Part shown: positions 1-64,000 of the stretch, piece after piece
Layout of the letters: every line of letters begins with the position of its first letter
Position numbering within the stretch: the first letter of the stretch is position 1
Origin: Antedon mediterranea
Lineage: Eukaryota; Animalia; Echinodermata
DNA length: 64,000 nucleotides
Direction of reading: 5' to 3'
Assembly (NCBI RefSeq): GCF_964355755.1
Contig: NC_092678.1
Coordinates: 16,969,881 to 17,033,880 of the forward strand
Program-made: the position numbers and the translations under genes
The notes under the pieces: generated by a model
What the model was told of the DNA's origin: nothing
Seen by the model: only the letters and a program-made list of their open reading frames with translations
Database searches by the model: none

Positions 1-1114
1 AATAAAATATAAAATATATATGTATATACTCAAAAGCACATTACTCCCATAACGGTATTATAATGGACAGGTTCACCAACCCTATGGAAATTACATTATT
101 ACATTAAATCAAAAACTCTTGTATGGTATAGTGTTAACAATAAAATTCACAACAATTACATCAATATTTTTTAAAAGGCTAAATAAAATAAGTATTTAAG
201 TTGTTTTAGTTTTTTTTTCTAAGGAAATAATTAGATGAGAATAAAGGCGGCTTCTCTCATATAGTGGACCGACCACAGTGTACACGGCAAGTAAGTAGCC
301 TACCGTACTGTTTGTCTATTCGTCAGTATTGGTCATATTATCCGATATATTTTGGTACCAACAACGTTAAACGAACGATAGAGGTCATAGGTCAATTATT
401 ACTAAATTACTGAATTTGCACTATAATAACTATATATCTCGTCAGCCAAACAAATCTTGAAGCAGATTCATGTTTATGTTCATGTTAACACATTCGTTAT
501 ATGCATACAGTATTATCAACTAAGTTATTAACATTAACACTTATTTAGCGATATAGGCCTACATTTCTATAGATGAAGCACATATCAGCGGCGCTTCACA
601 TACTGTAATAATATTATTTGAAAAAAAAAGGTTTTAATTGATTTTTAAATTGTTAATTTATATAGATTATAGTAATCCACATTGTTAATATTACTTGGCA
701 AATTGCAACGGAAAACGAGCGGTCAGCAAATATTTTCGCATAACATCCGTTGCACTGCCAAACCGACCCTCTAGAAAAAGAAACCTAAACTATCTTTAAA
801 AGAAGTCAGATAATCCCAGGGGGCTTTATATCGATTGTGGGCTTCTTTTCGAGATTACCTTTTCAAAATAAAGAGTGGTTTCTTTTTAATTTGTTATTTT
901 GGGAGGTTGGCTACTTACGAGGTCGGCCAGCCTATATAGCTCTTGAAATTCGTTTTTCTTTAAAAAAGGAATTTCATCAGTGGGGATCGAGATACAAAAC
1001 AATTATAGTATTTGTTTTATATGGCCTATGAAATGTTCATAATAATAATAACTTTATCTTCATTTTAATGAAAAGCGATCATTAATTATAATAATATAGT
1101 ATATAGTGTATAGT

Positions 1115-1865
1115 ACTTTATCTATCAAATCTTACTTACTAATACAATATAACAATACTAATACAATTCACCAAACAACATCCATGTATAGGTATAATGA
1201 AATAAGCCAACATCAATTGAAATATAACAACATCGTATCTACCAAATCTTACATAAAACTAATACAATCCACCAAACTACATCGATAAATGTATAGGTTA
1301 TATTAATGAAATAAGCCAACATCATTGAAATAAATACTACATCTTATCTACCAAATCTGACAAAACTAATACAATCCACCAAGCTACATCCATAAATGTA
1401 TAGGTTATATTAATGAAATAAGCCAACATCAATTGAAATAAATACTAAACTAATACAATCCATCAAACTACATCCATAAATGTATAGGTTATATTAATGA
1501 AAAAGCCAACATCAATTGAAATAAATACTAAACTAATACAATCCATCAAACTACATCGATAAATGTATAGGTTATATTAATCAAATAAACCAACATCAAT
1601 TCTTACATAAAACTAATACAATCCACCAAACTACATCGATAAATGTATAGGTTATATTAATTTAAAAAGCCAACATCAATTGACACAAAACACAATCTTA
1701 TCAGCCAAATCTTACATAAAACTAACACAATCCACCGAACTACTGTAAATCGATAAATGTAAATGGTAATATTAATGAAAAAGCCAACATATACACAGAA
1801 ATAAAACATCATCTTATCTACCAAATCCACCCAACTACACTGTAAATCAATAAGTGTAACCGTAT
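1115..1865. repeat. Degenerate minisatellite, units of about 70-90 bp
   Basis: Recurring core AAGCCAACATCAATTGAAATAAATACTAAACTAATACAATCCA(C/T)CAAACTACATC..TAAATGTATAGGTTATATTAAT, about 8 imperfect copies. Confidence 0.9.
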
Positions 1866-3494
1866 AATTAAAGGCCAGGTGCGGGCAAAACAGTTCTATT
1901 GATCATACATTCCAATAATTATCGATCTATAGATTCCCCTATGTTTCATACTTTTTGGGATTTTATTTGTGTTACACAAGCGAGTTGAAAATAAGCACTT
2001 TCTTATCAGAATCTTTATTTGCAGATAGTTCTAGTTCATGACTTTTCCGTTACCTAAGTCAGGCCTATAAATACAGTTAATTATTTCTCAAAATATAAAG
2101 TATGTTATCTATTTGTAGTAAGTCGGATGTATGTATGGATATACGGATCGGATAGAAACAGAAATATGGAATTAAAGTCCTCAATATTGAATATTGTTTT
2201 TGTGCAGAATTACATGAAGTACCATTTGGAAAAAACAATCATTGTGGAATAAATTGATTGTTGAGATAATTAAGGGTTGTAATGTCATTAATATATTGAT
2301 ATGAAAACATGATCATGCATTTCATTTTGCCAAAGTAGTAGACAAGAAATCCAAAATGCAATAAAAAAAAAAACATTTAGAAAACAATGAACAATGAACA
2401 CGATTACATTATTAGTCTTCGTCTGGAAATTTCAGAGGAAACCTTATTTTTAATTTTTACAAGTTGTACACAAAGCCTTATCGACAAACAGTGTATTTCG
2501 GCGAAAATTACCATGGAAAGCAGAGCGTATGTCTGCCACTTTCGCTAACCAGAAGCCGATAGCAAAGACGAAAGTATCCGTGGCCATCTTGGTTGTAACG
2601 TTGTTAACGGATTATATGCTTTATCGCCTTCTCATTTCAGAAATCAGGAGCCATGGTCTGCAGAAGAAAAAAACAACGTAAAAACAAATATTAAAAATGG
2701 AAAGAAAATTAGGAATCATAATTTTTACCGATTGTTGCTGTTGTTTCCGATAATCATAATGCGTTTCTGTTCAGAAACGGGGTAGTGGGATAATCCTGAG
2801 AAAATGATAGGCCTCGTTTTGGATTTGTACAATTGCCTACATGTTCACATGCAAAAAGGTATGAGCCAAGCCGGACCTTCCCACTGAGCATTTACACGTC
2901 ACGCGAAAAGATTTGCACGAAGCTAGACAAAGTTCTATCGATTTCGCGGGTTGCAAATTCATCGCTTTAACCATGGAGGTATACCTCCATGCTTTAACTG
3001 AAAATCCACTGACGTTCAACACAGGCATGGGAACGGTGAGAGGGAGGACAATTGACCTCCCAAAACTTAAATCATGGGATGACAAATAAAAATAGCATTT
3101 TAAAGAGATTTCTTTTCAACAACATATTCTTATAACTCCTTTCGCTCAGCAATACAAACATGATAATATAATAATAACAGCCAGACCGAAACAATGCGCT
3201 TGTCGCGAGAAAGGGTTTTCTGTAAAATGCTTCTGAATTTGTAAAACTTAATGGAATTGGTATGAATGTTCTTTTACCGGTCACATTATTGTAACTGCTT
3301 AAATATAAAAACTAAAAAAAAACACAATGTTTGTCTATAATATACAGAGAATATATAGAGAGAGATGTAAAGTGTACAGCAGAATGAAATAAATGACCAA
3401 AAAAAGAAAGAATAAAATGTTACTTAGTAGGTGGATTGTCAGTGTTAAGGTAAGATAACACAGTGCTGTGTATTCATATACTACTGTACATTAC

Positions 3495-3648
3495 CGTAAA
3501 ATCTTCAGTGTTTCTTGTCGAATCCGTCGGACACATCAACTCTCGGAATTTTCCCTTTAATATTTCTTTACATGCTGCAAGGGTAACTCTCGGCTCGCAG
3601 ACTTCAATTTTATAAACAAGGCAGCAAATGCGGCGATGATCCGATTTC
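3495..3648 (-). CDS. Cys-rich LRR C-cap/hinge exon resembling GRL101/type-C LGR receptors
   Basis: aaatag|G AAA TCG ... ACG|gtaatg; (L)KSDHRRICCLVYKIEVCEPRVTLAACKEILKGKFRELMCPTDSTRNTEDFT fits the xDxxxxCC-x5/6-C-x-P-x6-C-x-E/D-L pattern from memory; phase matches the preceding LRR exon. Confidence 0.7.
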
Positions 3649-6600
3649 CTATTTTTGGTGATGTACAAATAAAAACATGATATAGTTATTCACTTAGACC
3701 ATGGATCAAGAAAAAATAATAAATTTCCTGAAAAAACTGTAATTTATTCAGATTGGCGTTTATGTTTTATAACTGAAAACATTTGTTTTTTTTCCTTATA
3801 TTTTTAGTAGTAAACTTTATTCAAACTACAAATGACCTATTCATTTTTTATGTTTTTTTGTACAATACACATGTTATCGAAATATCTTGCTATATATCGA
3901 CATAGTAATTCGATAACGATGTCTTACCTGAATATACGTTCGTACTTTTAAGTCGATTAATTTGATTAGATTTAAGTTATCTTATATCTTATGCAAAATT
4001 CATGTTACGAATGAGAGTACGTTTATTGTAAATACATAATATAAAAATAACGCTTAAAAGAGAACGACGTTTCGACTCCATCATGGGGTCATTATCAAGT
4101 CCATTGATAATGACCATATTATGGAGTCGAAACGTCGTTCTCTTTTAAGCGTTATTTTTATATTATGAAATTCATGTTTTTAAGTTAATTTGATTAAAGT
4201 ATGTGACCATCGGATCAATAATCAATATCAATGTAAACTTTACACCGACTTGTAGGTTCATGTTTTTTATATTAATTGTATATTAATATATTGCACACTT
4301 TTGACGATGATCTTAGCTTTAAAAAACCATGTGAATACTTACAATTCGTTTATGTTGATCAAGTTTTCAAAAGTACTATCTTTGTAATTTTTTAATTCGT
4401 TGTCATATATCCAACTGCAAAAAAACATTTTAAAATAAAAATGAGTAAAAGATTCAGTGGTGTTAGGTCATGAAGAAATTTCTCATTCTTATGTCTTTAG
4501 TGGTTTACTAACTTGGACGTAACGCACGGACGCTGTAATACAAAAATAGGTCATCCGAACTGTTGCTTTTGATTGAAATATATACAGTAGTTCATTTTAG
4601 ATATTATATCTAAGCATATATTACTATTATATTTACAATAATTTAAACTAATTTCTTTACAAAACAGACAGATTTAACTACAAGTTATGACTTCATACTG
4701 TAATTTAAATATGATAATATAATATAATATAACATGTATATCTATCCGTGCCACCACCACCACCACCAACCATTAATTAAGGAGATATGAGACTTCAAGT
4801 GGTAAATGGCGATCATTTTGAATTTATGTTAATTAACCCAATTTCCTTTTGGTAAACTTTAGATATGATGTTCATTTGGACCATATCAAGCAAACAAAAC
4901 CAAACAAAATTGTTGTTGCAATTTGTTTTAATGTTGACTTATCTTTACTGGACAAAGATACAATGACCTCATGGCAATGTTTTAAAGACGCCGTTGTGTG
5001 CTCAAATGCGCGTTCATGTCTAAAATATGGCACTGATGTTATGTCATTTTAAAGTAGACTTAATGGTCAAACATCATATTTAAAAAGAAACAATGTAATG
5101 TTTAGTGAGAGAAAGGTTGTAGTCAAGAGGCAGGAAACTGCAGGTGTTGTTTATTGCCTTTAGACATAAACAGGTACCACCGTACGAGAATCGGGTGTCC
5201 AACGGACGAGTACCATGTGTGTATATCGGGAACAAAGCTATTATAAAGTGTACAGATTTTACAGACTATGTCTACGACACATAATCTGTTGTATGACAAG
5301 AATTAATGAATGAGTCCGATAATTGTACAGAGCATCAAACAACTACATGCAGATTATTAAACATTTTGACAAACATAGCGTTTCATACGTATGGTAAGTG
5401 TACACACTGCATAGAAAACATCGAAACGCGACAACAGAAAAAAGACAATAACAGAGACTTGGGACAAGTCTACACAGTATTAACTTACAGTATTGAAAGT
5501 GATGAAGCAAAAGCAGAAAATGCACCTTGATCTATGGTAGTTATAGCGTTATCGTTTAAATACCTACAGATATTGAAAAAAAAAGACACACATTTCAAAC
5601 GGATTGATTTAAAACAATATTAATAATAATACTGTACAACAATACAATAAATAGATAACCACTACATTTGTCTGCTATATTTCACAGTACAGTTATTTGT
5701 ATTCAGCATTTCAGTGGGCGATTTAGACTTCGTTTGACACTCGAAACAATGTCAAATGAAAGGCAAGCTAATATTGCCATGAGGAGGTGCAAATCTGAGG
5801 TAGAGGGGAAAATGTAATGTGTACAAACAGATATCACCTCACCTTTATTTATAAAAGTTGAAAATCAGAAAAAAGGGGAGAATGTAGTGTATTATTTTTT
5901 GTTGTTTTTTTTTTTTCTCTTTTGTGGCGCAAACACCACTTTTATTCACATTCATATTATCTCATATTACATAAAATCGTATTATTTAACTTGTAAATGT
6001 CGTTACAGTTCATAAGTAACATTTTTAAATATATGAATTCTGTATTACTCCTTTTTTCATTAATTTTCGTATATTTTGTTATACACTTGACAGGATCATC
6101 ATTGTCATCTATCCCGTTTTAAAATAGTTCACACATTTTCATTTGTTTGTTTTCATTTTACAACCCGGATTATACAATATATTTATATACATGATAAAAA
6201 AAACAATAATAACTCAGTACCACCAGTAACCCGTATCACTGTAATTCTTTTTCGGTTAATCGTATCAAATTAGAAATTATATTATCATAATCTTATTTCT
6301 TAAAGCTACCCATTTTTCTATACTTGTTTCTTTATTGTTATATGTTTCACATTCAATGTTATATAACATATTGCTTTTAAATGAATTCCATAAAGATTTA
6401 CCCACTGGCTTATTTAGTGCAGATAACATTTTTATTCTATAAATAGTAAATGCTGCAAAAGTGTAAATATAATCTATTAGCTTATCTCCCGTTCCTAGTA
6501 TTAATTGTTTAAATGATATATTATTGTGATTTAAACTTACAAAGATACTAAGCATTTTCCTCCAATATTTCTGAATAAATCTACAACTAAAAAACAAATG

Positions 6601-9600
6601 ATTTTCATTTTCAATTTCTCCACATTTGTCACACGTTTGTGTTTCCTTAACTTTCCACTGATACAGCCGTTTGTTGGTAGGCAGTATTCTATGTAACATC
6701 TTATAATTGAATTGTGCTAGTTTCTTATCTTTCATTTTACATACTTTCCGTAACCAAGAAGTTTTCCAATCAATGTTGTTATCATTGAAGTACTCTTCCC
6801 ATTTTAGTTGTGACATTGGAATAATGAAATATTCTTTCACAAACCATGAGTATATTAGTTTGGTAGTATTAATCTCATACTTGGTCCCAACTAATTCATC
6901 ATTATCATCACAATTGAAAATATCTACCTCCTTAATAATACGTTTCCATTGAATTGGTATTGCCTTAATAATGCACAAATACTCATTTAACCAGTTTGTT
7001 TTACATTGTAGTTTCACCAGTATTTCGTTTGATGTTAAAAAAGTGTTCTTATTAACAATGTCTTTAATACTGATAATGCCACTGTCAATCCAATGCTTGT
7101 AGAAAAGCGATTTTTTTTTTTAGTTTAACGTAGTGGTTTCCCCAAAGTTTCAGGTTTTTTTTTTAGAGATTCTGTTATAATTTATGTAGGCTTTTATCAT
7201 ATTTTTGTAAAACAGTGGAATTTTATCAGAATTAACATCAATAATGTTATAACATGACATATTAAGTAAAACATTAACATCACATATTTTTTTAATATAA
7301 TACATTGGAATATTTTTCCATTTAGCACCATCATCATTAATAATTCTTTTTAACCAGCCACACATGAGTGCGTTAACATGAAGAGTAAAATCAGGCATTT
7401 TAATGCCTCCCATCTCAACATCACCAATTAGAGTTTTTCTTTTTATCTTTTTCCTTTTATTGTTCCAAATAAAATTATTTATTAGATTTGTAACTTGTGT
7501 ATATACATATTTTGGAACATCAGTGATATTTGCAGCATATGTTAATTTAGATAGTGCAAGACTTTTCAGGATTATTATTCTACCAAAAATTGAGAGATTT
7601 CTAGCATTCCATTGTTTTAAAGTCTTTTCTAGCTCTATTAATTTAACATCCCAGTTTTTTCTGGTACATTCTTCTGTATTATATCCTACATATATGCCTA
7701 AAATTTTGATCGGGTGTTTTACCCAATTTAATTCTAAAGGTCTATCTATTCTGTTCTTCCATTTACCAATCCAAAAAGCATTGGTTTTTTTTTTATTTAG
7801 TGTCATTCCAGATACTTCACAAAAACGTTCAATTACACTGACTGCTGACTTAATACTTTTGTCATTACCAACATACAAAACAGTATCATCGGCTAATTGG
7901 CTTATTCTAGCTTCTATGTTATTTTCATTATTTGGAAGTTTAATACCCTTATAGTCATATTTGTTTCTTATTCTAGATGCCATTACTTCAACCACTAAAA
8001 TGAATAACAGAGCAGATAGAGGACAACCTTGTCTAATACCTCTTTCCATTTTAAAATTGTTTGAAACCCAACCATTGTTAACTGTGACACATTCAACGCA
8101 GTGGTGGCGCCAGCGGGGGGGGCTACGGGGGCTCTAGCCCCCTCGTCGGGGAGCCTAGCCCCCCCCGTCGGGGAACACGGGTACTTTTTGTCGGGGAATA
8201 TAACATACAGTAAAAAACGTTCGCGTTCACTTCATATAGCTTCAGCGCCTAGAAAACCACGACGTTCCATTGACCGTGAGAGTACGTCAGAGGGCTATTA
8301 TGCACTTTTATGCATTCATTATTGCCAGAGATCTAACTACTAAACAATAGCTATAGGTACGCACTTGTCTGGCGGTATCCCTTTGTACGAATCGTTCACC
8401 GTTGGGTGAGACGCGTGATATCATGTTCCATCCAGGGACCAAAATGTGTAATGTAGTTATTTTCCAGGCGAAGTTTTACCGACGGTTACCAAAGGGAACA
8501 CGGGTACTTTTTGTCGGGGAATATAATATACAGTAAAAAACGTTCGCGTTCACTTGGTAGCTTCAGCGCCTAAAAAACCGCGACGTCTCATTGACCGTGA
8601 GAGTACGTCAGGGTGCTATTATGCAATTTATATGCATTCATTATTGCCAGCGATCTAACTTACTACTAAACATTAGCTAGGTACGCTTTTGTCTGGCGGT
8701 ATCCCTTTGTACGAATTGTTCAACGTTGGGTCGAGACGCGTGATATCAAGTTCCATCCAGGGACCAAAATGTGTAATGTATTTATTTTCCATGCGAAGTT
8801 TACCGACGGTTCGGGTACTTTTTGTCGGGGAATATAATTCGTTCGCGTTCACTTCGTAGCTTCAGCGCCTAGAAAACCTCGACGTTTCATTGACCGTGAG
8901 AGTACGTCAGAGTGATATTATGCACTTTATATGCATTCATTATTGCCAGCGATCCAACTTACTACTAAACAATAGCTATAGGTACGCACTTGTCTGGCGG
9001 TATCCCTTTGTACGAATCGTTCAACGTTCGGTCGTGATATCATGTTCCATCCAGGGACCGAAATGTGTACCGTGTAGTTATTTTCCAGGGGAAGTTTACC
9101 GACGACGGTTACGTTGTGTACTGTGTCGACGTACGCTACACTACAGCAAAAACAAATTATGTTAATTGTTCGTATGTTCACCAATTTTTTAATTTACAAG
9201 TAACCTTCTGTACCGTGGGGCACCTAAAATAAATATTTCATCTATTACTAAACAAAAAACATGCCATTTTCGCTTAGCCAACATCTTATTATAGCTAAGT
9301 TATTAAATTTTCAATGTCCTGTATGTCATGAATTTCTCACCACTCCAGATGGTACGCAGGCATACACTTGGGAGGAATAAACTTATTTCCCCGACTAAAA
9401 AGGTCTACGCTTGCGTTTTTTAAGCCTCTGGGCCTGATGTTTCCAAAGTATAAAATGCAATTTTTTGAAGACCACCTGCAGCTCTAGTTTGAAACATTTT
9501 CTTAGCTCAGCCCCAACAATAAAGCTGATCATATTTCGAAGTACAAGAAGTGTATTTTCCGGGACCTAACATCTCTATTTTTCAAACATTTCTTAGCTCA

Positions 9601-12600
9601 GTCACAACCATGATAGGGACTTATATATTTTGTTTCATGTTTTGAAGTATAATAAGTCCAGGACCTCCAACTCTATTTTTCTAAATTTTCTTTGAACTTT
9701 TATTTTTTAAATTGAAAAATATGGATTGAAACAGTCATCGCGCATCGTTTTTTTGCACGCAGTATTTTATTTATGCATTATAAAAAATGGAAAAAATGGC
9801 TACCCTAAATTTGATTAAAATGACCTCAAATGACGCTAGAACGCGTTGCTTCGGCCCTTGGCGGCCCCCTGGCCCCCAGCCTTGTGTTGCTCGCTTCGCT
9901 CGCATAGCCCCCTCGTCGGGGAATGTAGCCCCCGCGTCGGGAAGATCCTGGCGCCACCCCTGATTCAACGTTATTGTATAATACTTTTACCCAGTTACAA
10001 AAGAACATTCCAAAGTTAAACTTTTCTAGAACATTGAACATAAAATCTCTACTAATAGAGTCAAAAGCCTTCTTAAAATCTACGGTAATTATTGCCCCTT
10101 CGATATCATTATACTCTGTATAATAAAGCAGGTCTTCTATTAACCGAATGTTTTCACCAGCGAAACAGCCTTTTTTATAAAACACGATTTTGTGCCATAA
10201 CGGATTTCTACAATCCGCATTATTTATAGAATTTTCCTAAAAAAAAGCTATCATTAGAATTAAAAATATTATTTGAAAAAACAGATGTGGTTGTAAGATT
10301 TGTTTAATTATTGAGAAAGCATACAGTTTGATAATGTCAGCCATAATGTACATTATGGTAAATATTTTAGAGATAGAAAAAGATCAATAAAATAGATCGA
10401 CAATATGCAAATCCTTGTTTATTCTATAAATTTATAATTCGCTATCATTTTTATAATTATAGAAAAAAACATACTAGCTTTTTTAGGTTAAAATATACTG
10501 TCCGTTTTCCAAAACAACAATAGACATTACACAATGAGTTTTGTTCGGATTATGAGCTTCTTATTTAAACTAGGTTTAATGTGCAGAAACTGCTTTATTT
10601 AATTAAAAAATAAATGGTATGGGCCAAAAAAATCTTTATAATGTCCATTTTTTTCGCGAAGTACACACAAAGCAAAGAAAACAAATTTTAATAACTGCAG
10701 AATATTTTTAATTTTTAATCATTCATTGTTTTAATACAACTTTACTATAAAGTTCATCTACATGGTCATAAACATTATGACTACAGTATATGGTTGAGCT
10801 ATTGTTATAAAAACTACATGGTCATAAACTTGACTACAGTATATGGTTGAGCTACTGTTATAAAAACTACACGGTCATAAACATTATGACTCCAGTATAT
10901 GGTTGAGCTATTGTTATATAAACTACATGGTCATAAACTTTATGACTACAGTATATGGTTGAGCTATTGTTATATAAACTACATGGTCATAAACTTTATG
11001 ACTACAGTATATGGTTGAGCTATTGTTATACAAACTACATGGTCATAAACATTATGACTACAGTATATGGTTGAGCTATTGTTATATAAACTACATGGTC
11101 ATAAACTTTATGACTACAGTATATGGTTGAGCTATTGTTATATAAACTACATGGTCATAAACTTTATGACTACAGTATATTGTTGAGCTACTGTTATACA
11201 AACTAGATGGTCATAAACTTTATGACTACAGTATATGGTTGAGCTATTGTTATATAAACTACATGGTCATAAACTTGACTACAGTATATGGTTGAGCTAC
11301 TGTTATATACAATTATGAAATTGGTTGAAAATTAAATAATTTTTTTTAGATTCATTATACATGTAAAATTCCATTAATGTGCACCCTATTGTGACAACCA
11401 GTGAGTTGTAAAACTCCCTGCATTAACTTTCATTTAAAAAGTCATCTCTTAATTCTTTTAATTTAACAATAACATTGGTAGGCAATCTACTAGTTGGTGT
11501 TAAATTAAATATACTTATCACCTCCTCCTTCGATATTATTTCTCGCCATTCTTGTCCATCTTTTTCACACAGAACAAACCGGGAAGTATACGTTCCAGTG
11601 TACCACACTACTTCTACCTCATTGTTATTTATGCTGAATATTTTGCCTATCTGAGGCCATTCTGTGGGATATCTCCTTAAAGCTGTTGCTACCATAGCAC
11701 CAACATCGAGTTGCTGTGGTGGCTTACGCTTCGAAAATTTACCAATGTGTACCTAGTAGTGTGGGAGAAAGCATAGAAAAGTCATAATCATTTTTCTTAC
11801 AACCCTAAAAATATAGAATTTTCGTTGATGCATTTGCTTGATGCGATTATGAGATCATATCCCAAATATAAGCACTGCTTTAAACTATGTTGCATTACAT
11901 GTTTCAAAGATGTAATTTTGAAAATCTATAATATCTTTATCATACCGGTCTTATTTCATTTTCATTATCCGAGTCACTAATGTCTGTCTCGTTTCCATCA
12001 GATTCCTCCCTCATAGGGCTTGCATTGTTGTCATTAAAAATGATGTCATGGAGCAAAAATCGCTGTTCATTTCCTAAAAAAAAAGAGTACGCATTAGTTT
12101 TAAAAAGTAAATAATATACATTCATACAAAATATCATGATATATTTATGCTGAGGTGTTTGTTGCATAAAAGCTGGGCCAATACATTGCGCACCATGCTA
12201 ATCAGATGCTGATTGATTGATTTTATCTTATGAATTAATCAGGAGGCATGTTTCTCCAGTGTACTCCACTAGATATCGATCATGTTATTTGATAATTTTA
12301 GGTTCTCACATAAAATGATCAGTGGAAGCATGCATTGGTGAATGTGACCCAACATAGTTGTGTGGAGTAAATAGTTGAATTTTGGTATAGCTGCTGAATC
12401 TATACTAAAATCAAAATTCTCTTGTTAACCAAAAAATATATGTGTAAAATGGTGAAACATCACACATGCAATGTAGTACAGTACATACCTTCTGTGATCT
12501 CTTCTATATTATTTAAAAATTCCTCCCACCAGTCACGTTCTTCTATTCGCAAAAAATTTGCAACAGACGCCAGACTTTTTTTTAACTTTGGTATATCTGC

Positions 12601-15600
12601 ATTACTAAAATCAGGAGTACACAACACTGGTATATCAGCAGGGCTTTCCTTGAGCAAATATGGAAGTGTGTCCATTTCTCTTGCACATTCACACCAAGTA
12701 CAATCCGTTGACCAGTTCTTATAGGACATGATGCATTTTCCGGTTTGAGCCAAAACAAACTTAAACTGGTGTGGTTTGCTGTGGTAACGTATGTCTTGCA
12801 TGTATGGTACTAACCAGTTCTTAATGTCATGCAGATAGGAAATGATACTTGATGTAATCGGCAACTTTTTGTACGAGTTTTCAACAGCACTTCGAAGATG
12901 ATCAAGTGTAGATGCTCTATATTTGTTCAGGTATTTGGCCACACATGAAAATAATTGGTCAATATCCTCGTGAGTGTGACCCACCATTAAAAACCCAATC
13001 TTTATCTGAAAGAGTAAAAGAAGTAATGATTTAAAATTAAAACTTTTCAAAGCAAAATAAAAAAAATACATTTTTAGTATATTTCCATTTTTTCCTCATC
13101 TAGTTAGACTAGAATGTTATTGAATATTTTATGTCTTTAGATAATTACCAATAGTAAATTAATTACTGTCCTATTAGGCTGGTGGAAATCACCCAACACA
13201 GGGGATATTTTGTGGTGAACGAGAACAGGGTAAATGAATGATGAACTGGGTTCTTTAAAGTGCACTGTGTATACTGTTTTATTATTTATATATCATTTAT
13301 AAATGTATAGTCATTTACCTTTCGAAAAATCTTTAACGCTACAAGAAGAGCACATAGGGCAAAAACAAATCTGTTTTTATTATCCTTTCCGCTATTGTCC
13401 AACTGCAGATATAAGACTGGTGGTAGAGGTTGTATCTCTGACAGCACCGTCAGTATAATGTTGCAGGTTAGGTTTGAGTCATGTGGAAACTGCTTTAGGT
13501 CAATGAAGCAGTGCCCATGTCGCCCATGTACCAGAACACCAGTTACATGTGTGGCTAGTTTCCACATCTTCGACGTTTCTTTTGATTCGCAAGCAAAAGA
13601 TGGTAAATCAGTCTTGCTTTGGTCCATTCCATCGATAATTATTGACAAATACTTGTTGGGATTCTGTCTTGCTTTCTGCATAATTATGTTTATAGTACTT
13701 TCGACGTTCAATACTGAAAAATTAAAATCATATGTTTATAGTTTTATTTTGCATTTAATAATAAATTTTTGTTTTGTTTAGTTATATGTTATCTATTAGC
13801 CGATGACAAGATGAGACAATGCTTTACTTCTAATCTATTAAAATTATTGATTAAATGTAGAGGTTTTTTATATAATAATGATTTTGTTTATCTTTTCTCT
13901 TTTTTTGTTTACAACCACTTTTATTCATTCATTGTTCATACACAATAATTATTTTCATTTTCTACCATTTTTCCCCGTTATTTTCTGTTTTATTTCAATC
14001 ACTCTTAATTTTATTAAGTTAGAATTATTTTTAAAAACACTAATAATACTATAGAGGAGGTATACAGTGGAAGCAATAATTATTTTTCCTATCTATGGTA
14101 ATACCGGGTATACAAGTTCAACAGAATTTCTTGTTGAAAGGTTTAAACTACTGGTTTTGTACACAAAATAGGTAGGCATACTTACTTTTGTTTTCGTAAA
14201 TGCTTCTCTCTCTTCATCATTAGTATTTGCCGTTTTTGCTTTTGATTTGTCTTGTGCAGCTTAAATTTAATTCTGGTGCATTTGCTGCATTTTGCAAAAC
14301 GATTTTCCTATTAAAAAAATTGAAAAAATACAGCACGTAAAAATATAAAATTAAACAAATTTTGCATTCAATATAGTGAATGTAGGGAAGGAGTTGTGAG
14401 GCCCATCATACATGCATCTGGATTGTACAGTATGTTTTTCCAGTATTTTATTATGAATGAAAATTGAACCTACAGGACTTTCTGTATAACATTGAAGTGA
14501 ATTTATAAAAATACGTTAAAAAATACTTCAGTCAATGAAGATGACATGGATTTTGTCCATTGGTACAAACCATAATAAGTGTAAAAACGTAAACATACCT
14601 CAGGCATTACAATATGCTTGAATTCAACACACCAAAACTTGTAGAATGTCGCTAATGCACACACATCTTCATTTCTTAGCTCAAACTCATCTTTCATATG
14701 CATGTACACATCATGTTTGGTAAGCGTTGATGGTAGATGGATTTGTCCATTAGTTGGCATTTGATCACCGTATTCATTACAAAATTTAATAAACCAAGCC
14801 CGACACTGTTGAGTTGAATTGCTATATACCATCTTTCTGGTGAAGTTGGGTGGTAAAAGATAACAGCATCCTTCTGAAAAGAAATAAAATGTAAATTTCA
14901 AATATTAGGAATTTCAAATACTGTACTATTTTATTATTGTTTGGTTTAATCCATTGATTAATGACTTATGATCATTTTGCATTATCTTTCTAACATAGTG
15001 TTAAGCATATTAATTTTATTGTGTAAAAATAATTAAACAATAATCAAATGCATTCTATTCATTTAAAAAAAAGTTATTCTCCACTCCTCGTCAGATCATG
15101 CCTATGTCCCTGTATAATACAACTATAAGTATAATGGAAAGTAATCTTCACACAGTCACAGTAATCTTTCCGTTTCAGCAACATTAAAACACATACATTA
15201 AAAGTAATATTAACAGCATGTAAAATTAAATAATGTAAAATGTACTGTAAAACTAAACAATTAATTACCAATAGCTTGCTTCCTTATTTTGTAAAAAGTT
15301 GACCGGCCAATACCATTTACTAACATCCATGCTTTTGCACAAACTTTGTTAGCACCAACTAGTAGACAGATTTTGGTGGCACCTCCGGATGTGCTGAGAT
15401 GTTCATTGAAATATTTAAGGATCCAACAGCGTTGTTCATATTCGGTCATTGCTTGAAATGCTTCCCTTGTTTGTTTTATTTCTCTAAAATGTAGCATACC
15501 AATGCACATTAATGCACAACAGCAGGTCAAATACAAGTTGTGTATTGGCTGTAGGTGATTCCTTTTCCTTTTTTCTACAGAAAGAATAAACTTGCATTAT

Positions 15601-16475
15601 CCATTGGCAAAAAAAACAAACAAACAAAATAACAATTATATGGTACCAATTGCGGAAAATGTGATCAGTCAATACGGTTTCAGAAGTTTATGAGGTTACG
15701 TAAAACTAGGTGACTAATTCGCATTAATATATAGATACTTTTAATTCTTTGACAAACAATTTTTTTTTCGGTTCAGATAATTCAATTTCAATTTTCGAGT
15801 GTTCAATTACAGGTTGTGCAGGTGCCTTGTTCATTAGACAGTTGTACCTATTTACATACCATACAGACATAACATTAGAACCTGACCATAGAATCAGACA
15901 CAAATGGAAACAACCAGCAATTTCCATATCTTTTAGGTACAGCACAACCATCAACATCAAGCACTATTTAATAAAAGTAGTTTTAAAAATTAATGACATA
16001 TCAAACTTACCACTACGCTTACTTGTGTGATTAGAGATTTTAATCTCATCATCACTTGATCCAGATGAATTAAGGTAATTAGTTTCTACAGTCTCTAGGC
16101 CTCCTGTATTTCTCTTGCAGGCTAAATAAAAATATAGTAGTTTAATATTTATAGCAGCCTATGCAACATACATGTACAGTAATTCTTCATTTGGGGTAAC
16201 TGGTGATTGATAGCAGACATTTTCAAATTTTGGATAGTGGAAGATAATATTTTGATCCAGGAGCTATAGGCTTTATGGGAGGTTATTACCATTTATCCTT
16301 TTTTTTTTCACCATTATTCTCATCGTTATTAATAATGAGGTTTTTGTTGTATTTTGTTATTTCTGAAGAATGCACCTTTGTAATTATTAAGTATGCTAAT
16401 GATTTAAAGGTGTAGTAGGGAAGTAAATCTAAATAAATAAACTAGCCTCTATAGAGGATACTAATATCTACTGGC

Positions 16476-16516
<41 letters not shown>

Positions 16517-19500
16517 TTATTAGGCTGGCTGCTTAAAAGGTAATTCCCTACCCAAGCCTAGATGAAGTTTTGTATAAAGTTGGTAGGAGCCCTACTAAGA
16601 AAGGTTAGCAAAAGCTCATGGTTAATGTTATTGCTACTGACCTGCTGATATGTCATCATCGGAAGTATCGACATCGGAAGTATCGACATCTGTTGTAGAA
16701 ACCTCCCATGCTTTTCTCTCTGCTGCTGGAGGAACTTTGGTAGTTGTTACTAGACAAACAGAGTCTATGTTGTAATCAGAAAATGTGCAATTTAAACTAT
16801 TATTATAGAAATAATTAGATACACTTATTGTTTAAAAGGGACTGCTAATTTCAATTTTTTATTTTATGATTCCAGATCAATTATTTATTTTACATATCAA
16901 AATAATTTCTTTTTTTTCCAGTAAAAAACCCTTGCCAAGGGGACATTATTTTGTTCCTGAAGCCTTAATAGGGGTTATACTGAACGTAACTAGAGGTGGT
17001 CCAGTGAAATAGAAAACGTTAACAATGCAAACTTCTTTGTTAAGAACAATCTCAACGCACACAATTGTGTTATAAGTACGGAAAGGTAAATCAACAAAAA
17101 AAAAACTATACTCAACGATAAATGTCCCAATCGAATACGACATTGCTACCTCCCAGATCGGGCCCATAAAAACATAGGGATAGGCCTAGAGGCGGCCTCT
17201 ACTCTAACCTAGTAAATAACTACATAACATGTCATTGTATTGTTAAAGTTACTGACCTGCTGACTCTGTCGGTATGTCATCATCAGAAGTATCGACATCT
17301 GTTGTAGAAACCTCCCATGCTTTTCTCTTTGCTGCTGGAGGAACTTCGGTAGTCGAAATCCCAGTAGGTGACCCTTCTGTATCATCAACAGCAGAACATC
17401 CATTATTGATTGATTGAATTGAACCGTTCCCACGTACAATTAGGCCTACTTCATCATCTTCACTTGAAGAATAGTAAAGCATACGCTCAGTTGGATAAGC
17501 AGTGCTGTGTGTTGTTGTTACTTGACAAACAGATTCTGTATCGTAATCAGAAAAATTTGCAATTTGATTAAATTATTATCATACATAATTAATTAGATAT
17601 TAAATCAAGAATGATTCCACCGAAATTTTGAGTTAAAATAACGATAGTGAAGCATATGAATAGGCAAACTGCCTAAAAATTGACATGTTTTGAGAAACTA
17701 TTCTCATCTTCCACCAGAACAGAAAACAACGCCTAGGCTTAGAGTACTTATATACCAATAGGACAGGTTGTATGTAAATGAGGAAGTAATTAGCATGATA
17801 AAACAACAAGGAATGTAGGCAACAAACAATCATATGGCAAGCGTGACGCCTATTCATCAAATGCCTCACTATCGTTATTTTAAATAATTAATTATATGCC
17901 ACACATCGTAAAATATTATTGAAAATGTGTATGTTTGATCTCTTCTTTGGGACACCCTTTCCCACAAACAAGTGGATATAGGCCTAGGCCTATTAAGGGG
18001 GCCGGCACACATTTTGAGTGTAGGCCTACCTGGCAAATGGTTGATTACCCCTATTAAGTTTTTTCTATCCCAAACACAGTACAGTACTACATACTAAAAT
18101 TCCCATATGAATAGGCCTAGGCTAGAGCCTATCTCTAGCTAGGCTTAGTAATAAGTAATATTTACTAGGCCCAGGCCTAGGGCCTAGTACTAGGCCTAGT
18201 AGTAGTAAATAACTAGGCCTCTAGGCCTACCTAGGTATGAACATTCATTGTTGTAGGCTAGCCTAGGCCTATTGTATTGTTACTCACCTGCTGCTGCTGA
18301 CTCTGTCTGTAGGCCTATGTCATCATCAGAAGTATCGAAATATGTTGAAGAAACCTCCCATGCTTTTCTCTTTGCTGCTGGAAGAACTTCGGGCGCTAGT
18401 TCCGTTTCGCACCTGTCATTTATTTCGACTCAAAATGTGTTAAGAAACTTTATCGTGAGTACCACACCTTAGAATTAGGCCTCAAAAATACTTTTACGAA
18501 GGAGATCACACAAAAAGTGACAAATAAATGCTTTAAATTGATGAATTTACAGACGTGTTTCTCGCACATCGGTTCGTCAATTTCGCATACGCCATGTTCA
18601 ATGTTGTTGTTTCTATGGAGCGCCAAAAGAGCAATTATAATAGAGGGCTAAAAACTCAATATAATGCGTATATTTAATGCATTTATTGGTGAAAATTACG
18701 TTCAATTTTAATATATTTTGCCAATGTCAATGCAACGAAAATGTTACTGTTGATACCCTACATGGTTTTCGCAGTTTTCGTTAACTTTTAAGGATGAAAA
18801 TCGACAAATTCATCATCCATATGCATGCATGTACTGTAGTTTTTTTACCTCAATGATCTAAATAATATTCGCCCTCTTAGTCTTAGGCCTAGGCTAGGTA
18901 GTGATGCTGATTTAGGCCTAGGGTTTTGTTGCATTGACATTGACAAACTATATTAAACGTAGTTTAGGCCTAAATCAGCATCACTACCTAGCCTAGGCCT
19001 AAGACTAAGAGGAATATTATTTAGATCATGAGGTATAAAAACTACAGTACATGCATGTATATGGATGATGAATTTGTCGATTTTCATTCTTAAAAGTTAA
19101 CGAAAACTGCGAAAACCATGTAGGGTATCAACAGTAACATTTTTGTTGCATTGACATTGGCAAAATATATTAAAATTGAACGTAATTTTCACCAATAAAT
19201 GCATTAAATATACGCATTATATTGAGTTTTTAGCCCTCTATTATAATTGCTCTTTTGGCGCTCCATAGAAACAACAACATTGAACATGGCGTATGCAAAA
19301 TTGACGAACCGATGTGCGAGAAACGCGTCTGTAAATTCATCAATTTAAAGCATTTATTTGTCACTTTTTGTGTGATCTCCTTCGTAAAAGTATTTTTGAG
19401 GCCTACTTCTAAGGTGTGGTACTCACGATAAAGTTTCTTAACACATTTTGAGTCGAAATAAATGACAGGTGCGAAACGGAACTAGCGCCGAACTTCGGTA

Positions 19501-22500
19501 GTCGGAAGAACTTCGGTAGTCGAAATCCCAGTAGGCGACCCTTCTGTATCATCTACTCCTAGGACTAGGCCTAGGCCTTAGGCCTTCTTCATCGTCTTCA
19601 CTTGAATAAACGATATAATCAAAAGTATAGCTCTAGCGGCGCGCCATACAAAATACCGGAAGTTGATTTTATCGCGACCGATTTCAAACGCGACCGATTT
19701 CAAGCGCGACCGATTTCATCTGACACCTTCTGTCGTGCCATCATCAGAAAATGTGATATTCATAATGTTATTATCGTAGAAATATGCATCGTCTTCGCTT
19801 GAGTATTGAAGCATTAGCTCAGAGTCGCTTATCATGTTCATGATTTAACAAATTGATAAAAGAAATGAACAATATACGGTTTTATGTTCATTTAACCGTC
19901 ATTCGCATCTAATCTTTGGAAAAAGCGCGAACGAATTTGATTGGCTGCTGATCAACGTTATATTTCATGTGACGTCGTCAACGTCCAAAGCAATTATAAT
20001 ACTGTACTTTATTCATTTAAAAAATTTAGGATCAACCTGAGTTTTCGGAATGTATTGAATATAGGACTATTCCATTATTATTTATAGGGGTGTTAGTCAA
20101 TATGTTGGGTTGGGTGTGCCAGGCTTGTTGAGGCTTCTATTGTTCGTGTCATTGTGCCAATTGTTTTGTATTTCACTGTGTTTGATAAAAACAAACAAAA
20201 AACTGCTGCTATAGTTAGCCTATGTGTCTTTAAATTATATCGTATTTTACACTATATTTATATAGCCTATAGGCCCTAACATGTTTTTTACCGTCAACAG
20301 TTAAATCATATCATGTTTTATTTTACATTTCATGTAATATTATTAGATGTTTTTTTTTCTCAACAGCCGAATCAAGTTATATAGCCTCTTACAAATAACA
20401 AGAAAAAATACATTCAAACGTTATTCACAATAAGGAGAAAACATATACAACTTATTTAATTTATGTTTTAATTTATATAAATCCAAAGGAAAATTACTGA
20501 AACAACGACAATGATGTGGGTATCAGTGGCTGGATCTCAATAGAGATACAAAAAAAAAAGCGAAAAGCTAAATCAAAACGATAAAGTAAAACAGCCAGAA
20601 AAACAATTTATATAAATACATCCATGTTTGTTTTTTTCTCAACAGTTTATGACTTTAACAAATTCAGTACACTTAAAGGCATAAGATTAAGCAAAACATA
20701 CATTGTGTAACATATTTAATTTAAGGTACAGTATATATGTTTTATTTCATCGACCCAGTTTTAAGTGTTATTTAGTAGTGTCATGTTTGGTTCAACTCAA
20801 TGAGTTAGCAATGTTCGTGAGGGCCTACACTGTTAAAAAAATTCTTATAAAAAAACTGTAAATTACTGGCAATCTGGACGCCAGTTATTTACCGTAATGT
20901 AGAATTAATTACAGGTACTGTTGAAAATAAATTACTGTAAAACTACAGTAAATTACTGTTGGTCATAAAGTCGGTTGTCTACCGTAATGTAGAATCACAG
21001 GTACTGTTGAAAATAAATTACTGTAAAACTACAAATTACTGTTAACTTGAAAGTCGGATGTCAACTATAACGTAAAATCACAGGTACCGTTTCTAATAAA
21101 TTACTACAGTATAATTACTGTTAATCTGAAAGTCTGTTTGTCAACAATAACGTAAAATCACGGGTACCATAAAACTACGTAAAATTACTGTCGATTTCAA
21201 AGGAAGTGGTCTACCATTAATGTAGAATAATGTTGATAAATAACTGTAAAACTACATTAAAATTACTGTAGATTTCAATGGTCAATGGTAATGTAAAATC
21301 ACAGGTACCGTTATTAATAAATTACTGTAAAAGATTCAGTGAATGCCAACCAAACAAAATATTACAAAAATATAAATACCATACAAACAAAATAAATACA
21401 TGCCAATAATCTTATTTCATGCCTTATATTAAAATGACCATCAAATAAATGGAAGGTTTATTCCAGAGTACAGGACCTGGATGTGGTAGATGGACACTTA
21501 ACAATGAGAATTATATCGTCGGCCAAGAATGAGTATTTTTATCAATAAAAAATATTAATCTCTTTCTCTTTGAAATCTTTTGTAAGTTCATTTATATATA
21601 ATATTAACAGAATTAGAAAGAGAGAGAGACAGCCTTTGTGGGTTGAAAAAAATGGATAATTTTCAATATAAATCCAAATTACTGAAAAAAAGACAATGTT
21701 GTGGGTATCAGTGTGGCAGTGGGTATCAGTGGCTTGATCTTAATAAAGATACAAAATAATATAAATAAAAAGCTAAATCTAAACGATACAATTTAAACAA
21801 CTAGACAAAATTAGCAGAGCTTTCGGGCAAAACTAGCCCTTCATCAGTGTGTAGAAATCAAGCGCTGCCTGAGTGGACTGGAATAAAAGAAATAAAACAA
21901 AAGAGGCATAATGCTGGTGAAAAGAGTGAGATTAGAAAACAATAAATATAGCTTGGTATATATAAACAATTTAGAAATTGAATTAAAAATCAACTCAAAT
22001 GGTGGTTAATATTGAAACATTACATTTAGGTAGTCGATGGAATAATTTTACCGATCTGGGAATATGTTCCTAATGTTAAGTCAAAATATTTCGTGGTTTT
22101 AAGTAGTAATTCCAAGTGGTTTTCATGGTTCTCTCTCCAGCTGATCCTGACACAAAAACTAAAATAGTCAGAAATAAAATTGCAGAACTTTCTCTCATGC
22201 AACACACACTAACCCTTCCCCAGTACAGGATATATAGGGCCTACACTGTTAAAAAAATTCTTATAAAAAAACTGTAAATTACTGGCAATCTGGACGCCAG
22301 TAATTTACCGTAATGTAGAATTACAGGTACTGTTGAAAATAAATTACTGTAAAACTACAGTAAATTACTGTTGGTCATAAAGTCGGTTTTCTACCGTAAT
22401 GTAGAATCACAGGTACTGTTGAAAATAAATTACTGTAAAACTACAAATTACTGTTAACTTGAAAGTCGGATGTCAACTATAACGTAAAATCACAGGTACC

Positions 22501-25500
22501 GTTTCTAATAAATTACTACAGTATAATTACTGTTAATCTGAAAGTCTGTTTGTCAACAATAACGTAAAATCACGGGTACCATACAACTACGTAAAATTAC
22601 TGTCGATTTCAAAGGAAGTGGTCTACCATTAATGTAGAATAATGTTGATAAATAACTGTAAAACTACATTCAAATTACTGTCGATTTCAATGGTCAATGG
22701 TAATGTAAAATCACAGGTACCGTTATTAATAAATTACTGTAAAAGATTCAGTGAATTCCAACCAAACAAAATATTACAAAAATATAAATACCATACAAAC
22801 AAAATAAATACATGCCAATAATCTTATTTCATGCCTTATATTAAAATGACCATCAAATAAATGGAAGGTTTATTCCAGAGTACAGGACCTGGATGTGGTA
22901 GATGGACACTTAACAGTAAACCACAGTAAGAATGTTGTTGATCCAATAACAGGAGTCCACACTCAAAACATAGAATCCTACTGGAATCGTGAAAAATTAA
23001 AGTTAAAAAGAATAGGTGTAAACGGGAATGGTTACCGGAATACCTTGACGAATTTATGTGGCGAGAAAGATATGGCATAATATAAATTAAACAGATTAAG
23101 TAAGTTAAAATAGTATATGTTCCTTGTGCCTTATTAAATAATGTTAAAGTCTTGTGCCTTATATTTGAATAAAGTTTGAAGAATGTATCTTTCGATCTAA
23201 CGATTTTTTTCTTGTTGTTTGTAGAGGCTATTTGCAACTGTTGAGAAAAAACCAAACATGGATGTATTTATATAAATTAAAACATAAATTGGATATTTTA
23301 TATAAATTAAAACATAAATTAAATAAGATTAAAATGTATATGAATCTTTTTCTTGATATTTTCTTGTTATTTGTAGAGGCTACTTGATTTAACATGTTAG
23401 GGCCTATAGGCTACTGTATATAGTGTAAAATACGATATAATTTACAGACACATAATAAAAGCTATAGGCTAACTACAGCAGCAGTTTTTTGTTTGTTTTT
23501 ATCAAACACAGTGAAATACAAAACAATTGGCACAATGACACGAACAATAGAAGCCTCAACAAGCCTGGCACACCCAACCCAACATATTGACTAACACCCC
23601 TATAAATAATAATGGAATAGTCCTATATTCAAATACATGCCGAAAACTCGGGTTGATCCCTAGTTTTTAATCTTTCTCAGTTTACTTTTAATAATGCTTT
23701 GTTTTTTTACGTTTTGTTTTATATTTGAAGATATCAAATTTGTCAGTGGTTTGTCATGACAAATTATACTTTTTAAATATTTTTTTTTATGGTTTTTATG
23801 TATATTTTTTAAAAAATATAATTATGTTTATTTACTCTTGTTGCACATCTCCCTCATTGAGACTGTGCCTCTGATAAAGAGATACAAAAAAATTCATAAC
23901 ATAATTAACTGTACGCCACATTAAATCTTAAAAAAAAAGTTTATATAAACTTTAGATTCTATCATCAGAACACTTCCCCTATTATGATCAAATCATCTTT
24001 CATGTAAACTTGGCCTATTTTTCAGAAATGAATATCCTTATAGTAATACGATGAGTGGTAAGTTCAGAGCTTGGGATTTTTTTAGGAAACAATGAGTTTG
24101 AAAGAATCCCAATTTGATTGGTCAAAATTATCGCTACTTATACGTCCGCTATAGATGGCGCTTTTTTTCATACAGATAACTACATAAACAGAACACAATT
24201 ATTAATGAATAATTAATAATATTAAAGAACCAATTCTTTTAATTATTCCTTGTCTAAAAATTGTCCCCATGTATGGCAAGATATTCCTAATTTTATCGTA
24301 TATCATCTTTAATTGTCTGTACACACGAACCATGTTATCTGTATATTTAAATGATTGTTCACACAATTTATTATATCTTATGTATTTTTATTGTTTTACT
24401 AAGTTTTATGATTGAAATGCAGTATAGATAACCAATTCGATAGTGCTTAGCACTCAAGAAAGGAAATCCCCAGGTTGCTTTGTTGCGTTGTTTGACTGCA
24501 TGAAAATTTAATAAAATAATTCTGTTCGATCCTTTTCCTTCATCTATATAGATTGTGTTTTTGTAATTTATGTGTGCATGCTATACATGTTAGCTTCGTC
24601 TATGAATTTGTTACCGATTGGCTATTTCCTTTGATTGTTAATGCGTTGGTGGTTGGTTACAATCAGGCCTGCATATTATTTTTCAAAATTATAACATTTT
24701 AAATTTTGTTGTAAATTGATGCTTTCAATAATGATTGTAGATCATTTTCACTATTTCCAATGAGAATTATATCGTCGGCCAAGAATGAGTCTTTTTATCA
24801 ATAAAAAATATTAATCTCTTTCTCTTTGAAATCTTTTGTAAGTTCATTTATATATAATATTAACAGAATTAGAGAGAGAGAGAGAGACAGCCTTTGTGGG
24901 TTGAAAAAAATGGATAATTTTCAATATAAATCCAAATTACTGAAAAAAAGACAATGCTGTGGGTATCAGTGTGGCTGTGGGTATCAGTGGCTTGATCTTA
25001 ATAAAGATACAAAATAATATAAACAAAAAGCTAAATCTAAACGATACAATTTAAACAACTAGACAAAATTAGCAGAGCTTTCGGGAAAAACTAGCCCTTC
25101 ATCAGTGTGTAGAAATCAAGCGCTACCTGAGTGGACTGGAATAAAAGAAATAAAACAAAAGAGGCATAATGCTGGTGAAAAGAGTGAGATTAGAAAACAA
25201 TAAAGATAGCTTGGTATATATAAACAATTTAGAAATTGAATTAAAAATCAACTCAAATGGTGGTTAATATTGAAATTATTAAATTTAGGTAGTCGATGGA
25301 ATAATTTTACCGATCTGGGAATATGTTCCTAATGTTAAGTCAAAATATTTCGTGGTTTTAAGTAGTAATTCCAAGTGGTTTTCATGGTCTGCCCTGTCGT
25401 GAAAGAACATCTCAATTGACACATTTTAAAAAAGCTTTTTGGGCAATTTAGGGAATGATACACCTTGTGGTGCATTCGGATTTTCAATTACTTGCAATTA

Positions 25501-28500
25501 TTGTTCATTCCGGATGATAACAAAAACACGTTTGGTTGATTATCTGAAAATTATGCAGTATGCAGTTGAGAGGTTATTTCATGACGGGGCAGAAATGTAG
25601 GCTAATAATAATTTGTTTTGCACAATGCATGGTTAATATTAAACATCTTTTTTTATGCGAGTCTTCCTTATTACTTTCATTTAAACGAAACACAATTAAG
25701 TCACCTATGTGCGCTCACTTTGCTTTTTCACTTTGCAATGTTATCGATAACTTTAAACGAAGGGAGCCAACCGAAGCGCACCCGCATCATTTGGACGCAA
25801 TCATAATGGGTTTTTGGACCGATGTCTTATTAACGTTCCCTTTTGTAATGAAAATTATGTATAAAGGGGTTTTTTTCGGACCGACATAAAAGTAATTCGA
25901 GATTCATGACATTTTTCGTTCTTTAATTTTTAAATGCCAAGGAGAACTAAAATTAGCAAAAGTATAGTCACGCGAGGGTTTATGAGTGCTATAGGATCAA
26001 GTACAGCACGTTAGTAAATCAGGAAAGGTATGGATGATTTGTATAATGATATTGTTTGTGCTCTATCTAGTGCCTCCAAAATGTGTTTTAAAAATAAGAA
26101 AATAAAAAATGGGACCCACATTCCAGGGTGGAATGAAAATGTCGCAGAATGCCATAATGTGGCTAGAGAATCATTCCTTCTATGGGTTAATAATGGAAAG
26201 CCTAAATCTGGTTCATTATTTGAGGCGATGCGTTTTAAATGACAAGATCTCAATTTAAAATGAGTTTACGCTAGTGTAAATCAGAAGAAGAACAGCATAG
26301 GGCTGATTCTATGGTTAAGTCTTTATTAAAAAATGATTATGCTGATTTGTGGAAAAGGTTTATAAGTCTAAATCATGTACTCCTGTTCTTACTTCTTCTT
26401 TCTTGGAAATTTAAGAAATACTTACAGAATCTTTGGATAATGTTAATGGTGAATATGATAATTATAAGTAAGATAGTAATAAGGATTATGTTCACAGTAT
26501 ACTTGTTAATTGTAATGATGATTGTGGTTGTGAGGTAAATGTCCAACAGGTAGCGGGCATTATTAAAGATTTATCTAGTGATAAATTGTTCCGATTTTAA
26601 AATCTAAATCAGGTGATATTACGAGTAAAAGCAATTAGGCCTATAGCTTTAGCTAGTGTGGTATCTAAGGTACTAGAATTTGTATTAATTAAATTCTCCG
26701 GAGATAGCCTTAAGTCATCTGACCATCAGTTTGCGTTTAAATCGGGTCACTCCACAGATACATGTATATTAGTCTTAAAACAAGTTGTTGCATTTTATAC
26801 TCGGCAAAATAGCCCTGTATATGCTTGCTTTCTTGATGCCTCTAAGGCATATGACAGATTAAATAACTGGACTCTTTTTTAAAAATTGTTAAACAGAAAG
26901 ATGCCAACCGCAATTGTAAAATTGTTATCGTGTTGGTACTCACAGCAACAGTTTTGTATTAAATGGGGAAGATCTATCTCCCGATGGTTCTATGTAAGAA
27001 ACGGAGTGCGACAGGGTGGAATCATGTATCCGTTACTGTATAATGTTTACATTTCCCAAGAACCAGTGGGAATATTAAAAGAAAGCCGATCACGCTTACT
27101 AACATCTTTTAAACGGAGTTTTGGACGACGATATCAAATGCCTGTTGCCACTGAATTGGACTGTGACTTTCATATCTTGTTTTTACGTGATATTAGGATT
27201 TATTGCTAAAAATCATATACAGTATAACCAAAGTTAAATATAAACTATGAAATATGAGTCTATGAAACATTTTAATTAACGCTTGAACTTTTTTTAAATT
27301 AATGTGATTGTAAATAGGGGCCTACCTGATTTGTATTAAAATGTTTCTATAATTATCAATTATTCCTTATATTCATCTGAATATAAAACAAAAGTCTACT
27401 TCCGAATTGGCAGGGTCGGAGTCACTATAATGTAATTAGCTACCCCATTTGGACGGAAAATAATAATAATAATAACGTTCAAATTACTAATATAATGTTC
27501 AGATACTTTAGTCTAATACCACCTCAGCCCGACCATGGGGTTGGTTAGAGCATTTTTTAGGAATATGGACATAGCTTAGATTGCTAGCAATTCCACTATT
27601 AACTCTTGATAATATCACAGATAAGTTTAAAGTTTTAAAAAACCGCTGATTATAGTTTCAAGCAATAAATAGATAGGACTGGACATGCCCTCTAGAGTAA
27701 AACTAGGTAAAACTATAGGAATCCATCCCAAAAACGTATTGGATTTGTTTCCGTTTAAAAAACTTTTCATTTACAATAATTTTTAGTTCATACATTAAAT
27801 GCCAAGGAAAACTAAATTTAGCAATATTATTTGTTTAGGAGTGCAAATAAAAGTGAAAACTATAGACAAGATGTAAAGTAGTCTAATGTACCGTTTCTTC
27901 GATAATCTTAATTTTACCTATACCTATACCTTTATTCAGACATTCCGGATTTTTAATCCTCTCAAAAATAATGTTAGCTAAAAGTAAGAGTGCATTGCCT
28001 GGTCTATATTCCTGAAAAAAGTTTTGTCGTCTCTCGATTTTATGATGCTGTGTCCGATTCTATAAATACGTTTTATATTAACACTGGCAGTATTTATCTA
28101 TATTAACGAACACATCCCTTTTTACTTTCCGTACGTTTGAACCTTCTGAACATAGTCTGGTTATACTGAGATTGTTTATCTAATTGAATTCGTATCATAT
28201 ATTACGTAATATTAGGATATATTGCTAAGAATCAAGAAGTAAATAATTGTTCGGGTTGAGTGCTATAGGATAGAATTACAGTTATGAAAAATGTAACGAA
28301 CAATACACTTTAGAAGTTGTTTAAATACCTATATTCGTGTCATTGATATTACACGATTGCATCATACATACATTAAAAGTTATGCTGGTGATTGTAAATG
28401 AAAGCTCTTTTAAATGGCAACCATATACCATACGTTTCTTATAGACCTAATCCGTTAGAAAATTAAAATACTTTTAAAACTTTTAATTTGCATCTCCTAT

Positions 28501-31500
28501 TTAGGCATCAAAACTTATTGTGTGTTGTCCCTTAGATGGAAACCAGGCAATCTAGCACAAAAAATAATTTCGTAATTATATACTGTAGGCCTAGTGTATA
28601 TATTAATATAAATCACTCGAATAATGACAATACAAGTTATTGCCTATTTCCTATCGAAGTTAAAAGTTCTTCTGTATGACTAAGATACAGTCACTAAAGG
28701 CAATATTGTATGTATGTTACAAGCCCGTACTTCATCATTCAACATAATTAATAATTTCGCCATGCAAACTTCGAAGTGTTTTTTTGTATACTTTACTAAG
28801 TACTTTCCATGTATTTTAAATAGTCAATTAAGCTAAGAATATAGAGCACCGTGTTTTTATAGGTTCAGCTTTTAAATCGGTAACGAGTCGGTGACAAACC
28901 GAACGGATCATCCAGGATTTCTGAAAAGTATGGCCAAGTGCGCTCCCTTTGCGCAGTATTATACGGAGGCGTGTCTATTTTTGTTTTCGTATCTAATGTT
29001 GGCTTTAAAAACATGTCGGCCCAAAACAATCGCTACACCTGGATCCGCCCCGTCGGAATATTGTCGATATAAAGTGATGGAGGTTCAGACGTTCTGTGGT
29101 ACATTTAAATTGTATTATTTGTATTCCCTCTTTAAACTTCATCTTAATTTCAATATAATGATATCAATTAAGTAATATTGTTTACTTAGAAGCGTGCCAG
29201 TTATTCAGCACTGAAGAAAACAAAATCAGAAAAATGTAAACACATGTTACCATGTTTTTTTAAAACATTAATAAAGCTAAGTGTGTTAATTAATGACATG
29301 TAAAGCACATTTTAGCATGAGGAAGTGAAAATATGGAGGGAAAGAAAACATAAAGTGTAGACACAGATATCACCTCACAAGCAATCTATTGCTGACCCAG
29401 TGTGAAGCTAGAAATCAAGAGTTGTTCCAGCTCCCCAATTATTGTGGTCCCTTTATTTATAAAACTTGAAAAGCAGAAAAAAGAGGAGGAGGTGTATGTT
29501 TGTTTGTTGGCAGACTATAACGCTTGTTCAGATTTTAAGTTAAGTTTATCTTACTGACGGATAACGCTAATAATGTACGTACCACAACATTAGGTAACCG
29601 ATACGTCACCATTATAACACGTGTGAATAAAGAACAAGTGCTATTCCACTGTACGGAAGGATAGCTACCCGATGCCTCTCATAATAATATTATTTTTCAT
29701 TCAATAACATATACTAATAATGATAATAATAATTTACTTTAAAACAAACGAAAGGTTGTAGTCAAGAAGCAGGAAACTGCATGTGCCTTTAGACATAAAC
29801 AGGTACCACCGTACGAGAATCGGGTGTCCAACGGACGAGTACCATGTGTGTATTTCGGAAACAAAGCTATTATAAAGTGTACAGATTTTACAGACTATGT
29901 CTACGACACATAATCTGTTGTATGACAAGAATTAATGAGTATGAGTCCGATAATTGTACAGAGCATCAAACAACTACATGTGGATTATTAAACATTTTGA
30001 CAAACATGGCGTTTCATACGTATGGTACGTGTACACACTGTATAGAAAACATCGAAACGCGACAACAGAAAAAAGACAATATTACAGAGACTTAGGACAA
30101 GTCTATACAGTATTAACATACAGTATTGAAATTGATGAAGCAAAAGCAGAAAATGCACCTTGATCTATGGTAGTTATATTTTTATAGGGTAAATACCTGC
30201 AAAAATTGAAAAAAAAAGACAAACATTTTAAACGGATTGATTTAAAACAATATTAATAATAATACTGTATAACAATACAATAAATAGATAACCACTACAT
30301 TTGTCTGCTATATTTCACAGTACAGTTATTTGTATTCAGCATTTCAGTGGGCAATTTAGACTTCGTTTGGCACTCGAAAAAATGTCAAATGAAAGGCAAG
30401 CTAATATTGCCATGAGGAGGTGCAAATCTGAGGGAAAGAAAATATAAAGTGTACAATTCCAAACAGATATCACCTCAACTTTATTTATAAAACTTGAAAA
30501 TCAGAAAAAAAGGGGAGAAGGTAGTGTATTATTTGTGGTTGTTGCCAGATGCCTAAACTCTAGAAAATGATAAATTAAGTTTATCTTACGGACGGATAAC
30601 GCTAATAATAACAATTATTAATTCATAGTTATGCTTTATAGCTTTTTGAGGTTTTTTTTCGTGCACTTAGAAGAACTTATTTAAAGTGCATTTTAAGTAT
30701 TGTTTTTCTTCTAGATTATTTCAGTCATCACAATAGTTAATGTTTGTTTTATTTGGAGGTTCAGACTTAAACACAAAGTACAAATGTATATAGTGCACTA
30801 TGCTGTGTGAAATAAAACTGAAACTGAATGTACATACCACCACATTAGGTAACCGATGCGCCCTCATTATGACGTTTTTTATAAGAGAAAGATACAAACC
30901 GTGTGTTGCGCGTGCGAATAAAGAACAAGTGCAGCTATTCCAACGTACGGAGGGAAAGATAACCAATGCCTCTCATAACAACATTTTTTTTCATTTAATA
31001 ATATTTACTAATAATGATAATAACAACTAGATTTGAACTCGTCTATGGACGAGTTAGGTTATCCACAGCGCAAACGCCACGTGCACGTCATACTTTAGAA
31101 TATTGCGCACAGAAAAACGATTATGGCATTGAAAAATTGTTAGTGTGCTCTCTATTTTGTGTCACGTCTAACTAATAGAGTATACTTTATATATCTGTAT
31201 ACGTACTACATACAGTGCAGAATAGTTGAAAATACCTGGACCCGTTTTTTCATCCAATTTTTACCATGATGATGTCATCAAAATGAAACACATAGATAGC
31301 AATCTTGGAAGGAAATTATCTGAGCAACAACATATCGTGTTGAATAAATTTGGATACGTAGAATACGGAAGCGCGCCCTTTTAAATGTCATGAACTATGA
31401 CGCAAAATATGAAATTACGACTTTTATAATTGAACTGGCCATATGATGACGTCACAACATCCGATTCGCATAATTTGTACATGATTTCCAGCTTCCAGAA

Positions 31501-34500
31501 AACGTTTTAATCATGTGTATCACTTTTTATTCTGAGGAGCTATAATATATTTAAATTTATTGGAATGATGAAAAAAAGTGATCAAAGTTATTCACGCTTT
31601 TGTACATGATGAAGTCATCACAATTTTAAAAATTGTAAATCATGCGAAAGATAATTGATTGACCTAGACAATATAAAAAAAATGGTGGGAAATGGAATAT
31701 GGATAAGTGGAGATGCGTTCTATTAAATGTGAGGAGCTATGACAAAAGAGACAAAAATCCTTTATTTTATATTCGAGTGGCCATACGATGATGTCACAAT
31801 GTCTAGTTAGCCATATTGATACATGATCCGATATCAACAACTCATCTACTTCCAGAATATGTTAAAAAATAAACTTCACCATGTAGTTTAGAAACTATGA
31901 CTGTTTAAAAAAGGCATAAATATGACGATTTATTATACTTTTTCAGCAAAAACGAGCGCAAATTGTCCAATTCGACGTGCTCGTATGACGTGATTTTAAG
32001 TCGAAATTGTTTGAAAGCTGGTAAAATTACTAGAAAATGCTGGAAAAACATAAATCACGCTAAAAAAATAACATTTACTAATAATGATAATAATAATTAT
32101 ACGAATAGGGCAAAGGGTAAAAAATAAAATAATATGACAATAAGTGTGGTTTTATTACAACGAAAATATACTATTTTCAAAAGTATGATAAACAAGAGAA
32201 AGCACTCACAGTATTGTCAATGATTTCAAACCATCAAAGACGTTTTCTGGTAATGTAGTTATTTGGTTACTGGACAACGATCTGAAAACCGTGAAAATGC
32301 AATACATAAGTTTAGTTTTGGATGAATATTCTGTCTTTGCAAAGGATAAAAAATGAAATGATGTGACAATAAGTGTGGTTTTATAACAACAAAAATATAC
32401 TATTTTCAAAAGTATTATAAACAAGTGAAATATTCGAACACATTTGCTGGTAATGTTGTTATTTGGTTATTGGCCAACCACCTGAAAATTGTGAAAAATG
32501 TAATAAATACTATATACAGTACCAAGGGATAGGATGATAAAACATTATATATTTTATATATAATTTAGAAAAACAAACAAAACATAACAATACATATCTT
32601 ATTGTGCCAGCAGAGGTCAAGTCCAATTAGGCGTGTCACTCCAGAAATGAAACCATTACAAGGTATATACAAGGACATACTAATACTTGTTTAATGTTAC
32701 TTTAGCTCGTATTATCATTATTTGCATGTTTTAACTGTTTTTCATTAACTTCTTCTACAGGATATATAATTATGTTTTATCTGTATTTTACTGTAATCAT
32801 GTTGTACTTTGCATATCATATGATGACATAGATCAATATCTACGATACAATACAACCGTTAAATGACGATGATCCATGTGTTCTGCTATATTTTTACGTT
32901 TTGTTATGGCCGCCGATGGTGCTACAGTAAACAATAAACAATGCCAAATAGAAAAACTCAAAAAGAGCAAAAAGAAAGATATTACATTTGAACGTATTAC
33001 GCATGAAACAGACATATTTCATTGAAGTATTAATTCCTAAAATAAAATAATTGTTTTTATGAGGAAAAGAGTTAAACTGACGTTTTCATGAGAGGAAGAT
33101 ATATAATATTTGTTCCTCATGCAAAATAAGCTTATTACAACACTATTACACTAAAGCATAAAGTTACACTTAACTGTGCTTTAAAATAAACATAATTTAA
33201 AGCATTACACAGTATAGGCCAATAGTTCACCCGATAACAATTTCTGATTTGTCCAAATTTTTTTTTTTAAATCTGACAAATATAAACATGAAGAAATAAA
33301 AAAACATGTCGTTAATATACATCAGACTTAAGAATAATGACATCAATTTTCGATAATCATAAGGACGAGTTCTCTCATTTGTGCCCATGGAATTGATATT
33401 TCCTAAGTTCACCTAACTACGGAGGAATAACGCATTTATATTTATATAATGACTACATTAATCATAATATTTAATGATGCTGTGTTATCGAATTTTCTAT
33501 GTTACTGGAGAAATCGGGATACAGTACCGATAATCAGGTGTGTTAGACCAGAATACGTTACTCCGGCTTAAAATGGAGGTATTTGCTTTAACCACGTTCT
33601 GAAATGTGTCTGTAAGATTATGTTAGGCAAAAAAAACACCTTGTATGCCTTAGCAGCCTGGTCTAGAGACCTATGTATTGCCTTCGCTAAATCCTTTCTT
33701 AAACTTGTTCCCACTTATACCTTCTGGAGGAATGTTATCCATCGATATAACCCTAATATACTGCTGATTGGATTCGTCATTTTATAATTGTAACACAATG
33801 TGTCATAAGAACTGTTCGTTATACCATGGTAGTATGTGGTACAATTAATTAAAGAATTATATGATTTGTAAATAGTTTACACAAAGTGCAACACAGTGTG
33901 ACGTATTATCTGCTACAATATCTAATGATTAGGCCTACACATTTTTAATAATTATGTAAATTCTCATTTAATAAACCACTTATAATAACAAATTACCGTA
34001 TTAAACGTACAAATCAAAGTATACAAACAATAAGTATATACAGTACCAACGGAAATTACGATACAAAAGTATCTATTTATTAATTTCGAAAAAAAAAAAT
34101 AATAACAACAAATTATCTATATTGTGCCAACAGAGGCCAAAAAGACTTATGTCCAATTAGGCGTGTCACTCTGACAGTGAAACAATTACAAGGTATAATT
34201 GATATAATACTAATTTAATGTTACTTTATCTCGTATTATCATTTCATGTTTTAGCTGTTTTTCATTAACTGTCTTTGCATGATTATAACAATGTTTTATC
34301 TAGATTGACTGTAATCATGTTGTACTTTCCATATCATATGATTTCTCGTATTATCATTATTTGCATGTTTTAGCTGTTTTTCATATGATTTCTAGATGTA
34401 TTTCAATATCTACGATACAATACAACCGTTAAATGACGATGATCCATGTATTCTGCTATATTTTTATTTGTCATTATGGCCGCCGATGGTGCTACAGTAA

Positions 34501-37500
34501 CTGAATTAAAGAGACAAAACAATGGCAAAATAGAAAAACTCAAAAAGAGCAAAAAGAAAGATATTATATTTGAACGTATTACACATGAAACAGACATATT
34601 TCATAGAAGTATTAATTCCTAAAACAAAATAATTGTTTTTATGTTTAACTCTATGCCTCATAGAGTTAAACTGACGTTTTCATGAGAGGAAGATATATAC
34701 TATTTGTTCCACGTGCACAATAAGCTTATAAAACTATTGCAGATTATACGTGAATCGGTAACGAGTCGGTGACAAACCGAACGGATCATCCAGGAGTTCT
34801 GAAACGTCTGGCCAAGTGCGCTCTCTTTGCGCAGTATTATACGGAGGTGTGTCTATTTTTATTTTCGTATCTAATTTTGGCTTTAAAAACATGTCAGCCC
34901 AAAACAATCGCTACCACTGGATCCGCCCCGTCGGAATATTGTCGATATAAAATGATGGAGGTTCAGACGTTCTGTAGTACATTTAAATTGTATTATTTGT
35001 ATTCCCTCTTTAAACTTCATCTTAATTTCAATATAATAATATCAATTAAGTAATATTGTTTACTTAGAAGTATGCCAGTTATTCAGCACTTAAGAAAACA
35101 AAATCAGAAAAATGTAAACACATGTTACCAGGTTTTTTTAAAACATTAATACAGCTAAGTGTGTTAATTAATTAGATGTAAAGCACATTTTAGCATGAAG
35201 AAGTGAAAATATGGAGGGAAAGAAAACATAAAGTGTAGACACAGATATCACCTCACAAGCAATCTATTGCTGACCCAGTGTGAAGCCAGTAGTCAAGAGT
35301 TGTTCCTGCTCCCCAATTATTGTGGTCCCTTTATTTATAAAACTTGAAAAGCAGAAAAAAGAGGAGGAGGTGTATGTTTGTTTGTTGGCAGACTATAACG
35401 CTGGTTCAGATTTTAAGTTAAGTTTATCTTACGGACGGATAACGCTAATAATGTACGTACCACAACATTAGGTAATCGATGCGCCCCCATTATGACACGT
35501 GTGAATAAAGAACAAGTGCTATTCCACTGTACGGAAGGATAGCTACCCGATGCCTCTCATAATAATATTATTTTTCATTCAATAACATATATTAATAACG
35601 ATAATAATAATTTACTTTAAAACAAACGAAAGGTTGTAGTCAAGAGGCAGGAAACTGCAGGTGTTGTTTATTGCCTTTAGACATGAACAGGTACCACCGT
35701 ACGAGAATCGGGTGTCCAACGGACGAGTACCATGTGTGTATATCGGGAACAAAGCTATTATAAAGTGTACAGATTTTACAGACTATGTCTACGACACATA
35801 ATCTGTTGTATGACAAGAATTAATGAATTATGAGTCTGATAACTGTACAGAGCATCAAACAACTACATGTGGATTATTAAACATTTTGACAAACATGGCG
35901 TTTCATACGTATGGTACGTGTACACACTGTATATAAAACATCGAAACGCGACAACAGAAAAAAGACAATAACAGAGACTTGGGACAAGTGAGGGCGTGTG
36001 GCGCAGTGTGTTGGACGTTGGACTACCGATCGTCAGACCTAGGTTCGAATCCAACTCTCGCCGCATTGCTTGTATCCGTAGGCAAGATACTTTACTTACG
36101 TTGCCTCTCTCCACCCAGGTGTATAAATGGGTACCCAGTTAGATCTAGACACAACTGCGCTGGTTACCGGCTGCATTATGGGAGGATGTTTCCATACGTG
36201 TTTGATCCCAAAAAATACTGGGGTAATAATGCTTGTAAAGCGCCTTTGAGCATGATTACTCATGAAAAGGGCGCTATATAAATCTGGTATTATTATTATT
36301 ATAAGTCTATAAAGTATTAACTTACAGTATTGAAAGTGATGAAGCAAAAGCAGAAAATGCACCTTGATCTATGGTAGTTATAGCGTTACCATATAAGTAC
36401 CTGCAAATATTGAAAAAAAAGACACACATTTCAAATTATTAATAATAATACTGTACAACAATACAATAAATAGATAACCACTACATTTGTCTGCTATATT
36501 TCACAGTACAGTTATTTGTATTCAGCATTTCAGTGGGCGATTTAGACTTCGTTTGGCACTCGAAACAATGTCAAATGAAAGGCAGGCTAATTTTTGCCAT
36601 TGTGTACAATTCCAAACAGATATCACCTCAACTTTATTTATAAAACTTGAAAATCAGAAAAAAAGGGGAGAAGGTAGTGTATTATTTGTGGTTGTTGCCA
36701 GATGCCTAAACTCTAGAAAATGATAAATTAAGTTTATCTTACGGACGGATAACGCTAATAATAACAATTATTAATTCATAGTTATGCTTTATAGCTTTTT
36801 GAGGTTTTTTTTTGTGCACTTAGAAGAACTTATTTAAAGTGCATTTTAAGTATTGTTTTTCTTCTAGATTATTTCAGTCATCACAATAGTTAATATTTGT
36901 TTTATTTGGAGGTTCAGACTTAAACACAAAGTACAAATGTATATAGTGCACTATGCTGTGTGAATTAAAACTGAAACACAAAACCACCACATTAGGTAAC
37001 CGATGCGCCCTCATTATGACGTTTTTTTATAAGAGAAAGATACAAACCATGTGTTGCGCGTGCGAATAAAGAACAAGTGCAGCTATTCCAATGTACGGAG
37101 GGAAAGATAACCAATGCCTCTCATAAAAACATTATTTTTCACTTAATAATATTTACTAATAATGATAATAACAAGACGAGTTAGGTTATCCGCAGCGCAA
37201 ATGCCACGTGCACGTCATACTTTAGAATATTGAGCACAGAAAAACGATTATGCCATTGAAAAAATGTTAGTGTGGTCTCTATTTTGTGTCACGTCTAAGT
37301 ATATAGAGTATACACTATATATCTGTATACGTACTACTTACAGTGCAGAATAGGTGAAAATACCGGGACCCGCTTTTTCATCCAATGTTTACCATGATGA
37401 TGTCATCAAAACGAAACACGTAGATAGCAATTTTGGAAGGAAATTATCCGAGCAACAACATATCAACGTGTTGAATAAATTTGGATACGTATAATACGGA

Positions 37501-40500
37501 AGTGCGCTCTTTTAAATGTCATGAACTATGACGCAAAATATGAAATTACGACTGTTATAATTGAACTGGCCATATGATGACGTCACAACATTCGATTTGC
37601 ATAATTTGTACATGAATTCCTATTGTACAATTCAACAGTTTCCAGAAAACGTTTTAATCATGAGTATCACTTTTTATTCTGAGGAGCTATAATACATTTA
37701 AATTTATTGGAATGATGAAAAAAAGTGACCAAAGTCATTCACGCGTTTGAACATGATGAAGTCATCACAATTTTAAAAATGGTAAATCATGCGAAAGATA
37801 ATTGATTGACCTAGACAATATAAACATATGGGGGAAAATGGAATATGGATAAGTGGAGATGCGCTCTATTAAATGTGATGAGCTATACAAAAGAGACACA
37901 AATCCTATATTTTATATTCGAGTGGCCATACGATGACGTCACAATGTCTAGTTAGCCATATTGATACATGATCCGATATCAACAACTCATCTACTTCCAG
38001 AATATGTAAAAAAAAACTTCACCATGTAGTTTAGAAACTATGACTTTTGAAAAAAAGTCATAATTTTGACGATTTTTTTACTTTTTCATAAAAAACGGGC
38101 GCAAATTGTCCAATTCGACGTGCTCGTATGACGTGATTTTAAGTCGAAATTATTTGAAAGCTTGGAAAATTACTAGAAAAGGCTGAAAAAACATAAATCA
38201 CGCAAAAAAAATAACATTTACTAATAATGATAATAATAATTATACGAATAGGGCAAAGGTAAAAAATAAAATGATGTGACAATAAATGTGGTTATCTTAC
38301 AACGAAAATATACTATTTTCAAAAGTATGATAAACAAGAGCAAACACTCTCAGTTCTGTCAATGATGTCAAAACATCAAACACATTTGCTGTTAATGTAG
38401 TTATTTGGTTATTGTACAAGTACCTGAAAACCGTGAAAAAATTCAATAAATAAGTATAGTATATATACAGTACCAAAGAATAGTACGATAAAAATGATCT
38501 ATTTTATTAATTTAGAAATACTTTCCATATCATGATTTCTGGATGTAGATGTGTTCTGCTATATTTTTACGTTTGATATAATATGATAGAGGTTCCGACG
38601 TTCTGTGGTATATTTATTATTGTTTTATTTGTATGATCCCTGTAAACTTCATCTTAATTTCAAATATAATAATATCAATAAAGTAATATTGTTTACTTAA
38701 GCGTGATTCCCACTAGAACGCAACGCAACGTAGCGACGTGTCGACGCAAACTGCTGTATTGCGTAATCACAAATGGGAACCGACGACGCTACAATGCTGC
38801 AAAGCCGCAGGTTTGATTTCACGCAGGCGAGGGAAAACACAATTATCGGAAGGGCATTTTCTTACGCTGCGTAGGTTGCGTTACGTTGCGTCGCTAGAAG
38901 TTAGAAGAGTGCCAGTTATTCAGCACTGAAGAAAACAAAATAAGAAAAAATGTAAACACATGTTACCAGGTTTTTTTAAAACAATTATAAAGCTAAGTGT
39001 GTTAATTAATGAGATGTAAGCACATTTTAGCATGAGGAAGTGAAAATATGGAGGGAGAGAAAACATAAAGTGTAGACACAGATATCACCTCACAAGCAAT
39101 CTATTGCTGACCCAGTGTGAAGGCCGAAATCAAGAGTTGTTCCTGCTCCCCAATTATTGTGGTCCCTTTATTTATAAAACTTGAAAAGCAGAAAAAAGAG
39201 GAGGAGGAGGTGTATGTTTGTTTGTTGCCAGATGCCTATAAAGCTGGTTCAGAGTTTAAGTTATGTTTATCTTACGGACGGATAACGCTAATAATGTACG
39301 TACCACAACATTAGGTAACCGATACGCCCCCATTATGATACGTGCGAATAAAGAAAAAGTGCTATTCCACTGTACGTAGGGATAGCTACCCGATGCCTCT
39401 CATAATAATATTATTTTTTATTCAATAACATTTAATAATAATGATAATAATAATTTACTTTAAAACAAACGAATACAAGTAGGCCTCATTACACACAATA
39501 CAACTACAAACATGAGCTTGTGTTAAAAGAAAGGTTTAGGGATCAATCATAATCAAACAAAAACGGGCATATTATATTATTTTAGTTTTGGATGAATATT
39601 CTGTCTTTGCAAAGAGTAAAAAATGAAATGATGTGACAATAAGTGTGGTTATCTTACAACGAAAATATATTATTTTCAAAAGTATGATAAACAATAGAAA
39701 GCACTCACAGCCCTGTCAATGATGTCAAACCATCAAACACGTTTTCTGATATTGTAGTTATTTTGTTACTTTCCAACCATCTGAAAATTGTGAAAAAATG
39801 CATTAAATAAGTAGCCTATATAAATACAGTACCAAATGATAATACGAAAAAAAAAAAATTATTTTTTAAATTTGTATATACAAAAAAATATAACAACAAA
39901 TATCTTATTGTGCAAACAGAGGCCAAAAAAAGCTTATGTCTATTAGGCGTGTCACTCCAGCAGTGAAAACATTACAGGGTAGGCCTATATACAAGGACAT
40001 AAAAATGTTTGTTTAATGTTACTTTAGCTCGTATTATCATTAGTTGCATGTTTTAGCTGTTTTTCTTTAACTGCTTTTACATGATATAACTATGTTTTAT
40101 CTAGATTTACTGTAAATATGTTGTAATTTCTTTAATATCTACGATACAATACAACCGTTAAATGACGATGATCCATGTATTCTGCTATATTTTCATTTTT
40201 CATTATGGCCGCCGATATTGCTACAGTAACTGAATTAAATAGTCTTGAGTTCGCATAAACAATGTCAAAATAGAAAAAATCAAAAAGAGCAAAACGAAAG
40301 ATATTACATTTGATCGTATTACACATGAAACAGACATATTCCGTAGAAGTATTAATTCCTACAATAAAATAATTGTTTTTATGAGGCATAGCGTTAAACT
40401 GACGTTTTCATGAGAGGAAGATATAAAATATTTGTTCCTCGTGCACAATAAGCTTATTACAACACTATTACACTAAAGCATAAAGTTACACTTAACTGTG

Positions 40501-43500
40501 CCTTAACACCGTTTAATAGTTCAACCGATACAACATTCTGACTTGTCCAAATTTCTTTTTAAAAAAATCTGACAAATATAAACATGAAGAAATAAAAAGC
40601 AATGTCATTAATATACATCAGGCTTAAGAATAATGACATCAATTTTCGATAATCATAAGGACGAGTTCTCGAATGATTCTCTCATTTGTGCCGATGGAAT
40701 TGATATTTCCTAAGTTTACCTAACTACGGAGGAATAGATGCCTCAAATAATAACGTTTTCATGAGAGGAAGATATATAGCATTTGTTCCCCGTCAACACT
40801 ATTTCAAATCCCATGAATCGAAACAATATGTCGAGTGTGCCTATTCCTTCTTGTTCTTATTCCTCTTGAGAGGAAGATATATAACATTTGTTCCGCGTGC
40901 AAAATAAGCTTATAACACTATTGTAGATTATACGTGAATCGAAACAATTATGTCGAGTGTGCCGATTCCTTCTTGTTTTACTGTGGACAACCGCATAGAG
41001 AAACTTTAACATTAACGCCATGCGTCTGGATTGTCTGTGATTTTAAACGATTGTCAATGCTATCTCGACATATGACAATTATTTCTATTTGGTAATACAG
41101 AATCTCAAATGTATCACATGTGGTTCTTGTATCATTAGGTTAAGAATAAACATTTAAAATAATTATATAATTTCTCATTTAATAAAACATACCAGTTATA
41201 CAACAAACTACGTACAGGAGCTCGAGCTTGTGTTAAATTAGTACATATTTTTTATCATTTATATTAAGAATACATTAATCATAATGTTTAATGATGCTGT
41301 ATTATCGAATTTTAATGTTACTGGAGAAATCGAGATAGAATACCGATAATCAGGTGTGTTAGACCAGAATACGTTACTCCTGCTTAAAATGGAGGTCTTT
41401 GCTTTCACCACGTTCTGAAATGTGCCTGTAAGATTATGTTAGGCAAAAACAATACCGTGTATACCTAATAGCGGCCTGGTGAGACCTATGTATTGCCTTC
41501 GCTAAATCCTTTCTTAAACTTGTTCCCACTTATACCTTCTAGAGGAATGTTATCCATAGATATAACCCTAATATACTGCTGATTGGATTCGTCATTTTAT
41601 AATTGTAACACAATGTGTCATAAGAACTGTTCGTTATACCATGGTAGTATGTGGTGCAATTAATTAAAGAATTATGTGATTTGTAAATATTTTACACAAA
41701 GTGCAACACAGTGTGACGTATTGTCTGCTACAATATCTAATGATTACACATTTTTAATAATTATGTAGTTTCTCATTTAATAAAACATACCAGTTATAAT
41801 AACAAATTACCGTATTAAACGTACAAATCAAAGTATAAAAACAATAAGTATATACAGTACCAACGGAAATTACGATAAAAAAGTATCTATTTTATTAATT
41901 TCGAAATACAAAGAAAAAATAACAACAACATATCTATATTGTGAGGCCAAAAAGGCTTATGTCCAATTAGGCGTGTCAGTCTGACAATGAAACAATTACA
42001 AGGTATAATTGATATAATACTAATTGTATGTTACTTTATCTCGTATTATCATTATTTGCATGTTTTAGCTGTTTTTCATTAACTGTCTTTGCATGATTAT
42101 AACAATGTTTTATCTAGATTGACTGTAATCATGTTGTACTTTCCATATCATATGATTTCTGGATGTAGATCAATATCTACAACACAATACAAACGTTAAA
42201 TGACGATGATCCATGTATTCTGCTATATTTTTACTTTTCATTATGGCAGCCGACGGTGCTACAGTGACTGAATTAAATAGTCTTGTTCGTAAACAATGCC
42301 AAAATAAAAAAACTCGAAGAGAGCAAAAAGAAAGATATTACGCTTGAACGTATCACACATTAAACATACATATTCCGTAGAAGTATTAATTCATAAAATA
42401 AAATAATTGTTTTTGGAGGCATAGAGTTAAACTTACGTTTTCATGAGAGGAGGATAAGATAATATTGGTTCCTCGTGCAAAATAAGCTTATTACAACACT
42501 ATTGCAGATTATAACGTGAATCGGCGGTGATTGTACAGAGGCGTGTCTATTTTTGTTTTCGTATCTATAATTTTGGCTTTCAAAAATGGCAGCCCAAAGC
42601 AATCGCTACCCCTGGATCCGACCCGTCAGACTATTTTGATATACAATGATAGAGGTTCAGACGTTCTGTGGTACATTTAAATTGTATTATTTGTATTCCG
42701 TCTTTAAACTTCATCTTAATTTCAAATAGAATAACATCAATAAAGTAATATTGTTTACTTAGAAGTGTGCCAGTTATTCAGCACTGAAGAAAACAAAATC
42801 AGAAAAAAAATTTAACACATGCGACCACATTTTTTTAAACATTATTAAGGCTAAGTGTGTTAATTATTGAGATGTAAAGCACATAGGCTGATTTTAGCAT
42901 GAGGAAGTGCAGACTAGGCGAGAGGTGTTCGGTTTGTTTACAAATCTATACCCACTATTTCTGATTGGTCGCGAGCTTTCAATTGCCATAGTTGCTTTCT
43001 GGACGCACCAAAAGCGTTCGATCGAGTCAAATCTTATTTAAAGTTTTAGTTGAAAGAGGTGTGCCTATCTTTGTAGTTAGGATCTTACGACACTGGTATG
43101 ATAATCAAGAATTTGTTGTTAGATGGGGACATTGTGTCCCTTTACCTTTTTTCTGTTATTAACGGTGTGCGCCAAGGGGGTGTAATGTCTCCACTGCTTT
43201 ACAATGTAGCCTATTATATTGACGATCTTTATGTACAACTTAGAGAGTCCAATCATGGGTGTACTATTGGTGATAACAAAGTTAATTGTCTCAGTTACGC
43301 TGATGACATGCTTCTCATGGCTCCTTTTTCTATTGGAGTACTGAATCTCATTAATGTTTTTGAACTTTATGCTACGAATCGAGATATTGTGTACGGTACT
43401 ATACAATCCAAGTGTATGTTTTTATGTGCTCGTGTACGTAAGTTACAAGGTTGACCTAGTGTTAAGCTAAACCACACTGACCTTGAATTTGTTGACTGTA

Positions 43501-46500
43501 TAACATACTTGGGTCATATGATTTGTAACTCTCTGAATGTTGATAATGATATTAAGAAACAGTATCGAGCTCTGTGTATCAAAGCTAATGCATTATACAG
43601 GACATTCTACAAATGTTCCGTTGAAGTTAAATGTCAGTTATTTAAAATGTTTTGCGTTAATGTAGGCCAATACTATATGACTCTATGGAGAAAATTCCGT
43701 GAAGGTACTGTAAACTAATTTAGAGTTTTCTTTAATAACGGGTTGCGTAAGCTACTGAAAATTCTTAGTTATAGCATTATGTTTTTTAACGAATAACGTT
43801 CCCTCATTCTATAATTTGATGGAACGCTATACATTATAGTTTTAAGAGCATAATTCATGACAGTTGCAATAGCCTGATTCAAACCAACGTCATTCCACAA
43901 TCCAACCTACATCAGCGTTGGTACAAATTGGTATTTTTTAGGATATTGTAAGTTGATTTGTGGAAGTTGCTTATTTAATTTCCTGGTTAAATTGTTTCTA
44001 TTTTTGTTTTTTGTATGATTTGTATATGGATGTACTATCCGAAATAAAGAAAATGAATGAATGAATGAATAGTGTACCGTCATTTTAAAAGTGATATTAT
44101 TGGCCTAATACAACGTCATGGTATTTAGAAACAGTTAAACCTACCCTTAAATGCATAATTTCACAATTAACCAGATTTACTTACAATTGTAAAGCTTGTT
44201 GTTACAAGTAAGGAAAAATGAGAATAAACACTTACAGTGTAACCAATGACGTCAAACCAACAAATTCATTTCCAGACAATGTAGTAATGCCGTTAGAGCT
44301 TAAATCCCTTCAAAATAAAAACATGAATACTTGGTAAATAACAGTTCACGAGTTGAGGTTTCCTTCTTCGGGGAAAAATTGTTACAGTTTGGTGTGTATG
44401 TCAGCGGACAAAATTGTGACCGTAAAATAATGTATCTGCATTGTACTGTTAGTGTGTATTAATGTGTCAGTGAAAATTAAAGAGGGTCGATAATGGTGCA
44501 AACATTAAAATATTAAAACTAAAATAGAAAGTTTATCAATTGAGTACGTAGAACTAAAGATCCGAAGCCTAGTTGGTTGGAACTTGTTCCGCCAGAGATG
44601 GTTCCTGATCAAGTTCAAACTATCAAACACGTCACAGGAATTGTGGACAAATGTGGAAAACGCGTCAAACTTCGAAGGAAAAAATTCAAACCTCCAATGC
44701 CATCTGTTATTTTTGGTAATGCGCAATCACTCAAAACAAGTGAAATGGCTGCAAATGTATTCGAATACAGGAACAGTTGCCTTATGGCGATCACTGAAAC
44801 TTGGCTAATTGAATCTTTTCGGATAATGAATCAAAAAATTGTTCTTGTTATCTGGAATTATTAACAGTTGCTCTTCGTTCCTTTTACTTGCTAAGGGAAT
44901 TCTAGCAGGTTCTAGTCATCATTATCTATATGCAGACTTCAAAGTAGCTTGCGCTAAAGTCGCTGAGGTAGATATAGGCACATAAGCTGCAAATCTCCAG
45001 ATTCAATAAAGCTGTTAGCTTACTATGTGATCTCCACAAAGGATCCCATAAAGAGCTTTCAAAGGTAATTCCACACCTTCATCAATATGTAAACGTTGCT
45101 ACTAGAGAAGGCACTATATACTTGATATGTGCTATGGAAATGTTAAAAATGCTTATACAGCAAAGAGATGTCCAAGCATTGGGCGGTGAGATCACGAAAT
45201 GATACAACATGATCCCAAGCTATAATTCACGAACGTAGGAATCCTCAAAATGAATATGATACGCACATAGCTTAGTGCCTTTAATTATGATATTCATTAG
45301 GCCTACATTGGCCTGGGTTTACCCACTGTGAACTGTAGTGCTTTTTTTTTTCCTTATCAACCTATTCACGGGTATTAAAACGTATAAATCTAAAATTCCA
45401 ACACAGTATGACTCTATGATGGAGTAAATTCAGTGAAGGTAGGCCTACTGTGAACTCATTCAGAGTTTGCTTTAATAACGGGTTGCGTAAGCTACTGAAA
45501 TTTTCTAGTTATAATAGTGCAAGCATGATAATTATTTGTAACGAATAACGTTCCCTCATTCTATGAATATTGGAGGAACTCTATACATAGTTTTAAGAAC
45601 AGAATTCATGACAGTTGCAATAGCCTGATTCAAACCATATTTAACGTCCTAACACAATCCAACCTACTGTACAGTACATCAGCGTTGGTACAAATTGGTA
45701 TTTTTTAGGATATTGTAAGTTGATTTGTGGAAGTTGCTTATTTAATTTCCTAGTTAAATTGTTTCTATTTTTGTATGATTTGTATATGGATGTACTATCC
45801 GAAAATAAATGGGTGAATAGTGTACCGTAATTTTACAAGTTATATTATTGGCTAATACAACGTAATGGTATTTAGAAACAGTTAAACCTACACTTAAATG
45901 CATAATTTCACAATTAACCAGATTTACTTGCAATTGTATAAAGCTTTTAAATTGTTACAAGTAAGGAAAAAATGAGAATAAACACTTACAGTGTAACCAA
46001 TGACGTCAAACCAACAAATGTATTTTCATACAATGTAGTAATGCCGTTTCTGCTTAAATAACAGTTCACGAGTTAAGGTTTTCTTCTTCGGGGAAAATTG
46101 TTACAGTTTGGTATATATGTCAGCGGACAAAATTGTGACCGTAAAATAATTTATCTGCATTGTACTGTTAGTGTGTATTACGTGTCAGTGAAAATTAAAG
46201 AGGGTCGATAATGGTGCAAACATTAAAATATTAAAATTAAAATACAAAGTTTATCAATTGAGTACATAGAACTAAAGATCCGAAGCCTAGTTGGTTGTAA
46301 CTTGTTCCGCCAGAGATGGTTCCTGATCAAGTTAAAACTATCAAACACGTCACAGGAAGCGTGGACAAATGTGGAAAACGCGTCAAACTTCGAAGGAAAA
46401 AATTCAAACCTCCAATGCCATCTGTTATTTTTGGTAATGCGCACTCACTCAAAACAAGTGAAATGGCTGCAAATGTATTCGAATACAGGGACAGTTGCCT

Positions 46501-49500
46501 TATGGCGATCACTGAAACTTGGCTAATTGAATCTTTTCGGATCATGGATCAACAAATTGTTCTTGTCATCAGGAATTATTAACAGTTGCTCTTCGTACGT
46601 CACTTTTACTTCCTAAGGGAATTCTAGCAGGTTCTAGTCATCATTATCTATATGCAGACTTCAAAGTAGCTTGCGCTAAAGTCGCTGAGGTAGATATAGG
46701 CACATAAGCTGCAAATCTCCAGATTCAATAAAGCTGTTACTATGTGATCTCCACAAAGGATCGCATAAAGAGCTTTCAAAGGTAATTCCACACCTTCATC
46801 AATATGTAAACGTTGCTACTAGAGAAGGCACTATATACTTGATATGTGCTATGGAAATGTTAAAAATGCTTATACAGCAAAGAGATGTCCAAGCATTGGG
46901 CGGTCAGATCACGAAATGATACAACATGATCCCAAGCTATAATTCACGAACGTAGGAATCCTCAAAATGAATATGATACGCACATAGCTTAGTGCCTTTA
47001 ATTATGATATTCATTAGGTCTACATTAGGCCTGGGTTAGCCCACTGTGCAACTGTAGTGCTGTTTTTTTTTTTGTTCTTTAGTTCGATTCTTACAGGATA
47101 GTATTGTTTTATTTATCTAATCTATAGAAGGTTCAAAATTTTGTTTAGGGATTAATGTTAGATGGTGTGAGACTAAACGAGTTGTAACAGTAATGAAATT
47201 GAAGATGAGTACCACTTTCTGTTAATGTGTTAATACAACTTAAATTTATCGTTTGATTTATTTTGCAAAATACACTAAATTAGGAAACAACAGATTTTCT
47301 GTTGCATCCGCTTTAATAATAATTTGTTCACGGTCAGACCACCACCATAACGCTTTGACAAAATAAACATTTTAACCTTTCTACGTATTGATGATATAGT
47401 TTATAATTATTAAAATAGGCCTATATGGTAAGATATAACCACGTTACCCTAGCGTCATGGTATTTAGACTAAACCTACACTTAAACGTATAATAATCACA
47501 ATTAACATGATTTACTTACAATTGTAAAGCTTTTAAATTTTTACCAGTAAGGAAAAAATGAAAATAAACACTTACAGTGTAACCAATGACGTCAAACCAA
47601 CAAATTCATTTCTAGACAATGTAGTAATGCCGTTACTGCCTAAATCCCTTCAAAATAAAAACATGAATACTTGGTAAAATAACAGTTCACGAGTTGAGGT
47701 TTCCTTCTTCGGGGAAAAATTGTTACAGTTTGGTGTGTATGTCAGCGGACAAAATTGTGACCGTAAAATAATTTATTTGCATTGTACTGTTAGTGTGTAT
47801 TACGTGTCAGTGAAAATTAAAGAGTGTCGATAATGGTGCAAACATTAAAATATTAAAATTAAAATACAAAGTTTATCAATTGAGTACGTAGAACTAAAGA
47901 TCCGAAGCCCAGTTGGTTGGAACTTGTTCCGCCAGAGATGGTTCCTGATCAAGTTCAAACTATCAAACACGTCGCAGGAAGCGTGGACAAATGTAGAAAA
48001 CGCGTCAAAAAACTTCAAAGGAACAATTTAAAACCTCCAATGCCATCTGTTATTTTTGGTAACGCGCACTCACTCAAAACAAGTGAAATGGCTGCAAATG
48101 TATTCGAATACAGGGACAGTTGCCTTATGGCGATCACTGAAACTTGGCTAATTGAATCTTTTCGGATCATGGATCAACAAATTGTTCTTGTTATCTGGAA
48201 TTATTAACAGTTGCTCTTCGTCCCTTTTACTTGCTAAGGGAATTCTAGCAGGTTCTAGTCATCATTATCTATATGCAGACTTCAAAGTAGCTTGCGCTAA
48301 AGTCGCTGAGGTAGATATAGGCACATAAGCTGCAAATCTCCAGATTCAATAAAGCTGTTACCAGGGAGATGGAGTAACATCATAGTATGTTCTTTTGATC
48401 AGTCTACTTTTCCGACAGGAAGTAAAATAGATAAGACTTAATCCCCGATAAACAGTTCCTCATCAAGTAAACAATTTTCCCTGACGTAATCAATGACACG
48501 CGCATGCGCAGAAAAGTCAAAGTTGCTTCGCTTCGCTTGAATAACTCTGGCCTACGTCACACATCGTCAAGGTGTTTCAGAAAGCCAGATGATACAATCG
48601 CGACACACAATGACAACTGACGACTTCTATACCGATGTACGTAGACTTTTCCGATTTAGATTTCGATGATAGCGATTTAGAAGATGTTGATCTAAAATGA
48701 AAATGTGCCAATGTATTGCCCATGTGGGGAAAGTTCTGACGATCAAATGATCGCTTGTGAAGGCTGTTACTATGTAATCTCCACAAAGGATCCCATAAAG
48801 AGCTTTCAAAGGTAATTCCACACCTTCATAAATATGTAAACGTTGCTACTAGAGAAGGCACTATATACTTGATATGTGCTATGGAAATGTTAAAAATGCT
48901 TATACAGCAAAGAGATGTCCAAGCATTGGGCGGTCAGATCACGAAATGATACAACATGATCCCAAGCTATAATTCACGAACGTAGGAATCCTCAAAATGA
49001 ATATGATACGCACATAGCTTAGTGCCTTTAATTATGATATTCATTAGGCCTACATTAGGCCTGGGTTAACACACTGTGCAATTGTAGTGCTGTTTTTTTT
49101 GTTCTTCAGTTCGATTCTTACAGGAAAGTATTGTTTTATTTATTTAATCTATAGAAGGTTCAAAATTTTGTTTAGGGATTAATGTTAGATGGTGTGAGAT
49201 AAAACGAGTTGTAACAGTAATGAAATTGAAGATGAGTACCACTTTCTGTTAATGTGTTAATACAACTTAAATTTATCGTTTTATTTATTTTGCAAAATAC
49301 ACTAAATTAGGAAACAACAGATTTTCTGTTGCATCCGCTTTAATAATAATTTGTTCACGGTCATACCACCACCATAACGCTTTGACAAAATAAACATTTT
49401 AACCTTTCCACGTATTGATGATATAGTTTATAATTATTGAAATAGGCCTATATGGTAAGATATAACCACGTTACCCTAGCATCATGGTATTTAGACTAAA

Positions 49501-52500
49501 CCTACACTTAAACGTATAATAATCACAATTAACATGATTTACTTACAATTGTAGGCCAAAAGCTTTTAAATTTTTACCAGTAAGAAAAAAATGAGAATAA
49601 ACACTTACAGTGTAACCAATGACGTCAAACCACCAAATGTATTTTCATGCAATGTAGTAATGTCGTTACTGTTTAACTTCCTTCAAAATAAAAACATGAA
49701 CACTTGGTAAATAACAGTTCACGAGTTGAGGTTTTCTTCTTAGGGGAAAATAGTTACAGTTTGGTGTGTATGTCAGTGGATGAAATAGTGACCGTAAAAT
49801 AATGTATCTGTATTGTACTGTTAGTGTATATTACATGTCAGTGAAGATTAAAGAGGGTCGATAACGGTACAAACGTTAATATGTTATTAAAATTAAAATA
49901 CAAAGTTTATCGATAGAGTACGTAGAACTAAAGATCCGAAGCCTAGTTGGTCGGAACCTGTTCCGGCAGAAATGGTTCCTGATCAAGTTAAAACTAATGA
50001 ACACGTCACAGGAAGAAGCGTTGAAAAATGTGAAAGACGCGTCAAACTTCGAAGGAAAAAATTCAACTCTCCAATGCCATCTGTTATTTTTGGTAATGCT
50101 CACTCACTTAAAAACAAGTTTAGTGAATTGACTGCAAATGGCAGTATTCGAATACAGGGACAGTTGCCTTATGGCACTCGCTGAAACTTGGCTAAATGAA
50201 TCTGTTTCGGATCATGGATCAAACATTTTTCTTGTAATCTGGAATTATTAACAATTGCTCTTCGTTCCTTTTACTCGCCAAGGGAATTCTAGCAGGTTCT
50301 ATAGTCATCATTATCTATAGGCCTATACACCCGAAAGAATACTTCAAAGTAACTTGTGCTAAAGTCGCTGAGATAGACACATAAGCTACAAATCTCCAGA
50401 TTCAATAAAGCTTGGTGATTTCCACAAACGATCCCATAAAGAGCTTACAAAGGTAATTCCACACCTTTATCAATATGTAAACGTTGCTACGAGAGAAGGC
50501 ACTATATACTTGATAATTATGTGCTATGGATATGGTAAAAATGCTTATACAGCCAAGAGATGTCCAGGCATTTGGCGGTCAGATCACGAATTGATACAAC
50601 ATGATCCAAAGCTATAATTCACGAACATAGGAAGCTTCAAAATGAATATGATACGCACATTATCTTAGTTTCTTTAATTATGATATTCATTAGACCTACA
50701 TTGGCATGGGTTTACCCACTGTGAACTGTAGTGCTGCTTTTTTTTATTCTTCAGTTCGATTCTTCCTGTATAGTATTGTTTTATTTATTTATTCTATAGA
50801 AGGTTCATAACCATACGAACGTTAGATTATTGTAAAAACAAAATGTTCGATAAACTAAATCATTGGATTTTTGTCTAGATTTGGTAGTTTTTTTAGTTTT
50901 ACGAATTAATTTTTCCTTTTGTTAAGTGGGATTGATCGGCTGAATGGGTAATAATTTGTATGATTTAGCTTTGTAATTTATTTGTTATAGGTATAGTCTC
51001 TGGTCTATGTAGCAAGGGCAAATATTCTACAATTCAGACTCCAATAAATGAAATTAAGCAAATTTTGTATAGGAATTAATGTTAGATGGTGTGAGATAAA
51101 ACGAGAAAATAGACTATGTCAAGTTTGTAACAGGAATGAAATTGAAGATGAGTACCACTTTCTGTTTTAATATGTTAATACAACTTAAATTTATCGTTTT
51201 CTTTTGCAAAATACACTAAATTAGGAAAAACATATTTTATGTTGCATCCGCTTTAATAATAAAAATAAATAAAATATATTTTTATTGTCCACCACCACCA
51301 TAACGCTTTGACAAGCAAACACTTAATCCTTTCCACGTATTAATGCTATAGTGTACTAATATTACAATAATTATATTGTAAGACATCAGCACGTCACCCT
51401 GAACGTCATGGTACTTAGAAACAGTTAAACCTACCCTAAATGTATAATCACAATTAGCATGATTTACTGACAATTGTACACAGCAACCTCAAATCAAATC
51501 AAATCAAGTCTATATTCGTTTCATATATAAAAACGTAGCAAGTAAGTACTTGTCAACTGGTTTAACCAAAAAATTAACATTTATTTATTAAATAAAAAAT
51601 TTACATTGTTTTCCTCGAAAGAAAAATATGGTAAAACATTCACAATTACATCATACATAGAAAAAATTTACAATTTAAAAACATTAATAACATCCATATA
51701 TATATATATTGCATGTGCGCTATTATCATCTAACAATCTTTGAGTTAAAATATGCGTTGAATTTGGTACAAAAGACAGTCGGTGTCTTGACGCATCAGCT
51801 CTAAGAGCCTTTACATTTTTATAAGTAATTTTTCTGTATTGTATTACGTGTATTACTAGATGGTCGATAACAATAAGAACGTTAAATTATTATTTAAAAA
51901 ACTATGTAAAGTTTATTGACAGATTGTAGATCATCGTTTTTAACTAGAATTGGTAGTTTTTTTAATTTTTACGAATTCATTTTTCCTTTGGTTAAGATGT
52001 TAATAATTTATATGATTTAGCTTTGTAATTTATTTGTTATAGGTAAAGTCTCTGCACCTTGTTCAAATGTAATCTGATGTTTGCCTAACAATAATTTTAG
52101 AATTACAGAAAATCAATGATGTAATGATTTATTTGCTGTCTAGCACGTGAAATTATTCTTCCTTCTCTGTGCCTAAGGCAGAATGTGAAGGAAAACATTA
52201 GTATACATTTCCCAAAAAGTGACATAAAAGTATAAAGAATACTCGATAAAAATACTTTAAAAATAATCTCATATAGCGCCGCTACATACTCGCACATTAT
52301 TTGTTTAATAATTTAAGCAGATTCTGAAAGATATGAAGCGTTTTTTTCTATGTCAAAATACTACGTATGTAAGGATCAACGACTGTAACAATAACATCGA
52401 TGGATTTAAGAACAACCCTAAATACCTGTAATATAATAAATTACAAACAGTAATACAAATTAAAACTTAAAATCATCAGCTAACATACCCTTTTATCCGC

Positions 52501-54146
52501 TTTAATAATAAAGAATAAATCAAAGAAGTTGCTTTTGTTCACAGTCATACCACCATAACGCTTCACTTTGAATGTACCGTAATTTTACAAGTAATATTTA
52601 ACAGTTAAACCTACCGTTAAATGTATAATTTCAGAAATAACATGATTTATTTGAATTTTTATAAGTAAGAAAACAAAATGAGAATAAACACTTACAGTAT
52701 AACCAATGATGTCAAACCACCAAATGCATTTTCATACAATGTAGTAATGCCGTTACTGCTTAAATCCCTTCAAAATAAAAACAGTTGGTAAATAACAGTT
52801 CACGAGTTGAGGTTTTCTTCTTTGGGAAAAATATTTACAGTTTATGTCAGTAGATGAAATAGTGACCCTAAAATAATGTATCTGAAATGTACTATTGTTG
52901 TGTATTACTGTACGTGTTAGTGAAAATTAAAGAGAGTCGATAACGTTACAACAAACGTTAAAATATTATTCAAATTATAAATACAAAATATATCGATTTA
53001 GTACATACTGTAGTACGTCAGGAATAGGTTGTTCGTTTATATAATTACTGATATAAAGACGGAGAGATAACATTTTAATACATCTTAAAGGCAATTGAAA
53101 AATAATCAATCCTTTACTATAAGCCGAAACGTAGCAAGAGTATGTAACTTATTTGTTATAGAGAGAAAAATAGTGCATGTTTAGACACAAACCAGCACAG
53201 CTGATGTAATCTGAGGGTAGCCTACAATAATTAAAGTACACGTATAACTAAACGATAAAGAAAGAAATGTATACATAAATCAATGTCAAATAACTAGCTC
53301 GATGATATCAAACGGCGCCTCTACACACTCACACATTGATTCAATCCAAAGAGTTTACACTGACAAGAAAAGTCAGCATTTTTTTAAAGTTATGAATAAT
53401 CAACTACCAAAATAATATTAAAATTGTTTAAAATACCGTTCGTTATCTAATTTACGGACGTAGGAAGTCTAAAAATCAATATATATGTACATATTTGTTA
53501 TTTAGTGCCTTTGATTCTAACATCCGTTACTCTATTGTGTTAACCCACTGTGTAATAATAGTGTCTGTTTCTGTGGTTAATTGCGCGGTGCAATGCTGTT
53601 TTTTCAATTGAGGATTTTTCAATTCTGTTCTCGCACGATTGTATTATTCTATTTTATGAAAAGATGAGGGGCATTTTGGAAACACATTTTTTATACAATT
53701 CGAATGAGTGTACGATGTATTTAAACCAATTTACAGAACGTACGTACCGAAAAAAAAACACCATGGACTGAAATCGTTATTTTGTGAGGATGGTGCTAAT
53801 TGGAATGATTCGTCTACGATAGTCCAGTACTTTTACAATTAACTAATATTAATTTTCCGTTGTATCATTTTCATTTCTATATTTTGTAATAAAAATAATA
53901 TAATCATAATAACAATTTTTTTTTTAATATAAGCTTTAGAATTAACGTAACTGCGATCAACGTTTCAATGTTACTACGCCTGTTTTATGAAAGCTTACAG
54001 TTTGCACAAAACAGGTTCTTTGATGATACTTACAAGAATGTTATTGGTTGATGATTATTGTAGTTCCTGACGGATTCTGCTGTTGCATTAATATATTTCC
54101 GACAGCTTAAGTAGTTAAATATGCAATCGCATCCAGTTGGACATAT
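3495..54146 (-). CDS. Multi-exon LRR receptor-like gene (LRRNT, 10 intact single-LRR exons, GRL101/LGR-like hinge); 5' and 3' ends not resolved
   Basis: Exons with AG/GT boundaries splice in frame: 54146-54034, 52767-52696, 49680-49609, 47647-47576, 44307-44236, 39780-39709, 36400-36326, 32281-32210, 30196-30122, 5563-5489, 4414-4343, 3648-3495. Every LRR junction is phase 2 and splits the Leu codon (CT|N or TT|G). Confidence 0.85.
4035..4167. mobile_element. Penelope-like element end as an inverted (palindromic) pair
   Basis: Arms of about 62 bp: CATAATATAAAAATAACGCTTAAAAGAGAACGACGTTTCGAC ... GTCGAAACGTCGTTCTCTTTTAAGCGTTATTTTTATATTATG; CGAAACGTCG is typical of PLE pseudo-LTRs. Confidence 0.65.
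4343..4414 (-). CDS. LRR exon type D (72 bp) WIYDNELKNYKDSTFENLININEL
   Basis: tttgcag|T TGG ... GAA TT|gtaagt; 24-aa LRR pattern. Confidence 0.85.
5110..5903. repeat. Displaced copy of the type-C LRR exon unit
   Basis: Near-identical to about 29750-30540 and 35628-36690; cut at about 5904 by the LINE poly-A end. Confidence 0.9.
5489..5563 (-). CDS. LRR exon type C (75 bp) YLNDNAITTIDQGAFSAFASSLSIL
   Basis: tctgtag|G TAT ... ATA CT|gtaagt. Confidence 0.88.
8099..9962. mobile_element. Non-autonomous hAT element (1864 bp)
   Basis: TIRs CAGTGGTGGCGCCAG / CTGGCGCCACCCCTG; 8-bp TSD ATTCAACG at 8091-8098 and 9963-9970; removal restores the RT frame YNNVE-CVTVNNGW. Confidence 0.95.
8171..9110. 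repeat. Three tandem units of about 310-320 bp inside the hAT element
   Basis: GGGTACTTTTTGTCGGGGAATATAA recurs near 8179, 8502 and 8813 with collinear downstream sequence. Confidence 0.92.
10758..11308. repeat. 56-bp minisatellite, about 10 copies, downstream of the transposase stop
   Basis: Unit CTACATGGTCATAAACTTTATGACTACAGTATATGGTTGAGCTATTGTTATATAAA; period 56 (10923 to 10979). Confidence 0.95.
13890..14040 (-). mobile_element. Short LINE 3'-end fragment in a transposase intron
   Basis: TTTTCTCTTTT..CCACTTTTATTCA resembles the Tx1 3' end at 5910-5950. Confidence 0.4.
16477..16515. repeat. (TAG)n microsatellite
   Basis: About 13 TAG units. Confidence 0.95.
18392..19489. mobile_element. 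Foldback/MITE element of 1098 bp with arms of about 530 bp, Merlin- or MULE-like ends
   Basis: Termini GGCGCTAGTTCCG ... CGGAACTAGCGCC; 8-bp TSD GAACTTCG at 18384-18391 and 19490-19497; spacer about 18921-18964. Confidence 0.93.
19655..19720 (-). promoter_or_regulatory. Putative promoter of the transposase gene
   Basis: CpG-rich; ETS-like CCGGAAGT and three CGCGACCGATTTC repeats just upstream of a candidate ATG at 19647. Confidence 0.35.
20821..21503. repeat. Direct repeat A (about 680 bp), copy at about 22238-22915; CACTG start and AAATTACTG subrepeats suggest CMC/EnSpm origin
   Basis: Near-identical from GGCCTACACTGTTAAAAAAATTC to GGACACTTAACA. Confidence 0.85.
21502..22128. repeat. Direct repeat B (about 625 bp), copy at about 24758-25387
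   Basis: Near-identical from CAATGAGAATTATATCGTCGG to GGTTTTCATGGT. Confidence 0.9.
21813..21850 (-). ncRNA. Minimal hammerhead ribozyme motif, Penelope type
   Basis: CA-CTGATGA-A-GGGC-TAGTTTT-GCCC-GAAA-GCTC-TG: intact core, stem II and palindromic AGCT stem III; stem I is short. Confidence 0.55.
22852..23078 (+). pseudogene. Merlin (IS1595/ISXO2-like) transposase C-terminal fragment
   Basis: SNKWKVY...HLTVNHSKNVVDPITGVHTQNIESYWNREKLKLK matches the SDxWxAY / VNHS..FVDP.TG.HTQ.IES.W signature. Confidence 0.85.
25071..25108 (-). ncRNA. Second copy of the minimal hammerhead motif
   Basis: CTGATGAAGGGCTAGTTTTTCCCGAAAGCTCTG; one stem-II mismatch compared with the first copy. Confidence 0.45.
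26011..27052 (+). mobile_element. Degenerate LINE RT fragment, RTE-X-like
   Basis: IPGWNE..GKPKSG, RPIALASVVSKVLE, QFAFK, FLDASKAYD, GVRQGG; stops and deletions present. Confidence 0.88.
30122..30196 (-). CDS. LRR exon type C (75 bp) YLPYKNITTIDQGAFSAFASSISIL
   Basis: tttgcag|G TAT ... ATA CT|gtatgt; the conserved Asn is replaced by Lys. Confidence 0.75.
31026..32065 (-). mobile_element. Non-autonomous Helitron/Helentron-like element
   Basis: Minus-strand end has hairpin AACTCGTC-CATA-GACGAGTT then CAAATCTAG|TT; TGACGTCA-rich body; no TIRs. Confidence 0.6.
32210..32281 (-). CDS. LRR exon type B (72 bp) SLSSNQITTLPENVFDGLKSLTIL
   Basis: ttttcag|A TCG ... ATA CT|gtgagt. Confidence 0.92.
32434..32481 (-). 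pseudogene. Truncated type-B LRR pseudo-exon WLANNQITTLPANVF
   Basis: Acceptor intact; the 3' third and the donor are deleted, and read-through hits TAA. Confidence 0.85.
35990..36302 (+). mobile_element. tRNA-derived SINE with a Deu/Nin-like core and L2-like tail
   Basis: A box TGGCGCAGTGTG, B box GGTTCGAATCC, core CTCTCTCCACCCAGGTGTATAAATGGGTACC, tail GTAAAGCGCC..GGCGCTATATAAAT(TAT)n; absent from the paralogous units, with AAGT duplicated at the flanks. Confidence 0.9.
36326..36400 (-). CDS. LRR exon type C (75 bp) YLYGNAITTIDQGAFSAFASSLSIL
   Basis: tttgcag|G TAC ... ATA CT|gtaagt. Confidence 0.88.
37173..38210 (-). mobile_element. Duplicate of the Helitron-like element with its terminal hairpin and CTAG deleted
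   Basis: Collinear with 31045-32065; begins AACAAGACGAGTTAGG. Confidence 0.6.
38352..38423 (-). pseudogene. Type-B LRR exon YLYNNQITTLTANVFDVLTSLTEL with a mutated donor
   Basis: Open 72-bp frame and intact acceptor, but the donor reads gagagt where the paralogs have gtgagt. Confidence 0.85.
38700..38900. mobile_element. Small MITE, PIF/Harbinger-like, right end eroded
   Basis: Insertion relative to paralogs (TTACT^TAGAAG); AGCGTGATTCCCACTAG start; inverted ACGCAACG/CGTTGCGT repeats. Confidence 0.6.
39709..39780 (-). CDS. LRR exon type B (72 bp) WLESNKITTISENVFDGLTSLTGL
   Basis: ttttcag|A TGG ... GGG CT|gtgagt. Confidence 0.92.
42990..44070 (+). mobile_element. RTE-X-like LINE 3' portion with a (GAAT)n tail; shorter 3' copy at about 45465-45820
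   Basis: FLDA.KAFD, NGVRQGGVMSPLLYNV, LSYADDMLL, YLGH; AATAAA followed by GAATGAATGAAT. Confidence 0.88.
44236..44307 (-). CDS. LRR exon type A (72 bp) DLSSNGITTLSGNEFVGLTSLVTL
   Basis: ttttgaag|G GAT ... ACA CT|gtaagt. Confidence 0.9.
44570..45230 (+). mobile_element. Rex1/Babar LINE APE-endonuclease remnant; further copies at about 46290-46950, 47910-48980 and 49950-50630
   Basis: LRRKKFKPPMPSVIFGNAHSLKNK, DSCLMAITETWL, RPFYLPREF, HQYVNVATRE, LDMCYGN, GRSDH across frames. Confidence 0.85.
45990..46059 (-). pseudogene. Type-A LRR pseudo-exon LSRNGITTLYENTFVGLTSLVTL lacking its acceptor
   Basis: A deletion of about 34 bp between two TAAAT microhomologies removes the pyrimidine tract and AG. 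Confidence 0.85.
47576..47647 (-). CDS. LRR exon type A (72 bp) DLGSNGITTLSRNEFVGLTSLVTL
   Basis: ttttgaag|G GAT ... ACA CT|gtaagt. Confidence 0.9.
48362..48762 (+). mobile_element. 401-bp insertion with an 8-bp TSD and a PHD-finger fragment
   Basis: TSD GCTGTTAC at 48354-48361 and 48763-48770; starts CAGGG; ends in ENVPMYCPCGESSDDQMIACE; empty site at 46733-46740. Confidence 0.85.
49609..49680 (-). CDS. LRR exon type A (72 bp) KLNSNDITTLHENTFGGLTSLVTL
   Basis: ttttgaag|G AAG ... ACA CT|gtaagt. Confidence 0.9.
51490..51890 (-). mobile_element. LINE 3' end (Rex-Babar-like) with an (ATTTG)n tail
   Basis: CAAATCAAATCAAATCAA tail; minus strand reads ALRADASRHRLSFVPNS, resembling the R...SF.P C-terminal motif. 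Confidence 0.5.
52696..52767 (-). CDS. LRR exon type A (72 bp) DLSSNGITTLYENAFGGLTSLVIL
   Basis: ttttgaag|G GAT ... ATA CT|gtaagt. Confidence 0.9.
54034..54146 (-). CDS. LRRNT cap exon ICPTGCDCIFNYLSCRKYINATAESVRNYNNHQPITF(L)
   Basis: aaacag|ATA TGT ... TTC TT|gtaagt; CPxxCxC-x6-C cap; its phase-2 end joins the first LRR exon. Confidence 0.9.
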
Positions 54147-55989
54147 CTGTTTTAGGAATAATAATTGTTCTGTAAAAAAAAAATGTTTGTGAAATTAGGT
54201 ACTAGTTTCGAATTTACCTAAATGGACAGTAAAACAATAGCTATAAAAATGTAATAACTATGTTTGTCATTTAACTATTAATTGTATAGGACTTGGCTCT
54301 TGAGTAGGACTAGACGTTTTGAAAAGGTAGATGTATCTTAAGTTTAGGTCATTCTTCAAAGATATCATAATCTAATATCATTTTGATACATTACTGTTGT
54401 ACATGTGCAATTTTGGATTTGTGGATTTGACGCACACTGGATAAATATTGATGTTTTTTTCTTCAAATGTCTCTCAATTTTGTGTCCAATTACGTCTGCC
54501 GGTGGAATTTGTATAGTCTCTAACAATGCACCATCACCGAGTTGGCCGCATTGGCCGCCTTCTCCTGAGTAGGGGTCAAAGAGCCAGTGTTGTGGTGGAA
54601 TAATGTTTTATAATTCAGGTGATTCATTATTGTCTCGTTTCTAACAATATCGGAATTTTTACCGGGATGAAGTCTCTTTTGCAAAAAGAAGCTTTGTGTT
54701 ATGTTTGTTTAGAAACCTCTTACTATTACGTTTGTGAATTTTTTCCAATTGATCAATTGTTTTTGCAGAGGTTTTTTAAAGATTTTAGGTTGTCCAGGGA
54801 GCGTTTGTTTGCCTAATTCTCTGCAATCTAAGGTTGTGTCTAATTATCAATCAAGTAAAGAGCTTAAACTAGATTATGATTAATTACTGTAATTGAATAT
54901 TTAATTAATGGCAGTAACATAGCCTAGATTATAGAGTATAGACAGCGATTCAGATTAATATTTGTTATAAAATCAAACAACAAACGTAAAAGACTTTAGT
55001 ATATAATAGCTATCTTCCTTGTATTAGCTACAGTGTTTTATTTTAGAATTTTTGCAAGTAGTGTTTCTCTGTTTTAAAAGTATCTTCTATCAAATCGCCT
55101 AAAAAAGCCTAATCAGGTTAATACATTACACTTTTTCAGTAACTTAGGGGTTATTAGTTTACAATACGTCGCGAAACGCGTTACACTTAGCGACTGACGC
55201 GTTTATTTTTTTTTTAATATTTATAATACAATTATGTATTATTAATTTTTAAAAAACATTAAAACCTAAATAACCTACTGAATACAAAATATATTCATTG
55301 TATCCTAATTTCAACATTTTTTTTTTATCTTATGTGGGTTCATCCCACTTTTATTTCCATACAACTGTTCTCTTTACATATATTTTTCATATACACTATA
55401 CATATCATTATATTTACAATGTTTGTTTAATCATCTGTTTACATATATCTTTTTAAACATATTATCTGTAACACATTTTCATTAACAAGCTTATTTTTTT
55501 CTTACATAGGTCTAGTTGTTTTTGATTTTTTCATCTACCACATTTTCATTTAACAATGCAAATTCTCTGTTATACTCATTACTTACTAAATGTTTACTGT
55601 TAACATAAATTTGTTCAAGTTAACTGTATATTTATATTATTTTGCAATCCACTTTTGAGCACTTGTCGAAGATGGCTACTTTGCATGTGCAATTGAACGA
55701 AGTATACTGAATGAAGTTGAATATAGTCCTATTTGTAGTGAGTCTAGAGTAACGCAAATGAGAGAAACTTGTATAGACAAAAAACACCCAATCTCGTTCT
55801 CATCTAATCGAGTACTTAAATGAAGTCTTCTACACATTTAGCAATAATGTTTACTGATGAAATCTATTCAAGTTTTGTTTTGGAAAGTTAGTGTTTCCAT
55901 CACTTGTGTTTGTTTGGTTGTTACATTCAGGGTAATTGTCCTATATTGCATTTCTTCGCTGAGTATCTTTCTTTAATTAAGTATAGTTA

Positions 55990-56478
55990 AGTTTGTTCAT
56001 GACCAAATTAACGGCAAAACACCACATCAAACAATGGAATACTTTTATTTAATTACACATAATGCTAGTACCAGATTTAGTAATAGATATAATTTTGCAA
56101 TTCCGAAAGCTCGCACAGATGCTGGTAAATTTAGAATTTCTTTTAATGGAGCTCAACTTTGGAATAATTTACCCTTAGTTATAAAATGTACCTCTTCTAG
56201 ATTTAAATTCATAAATGAAGTTAAATGTTTACTTTTACAAAAATATTAATGTTAGCCCTTGTTTACGTTATTTCTTTCATATAGTTGCTGTTTCTTTCTT
56301 ATTGAATTATTGTTGATAGATGAAAATGTATGCATTATGACTAATTTATTTTTTGTGAAAGGAGTCAAACCTTGATTAGCGAAAGCTATTTTTTGGCTCC
56401 TTTTCACACACACATACATTTTATTGTATTGTACTATTTATGTATGATGATGTGAATAAAGTTGATATAAGTATAAGT
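55990..56478 (+). mobile_element. CR1/L2-group LINE 3' end
   Basis: HNASTR..FAIPKARTDAGKFRISFNGAQLWNNLP..IK..S..KF C-terminal motif; AATAAA and a short repeat tail. Confidence 0.8.
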
Positions 56479-56561
56479 TTAAAGGGCCTTCAAACTGGGG
56501 TATAACCTACTAATTAAAAGGATGGACATTTTCGGGATGCACAATATAAAAACTAGACTAC

Positions 56562-57445
56562 TGTTGCCATATCACGAACCACAACTGAAAAATATATTTT
56601 TTCCACCAGACCTAAAGTAATCCTTGGTCCGCCAAACTTGGCAGAATTCTCGAATTTTACTTTTTAAAAATTTGGCCATCATCTGGACACGATTTGGGTA
56701 TTACAGTTTTGTTACTTATGACATTACGCCTTAGTATCATCTTTTTCATTATTGCCTTTTTACTTGATTTTTGGTTGATTAGTAAATGTTAAATTGTTGT
56801 TATATTGGAATTGGTAACAATTTTTGGCTTGTGTAACATAATGTATTGATGAGCTGTTTTAACCTCATGAACAGATTTACTTTTATTACTTTCATTTCTT
56901 TTATGTACATTTTCAAAGTATTGAATGTGTCCTTTCTCAATCGAGTATTTGGAAAATAATGGCTTATTCAAACTTCTTTAGCAATCCTTGAACAGTCTGG
57001 TTGGTTCAGTCACCATAAGCACATGTATGGTAATTGTAATATTTTCAGTGTTCTCGTAAAGACGAAATGCCCCATCATGTTCTGAGCTTGAGTATGATAT
57101 TGTTTCTTAGAAATGAGGCTAAACCTTTTTGTTGATTTTTGCACAACATTTCCATTCATAAAATTTCCATTGTTCACATAGTCAAGGACATGCAATACAG
57201 AGTTCATTTTAAGTTTGAAAAAAGGGCAATATATGAAAAAGAGGATACTAGAGCGTAACATGTCATTAGTAACAAAACTGTTCCTATTCATCCAATCTCT
57301 TCTAGATGATTACTGTATATGGTCGATTTCTTTTTCTTTTTTTTTATTTGAAAATCTTTGAGAACCACCAAGCTGGACTTAGGTCTGGAGGACAGAAATC
57401 TTCGGTGTCTTTTCCCCATTCAGTAGTTGTTCGTGTTATGGCAAC
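56562..57445 (-). mobile_element. Internally deleted Sola1/DUF7869-like DNA transposon
   Basis: Imperfect TIRs TGTTGCCATATCACGAACCACAACTGAA / TTCAGTAGTTGTTCGTGTTATGGCAACA; remnant SKYSIEKGHIQYFENVHK resembles KYLEKGHTQxExDSVH. Confidence 0.6.
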
Positions 57446-57829
57446 AAAGAGAAATGTAGCAACATGAAATTGTTATGCAACAGCAAACACAAGTGACGGA
57501 AACACTAACTTTCCAAAACAAAACTTTTACTGGATTTCATCAGTAGGCCTACACATTATTGCTAAATATGTGGAAGACTTCATTTAAGTACTCGATTAGA
57601 TGAGATTGGGTATTTTTTGTATATACAATTTTCTCATTTCTCATTTACATTACTCTAGACTCACTACAAATAGGACAATCTATTCAACTTTGTTCAGTAT
57701 ACTTTGTTCAATTGCACAATGCAAGCAGCCATCTTCGACATGTGCTCAAAAGTGGGTTGCAAAATAATATCATAAATATACAGTTAACTATACAATTAAC
57801 TGAACAAATTTATAAATTTTATGTATTTA

Positions 57830-58605
57830 ACAAGTCAATAACTATACTTCCTGACATTTTTTTGAAAAGTCTTCTATTAAGCAGAATAGAAACATATATA
57901 TTCTGAACAATCTGACACCAAAATGAACTTTCCACTCCAACCCAATAATTTGATATGGCAATTTTCCTGAAAAAGCAGGTCAAAGGTCAAATATGGTATT
58001 TCTGAACATTATTTGAGAAAAAACGTTATTATAGTCAATAGAAATGTTTATGTTCTGAACATTTTGACACCAAAATTAACTCTCTATGACAAGTAGTTTT
58101 ATGGATATCAAAATATATTAACCGTAACAAGGTTGGTAATTACACCGTAACGGTCAAAGGCAAAACTGAGTACTTCCGGTCAATTTTGGATAAAATGTTT
58201 CATTAAATTAAATAGTAACATATATATTCTAAACAATTTGACACTTAAATAAACTGTCTGTGACAACTATTTACTGAGATATGGTAATGCCTTAAAATAT
58301 GGGTCAAAGGTTAAAACTGGTACTTCCGGTAATTTTTTTCAAAAAAAACTTCATTAGAGTAAATAGGAATGTTTATGTTCTGAACATTTTGGGCTAAAAA
58401 TCAACTCTCTATGACCAGTATTTTTAGAGATATAGACTGTTTAAGCGAAAATGTCCGCCATTTTAAGTTATGCAAATTAGGTGACCCAAAAGGTCATTTT
58501 GCTTGGCGTCCATCAAAAATTGAATTTGTATAGGGTGGGCAACCTGTATACCAAATTTGGTGCTTTTGGAAGAAACTGAACCAAACACCCTTATTTCAGC
58601 CCTAA
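57830..58605. mobile_element. Unclassified non-autonomous repeat with internal subrepeats
   Basis: Three or four diverged units of about 160 bp containing GGTCAAAGG and TTCTGAACA..TTTGACACC. Confidence 0.45.
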
Positions 58606-58634
58606 CATATGGCAAGCCTCAGCTGTCTGAAGTA

Positions 58635-58960
58635 TTCAAAATATTATATTATTATATCATTTTTTTATTATATTATATATTGTATTGTAATGAATTATAC
58701 GTTTTGCATTATATTACTTGGTTTTAGCATTATATTATATCTATTTCGAATATATTATGTGAAAAATGTAACAAATTATTGACTTTTTGTATTATATTAT
58801 TTGGTTTTAGCATTATATTATGAACATTTAATATTATATTATTAATAAAATACATTATATTATAATATAATTGTATTATATTAAACGCATTTACTTTACT
58901 TTATAACATACAACATTATTATATTATACGGATTCGTTAGTTATATTATTATTTTGTATG
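58635..58960. repeat. (TATTA)-rich low-complexity tract
   Basis: Repeated ATATTAT motifs. Confidence 0.8.
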
Positions 58961-59079
58961 ATGTTTATTATACGTCACGGCTTATTTCAGTTCTTCTAAC
59001 TCTTTCTCTCCCTCCCCCTGTTCACTAGCAATCAGCGGCCGGCAGAATCTGAATTGTGTGACTGTTGAAGAATAACTAC

Positions 59080-59390
59080 GTACTAGGCCTAGCCTAGGCC
59101 TACTAGGGGATCTAGACAAGTGACCAAGGATCACCGGACAGCTACAACTAATACTACAATACAATAATACTACTACAATAACTACTACTGCTACTACCTA
59201 GGCCTATAGCTAGTGAGTAGTAGGTAGCTACTACTAGGCTCTAGGGCGTATGTATGATGTTAACTACTAGGGCCTAGGCTAGGCCTAGAGAGGCCTACTA
59301 GTACTAGGCTAGGCCTAGACTTAAGTTGTAGTAGGCTAGGGCCGGGCCTGCTGCCTTAGGCTAGGCTACTACTACTACTACTACTAAGCA
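59080..59390. repeat. TAGGCCTA/(CTA)n-rich tract; a similar tract lies at 18110-18270
   Basis: Dense TAGGCCTA, TAGCCTA and CTA repeats. Confidence 0.8.
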
Positions 59391-60460
59391 GCCCATGATG
59401 GGTACGAGTAAGCCAAAATTTTGGATATATGTAAACCAAAATTTGGGTACGAGCGTGTTGGCATGGCATGGGTACGGGTTGACCTGTATCCTTCTAGCTA
59501 ATCGTACTATGCCTAGGCCTCAAGTAAGTCTACGCTACCCAGTCCGGCTACAATATGGTCTATTTTGTTTATATCTTTATTGATAGCTGGGTTCAAATCT
59601 GTGTTGGGACGGCTTTTTCTCATTCTAAAACAGATTTCCTTATCATAATAAAATAATATATGAATTTATTTGTAATATTGTAATGTATACATAATATAAG
59701 TAATTGCCATTGCCTTTATTACTATTAATTATGTATTATACGGTTACCCCTTAATTATACTATAGTATAATTTCCTTGTTATATTTTACAATATTTTCTT
59801 CCTAATTCTACAATTTTGTCTTTCACAGCACAAATTTATCATACTGAATCATCACACACCAAGTCTCATAAATCTCTACTGTATTTGTCCAAGCTACTCC
59901 AGCTACATGGTATTGCCTTGAGGCTAAATTACACGGTATACTGGCACTACCATCATTCCTGGCTCGTCAACCTGTACCACATAAGCACAGTTTCAGTTTC
60001 AGTTTATTTACCATTTCAATTTCTGAACATAAAAGATGAACAACTTATATGGATGGATAACCGTAAGAGCGAAGCTCGTTTACCGGTCACCCGTTAGTGC
60101 AGTGACATTACAGAAAACATAAAGACAGGACAAAGGTGCAATACTTAACAAGACATGTGAATACTTGTGTTTGCAACCCCTTGGATAAAATAATATATTT
60201 ATATAAAGGAGAAAGTTAGATATTATAATATTTCTTTTTGATCATACAATGATAATTTTTAAATTACTTCTTAAGAAGTCATACTACTGATTCAAAATAG
60301 TGACTTACACCCTGTGGTCAAGGCTTTATTTGCTCTTATGCTTATTTTCTCCAACAAACAGAGTACATAGGACTTTTTTTATTCATAACTGTTGAATTGT
60401 TTCCCAATACATAGTACCTATTGGTATTGTATCTAAAAATACAAAGGCGGCTAACACAGA

Positions 60461-63400
60461 TAGTTCCATATATACAGTACTCTTTTATAGATAGATGTAT
60501 CTCTCCAAGCTACTCCCAACTACCTAATCTAATAATAGTACTATTAGCATACTACTATACACTTTGTAGACAAGAAATAAGTTGTATACACCTACAGGAC
60601 TTATGGTAGTACAGTCGATCACACTCTCACTGGCCCGGTCAACATAATCTATACCTAGATTATTACAGTAATTAAAGTACATTGTTACAGAGTTTTGTTT
60701 TTTTTTTGCAGAAATCAAAGTTATGTGTATAGAAAGCAGTACTCGTATTAAAAACTAAGCAGGTTGCAGGTCTTGAATGCAAACTGGCAGGATATTTTGA
60801 ATATTTTTTGGTGTTGAAATGATGGAATCCTAACTTCAATTTCCACGAACTGGAGACGAAGACATATTATGACCCTTTTATTTAAATTTATTTGAATAGA
60901 CCTCCATGTAAAGTCATTAAAGGCTACATGATTGTTTTATATTTTAATATGTGATAGTAGGAAATCATTGTGTATAATGAGGACTATGAATCTGATATTT
61001 ACTTGCATTCTTATCTTTTTAAAATATTATTTATAATGCCGGTAATGAGTTTAAAATTTAATTATATTGACTATTTTTGATAATCATCATGTCCTTATAA
61101 ATTCATTTATACTTTTTTTGTGTAATATAGTTCATATATTATGTATTAAATAAATTGGTAAGGCCCTATACTGTTATTATTTAAGGAAAGTTTATATACA
61201 CGATTATTTTATGTCTACCAATATTAGTATTAATTGTTTATGTAAATATTTTGTCTAATTGCCTTGATTTTTGTATAGGCCAATGGCATCAATGTTTTTC
61301 TCAAAGCAAATTAGCCTAATAATGCCACATTTAGACACATGATTCATTGATTTCTGATATTCTGTACTTGTGTATGCATTAATAAAATAGTAGTTAATAT
61401 ATTTCATTTATAATGTATGTATAAACATATATTCATATTTTTTTAACATTTTTAAATTTAAAAATTATTACAATACCTATCTACCTTTCTGATATTGTTA
61501 CTATTATATAATATTCTTTGAGGCAGCAATAAAAAAAAAATTAGAACAATTAATTTGACTTATACTGTAGGCCTACTATGTTAGTTCAGGAGATGAAGTG
61601 TGTGTGGGTAGAAACTAGTGTGTTGGAGGTTGGTGGTGTGAGGTGTATAGTTGTCACTTTAAGACCTAAATTAGATGTTTTCTGAAGAAAAGAAGTAAGC
61701 ACATACGCTTTCAAACAACTCCAAGAAGATTCACACAAAAATAATTACTTTCCAATAAAGTAGTATAACAGTGTATATTACAGTACATTGAATAAACTCG
61801 AGCGGAATAATAACGCACATAAAAAAACATTCATTTTCTTTTCGAAAAGTGCCCTCTCTAGTTTTCTATTAATTTATTAATAATTATTATTAATTAATGA
61901 GTAATATGAACATATTTTTAACATTCAATGCTGGAAGCTGGATCTACTCCTAACAAAGTTTCATATCTCCAAATTTCATTAACGTATTCAAAGCACTTCA
62001 ATATTAAATATCACATTTAACATAAAAATTCGGGTTTTGGATAGAATTTTGCTTAAAAACATATACAAAAAACATCGATAAAAAATACTTTTCGTATTCA
62101 AAAACATTTGATACTTGGTATACATGTTCACTATTGGTTGCTCTATTCACAGAAGAAAATTGCATTCATGAACGTTTTTTGTTGGTTGTTTTTTCAAAAT
62201 AGTTATTAGCTTGAAAAAAATGAGTTGGAATTGTATGGTCTTTCATAAGTGTACATTTTGTAAAAACGTAAATTTAAAAAATCAGTGATATGGCTTGATA
62301 GTTATTTTTTGTTTGCAATATGGATGGAGCAACCTATATTGAACATTTATACCAAGTATCAAATGTTTTTGAATACGAAAAGTATTTTTTATCGATGTTT
62401 TTTGTATATGTTTTTAAGCAAAATTATATCCAAAACCTGAATTTGTAATGTTAAATGTAATTTATTTAAGTGCTTTGAATACGTTGATGAAATTTGGAGA
62501 TATGAAACTTTGTTAGGAGTAGATACAGTTTCCAGCATTAAATGTTAAAAATATGTTTATATTACTCATTAATTGATAATAATTATTAATATATTAATAG
62601 AAAACTAGAGAGGGCACTTTTCGACATGAAAATGAATGTTTTTTATGTGCGTTATTATTCCGCTCGAGTTTATTCAATGTACTGTAATATACACTGTTAT
62701 ACTATTTTATTGGAAAGTAATTATTTTTGTGTGAATCTTCTTGGAGTTGTTTGAAAGCGTATCCGCTTACTTCTTTTCTTCAGAAAACATCTAATTTAGG
62801 TCTTAAAGTGACAACTATACACCTCACACCACCAACCTCCAACACACTAGTTTCTGCCCACACACACTTCATCTCCTGAACTAACATAGTACAGTATAAG
62901 TCAAATAAATTTTTAAATTTTTTTTTATTGCTGCCTCAAAAAATATTATATAATAGTAACAATATCAGAAAGGTAGATAGGTATTGTAATAATTTTTAAA
63001 TTTAAAAATGTTTAAAAAAATATGAATATATGTTTATACATACATTATAAATGAAATATATTAACTACTATTTTAGTAATGCATACACAAGTACAGAATA
63101 TCAGAAATCAATGAATCATGTGTCTAAATGTGGCATTATTAGGCTAATTTGCTTTGAGAAAAACATGGATGCCATTGGCCTATACAGAAATCAAGGCAAT
63201 TAGACAAAATATTTACATAAACAATTACGGTAATACTAATATTGGTAGGCATAAAATAATAGTGTATATAAACTTTCCTTAAATAATAACAGTATAGGGC
63301 CTTACCAATTTATTTAATACATAATATATGAACTATATTACACAAAAAAAGTATAAATGAATTTATAAGGACATGATGATTATCAAAAATAGTCAATATA

Positions 63401-64000
63401 ATTAAATTTTAAACTCATTACCGGCATTATAAATAATATTTTAAAAAGATAAGAATGCAAGTAAATATCAGATTCATAGTCCTCATTATACACAATGATT
63501 TTCTACTATCACAAAAATAAAATATAATACAATCATGTAGCCTTTAATGAGTTTACATGGAGGTCTATTCAAATAAATTTAAATAAAAGGGTCATAATAT
63601 GTCTTCGTCTCCAGTTCGTGGAAATTGAAGTTAGGATTCCATCATTTCAACAACAACAAATATTCAAAATATCCTGTCAGTTTGCGTTCAAGACCTGCAA
63701 CCTGCTTAGTTTTTAATACGAGTACTGCTTTCTATACACATAACTTTGATTTCTGCAAAAAAAAAAAAAATCTGTAATAATGTACTTTAATTACTGTAAT
63801 AATCTAGGTATAGATTATGTTGACCGGGCCAGTGAGAGTGTGATCGACTGTACTACCATAAGTCCTCTAGTGTATACAACTTATTTCTTGTCTAGAAAGT
63901 GTATAGTAGTATGCTAATAGTACTATTATTAGATTAGGTAGTTGGGAGTAGCTTGGAGAGATACATCTATCTATAAAAGAGTACTGTATATATGGAACTA
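60461..64000. repeat. Giant palindrome with arms of at least 1.68 kb and a spacer of about 175 bp, running off the window
   Basis: 60461-62146 is the reverse complement of about 62323-64000, with scattered substitutions and indels. Confidence 0.95.

What the first reader, a model, noticed from the sequence alone, without database searches (positions are those of the whole stretch)
3495..54146. Hidden cassette-exon LRR receptor locus with VLR-like architecture
Seen: an LRRNT exon, 13 single-repeat exons of 72/75 bp and a Cys hinge exon, all on the minus strand over 50 kb. All LRR exons are phase 2-2, so any subset or copy number stays in frame. They fall into families in the order A-A-A-(A)-A-B-(B)-C-(B)-B-C-C-D (brackets mark dead cassettes), and the A, B and C exons each sit in a kb-scale duplicated unit. 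Established: one-LRR-per-exon phase-2 structure is normal for LGR genes, and modular LRR cassettes drive lamprey VLR and Ectocarpus ROCO diversity. Inference: this is a rapidly expanding and contracting recognition receptor diversified by unequal crossover, conversion and possibly exon skipping, and may be an undescribed invertebrate immune or allorecognition system.
Basis: partly seen in the sequence, partly recalled or inferred. Interest (0 to 1): 0.88.

Follow-up and report, generated by a model that had tools for sequence, protein, structure and literature searches.

The report
Hypervariable LRR receptor from GRL101-like ectodomain
An animal gene builds its leucine-rich-repeat sensor from one-repeat exons that are spliced, copied in tandem and unusually variable at the predicted binding face; it is likely a hormone-receptor (GRL101-like) outer domain that has lost its first membrane helix and likely serves non-self recognition, diversified in the germline rather than assembled somatically like lamprey VLRs.

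Summary
In detail: one LRRNT exon, exactly 13 phase-2-2 LRR exons (10 intact, 3 damaged) in the stated order, and a Cys exon, in kb-scale duplicated units. The Cys exon is best explained as the hinge of GRL101-like (type C LGR) receptors, not a VLR cap. However, the first membrane helix that follows it in 88 of 88 relatives is replaced by a polar tail, and no 7TM or LDLa exon lies in the window. Both gene ends are unresolved. New evidence: (1) concave-face codons change far faster than silent sites (22/42 vs 5/50, p about 1e-5); (2) the A units are recombinant mosaics; (3) one low-depth contig of a probable RNA run joins LRR exons exactly at the predicted splice sites; (4) other individuals and a related organism carry A-exon alleles absent from the window (13 of 25 listed) and lack one that 2 of its 5 copies have. 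Exon skipping, copy-number change, immune function and any somatic step are not shown. It works like brown-algal ROCO shuffling exons and is not a VLR. New variant of a known kind; interest 0.62.

The parts
54034..54169 (-). LRRNT exon (phase 1 acceptor at 54169, alternative acceptor at 54146; phase 2 donor)
   Evidence: weak match to the LRRNT of Acanthaster GRL101-like P0158, E 0.06 among 177 proteins
52696..52767 (-). LRR exon A1, 72 nt, phase 2-2
   Evidence: Pfam LRR_8 E 9e-4; its last 29 nt are identical to the first exon of the spliced X5 contig
49609..49680 (-). LRR exon A2, 72 nt
47576..47647 (-). LRR exon A3, 72 nt
45990..46059 (-). damaged LRR exon A4: acceptor and first bases deleted
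44236..44307 (-). LRR exon A5, 72 nt
39709..39780 (-). LRR exon B1, 72 nt
   Evidence: Pfam LRR_8 E 1e-4
38352..38423 (-). damaged LRR exon B2: donor reads GA; a weak in-frame GT lies 6 nt downstream
36326..36400 (-). LRR exon C1, 75 nt
32420..32481 (-). damaged LRR exon B3: 3' part and donor deleted
32210..32281 (-). LRR exon B4, 72 nt
30122..30196 (-). LRR exon C2, 75 nt; cluster of changes in codons 3-6 that moves the conserved Asn
5489..5563 (-). LRR exon C3, 75 nt, after a 24.6-kb transposon-filled intron
4343..4414 (-). LRR exon D, 72 nt, last repeat; resembles the last repeat before GRL101-like hinges
3495..3648 (-). hinge exon (CC-x7-C-x8-C, then a fifth Cys and a polar tail where TM1 is expected); phase 0 donor
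43667..53007 (.). tandem array of five A units, 1.6-2.0 kb, mosaic
28875..42909 (.). duplicated B-B-C blocks and their flanks
3074..3311 (-). weak candidate next exon (acceptor at 3311, 79 codons; or at 3232, 28 codons with a hydrophobic end); unverified, overlaps a short repeat
   Evidence: raised depth at 3195/3216 in X5 and at 3216 in X1

Best explanation
This is a spliced LRR gene, likely derived from the outer domain of a GRL101-like (type C LGR) receptor, whose one-repeat exons have been tandemly duplicated, recombined and partly inactivated, with diversifying change at the predicted binding face, so that it likely acts as a polymorphic non-self recognition receptor. Steps. (1) Shown: each repeat is a phase 2-2 exon in a duplicated unit, so gain or loss of a unit keeps the frame. 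(2) Shown: the A units are mosaics; unequal crossover or gene conversion is the inferred cause. (3) Shown: damaged copies are knocked out at splice sites, so they are predicted to be skipped without breaking the gene. (4) Shown: excess amino-acid change at concave positions; selection by a changing ligand (microbe, parasite, conspecific cell) is inferred. (5) Shown in one low-depth contig: exons are joined at the predicted borders. (6) Shown: TM1 is missing after the hinge. Inferred: the product is anchored or secreted by a downstream exon not identified here, or keeps a remote 7TM behind a spacer. Diversity is mainly germline, between haplotypes; exon skipping is possible but not shown.
For: Hinge: the last LRR plus hinge scores 21.3 bits on a profile of 66 GRL101-like hinges, and 0 of 2000 shuffles reach it. 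The best blastp hit among 177 stored proteins is Amphiura GRL101-like P0175 (E 1.1e-5). The hinge alone against P0175 is reached by 0 of 1000 shuffles, against four non-GPCR LRR proteins by 84-545 of 1000. Selection: intact exons have 22 nonsynonymous changes on 42 concave sites, vs 5/50 synonymous (p 9e-6), 86/395 intron (p 5e-5) and 12/118 other nonsynonymous (below the intron rate, p 0.005). Per codon: 11/18 vs 9/52, and 10/18 vs 7/52 without C2 (p 8e-4). Alleles in four runs show the same skew, 10/14 vs 5/17 (p 0.03). Recombination: 81 of 210 informative-site pairs are incompatible in the A units. Splicing: X5 record 10 joins the 3' end of an A1-identical exon to a whole A-type exon and then to a third sequence, exactly at the exon borders; the loose ends read as an LRR exon start (17 of 19 nt like C3); no joints were listed for X1, X6 or X7. 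X5 depth in the hinge exon is 26.5 vs 10.5 in the adjacent intron. Repertoires: 13 of 25 listed exon alleles occur in no window copy; the allele at 52732 (2 of 5 window copies) has zero depth in X1, X6 and X7. TM1: mean hydropathy 1.25-2.42 in 88 of 88 relatives with the motif, -1.22 here.
Against: The hinge alone is weak evidence: 77 of 2000 shuffles reach its profile score; it gave no blastp hit at E<=1 and no hit in 1.84 billion representatives, the longer-protein search, PDB or JGI contigs. P0175 was chosen after the fact as the best of 177, and that set is mostly one echinoderm family seeded by P0030. The joined last-LRR-plus-hinge also scores above shuffles on the non-GPCR controls (0-6 of 1000), through its LRR part. 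The splice evidence is one contig at depth 4.77 plus one at 5.17, from a run whose RNA status is the tool's guess and which also covers introns. All nonsynonymous vs synonymous change is not significant (p 0.05-0.10), counts are small, and clustered or converted changes inflate them. Extra A alleles could come from a paralogous locus; no genome is held. Three of 13 exons are damaged and one intact exon has a displaced Asn, which also fits decay. No tissue, ligand or challenge data.
Confidence: 0.58

Rival explanations
1. A full-length GRL101-like GPCR whose LDLa and 7TM exons lie outside the window behind a short spacer; a chemosensory or peptide receptor whose LRR array turns over and adapts to changing cues.
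For: Introns reach 24.6 kb, so both ends can lie outside. The hinge ends in a good phase-0 donor, and the LRRNT acceptor is phase 1. GRL101-like receptors are numerous in echinoderm sequence (660 hits), one has 26 LRR motifs, and GRL101-like transcripts are enriched in sensory tentacles of a sea star and a snail (PMC6267866, PMC13403566; passages read).
Against: In 88 of 88 relatives with the motif, TM1 starts within about 9 residues of the last hinge Cys; here that stretch is polar and the conserved Trp position is a Cys. No 7TM trace in the window (tblastn best E 0.59; profile best E 0.045, on the wrong strand).
Confidence: 0.2
2. A truncated LGR in decay: repeats expand and contract by neutral unequal crossover, and the variation carries no function.
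For: 3 of 13 exons are damaged, TM1 is lost, C2 has a displaced Asn, some alleles in other runs replace the conserved Asn, and the introns are full of transposons.
Against: Scaffold positions change less than introns and concave positions more. All 10 intact exons keep frame and splice sites, and the damage falls on splice sites. Spliced junctions exist. The hinge and the C and A exons are kept in a related organism.
Confidence: 0.1
3. The main diversifier is somatic or post-transcriptional: Dscam-like or crab-VLR2-like combinatorial exon skipping, or cell-specific rearrangement, gives each animal many receptors.
For: All cassettes are frame-neutral. The X5 junctions include exons not found in the window, and an A1-like exon is followed after one more A-type exon by a Tyr-starting exon. 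Alternative splicing of such exons is reported for ROCOs (PMC11378527, passages) and crab VLR2 (PMC10045472, abstract).
Against: The loose-end consensus mixes two contigs (agreement 0.77), so which exon follows which is not resolved, and a different haplotype explains the junctions equally well. There are no flanking donor cassettes without splice sites. No joints were listed in three DNA runs.
Confidence: 0.12

Closest known systems
GRL101-like / type C LGRs of echinoderms (P0175 and P0030 Amphiura filiformis, P0158 Acanthaster planci; class definition in PMC4561518, passages read)
   Same: LRRNT, typical 24-residue LRRs, last repeat and short Cys hinge in register. One LRR per phase-2 exon, as stated for gonadotropin receptor genes (PMC11378527, passage).
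   Different: No TM1 after the hinge and no 7TM or LDLa in the window; recent tandem exon duplication with damaged copies; concave-face diversification.
Brown-algal LRR-ROCO shuffling exons (PMC11378527, passages read; Zambounis 2012 only as cited there)
   Same: 72-nt phase-2 one-repeat exons, positive selection on the concave face, proposed immune role.
   Different: Animal gene with extracellular-type caps and an LGR hinge, not an intracellular ROC-COR GTPase. Alternative splicing is reported there and unresolved here.
Lamprey and hagfish VLRs (PMC13428168, passages read)
   Same: Same LRR sequence class (many of the 53 PDB hits are VLRs or VLR-based designs); variation at the exposed x positions of the LxxLxLxxNxL strand (position assignment recalled).
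   Different: Cassettes here are spliced exons inside a complete repeat array; no VLR-type LRRCT; no sign of somatic assembly.
Crab Eriocheir VLR2 (PMC10045472, abstract only) and amphioxus FrLRR (PMC10199209, passages read)
   Same: Invertebrate LRR receptors with a bacterial-binding role; VLR2 has ten splice isoforms; FrLRR is predicted to be GPI-anchored and to have arisen by exon shuffling.
   Different: Neither is described, in what I read, as LGR-derived or as a tandem array of recently duplicated single-repeat exons.

Membership tests
type C LGR / GRL101-like GPCR | LRR ectodomain with a Cys N-cap | tested here: met
type C LGR / GRL101-like GPCR | short Cys hinge after the last LRR | tested here: met
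   last LRR plus hinge: 0 of 2000 shuffles; hinge alone vs P0175: 0 of 1000; hinge alone on the profile weak, 77 of 2000
type C LGR / GRL101-like GPCR | TM1 directly after the last hinge Cys | tested here: not met
   hydropathy -1.22 vs 1.25-2.42 in 88 of 88 relatives with the motif (121 examined)
type C LGR / GRL101-like GPCR | rhodopsin-type 7TM domain anywhere in the gene | tested here: inconclusive
   none in the window; the gene may run past position 1; no genome held
type C LGR / GRL101-like GPCR | N-terminal LDLa module(s) | tested here: inconclusive
   no LDLa motif or tblastn hit in the window; no convincing signal-peptide exon in 54240-64000
VLR (agnathan) | incomplete germline gene with flanking donor cassettes | tested here: not met
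   all 13 cassettes lie between the LRRNT and the hinge, same strand, with splice sites; the intact ones form one frame
VLR (agnathan) | LRRCT-type C-cap | tested here: not met
   no LRRCT motif on either strand; the Cys exon does not match four non-GPCR LRR proteins above shuffles and has no PDB hit
VLR (agnathan) | somatic assembly by deaminase-dependent gene conversion in lymphocytes | not testable with these tools
   needs single-cell or clonal DNA
VLR (agnathan) | stalk with GPI anchor or single helix (recalled) | tested here: inconclusive
   short Thr/Ser-containing tail and a weak candidate exon at 3232
ROCO-type shuffling LRR exons | 72-nt phase-2 one-repeat exons | tested here: met
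   (C family 75 nt)
ROCO-type shuffling LRR exons | diversifying selection on the concave face | tested here: met
   (counting tests, not codon models)
ROCO-type shuffling LRR exons | alternative splicing of the LRR exons | tested here: inconclusive
   junctions seen, order unresolved
ROCO-type shuffling LRR exons | ROC-COR GTPase domain | not tested
   not searched for directly; none among 20 pieces scanned by Pfam

The most novel reading that the evidence does not exclude
A hormone-receptor ectodomain has been cut loose from its GPCR and turned into a membrane-tethered or secreted hypervariable receptor. Each haplotype carries its own number and set of binding-face cassettes, and exon skipping multiplies them within an animal: an independent, germline-plus-splicing route to a VLR-like repertoire in an invertebrate, for immunity or allorecognition.
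Probability: 0.22. Interest if true: 0.87.

Novelty: new variant of a known kind. Interest (0 to 1): 0.62.

Why it matters
LGRs are known as conserved receptors of hormones and insulin-like peptides. A GRL101-like ectodomain that evolves like an immune receptor, apparently without its first membrane helix, would show how a variable LRR recognition system can arise from an endocrine gene. It would give a concrete, testable invertebrate candidate for non-self recognition and a natural model of the germline stage from which cassette systems such as VLRs might start. The exon layout itself is common; the LGR origin, the strong binding-face signal and the turnover between individuals are what stand out.

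Tried and rejected
No whole genome is held, so paralogues and the gene ends could not be searched. No listed holder was on record as RNA; this blank is not used as evidence. Searches with the hinge exon alone found nothing: longer proteins, 2 candidates and none scored; PDB 0; JGI contigs, 310 pattern matches and none confirmed; 1.84 billion representatives 0; earlier findings by place or sequence 0. Pfam gave only a chance 11-residue match for the hinge and none for the LRRNT exon. The Atlas could not read the window's hinge; a look-up with the homologue P0175 gave only generic LRR leads under 0.9 and no family with this hinge lacking 7TM. The 12-kb read-laying listed only 15 of 174 joints, dominated by repeats, so it says nothing on splicing of the 3' exons. 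X5's lack of cover in 10 of 28 bins is not used as evidence. Summed depth over the A exon relative to the hinge contig was 3.7-4.9 (X1), 5.9-7.7 (X6) and 9.5-10.6 (X7); the tool states that this is no copy number, so it is only a hint of copy-number difference. A direct A-to-C junction (exon skipping) was considered and not claimed, because the loose-end consensus mixes two contigs. Candidate last exons at 3334, 3311 and 3232 could not be confirmed. The spliced protein was not folded, because only unbroken window stretches can be submitted. A motif search of supplement 1 of PMC8286064 found nothing (its alignments are probably images); its two spreadsheets were not read. PMC6408891 (passages) had no LGR content. 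No tRNA genes. The organism was not determined; the echinoderm names of the best hits reflect a search seeded with an Amphiura protein.

Full report
1. Observation. The window is AT-rich (32% GC), with spliceosomal introns and many transposon fragments. No genome is held. A scan for AG-exon-GT units, blastn and tblastn with the first exons, direct reading and a nucleotide profile give exactly 13 LRR exons on the minus strand, between an LRRNT exon (54169-54034) and a Cys exon (3648-3495). Ten LRR exons are intact, 72 or 75 nt, all phase 2-2; with the two flanking exons they give 339 codons without a stop. Three are damaged at splice sites: A4 lost its acceptor, B2 has GA for GT, and B3 lost its 3' end. 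Self-comparison shows five A units of 1.6-2.0 kb and a duplicated B-C block.

2. What the gene is. A profile of the exons hits generic typical LRRs, VLR-based chains among them (53 PDB sequences), which says little about family. A search with the exon alignment gave 57 proteins among 2275 candidates, one of them with a 7TM domain: P0030 of Amphiura. Its hinge-7TM region retrieved 660 proteins; the best 120 were kept, 12 of them named GRL101-like. The last LRR plus the Cys exon scores 21.3 bits on a profile of 66 hinges from these, reached by 0 of 2000 shuffles; the Cys exon alone is weak (77 of 2000). Among 177 stored proteins the best match is the LDLa-LRR-7TM receptor P0175 (E 1.1e-5), with the CC, the next two Cys, the EP and the following L in register. 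The Cys exon alone beats 1000 of 1000 shuffles against P0175, but not against four non-GPCR LRR proteins (84-545 of 1000 reach it). The LRRNT weakly matches P0158 of Acanthaster (E 0.06). So the gene is likely derived from a GRL101-like ectodomain. The sample of relatives is biased to echinoderms, and the organism is not determined.

3. Missing membrane domain. In 88 of 121 relatives the last hinge Cys could be located; in all 88 the next stretch is hydrophobic (1.25-2.42), while here it is polar (-1.22) and ends at a phase-0 donor. No 7TM remnant and no LDLa, CUB or convincing signal-peptide exon lie in the window. Introns reach 24.6 kb, so both ends may lie outside. Because a defining feature failed at its expected place, I do not file the gene as a type C LGR, only as derived from one.

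4. Selection and recombination. Counting minimal changes per family in the intact A, B and C exons (9 exons; D has no paralogue), the exposed x positions of the LRR strand carry 22 nonsynonymous changes on 42 sites, against 5 on 50 synonymous sites (p 9e-6) and 86 on 395 intron columns (p 5e-5). Other nonsynonymous sites (12 on 118) are below the intron rate (p 0.005). All nonsynonymous against synonymous is not significant (p 0.10). Per codon, 11 of 18 concave vs 9 of 52 other positions vary, or 10 of 18 vs 7 of 52 without the clustered C2 exon (both p 8e-4). The assignment of concave positions is recalled, and was fixed before counting. In the A units 81 of 210 pairs of informative sites fail the four-gamete test, which points to conversion or unequal crossover; recurrent mutation can add to this count.

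5. Other individuals. Eight runs from three studies hold part of 2400-6200; four were laid. At 3511 all four differ from the window, so its haplotype is not theirs. X6 and X7 (organism B) keep the hinge, C and A exons, the hinge region at about 95% identity. On exon A1, 25 exon alleles were listed (3 rows of the table not shown): 13 occur in none of the window's five A copies, and 10 fall on 14 concave sites vs 5 on 17 silent sites (p 0.03). One allele absent from the window has 34-66% of the depth in all four runs; the allele at 52732, in 2 of 5 window copies, has none in X1, X6 or X7. The hinge was covered by one contig each in X1, X6 and X7, which favours a single locus but does not exclude diverged paralogues. 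Depth ratios hint at more A copies in X7, but the tool says they are no copy number.

6. Splicing. Only X5 (RNA by the tool's guess, but also covering introns) shows a joint. Record 10 (164 nt, depth 4.77) has 29 nt identical to the end of A1, then a complete A-type exon unlike any in the window, then 60 letters that leave the genomic sequence at the donor site. Record 11 (depth 5.17) leaves at the same place. The loose-end consensus matches the start of exon C3 at 17 of 19 positions and the intron at 8 of 30, then departs from all 11 window exons compared. These joints fall exactly at the predicted exon borders, so a spliced form existed, whether the contig is mRNA or a retrocopy. It is one run at low depth, and the consensus mixes two contigs, so skipping is not shown.

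7. Mechanism. Most likely: frame-neutral cassettes are gained, lost and partly exchanged in the germline; splice-site damage removes copies without breaking the gene; selection keeps the scaffold and varies the binding face. The ligand and tissue are unknown. Non-self recognition is inferred from the selection pattern; chemosensation through a remote 7TM is the main rival, since GRL101-like transcripts are enriched in sensory tentacles (PMC6267866, PMC13403566; passages).

8. Comparison and novelty. Brown-algal ROCOs have the same 72-nt phase-2 exons, concave selection and alternative splicing (PMC11378527, passages). VLRs are assembled somatically from incomplete germline cassettes (PMC13428168, passages), which does not fit here. 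Crab VLR2 (PMC10045472, abstract) and amphioxus FrLRR (PMC10199209, passages) are invertebrate precedents for LRR receptors diversified by splicing or shuffling. Earlier notes of this scan list similar one-repeat exon arrays in other genomes (unchecked), so the layout is common. Nine paper searches listed no report of an LGR-derived hypervariable cassette array; one search returned 0 papers. The library lacks most subscription journals, and unread supplements may bear on this. Verdict: real feature, new variant of a known kind, interest 0.62.

Noticed in passing
window 6277-10236 (-): Non-LTR retrotransposon ORF pieces (Pfam RVT_1, zf-RVT), broken and interrupted by high-copy repeats at about 8100-9960.
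   Followed up: partly
window 11423-15596 (-): Multi-piece ORF set with two strong DUF7869 matches (E 6e-33 and 1e-35), probably an intron-containing DNA transposase gene inside the 24.6-kb intron; no terminal repeats identified.
   Followed up: partly
window 60461-64000: Large foldback structure: arms of about 1.7 kb, 94-99% complementary, running off the window edge.
   Followed up: no
window 18392-19489 and 20017-23670: Two inverted-repeat elements (461-nt arms; nested arms around a 3-kb core with internal 83-nt tandem repeats).
   Followed up: no
window 3994-4167: A 69-nt perfect-arm hairpin element (4030-4172); X1, X6 and X7 have contigs that skip it, so it is a polymorphic insertion in the D-hinge intron.
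   Followed up: partly
window 5519-5871: Contigs of X6 and X7 match the C3 upstream intron and the 5' half of the exon, then diverge inside the exon, at about 2.6 times the depth of the hinge contig: possibly a C-like cassette type that the window lacks.
   Followed up: partly
window 44544-44864, 46301-46582, 47884-48207, 49897-50184 (+): Four A units carry the same decayed ORF on the opposite strand, copied with the unit; it resembles the start of a LINE endonuclease (recalled label; the one copy scanned had no informative Pfam hit).
   Followed up: no
window 26601-27209 and 43077-43454 (+): Further reverse-transcriptase fragments.
   Followed up: no
window 32210-32481: B3 and B4 are only 229 nt apart, a much smaller duplication unit than the others.
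   Followed up: no
window 1195-1683 and 10758-11309: Minisatellites of 83/107-nt and 56-nt period.
   Followed up: no

Follow-up and report, generated by a model that had tools for sequence, protein, structure and literature searches.

The window, by which we mean the whole 64,000-nucleotide stretch of animal DNA analysed here (31% GC, 0 N), carries 13 copies of an exon that encodes a single LRR, identified by a splice-aware scan and profile searches of the window and all lying on the minus strand. They belong to four types, A (five copies), B (four), C (three) and D (one), and are followed by a hinge exon; the order from 5′ to 3′ is A1 A2 A3 A4 A5 B1 B2 C1 B3 B4 C2, then a 24.6-kb intron, C3 and D (Table 1). 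An intact copy is made of one base, 23 or 24 codons and two bases (72 or 75 nt), and since the copies are symmetric and have the same phase, any intact LRR exon can be added or skipped in frame. The AG/GT splice dinucleotides are kept in ten of the 13 copies and three are damaged (A4, B2 and B3). When joined by script along the predicted splice path, the ten copies, the hinge exon and a candidate last exon gave one open frame of 300 codons, with no stop or frameshift across the ten exons and the hinge. A preliminary description of this DNA, made from the letters alone, had quoted a series of motifs and codons for types A, B and C, all of which were found, on the minus strand; its list of copies was right as to their presence, while the damage to A4, B2 and B3 and the existence of exon D and the hinge exon had escaped it.

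Table 1. Exons, exon copies and tandem arrays of the LRR locus (positions in the window)
Feature	Position	Strand	Remarks
LRR exon A1	52696..52767	-	72 nt; AG/GT intact; first exon found; Pfam LRR_8 E=9e-4
LRR exon A2	49609..49680	-	72 nt; intact
LRR exon A3	47576..47647	-	72 nt; intact
LRR exon copy A4	45990..46056	-	~35-nt deletion took acceptor and first codon; likely pseudoexon (alignment)
LRR exon A5	44236..44307	-	72 nt; intact
LRR exon B1	39709..39780	-	72 nt; intact; Pfam LRR_8 E=1e-4
LRR exon copy B2	38352..38423	-	GA donor instead of GT; likely skipped
LRR exon C1	36326..36400	-	75 nt; intact
LRR exon copy B3	32419..32481	-	29-nt deletion took 3′ end and donor; pseudoexon
LRR exon B4	32210..32281	-	72 nt; intact
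LRR exon C2	30122..30196	-	75 nt; splice dinucleotides intact; Lys for consensus Asn
LRR exon C3	5489..5563	-	75 nt; intact; intron between C2 and C3 transposon-filled
LRR exon D	4343..4414	-	72 nt; terminal repeat, present once; nhmmer E=4e-10 (D is part of the profile)
Hinge exon	3495..3648	-	last LRR strand, GRL101-type four-cysteine cap and hydrophilic Thr-rich tail; weak acceptor, good donor
Candidate last coding exon	2637..2657	-	strong acceptor; six codons then stop; predicted only
Alternative in-phase 3′ segment	2404..2544	-	speculative; weak acceptor; a single stretch is hydrophobic (19 aa, average hydropathy 1.88)
Tandem array of type A exon-plus-intron units	43667..53007	.	1.5-3 kb units, recombinant; self-BLAST and incompatibility test
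Tandem array of B-C units	28875..42909	.	includes two exon-less B upstream-intron remnants (34035-34741, 41849-42506); self-BLAST; profile search found no exon there

In the 11 kb upstream of A1 (52768-64000) profile and splice scans gave no credible LDLa or signal-peptide exon and no other 5′ exon, and the 5′ end of the gene probably lies outside the window. There was no Rfam match and no tRNA in the window, and no homologue was found for the ORF containing exon B4 in a search that is weak at its query length of 23-51 residues.

Duplication and exchange of exon-intron units

By self-BLAST, exon and intron were duplicated together, in type A units and in B-C units that alternate along their array. 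The grouping of the type A units changes with position, A1 going with A2 at upstream sites, and A2 with A3 and A4 with A5 at downstream sites; neighbour compatibility among these units was 0.83 vs. 0.57, and 0 of 5000 shuffles reached the observed value. The type A units are recombinant mosaics and sequence exchange between units is supported, so that the fixed trees used in the omega models below are only approximate. The near-identity of the flanks noted in the preliminary description is found in type C only, the flanks being overall 4-14% diverged with indels and insertions.

Two possible local sources for exon patches were tried and rejected. Template switching (quasi-palindrome) as the origin of the patch in C2 gave an inverted match of 9/12 (P=0.19), with P=0.19-0.97 in all nine exons tested, and the search for a donor tract within the window gave longest outside matches of 8-11 nt, the 11-nt ones being common to sister exons.

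A decayed retroelement fragment, seen from ORFs and self-BLAST at 44500-50600, lies inside the type A unit and was copied along with it. At 35990-36302, 24 nt past the C1 donor, there is an insertion of ~310 nt that is missing from the C2 and C3 units; we take it to resemble the pattern of a tRNA-derived SINE, and ARAGORN found no tRNA there.

Change at the predicted binding face

A profile of the repeats was compared with the PDB, where designed LRRs and VLRs were the best matches (53 sequences at E<0.001, including VLR chains at E 8e-19 and others), which fixed the register of a 24-residue LRR. The xxLxLxx strand is the binding face in VLR-class LRRs, as described in the available part of PMC5395774. 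The face codons were set beforehand from the LRR consensus and the PDB register as codons 1, 3 and 4 (x5, x7, x8), codon 6 (x10) and the last two codons (x2, x3). Position x2 turned out to be unchanged within each type, and in C2 the consensus Asn itself was hit and is now Lys.

The preliminary description had placed the variation on the concave face, with type C exons differing almost only there. In the three type C pairs, 8/18, 4/18 and 5/18 nucleotides differ in the six face codons against 2/54, 0/54 and 2/54 at the other exon positions; with 4.2-4.4% divergence in the aligned type C introns, the face excess has binomial P of 4e-7, 7e-3 and 7e-4. Counted as variable columns, the excess of face over intron extends to all three types: 9/18 vs. 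14/200 in type C (P=9e-6), 12/18 vs. 17/111 in type B (P=1.5e-5) and 8/18 vs. 38/181 in type A (P=0.03). Along whole units, the most divergent 12-nt window falls in the exon for the alignments C2/C3 (783 nt), C1/C2 (2130 nt) and A2/A3 (1612 nt), and for A4/A5 and A3/A5 the top exon window ties with intron windows. The variation is not confined to the face, as a second cluster was observed in types A and B at codons 11-14, outside xxLxLxx (6/12 and 5/12 columns, P=0.03 and 0.04). Because of this second cluster, the enrichment of the face over other non-consensus positions is modest: 18 of the 30 amino-acid changes fall on it, among 16 non-consensus positions (P=0.036). The consensus Leu and Asn codons that stand between the variable ones changed in 0/21 and 1/21 cases in A and B, respectively.

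Related exons were also seen in the contigs of four sequencing runs, X1, X5, X6 and X8, from three studies under two organism labels, in which a 123-nt stretch around C3 matched 59, 14, 32 and 28 contigs, respectively; the variants were read from 32 of these 133 pieces. Among the pieces listed, three near-identical C-type pieces were fully resolved by matching table depths. An X5 piece with the flank marks of C1 differs from the C1 exon only at x8 (Asp for Gly), an X5 piece with the C3 flank differs by three bases in codons 5-6 (Val at x10), both at depth 6-7 and with alleles not separable from paralogs, and a piece common to X6 and X8 carries Asp at x7 together with a change at codon 11 and a silent one. 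Two further C-type pieces, resolved only in part, bring in Ser at x5, and Val at x8 combined with Gly at x10. Contigs more distant than these differ at codons 11-13 and 17 as well, which agrees with the second cluster. No splice joints were seen in the contigs of the four runs at the C3 and hinge stretches; the contigs are DNA-like and silent on expression.

In order to estimate omega we used a joint model, consisting of HKY on filtered intron columns (181, 111 and 200 for A, B and C) and a codon model with class omegas on ten of the 13 exons, of 23-24 codons; the damaged A4 and B3 and the single D were excluded and B2 was included. The preliminary description had tied its claim to divergence from intron background and to dN/dS, and in both respects the face stood out. 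With intron-calibrated branches the face omega was 5.7 (LRT 38, P=7e-10), a value to be read with the caveat that the intron filter favours conserved columns and that recombination, which makes fixed trees wrong, can inflate omega. It was 7.3 with exons alone (P=4e-6) and 3.7 when multi-nucleotide changes made up 15% of events (P=3e-5). By type it was 7.6 in B, 9.7 in C and 3.3 in A (P=0.009), the last falling to a non-significant 1.8 with multi-nucleotide events (P=0.28); a face of five positions gave 5.9, and leaving type C out gave 4.9-5.4. Codons 11-14 had omega 2.6 (P=0.02), or 3.3 in A and B together (P=0.005), and codons neither on the face nor in the consensus were at ~1. The consensus codons were constrained in A and B (omega 0.2, P=0.02-0.05); the overall value of 0.5 is explained by the loss of the consensus Asn in C2. 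Relative to the introns next to them, the predicted face codons have changed at about four to six times the rate. The clustering of change on the face is real and statistically supported, and its cause is not settled.

A different explanation for this clustering needs no net selection for new amino acids: multi-nucleotide patches would have entered the exons within their first 18 nt, either through short-tract conversion with LRR exons elsewhere in the genome as donors or through mutation at a local hot spot. The log-likelihoods were -1460.6 for selection, -1462.1 for a hot spot (omega 1, face rate ×4.7) and -1460.2 with both free (omega 3.1, rate ×1.8), so that the rate multiplier is only 1.5 units worse; an omega above 1 given a free rate had P=0.05, or 0.086 with the multi-nucleotide term also free, and a rate above 1 given omega had P=0.37-0.49. 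In simple counts pN at the face codons was 0.62 vs. pS 0.40, and the synonymous change was itself raised there (pS 0.40 vs. 0.16), including one Ser-to-Ser change through two nucleotides in A5, which also qualifies the earlier statement that the changes are often multi-nucleotide and non-synonymous. The many contigs matching C3 show related exons that could serve as donors, and there is a precedent in APL1, whose diversity is accounted for by conversion according to the part of PMC9222773 available. However, neutral change would not be expected to pass over the interleaved consensus Leu and Asn codons of A and B, nor to strike the same positions in three old exon types, and no donor or inverted template was found within the window. 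We consider conversion or a hot spot without net selection unlikely. Selection on the face is favoured but not proven, being only weakly preferred over a neutral local hot spot. What tips the balance is position: in three old exon types, the codons that vary sit among Leu and Asn codons that do not. The preliminary description had left the choice between diversifying selection and short-tract conversion open; the face excess behind its proposal is confirmed, and the two mechanisms are not separable by these models (1.5 log units; P=0.05-0.09).

The hinge exon and the 3′ end

The hinge exon encodes a Cys-Cys pair, seven residues, Cys-x-Pro and a last Cys followed by charged, acidic and aliphatic residues, with D-x-x-R before them. 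By eye it resembles the GRL101-like proteins of Acanthaster and Amphiura among the matches listed in the available supplement of PMC8286064. Automated searches with this exon found no homologue, including among Pfam LRRCT and the VLRs of the PDB, and gave in Pfam only a spurious hit at E=0.045; these searches are weakened by the short query. Its acceptor scores weakly, at -0.7. The hinge stretch is present in contigs of all four runs, and two of the pieces listed are gap-free.

In echinoderm GRL101, TM1 starts about ten residues past the last hinge Cys, as far as the same supplement goes, whereas here that Cys is followed by 25 mostly polar residues up to a good donor, with a maximum 19-residue hydropathy of -0.68. 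There is no TM1 in the hinge exon in any frame, which also rules out a frameshifted one, and no 7TM-like frame in positions 1-3494 of the window. The strongest in-phase acceptors after the hinge lead to a stop after three or six codons; one of them lies 837 nt on. Judging from the hydrophilic tail into which the hinge exon leads, and from the stop six codons past the next strong acceptor, the predicted product is likely to be an ectodomain-only, possibly soluble, derivative of an LRR-GPCR family. The RXFP1 papers, in the parts available, confirm a hinge disulfide and give no hinge-retaining truncated form.

A 770-nt contig of X1 matches the hinge exon with 21 differences together with 2254-2560 (overall 2254-3637) and has only 238 letters between the two, which shows that the hinge occurs a second time, in a copy or allele whose 3′ region is different.

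Interpretation and comparison with known systems

On balance we think it probable that the locus is a germline LRR recognition gene that duplicates and recombines, with a predicted binding surface under diversifying selection and a GRL101-type scaffold that likely lacks the 7TM part. Under such a scheme, unequal crossing-over and conversion would copy, delete and homogenise whole exon-intron units, homogenisation would keep introns and structural codons alike, and new residues at x3, x5, x7, x8 and x10 (in A and B also in loop 11-14) would be retained because they shift ligand specificity, while intact exons could be gained, lost or skipped without a break in frame. The ligand would likely be foreign and fast-changing, such as a microbe, a parasite or a non-self cell, and the product likely without 7TM and possibly soluble.

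The locus may also be decaying, given that three of the 13 copies are dead, C2 has lost its Asn, the hinge acceptor is weak and the window has neither a signal peptide nor an N-terminal exon. Taken further, it could be a decaying truncated copy of an LRR-GPCR, with a face diversity left over from selection in the past or in paralogs that function, which would agree also with the missing TM1 past the hinge, the two exon-less unit remnants, the transposon-filled intron between C2 and C3 and the omega of ~1 at codons outside face and consensus. On the other hand, ten exons and the hinge have remained free of stops and frameshifts, A and B show constraint on their consensus codons, the hinge stretch occurs in all four runs, gap-free in two of the pieces listed, and expressed brown-algal ROCO genes also hold dead exons, according to the available part of PMC3341825; we regard a relic as a distinctly unlikely account. 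Very unlikely, in our opinion, is a full LRR-GPCR with a short post-hinge insertion and 7TM exons beyond the window, or A, B and C copies spliced as Dscam-style alternatives: the window ends 3.5 kb past the hinge, so that a 7TM exon could lie beyond its left end, all exons have one phase so that skipping keeps the frame, and brown-algal ROCO LRR exons are alternatively spliced (PMC11378527, in the part available), but the polar stretch where TM1 is expected and the strong acceptor leading to a stop speak against the former, and against the latter B and C alternate instead of forming separate clusters and intron length permits the inclusion of all copies.

The germline recognition gene that we favour can be set beside four described systems, each known to us through the available parts of the papers cited. 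In the LRR-ROCO and LRR-only genes of the brown alga Ectocarpus each LRR is one 72-nt exon, inactivated copies lie in introns, the LRR region recombines and concave-face residues are under positive selection, with omega ~5.9 at the selected sites (PMC3341825, PMC11378527). The exons described here share with them one repeat per symmetric exon, dead copies, recombination and a high face omega (3.7-7.3, with the hot spot as a rival), and differ in the animal host, the GRL101-type extracellular cap, the lack of ROC-COR, the presence of 75-nt exons and the strand of the copies, none of the 13 being inverted onto the other strand.

GRL101, of the type C LGRs, is described as a single conserved ortholog per ambulacrarian species (PMC8286064); it has LDLa repeats, a 7TM immediately behind the hinge and, in Lymnaea, six LRRs (PMC8286064, PMC6267866). 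As in GRL101, the LRRs here close in a four-cysteine hinge, which by eye has the spacing and the D, R and P landmarks of echinoderm GRL101; unlike in GRL101, there are at least 10-13 young hypervariable LRRs and no TM1, 7TM or credible LDLa exon within the window, outside which the 5′ end probably lies.

The VLRs of lamprey and hagfish are put together in lymphocytes by a cytidine deaminase. Their germline gene is incomplete and is filled somatically from flanking cassettes that are not spliced (PMC5395774, PMC13428168). The locus has in common with them the 24-residue LRR class, VLRs being its best natural PDB matches, and the variable xxLxLxx strand. It is not a VLR, however: its repeats are spliceable exons in order, ten of 13 with AG/GT joining in frame, and its cap is a GRL101 hinge rather than a connecting peptide or LRRCT-stalk-GPI end. 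The parallel with VLR hypervariable sites drawn in the preliminary description can thus be kept as regards the variable strand, and as an analogy only, given the exons spliceable in place and the GRL101-type cap. Anopheles APL1 is, like this locus, an invertebrate LRR gene, there of immunity, that is highly diverse at the amino-acid level and whose paralogous copies exchange sequence; in APL1 the exchange is between whole-gene paralogs and is explained by conversion, and one-repeat exon units and a GPCR hinge are absent from the description compared (PMC9222773).

Descriptions of recognition diversity in echinoderms centre on TLRs, NLRs and scavenger receptors, encoded in the germline as large families (PMC13428168, as far as available), and no report of a crinoid system of the present kind was found in the open-access literature searched. 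A hormone-receptor scaffold remade as a modular, face-hypervariable LRR array would be another route, one described until now for the ROCO genes of brown algae, and the locus would offer a living model for the rise of VLR-like cassette diversity in a deuterostome germline. A wider proposal, which we put forward tentatively and hold to be somewhat unlikely as a whole, is that a crinoid GRL101-derived LRR family diversifies its face by exon-unit shuffling and selection, the present locus being a secreted, 7TM-less, germline 'antibody-like' or decoy member with a copy set and face residues that vary from one individual to another, and perhaps with combinatorial splicing of its same-phase exons. 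A soluble member, if true, could be expressed and its binding screened directly against microbes.

Several mobile or repeated sequences surround the exons. An intron-containing DUF7869 gene (Pfam E 1e-35 and 7e-33) lies at 11400-19800 on the minus strand, inside the C2-C3 intron and in the orientation of the host gene; it is likely to be a large DNA transposon. Directly upstream of the C3 unit, a non-LTR retrotransposon (6085-10236; RVT_1, zf-RVT) is split by a GC-rich element of 1.9 kb (~8100-9960), inside which there is a tandem repeat of 299 nt. Nested duplications (684 nt, 98.5%; 631 nt, 98%) were found at 20020-25388 within an element with inverted ends (20020-20285 and 23391-23668), and decayed reverse-transcriptase fragments occur on the plus strand at 26601-27209 and 43077-43718. 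A long inverted repeat with 1.7-kb arms of 96% identity, spaced by 170 nt, occupies 60461-64000.
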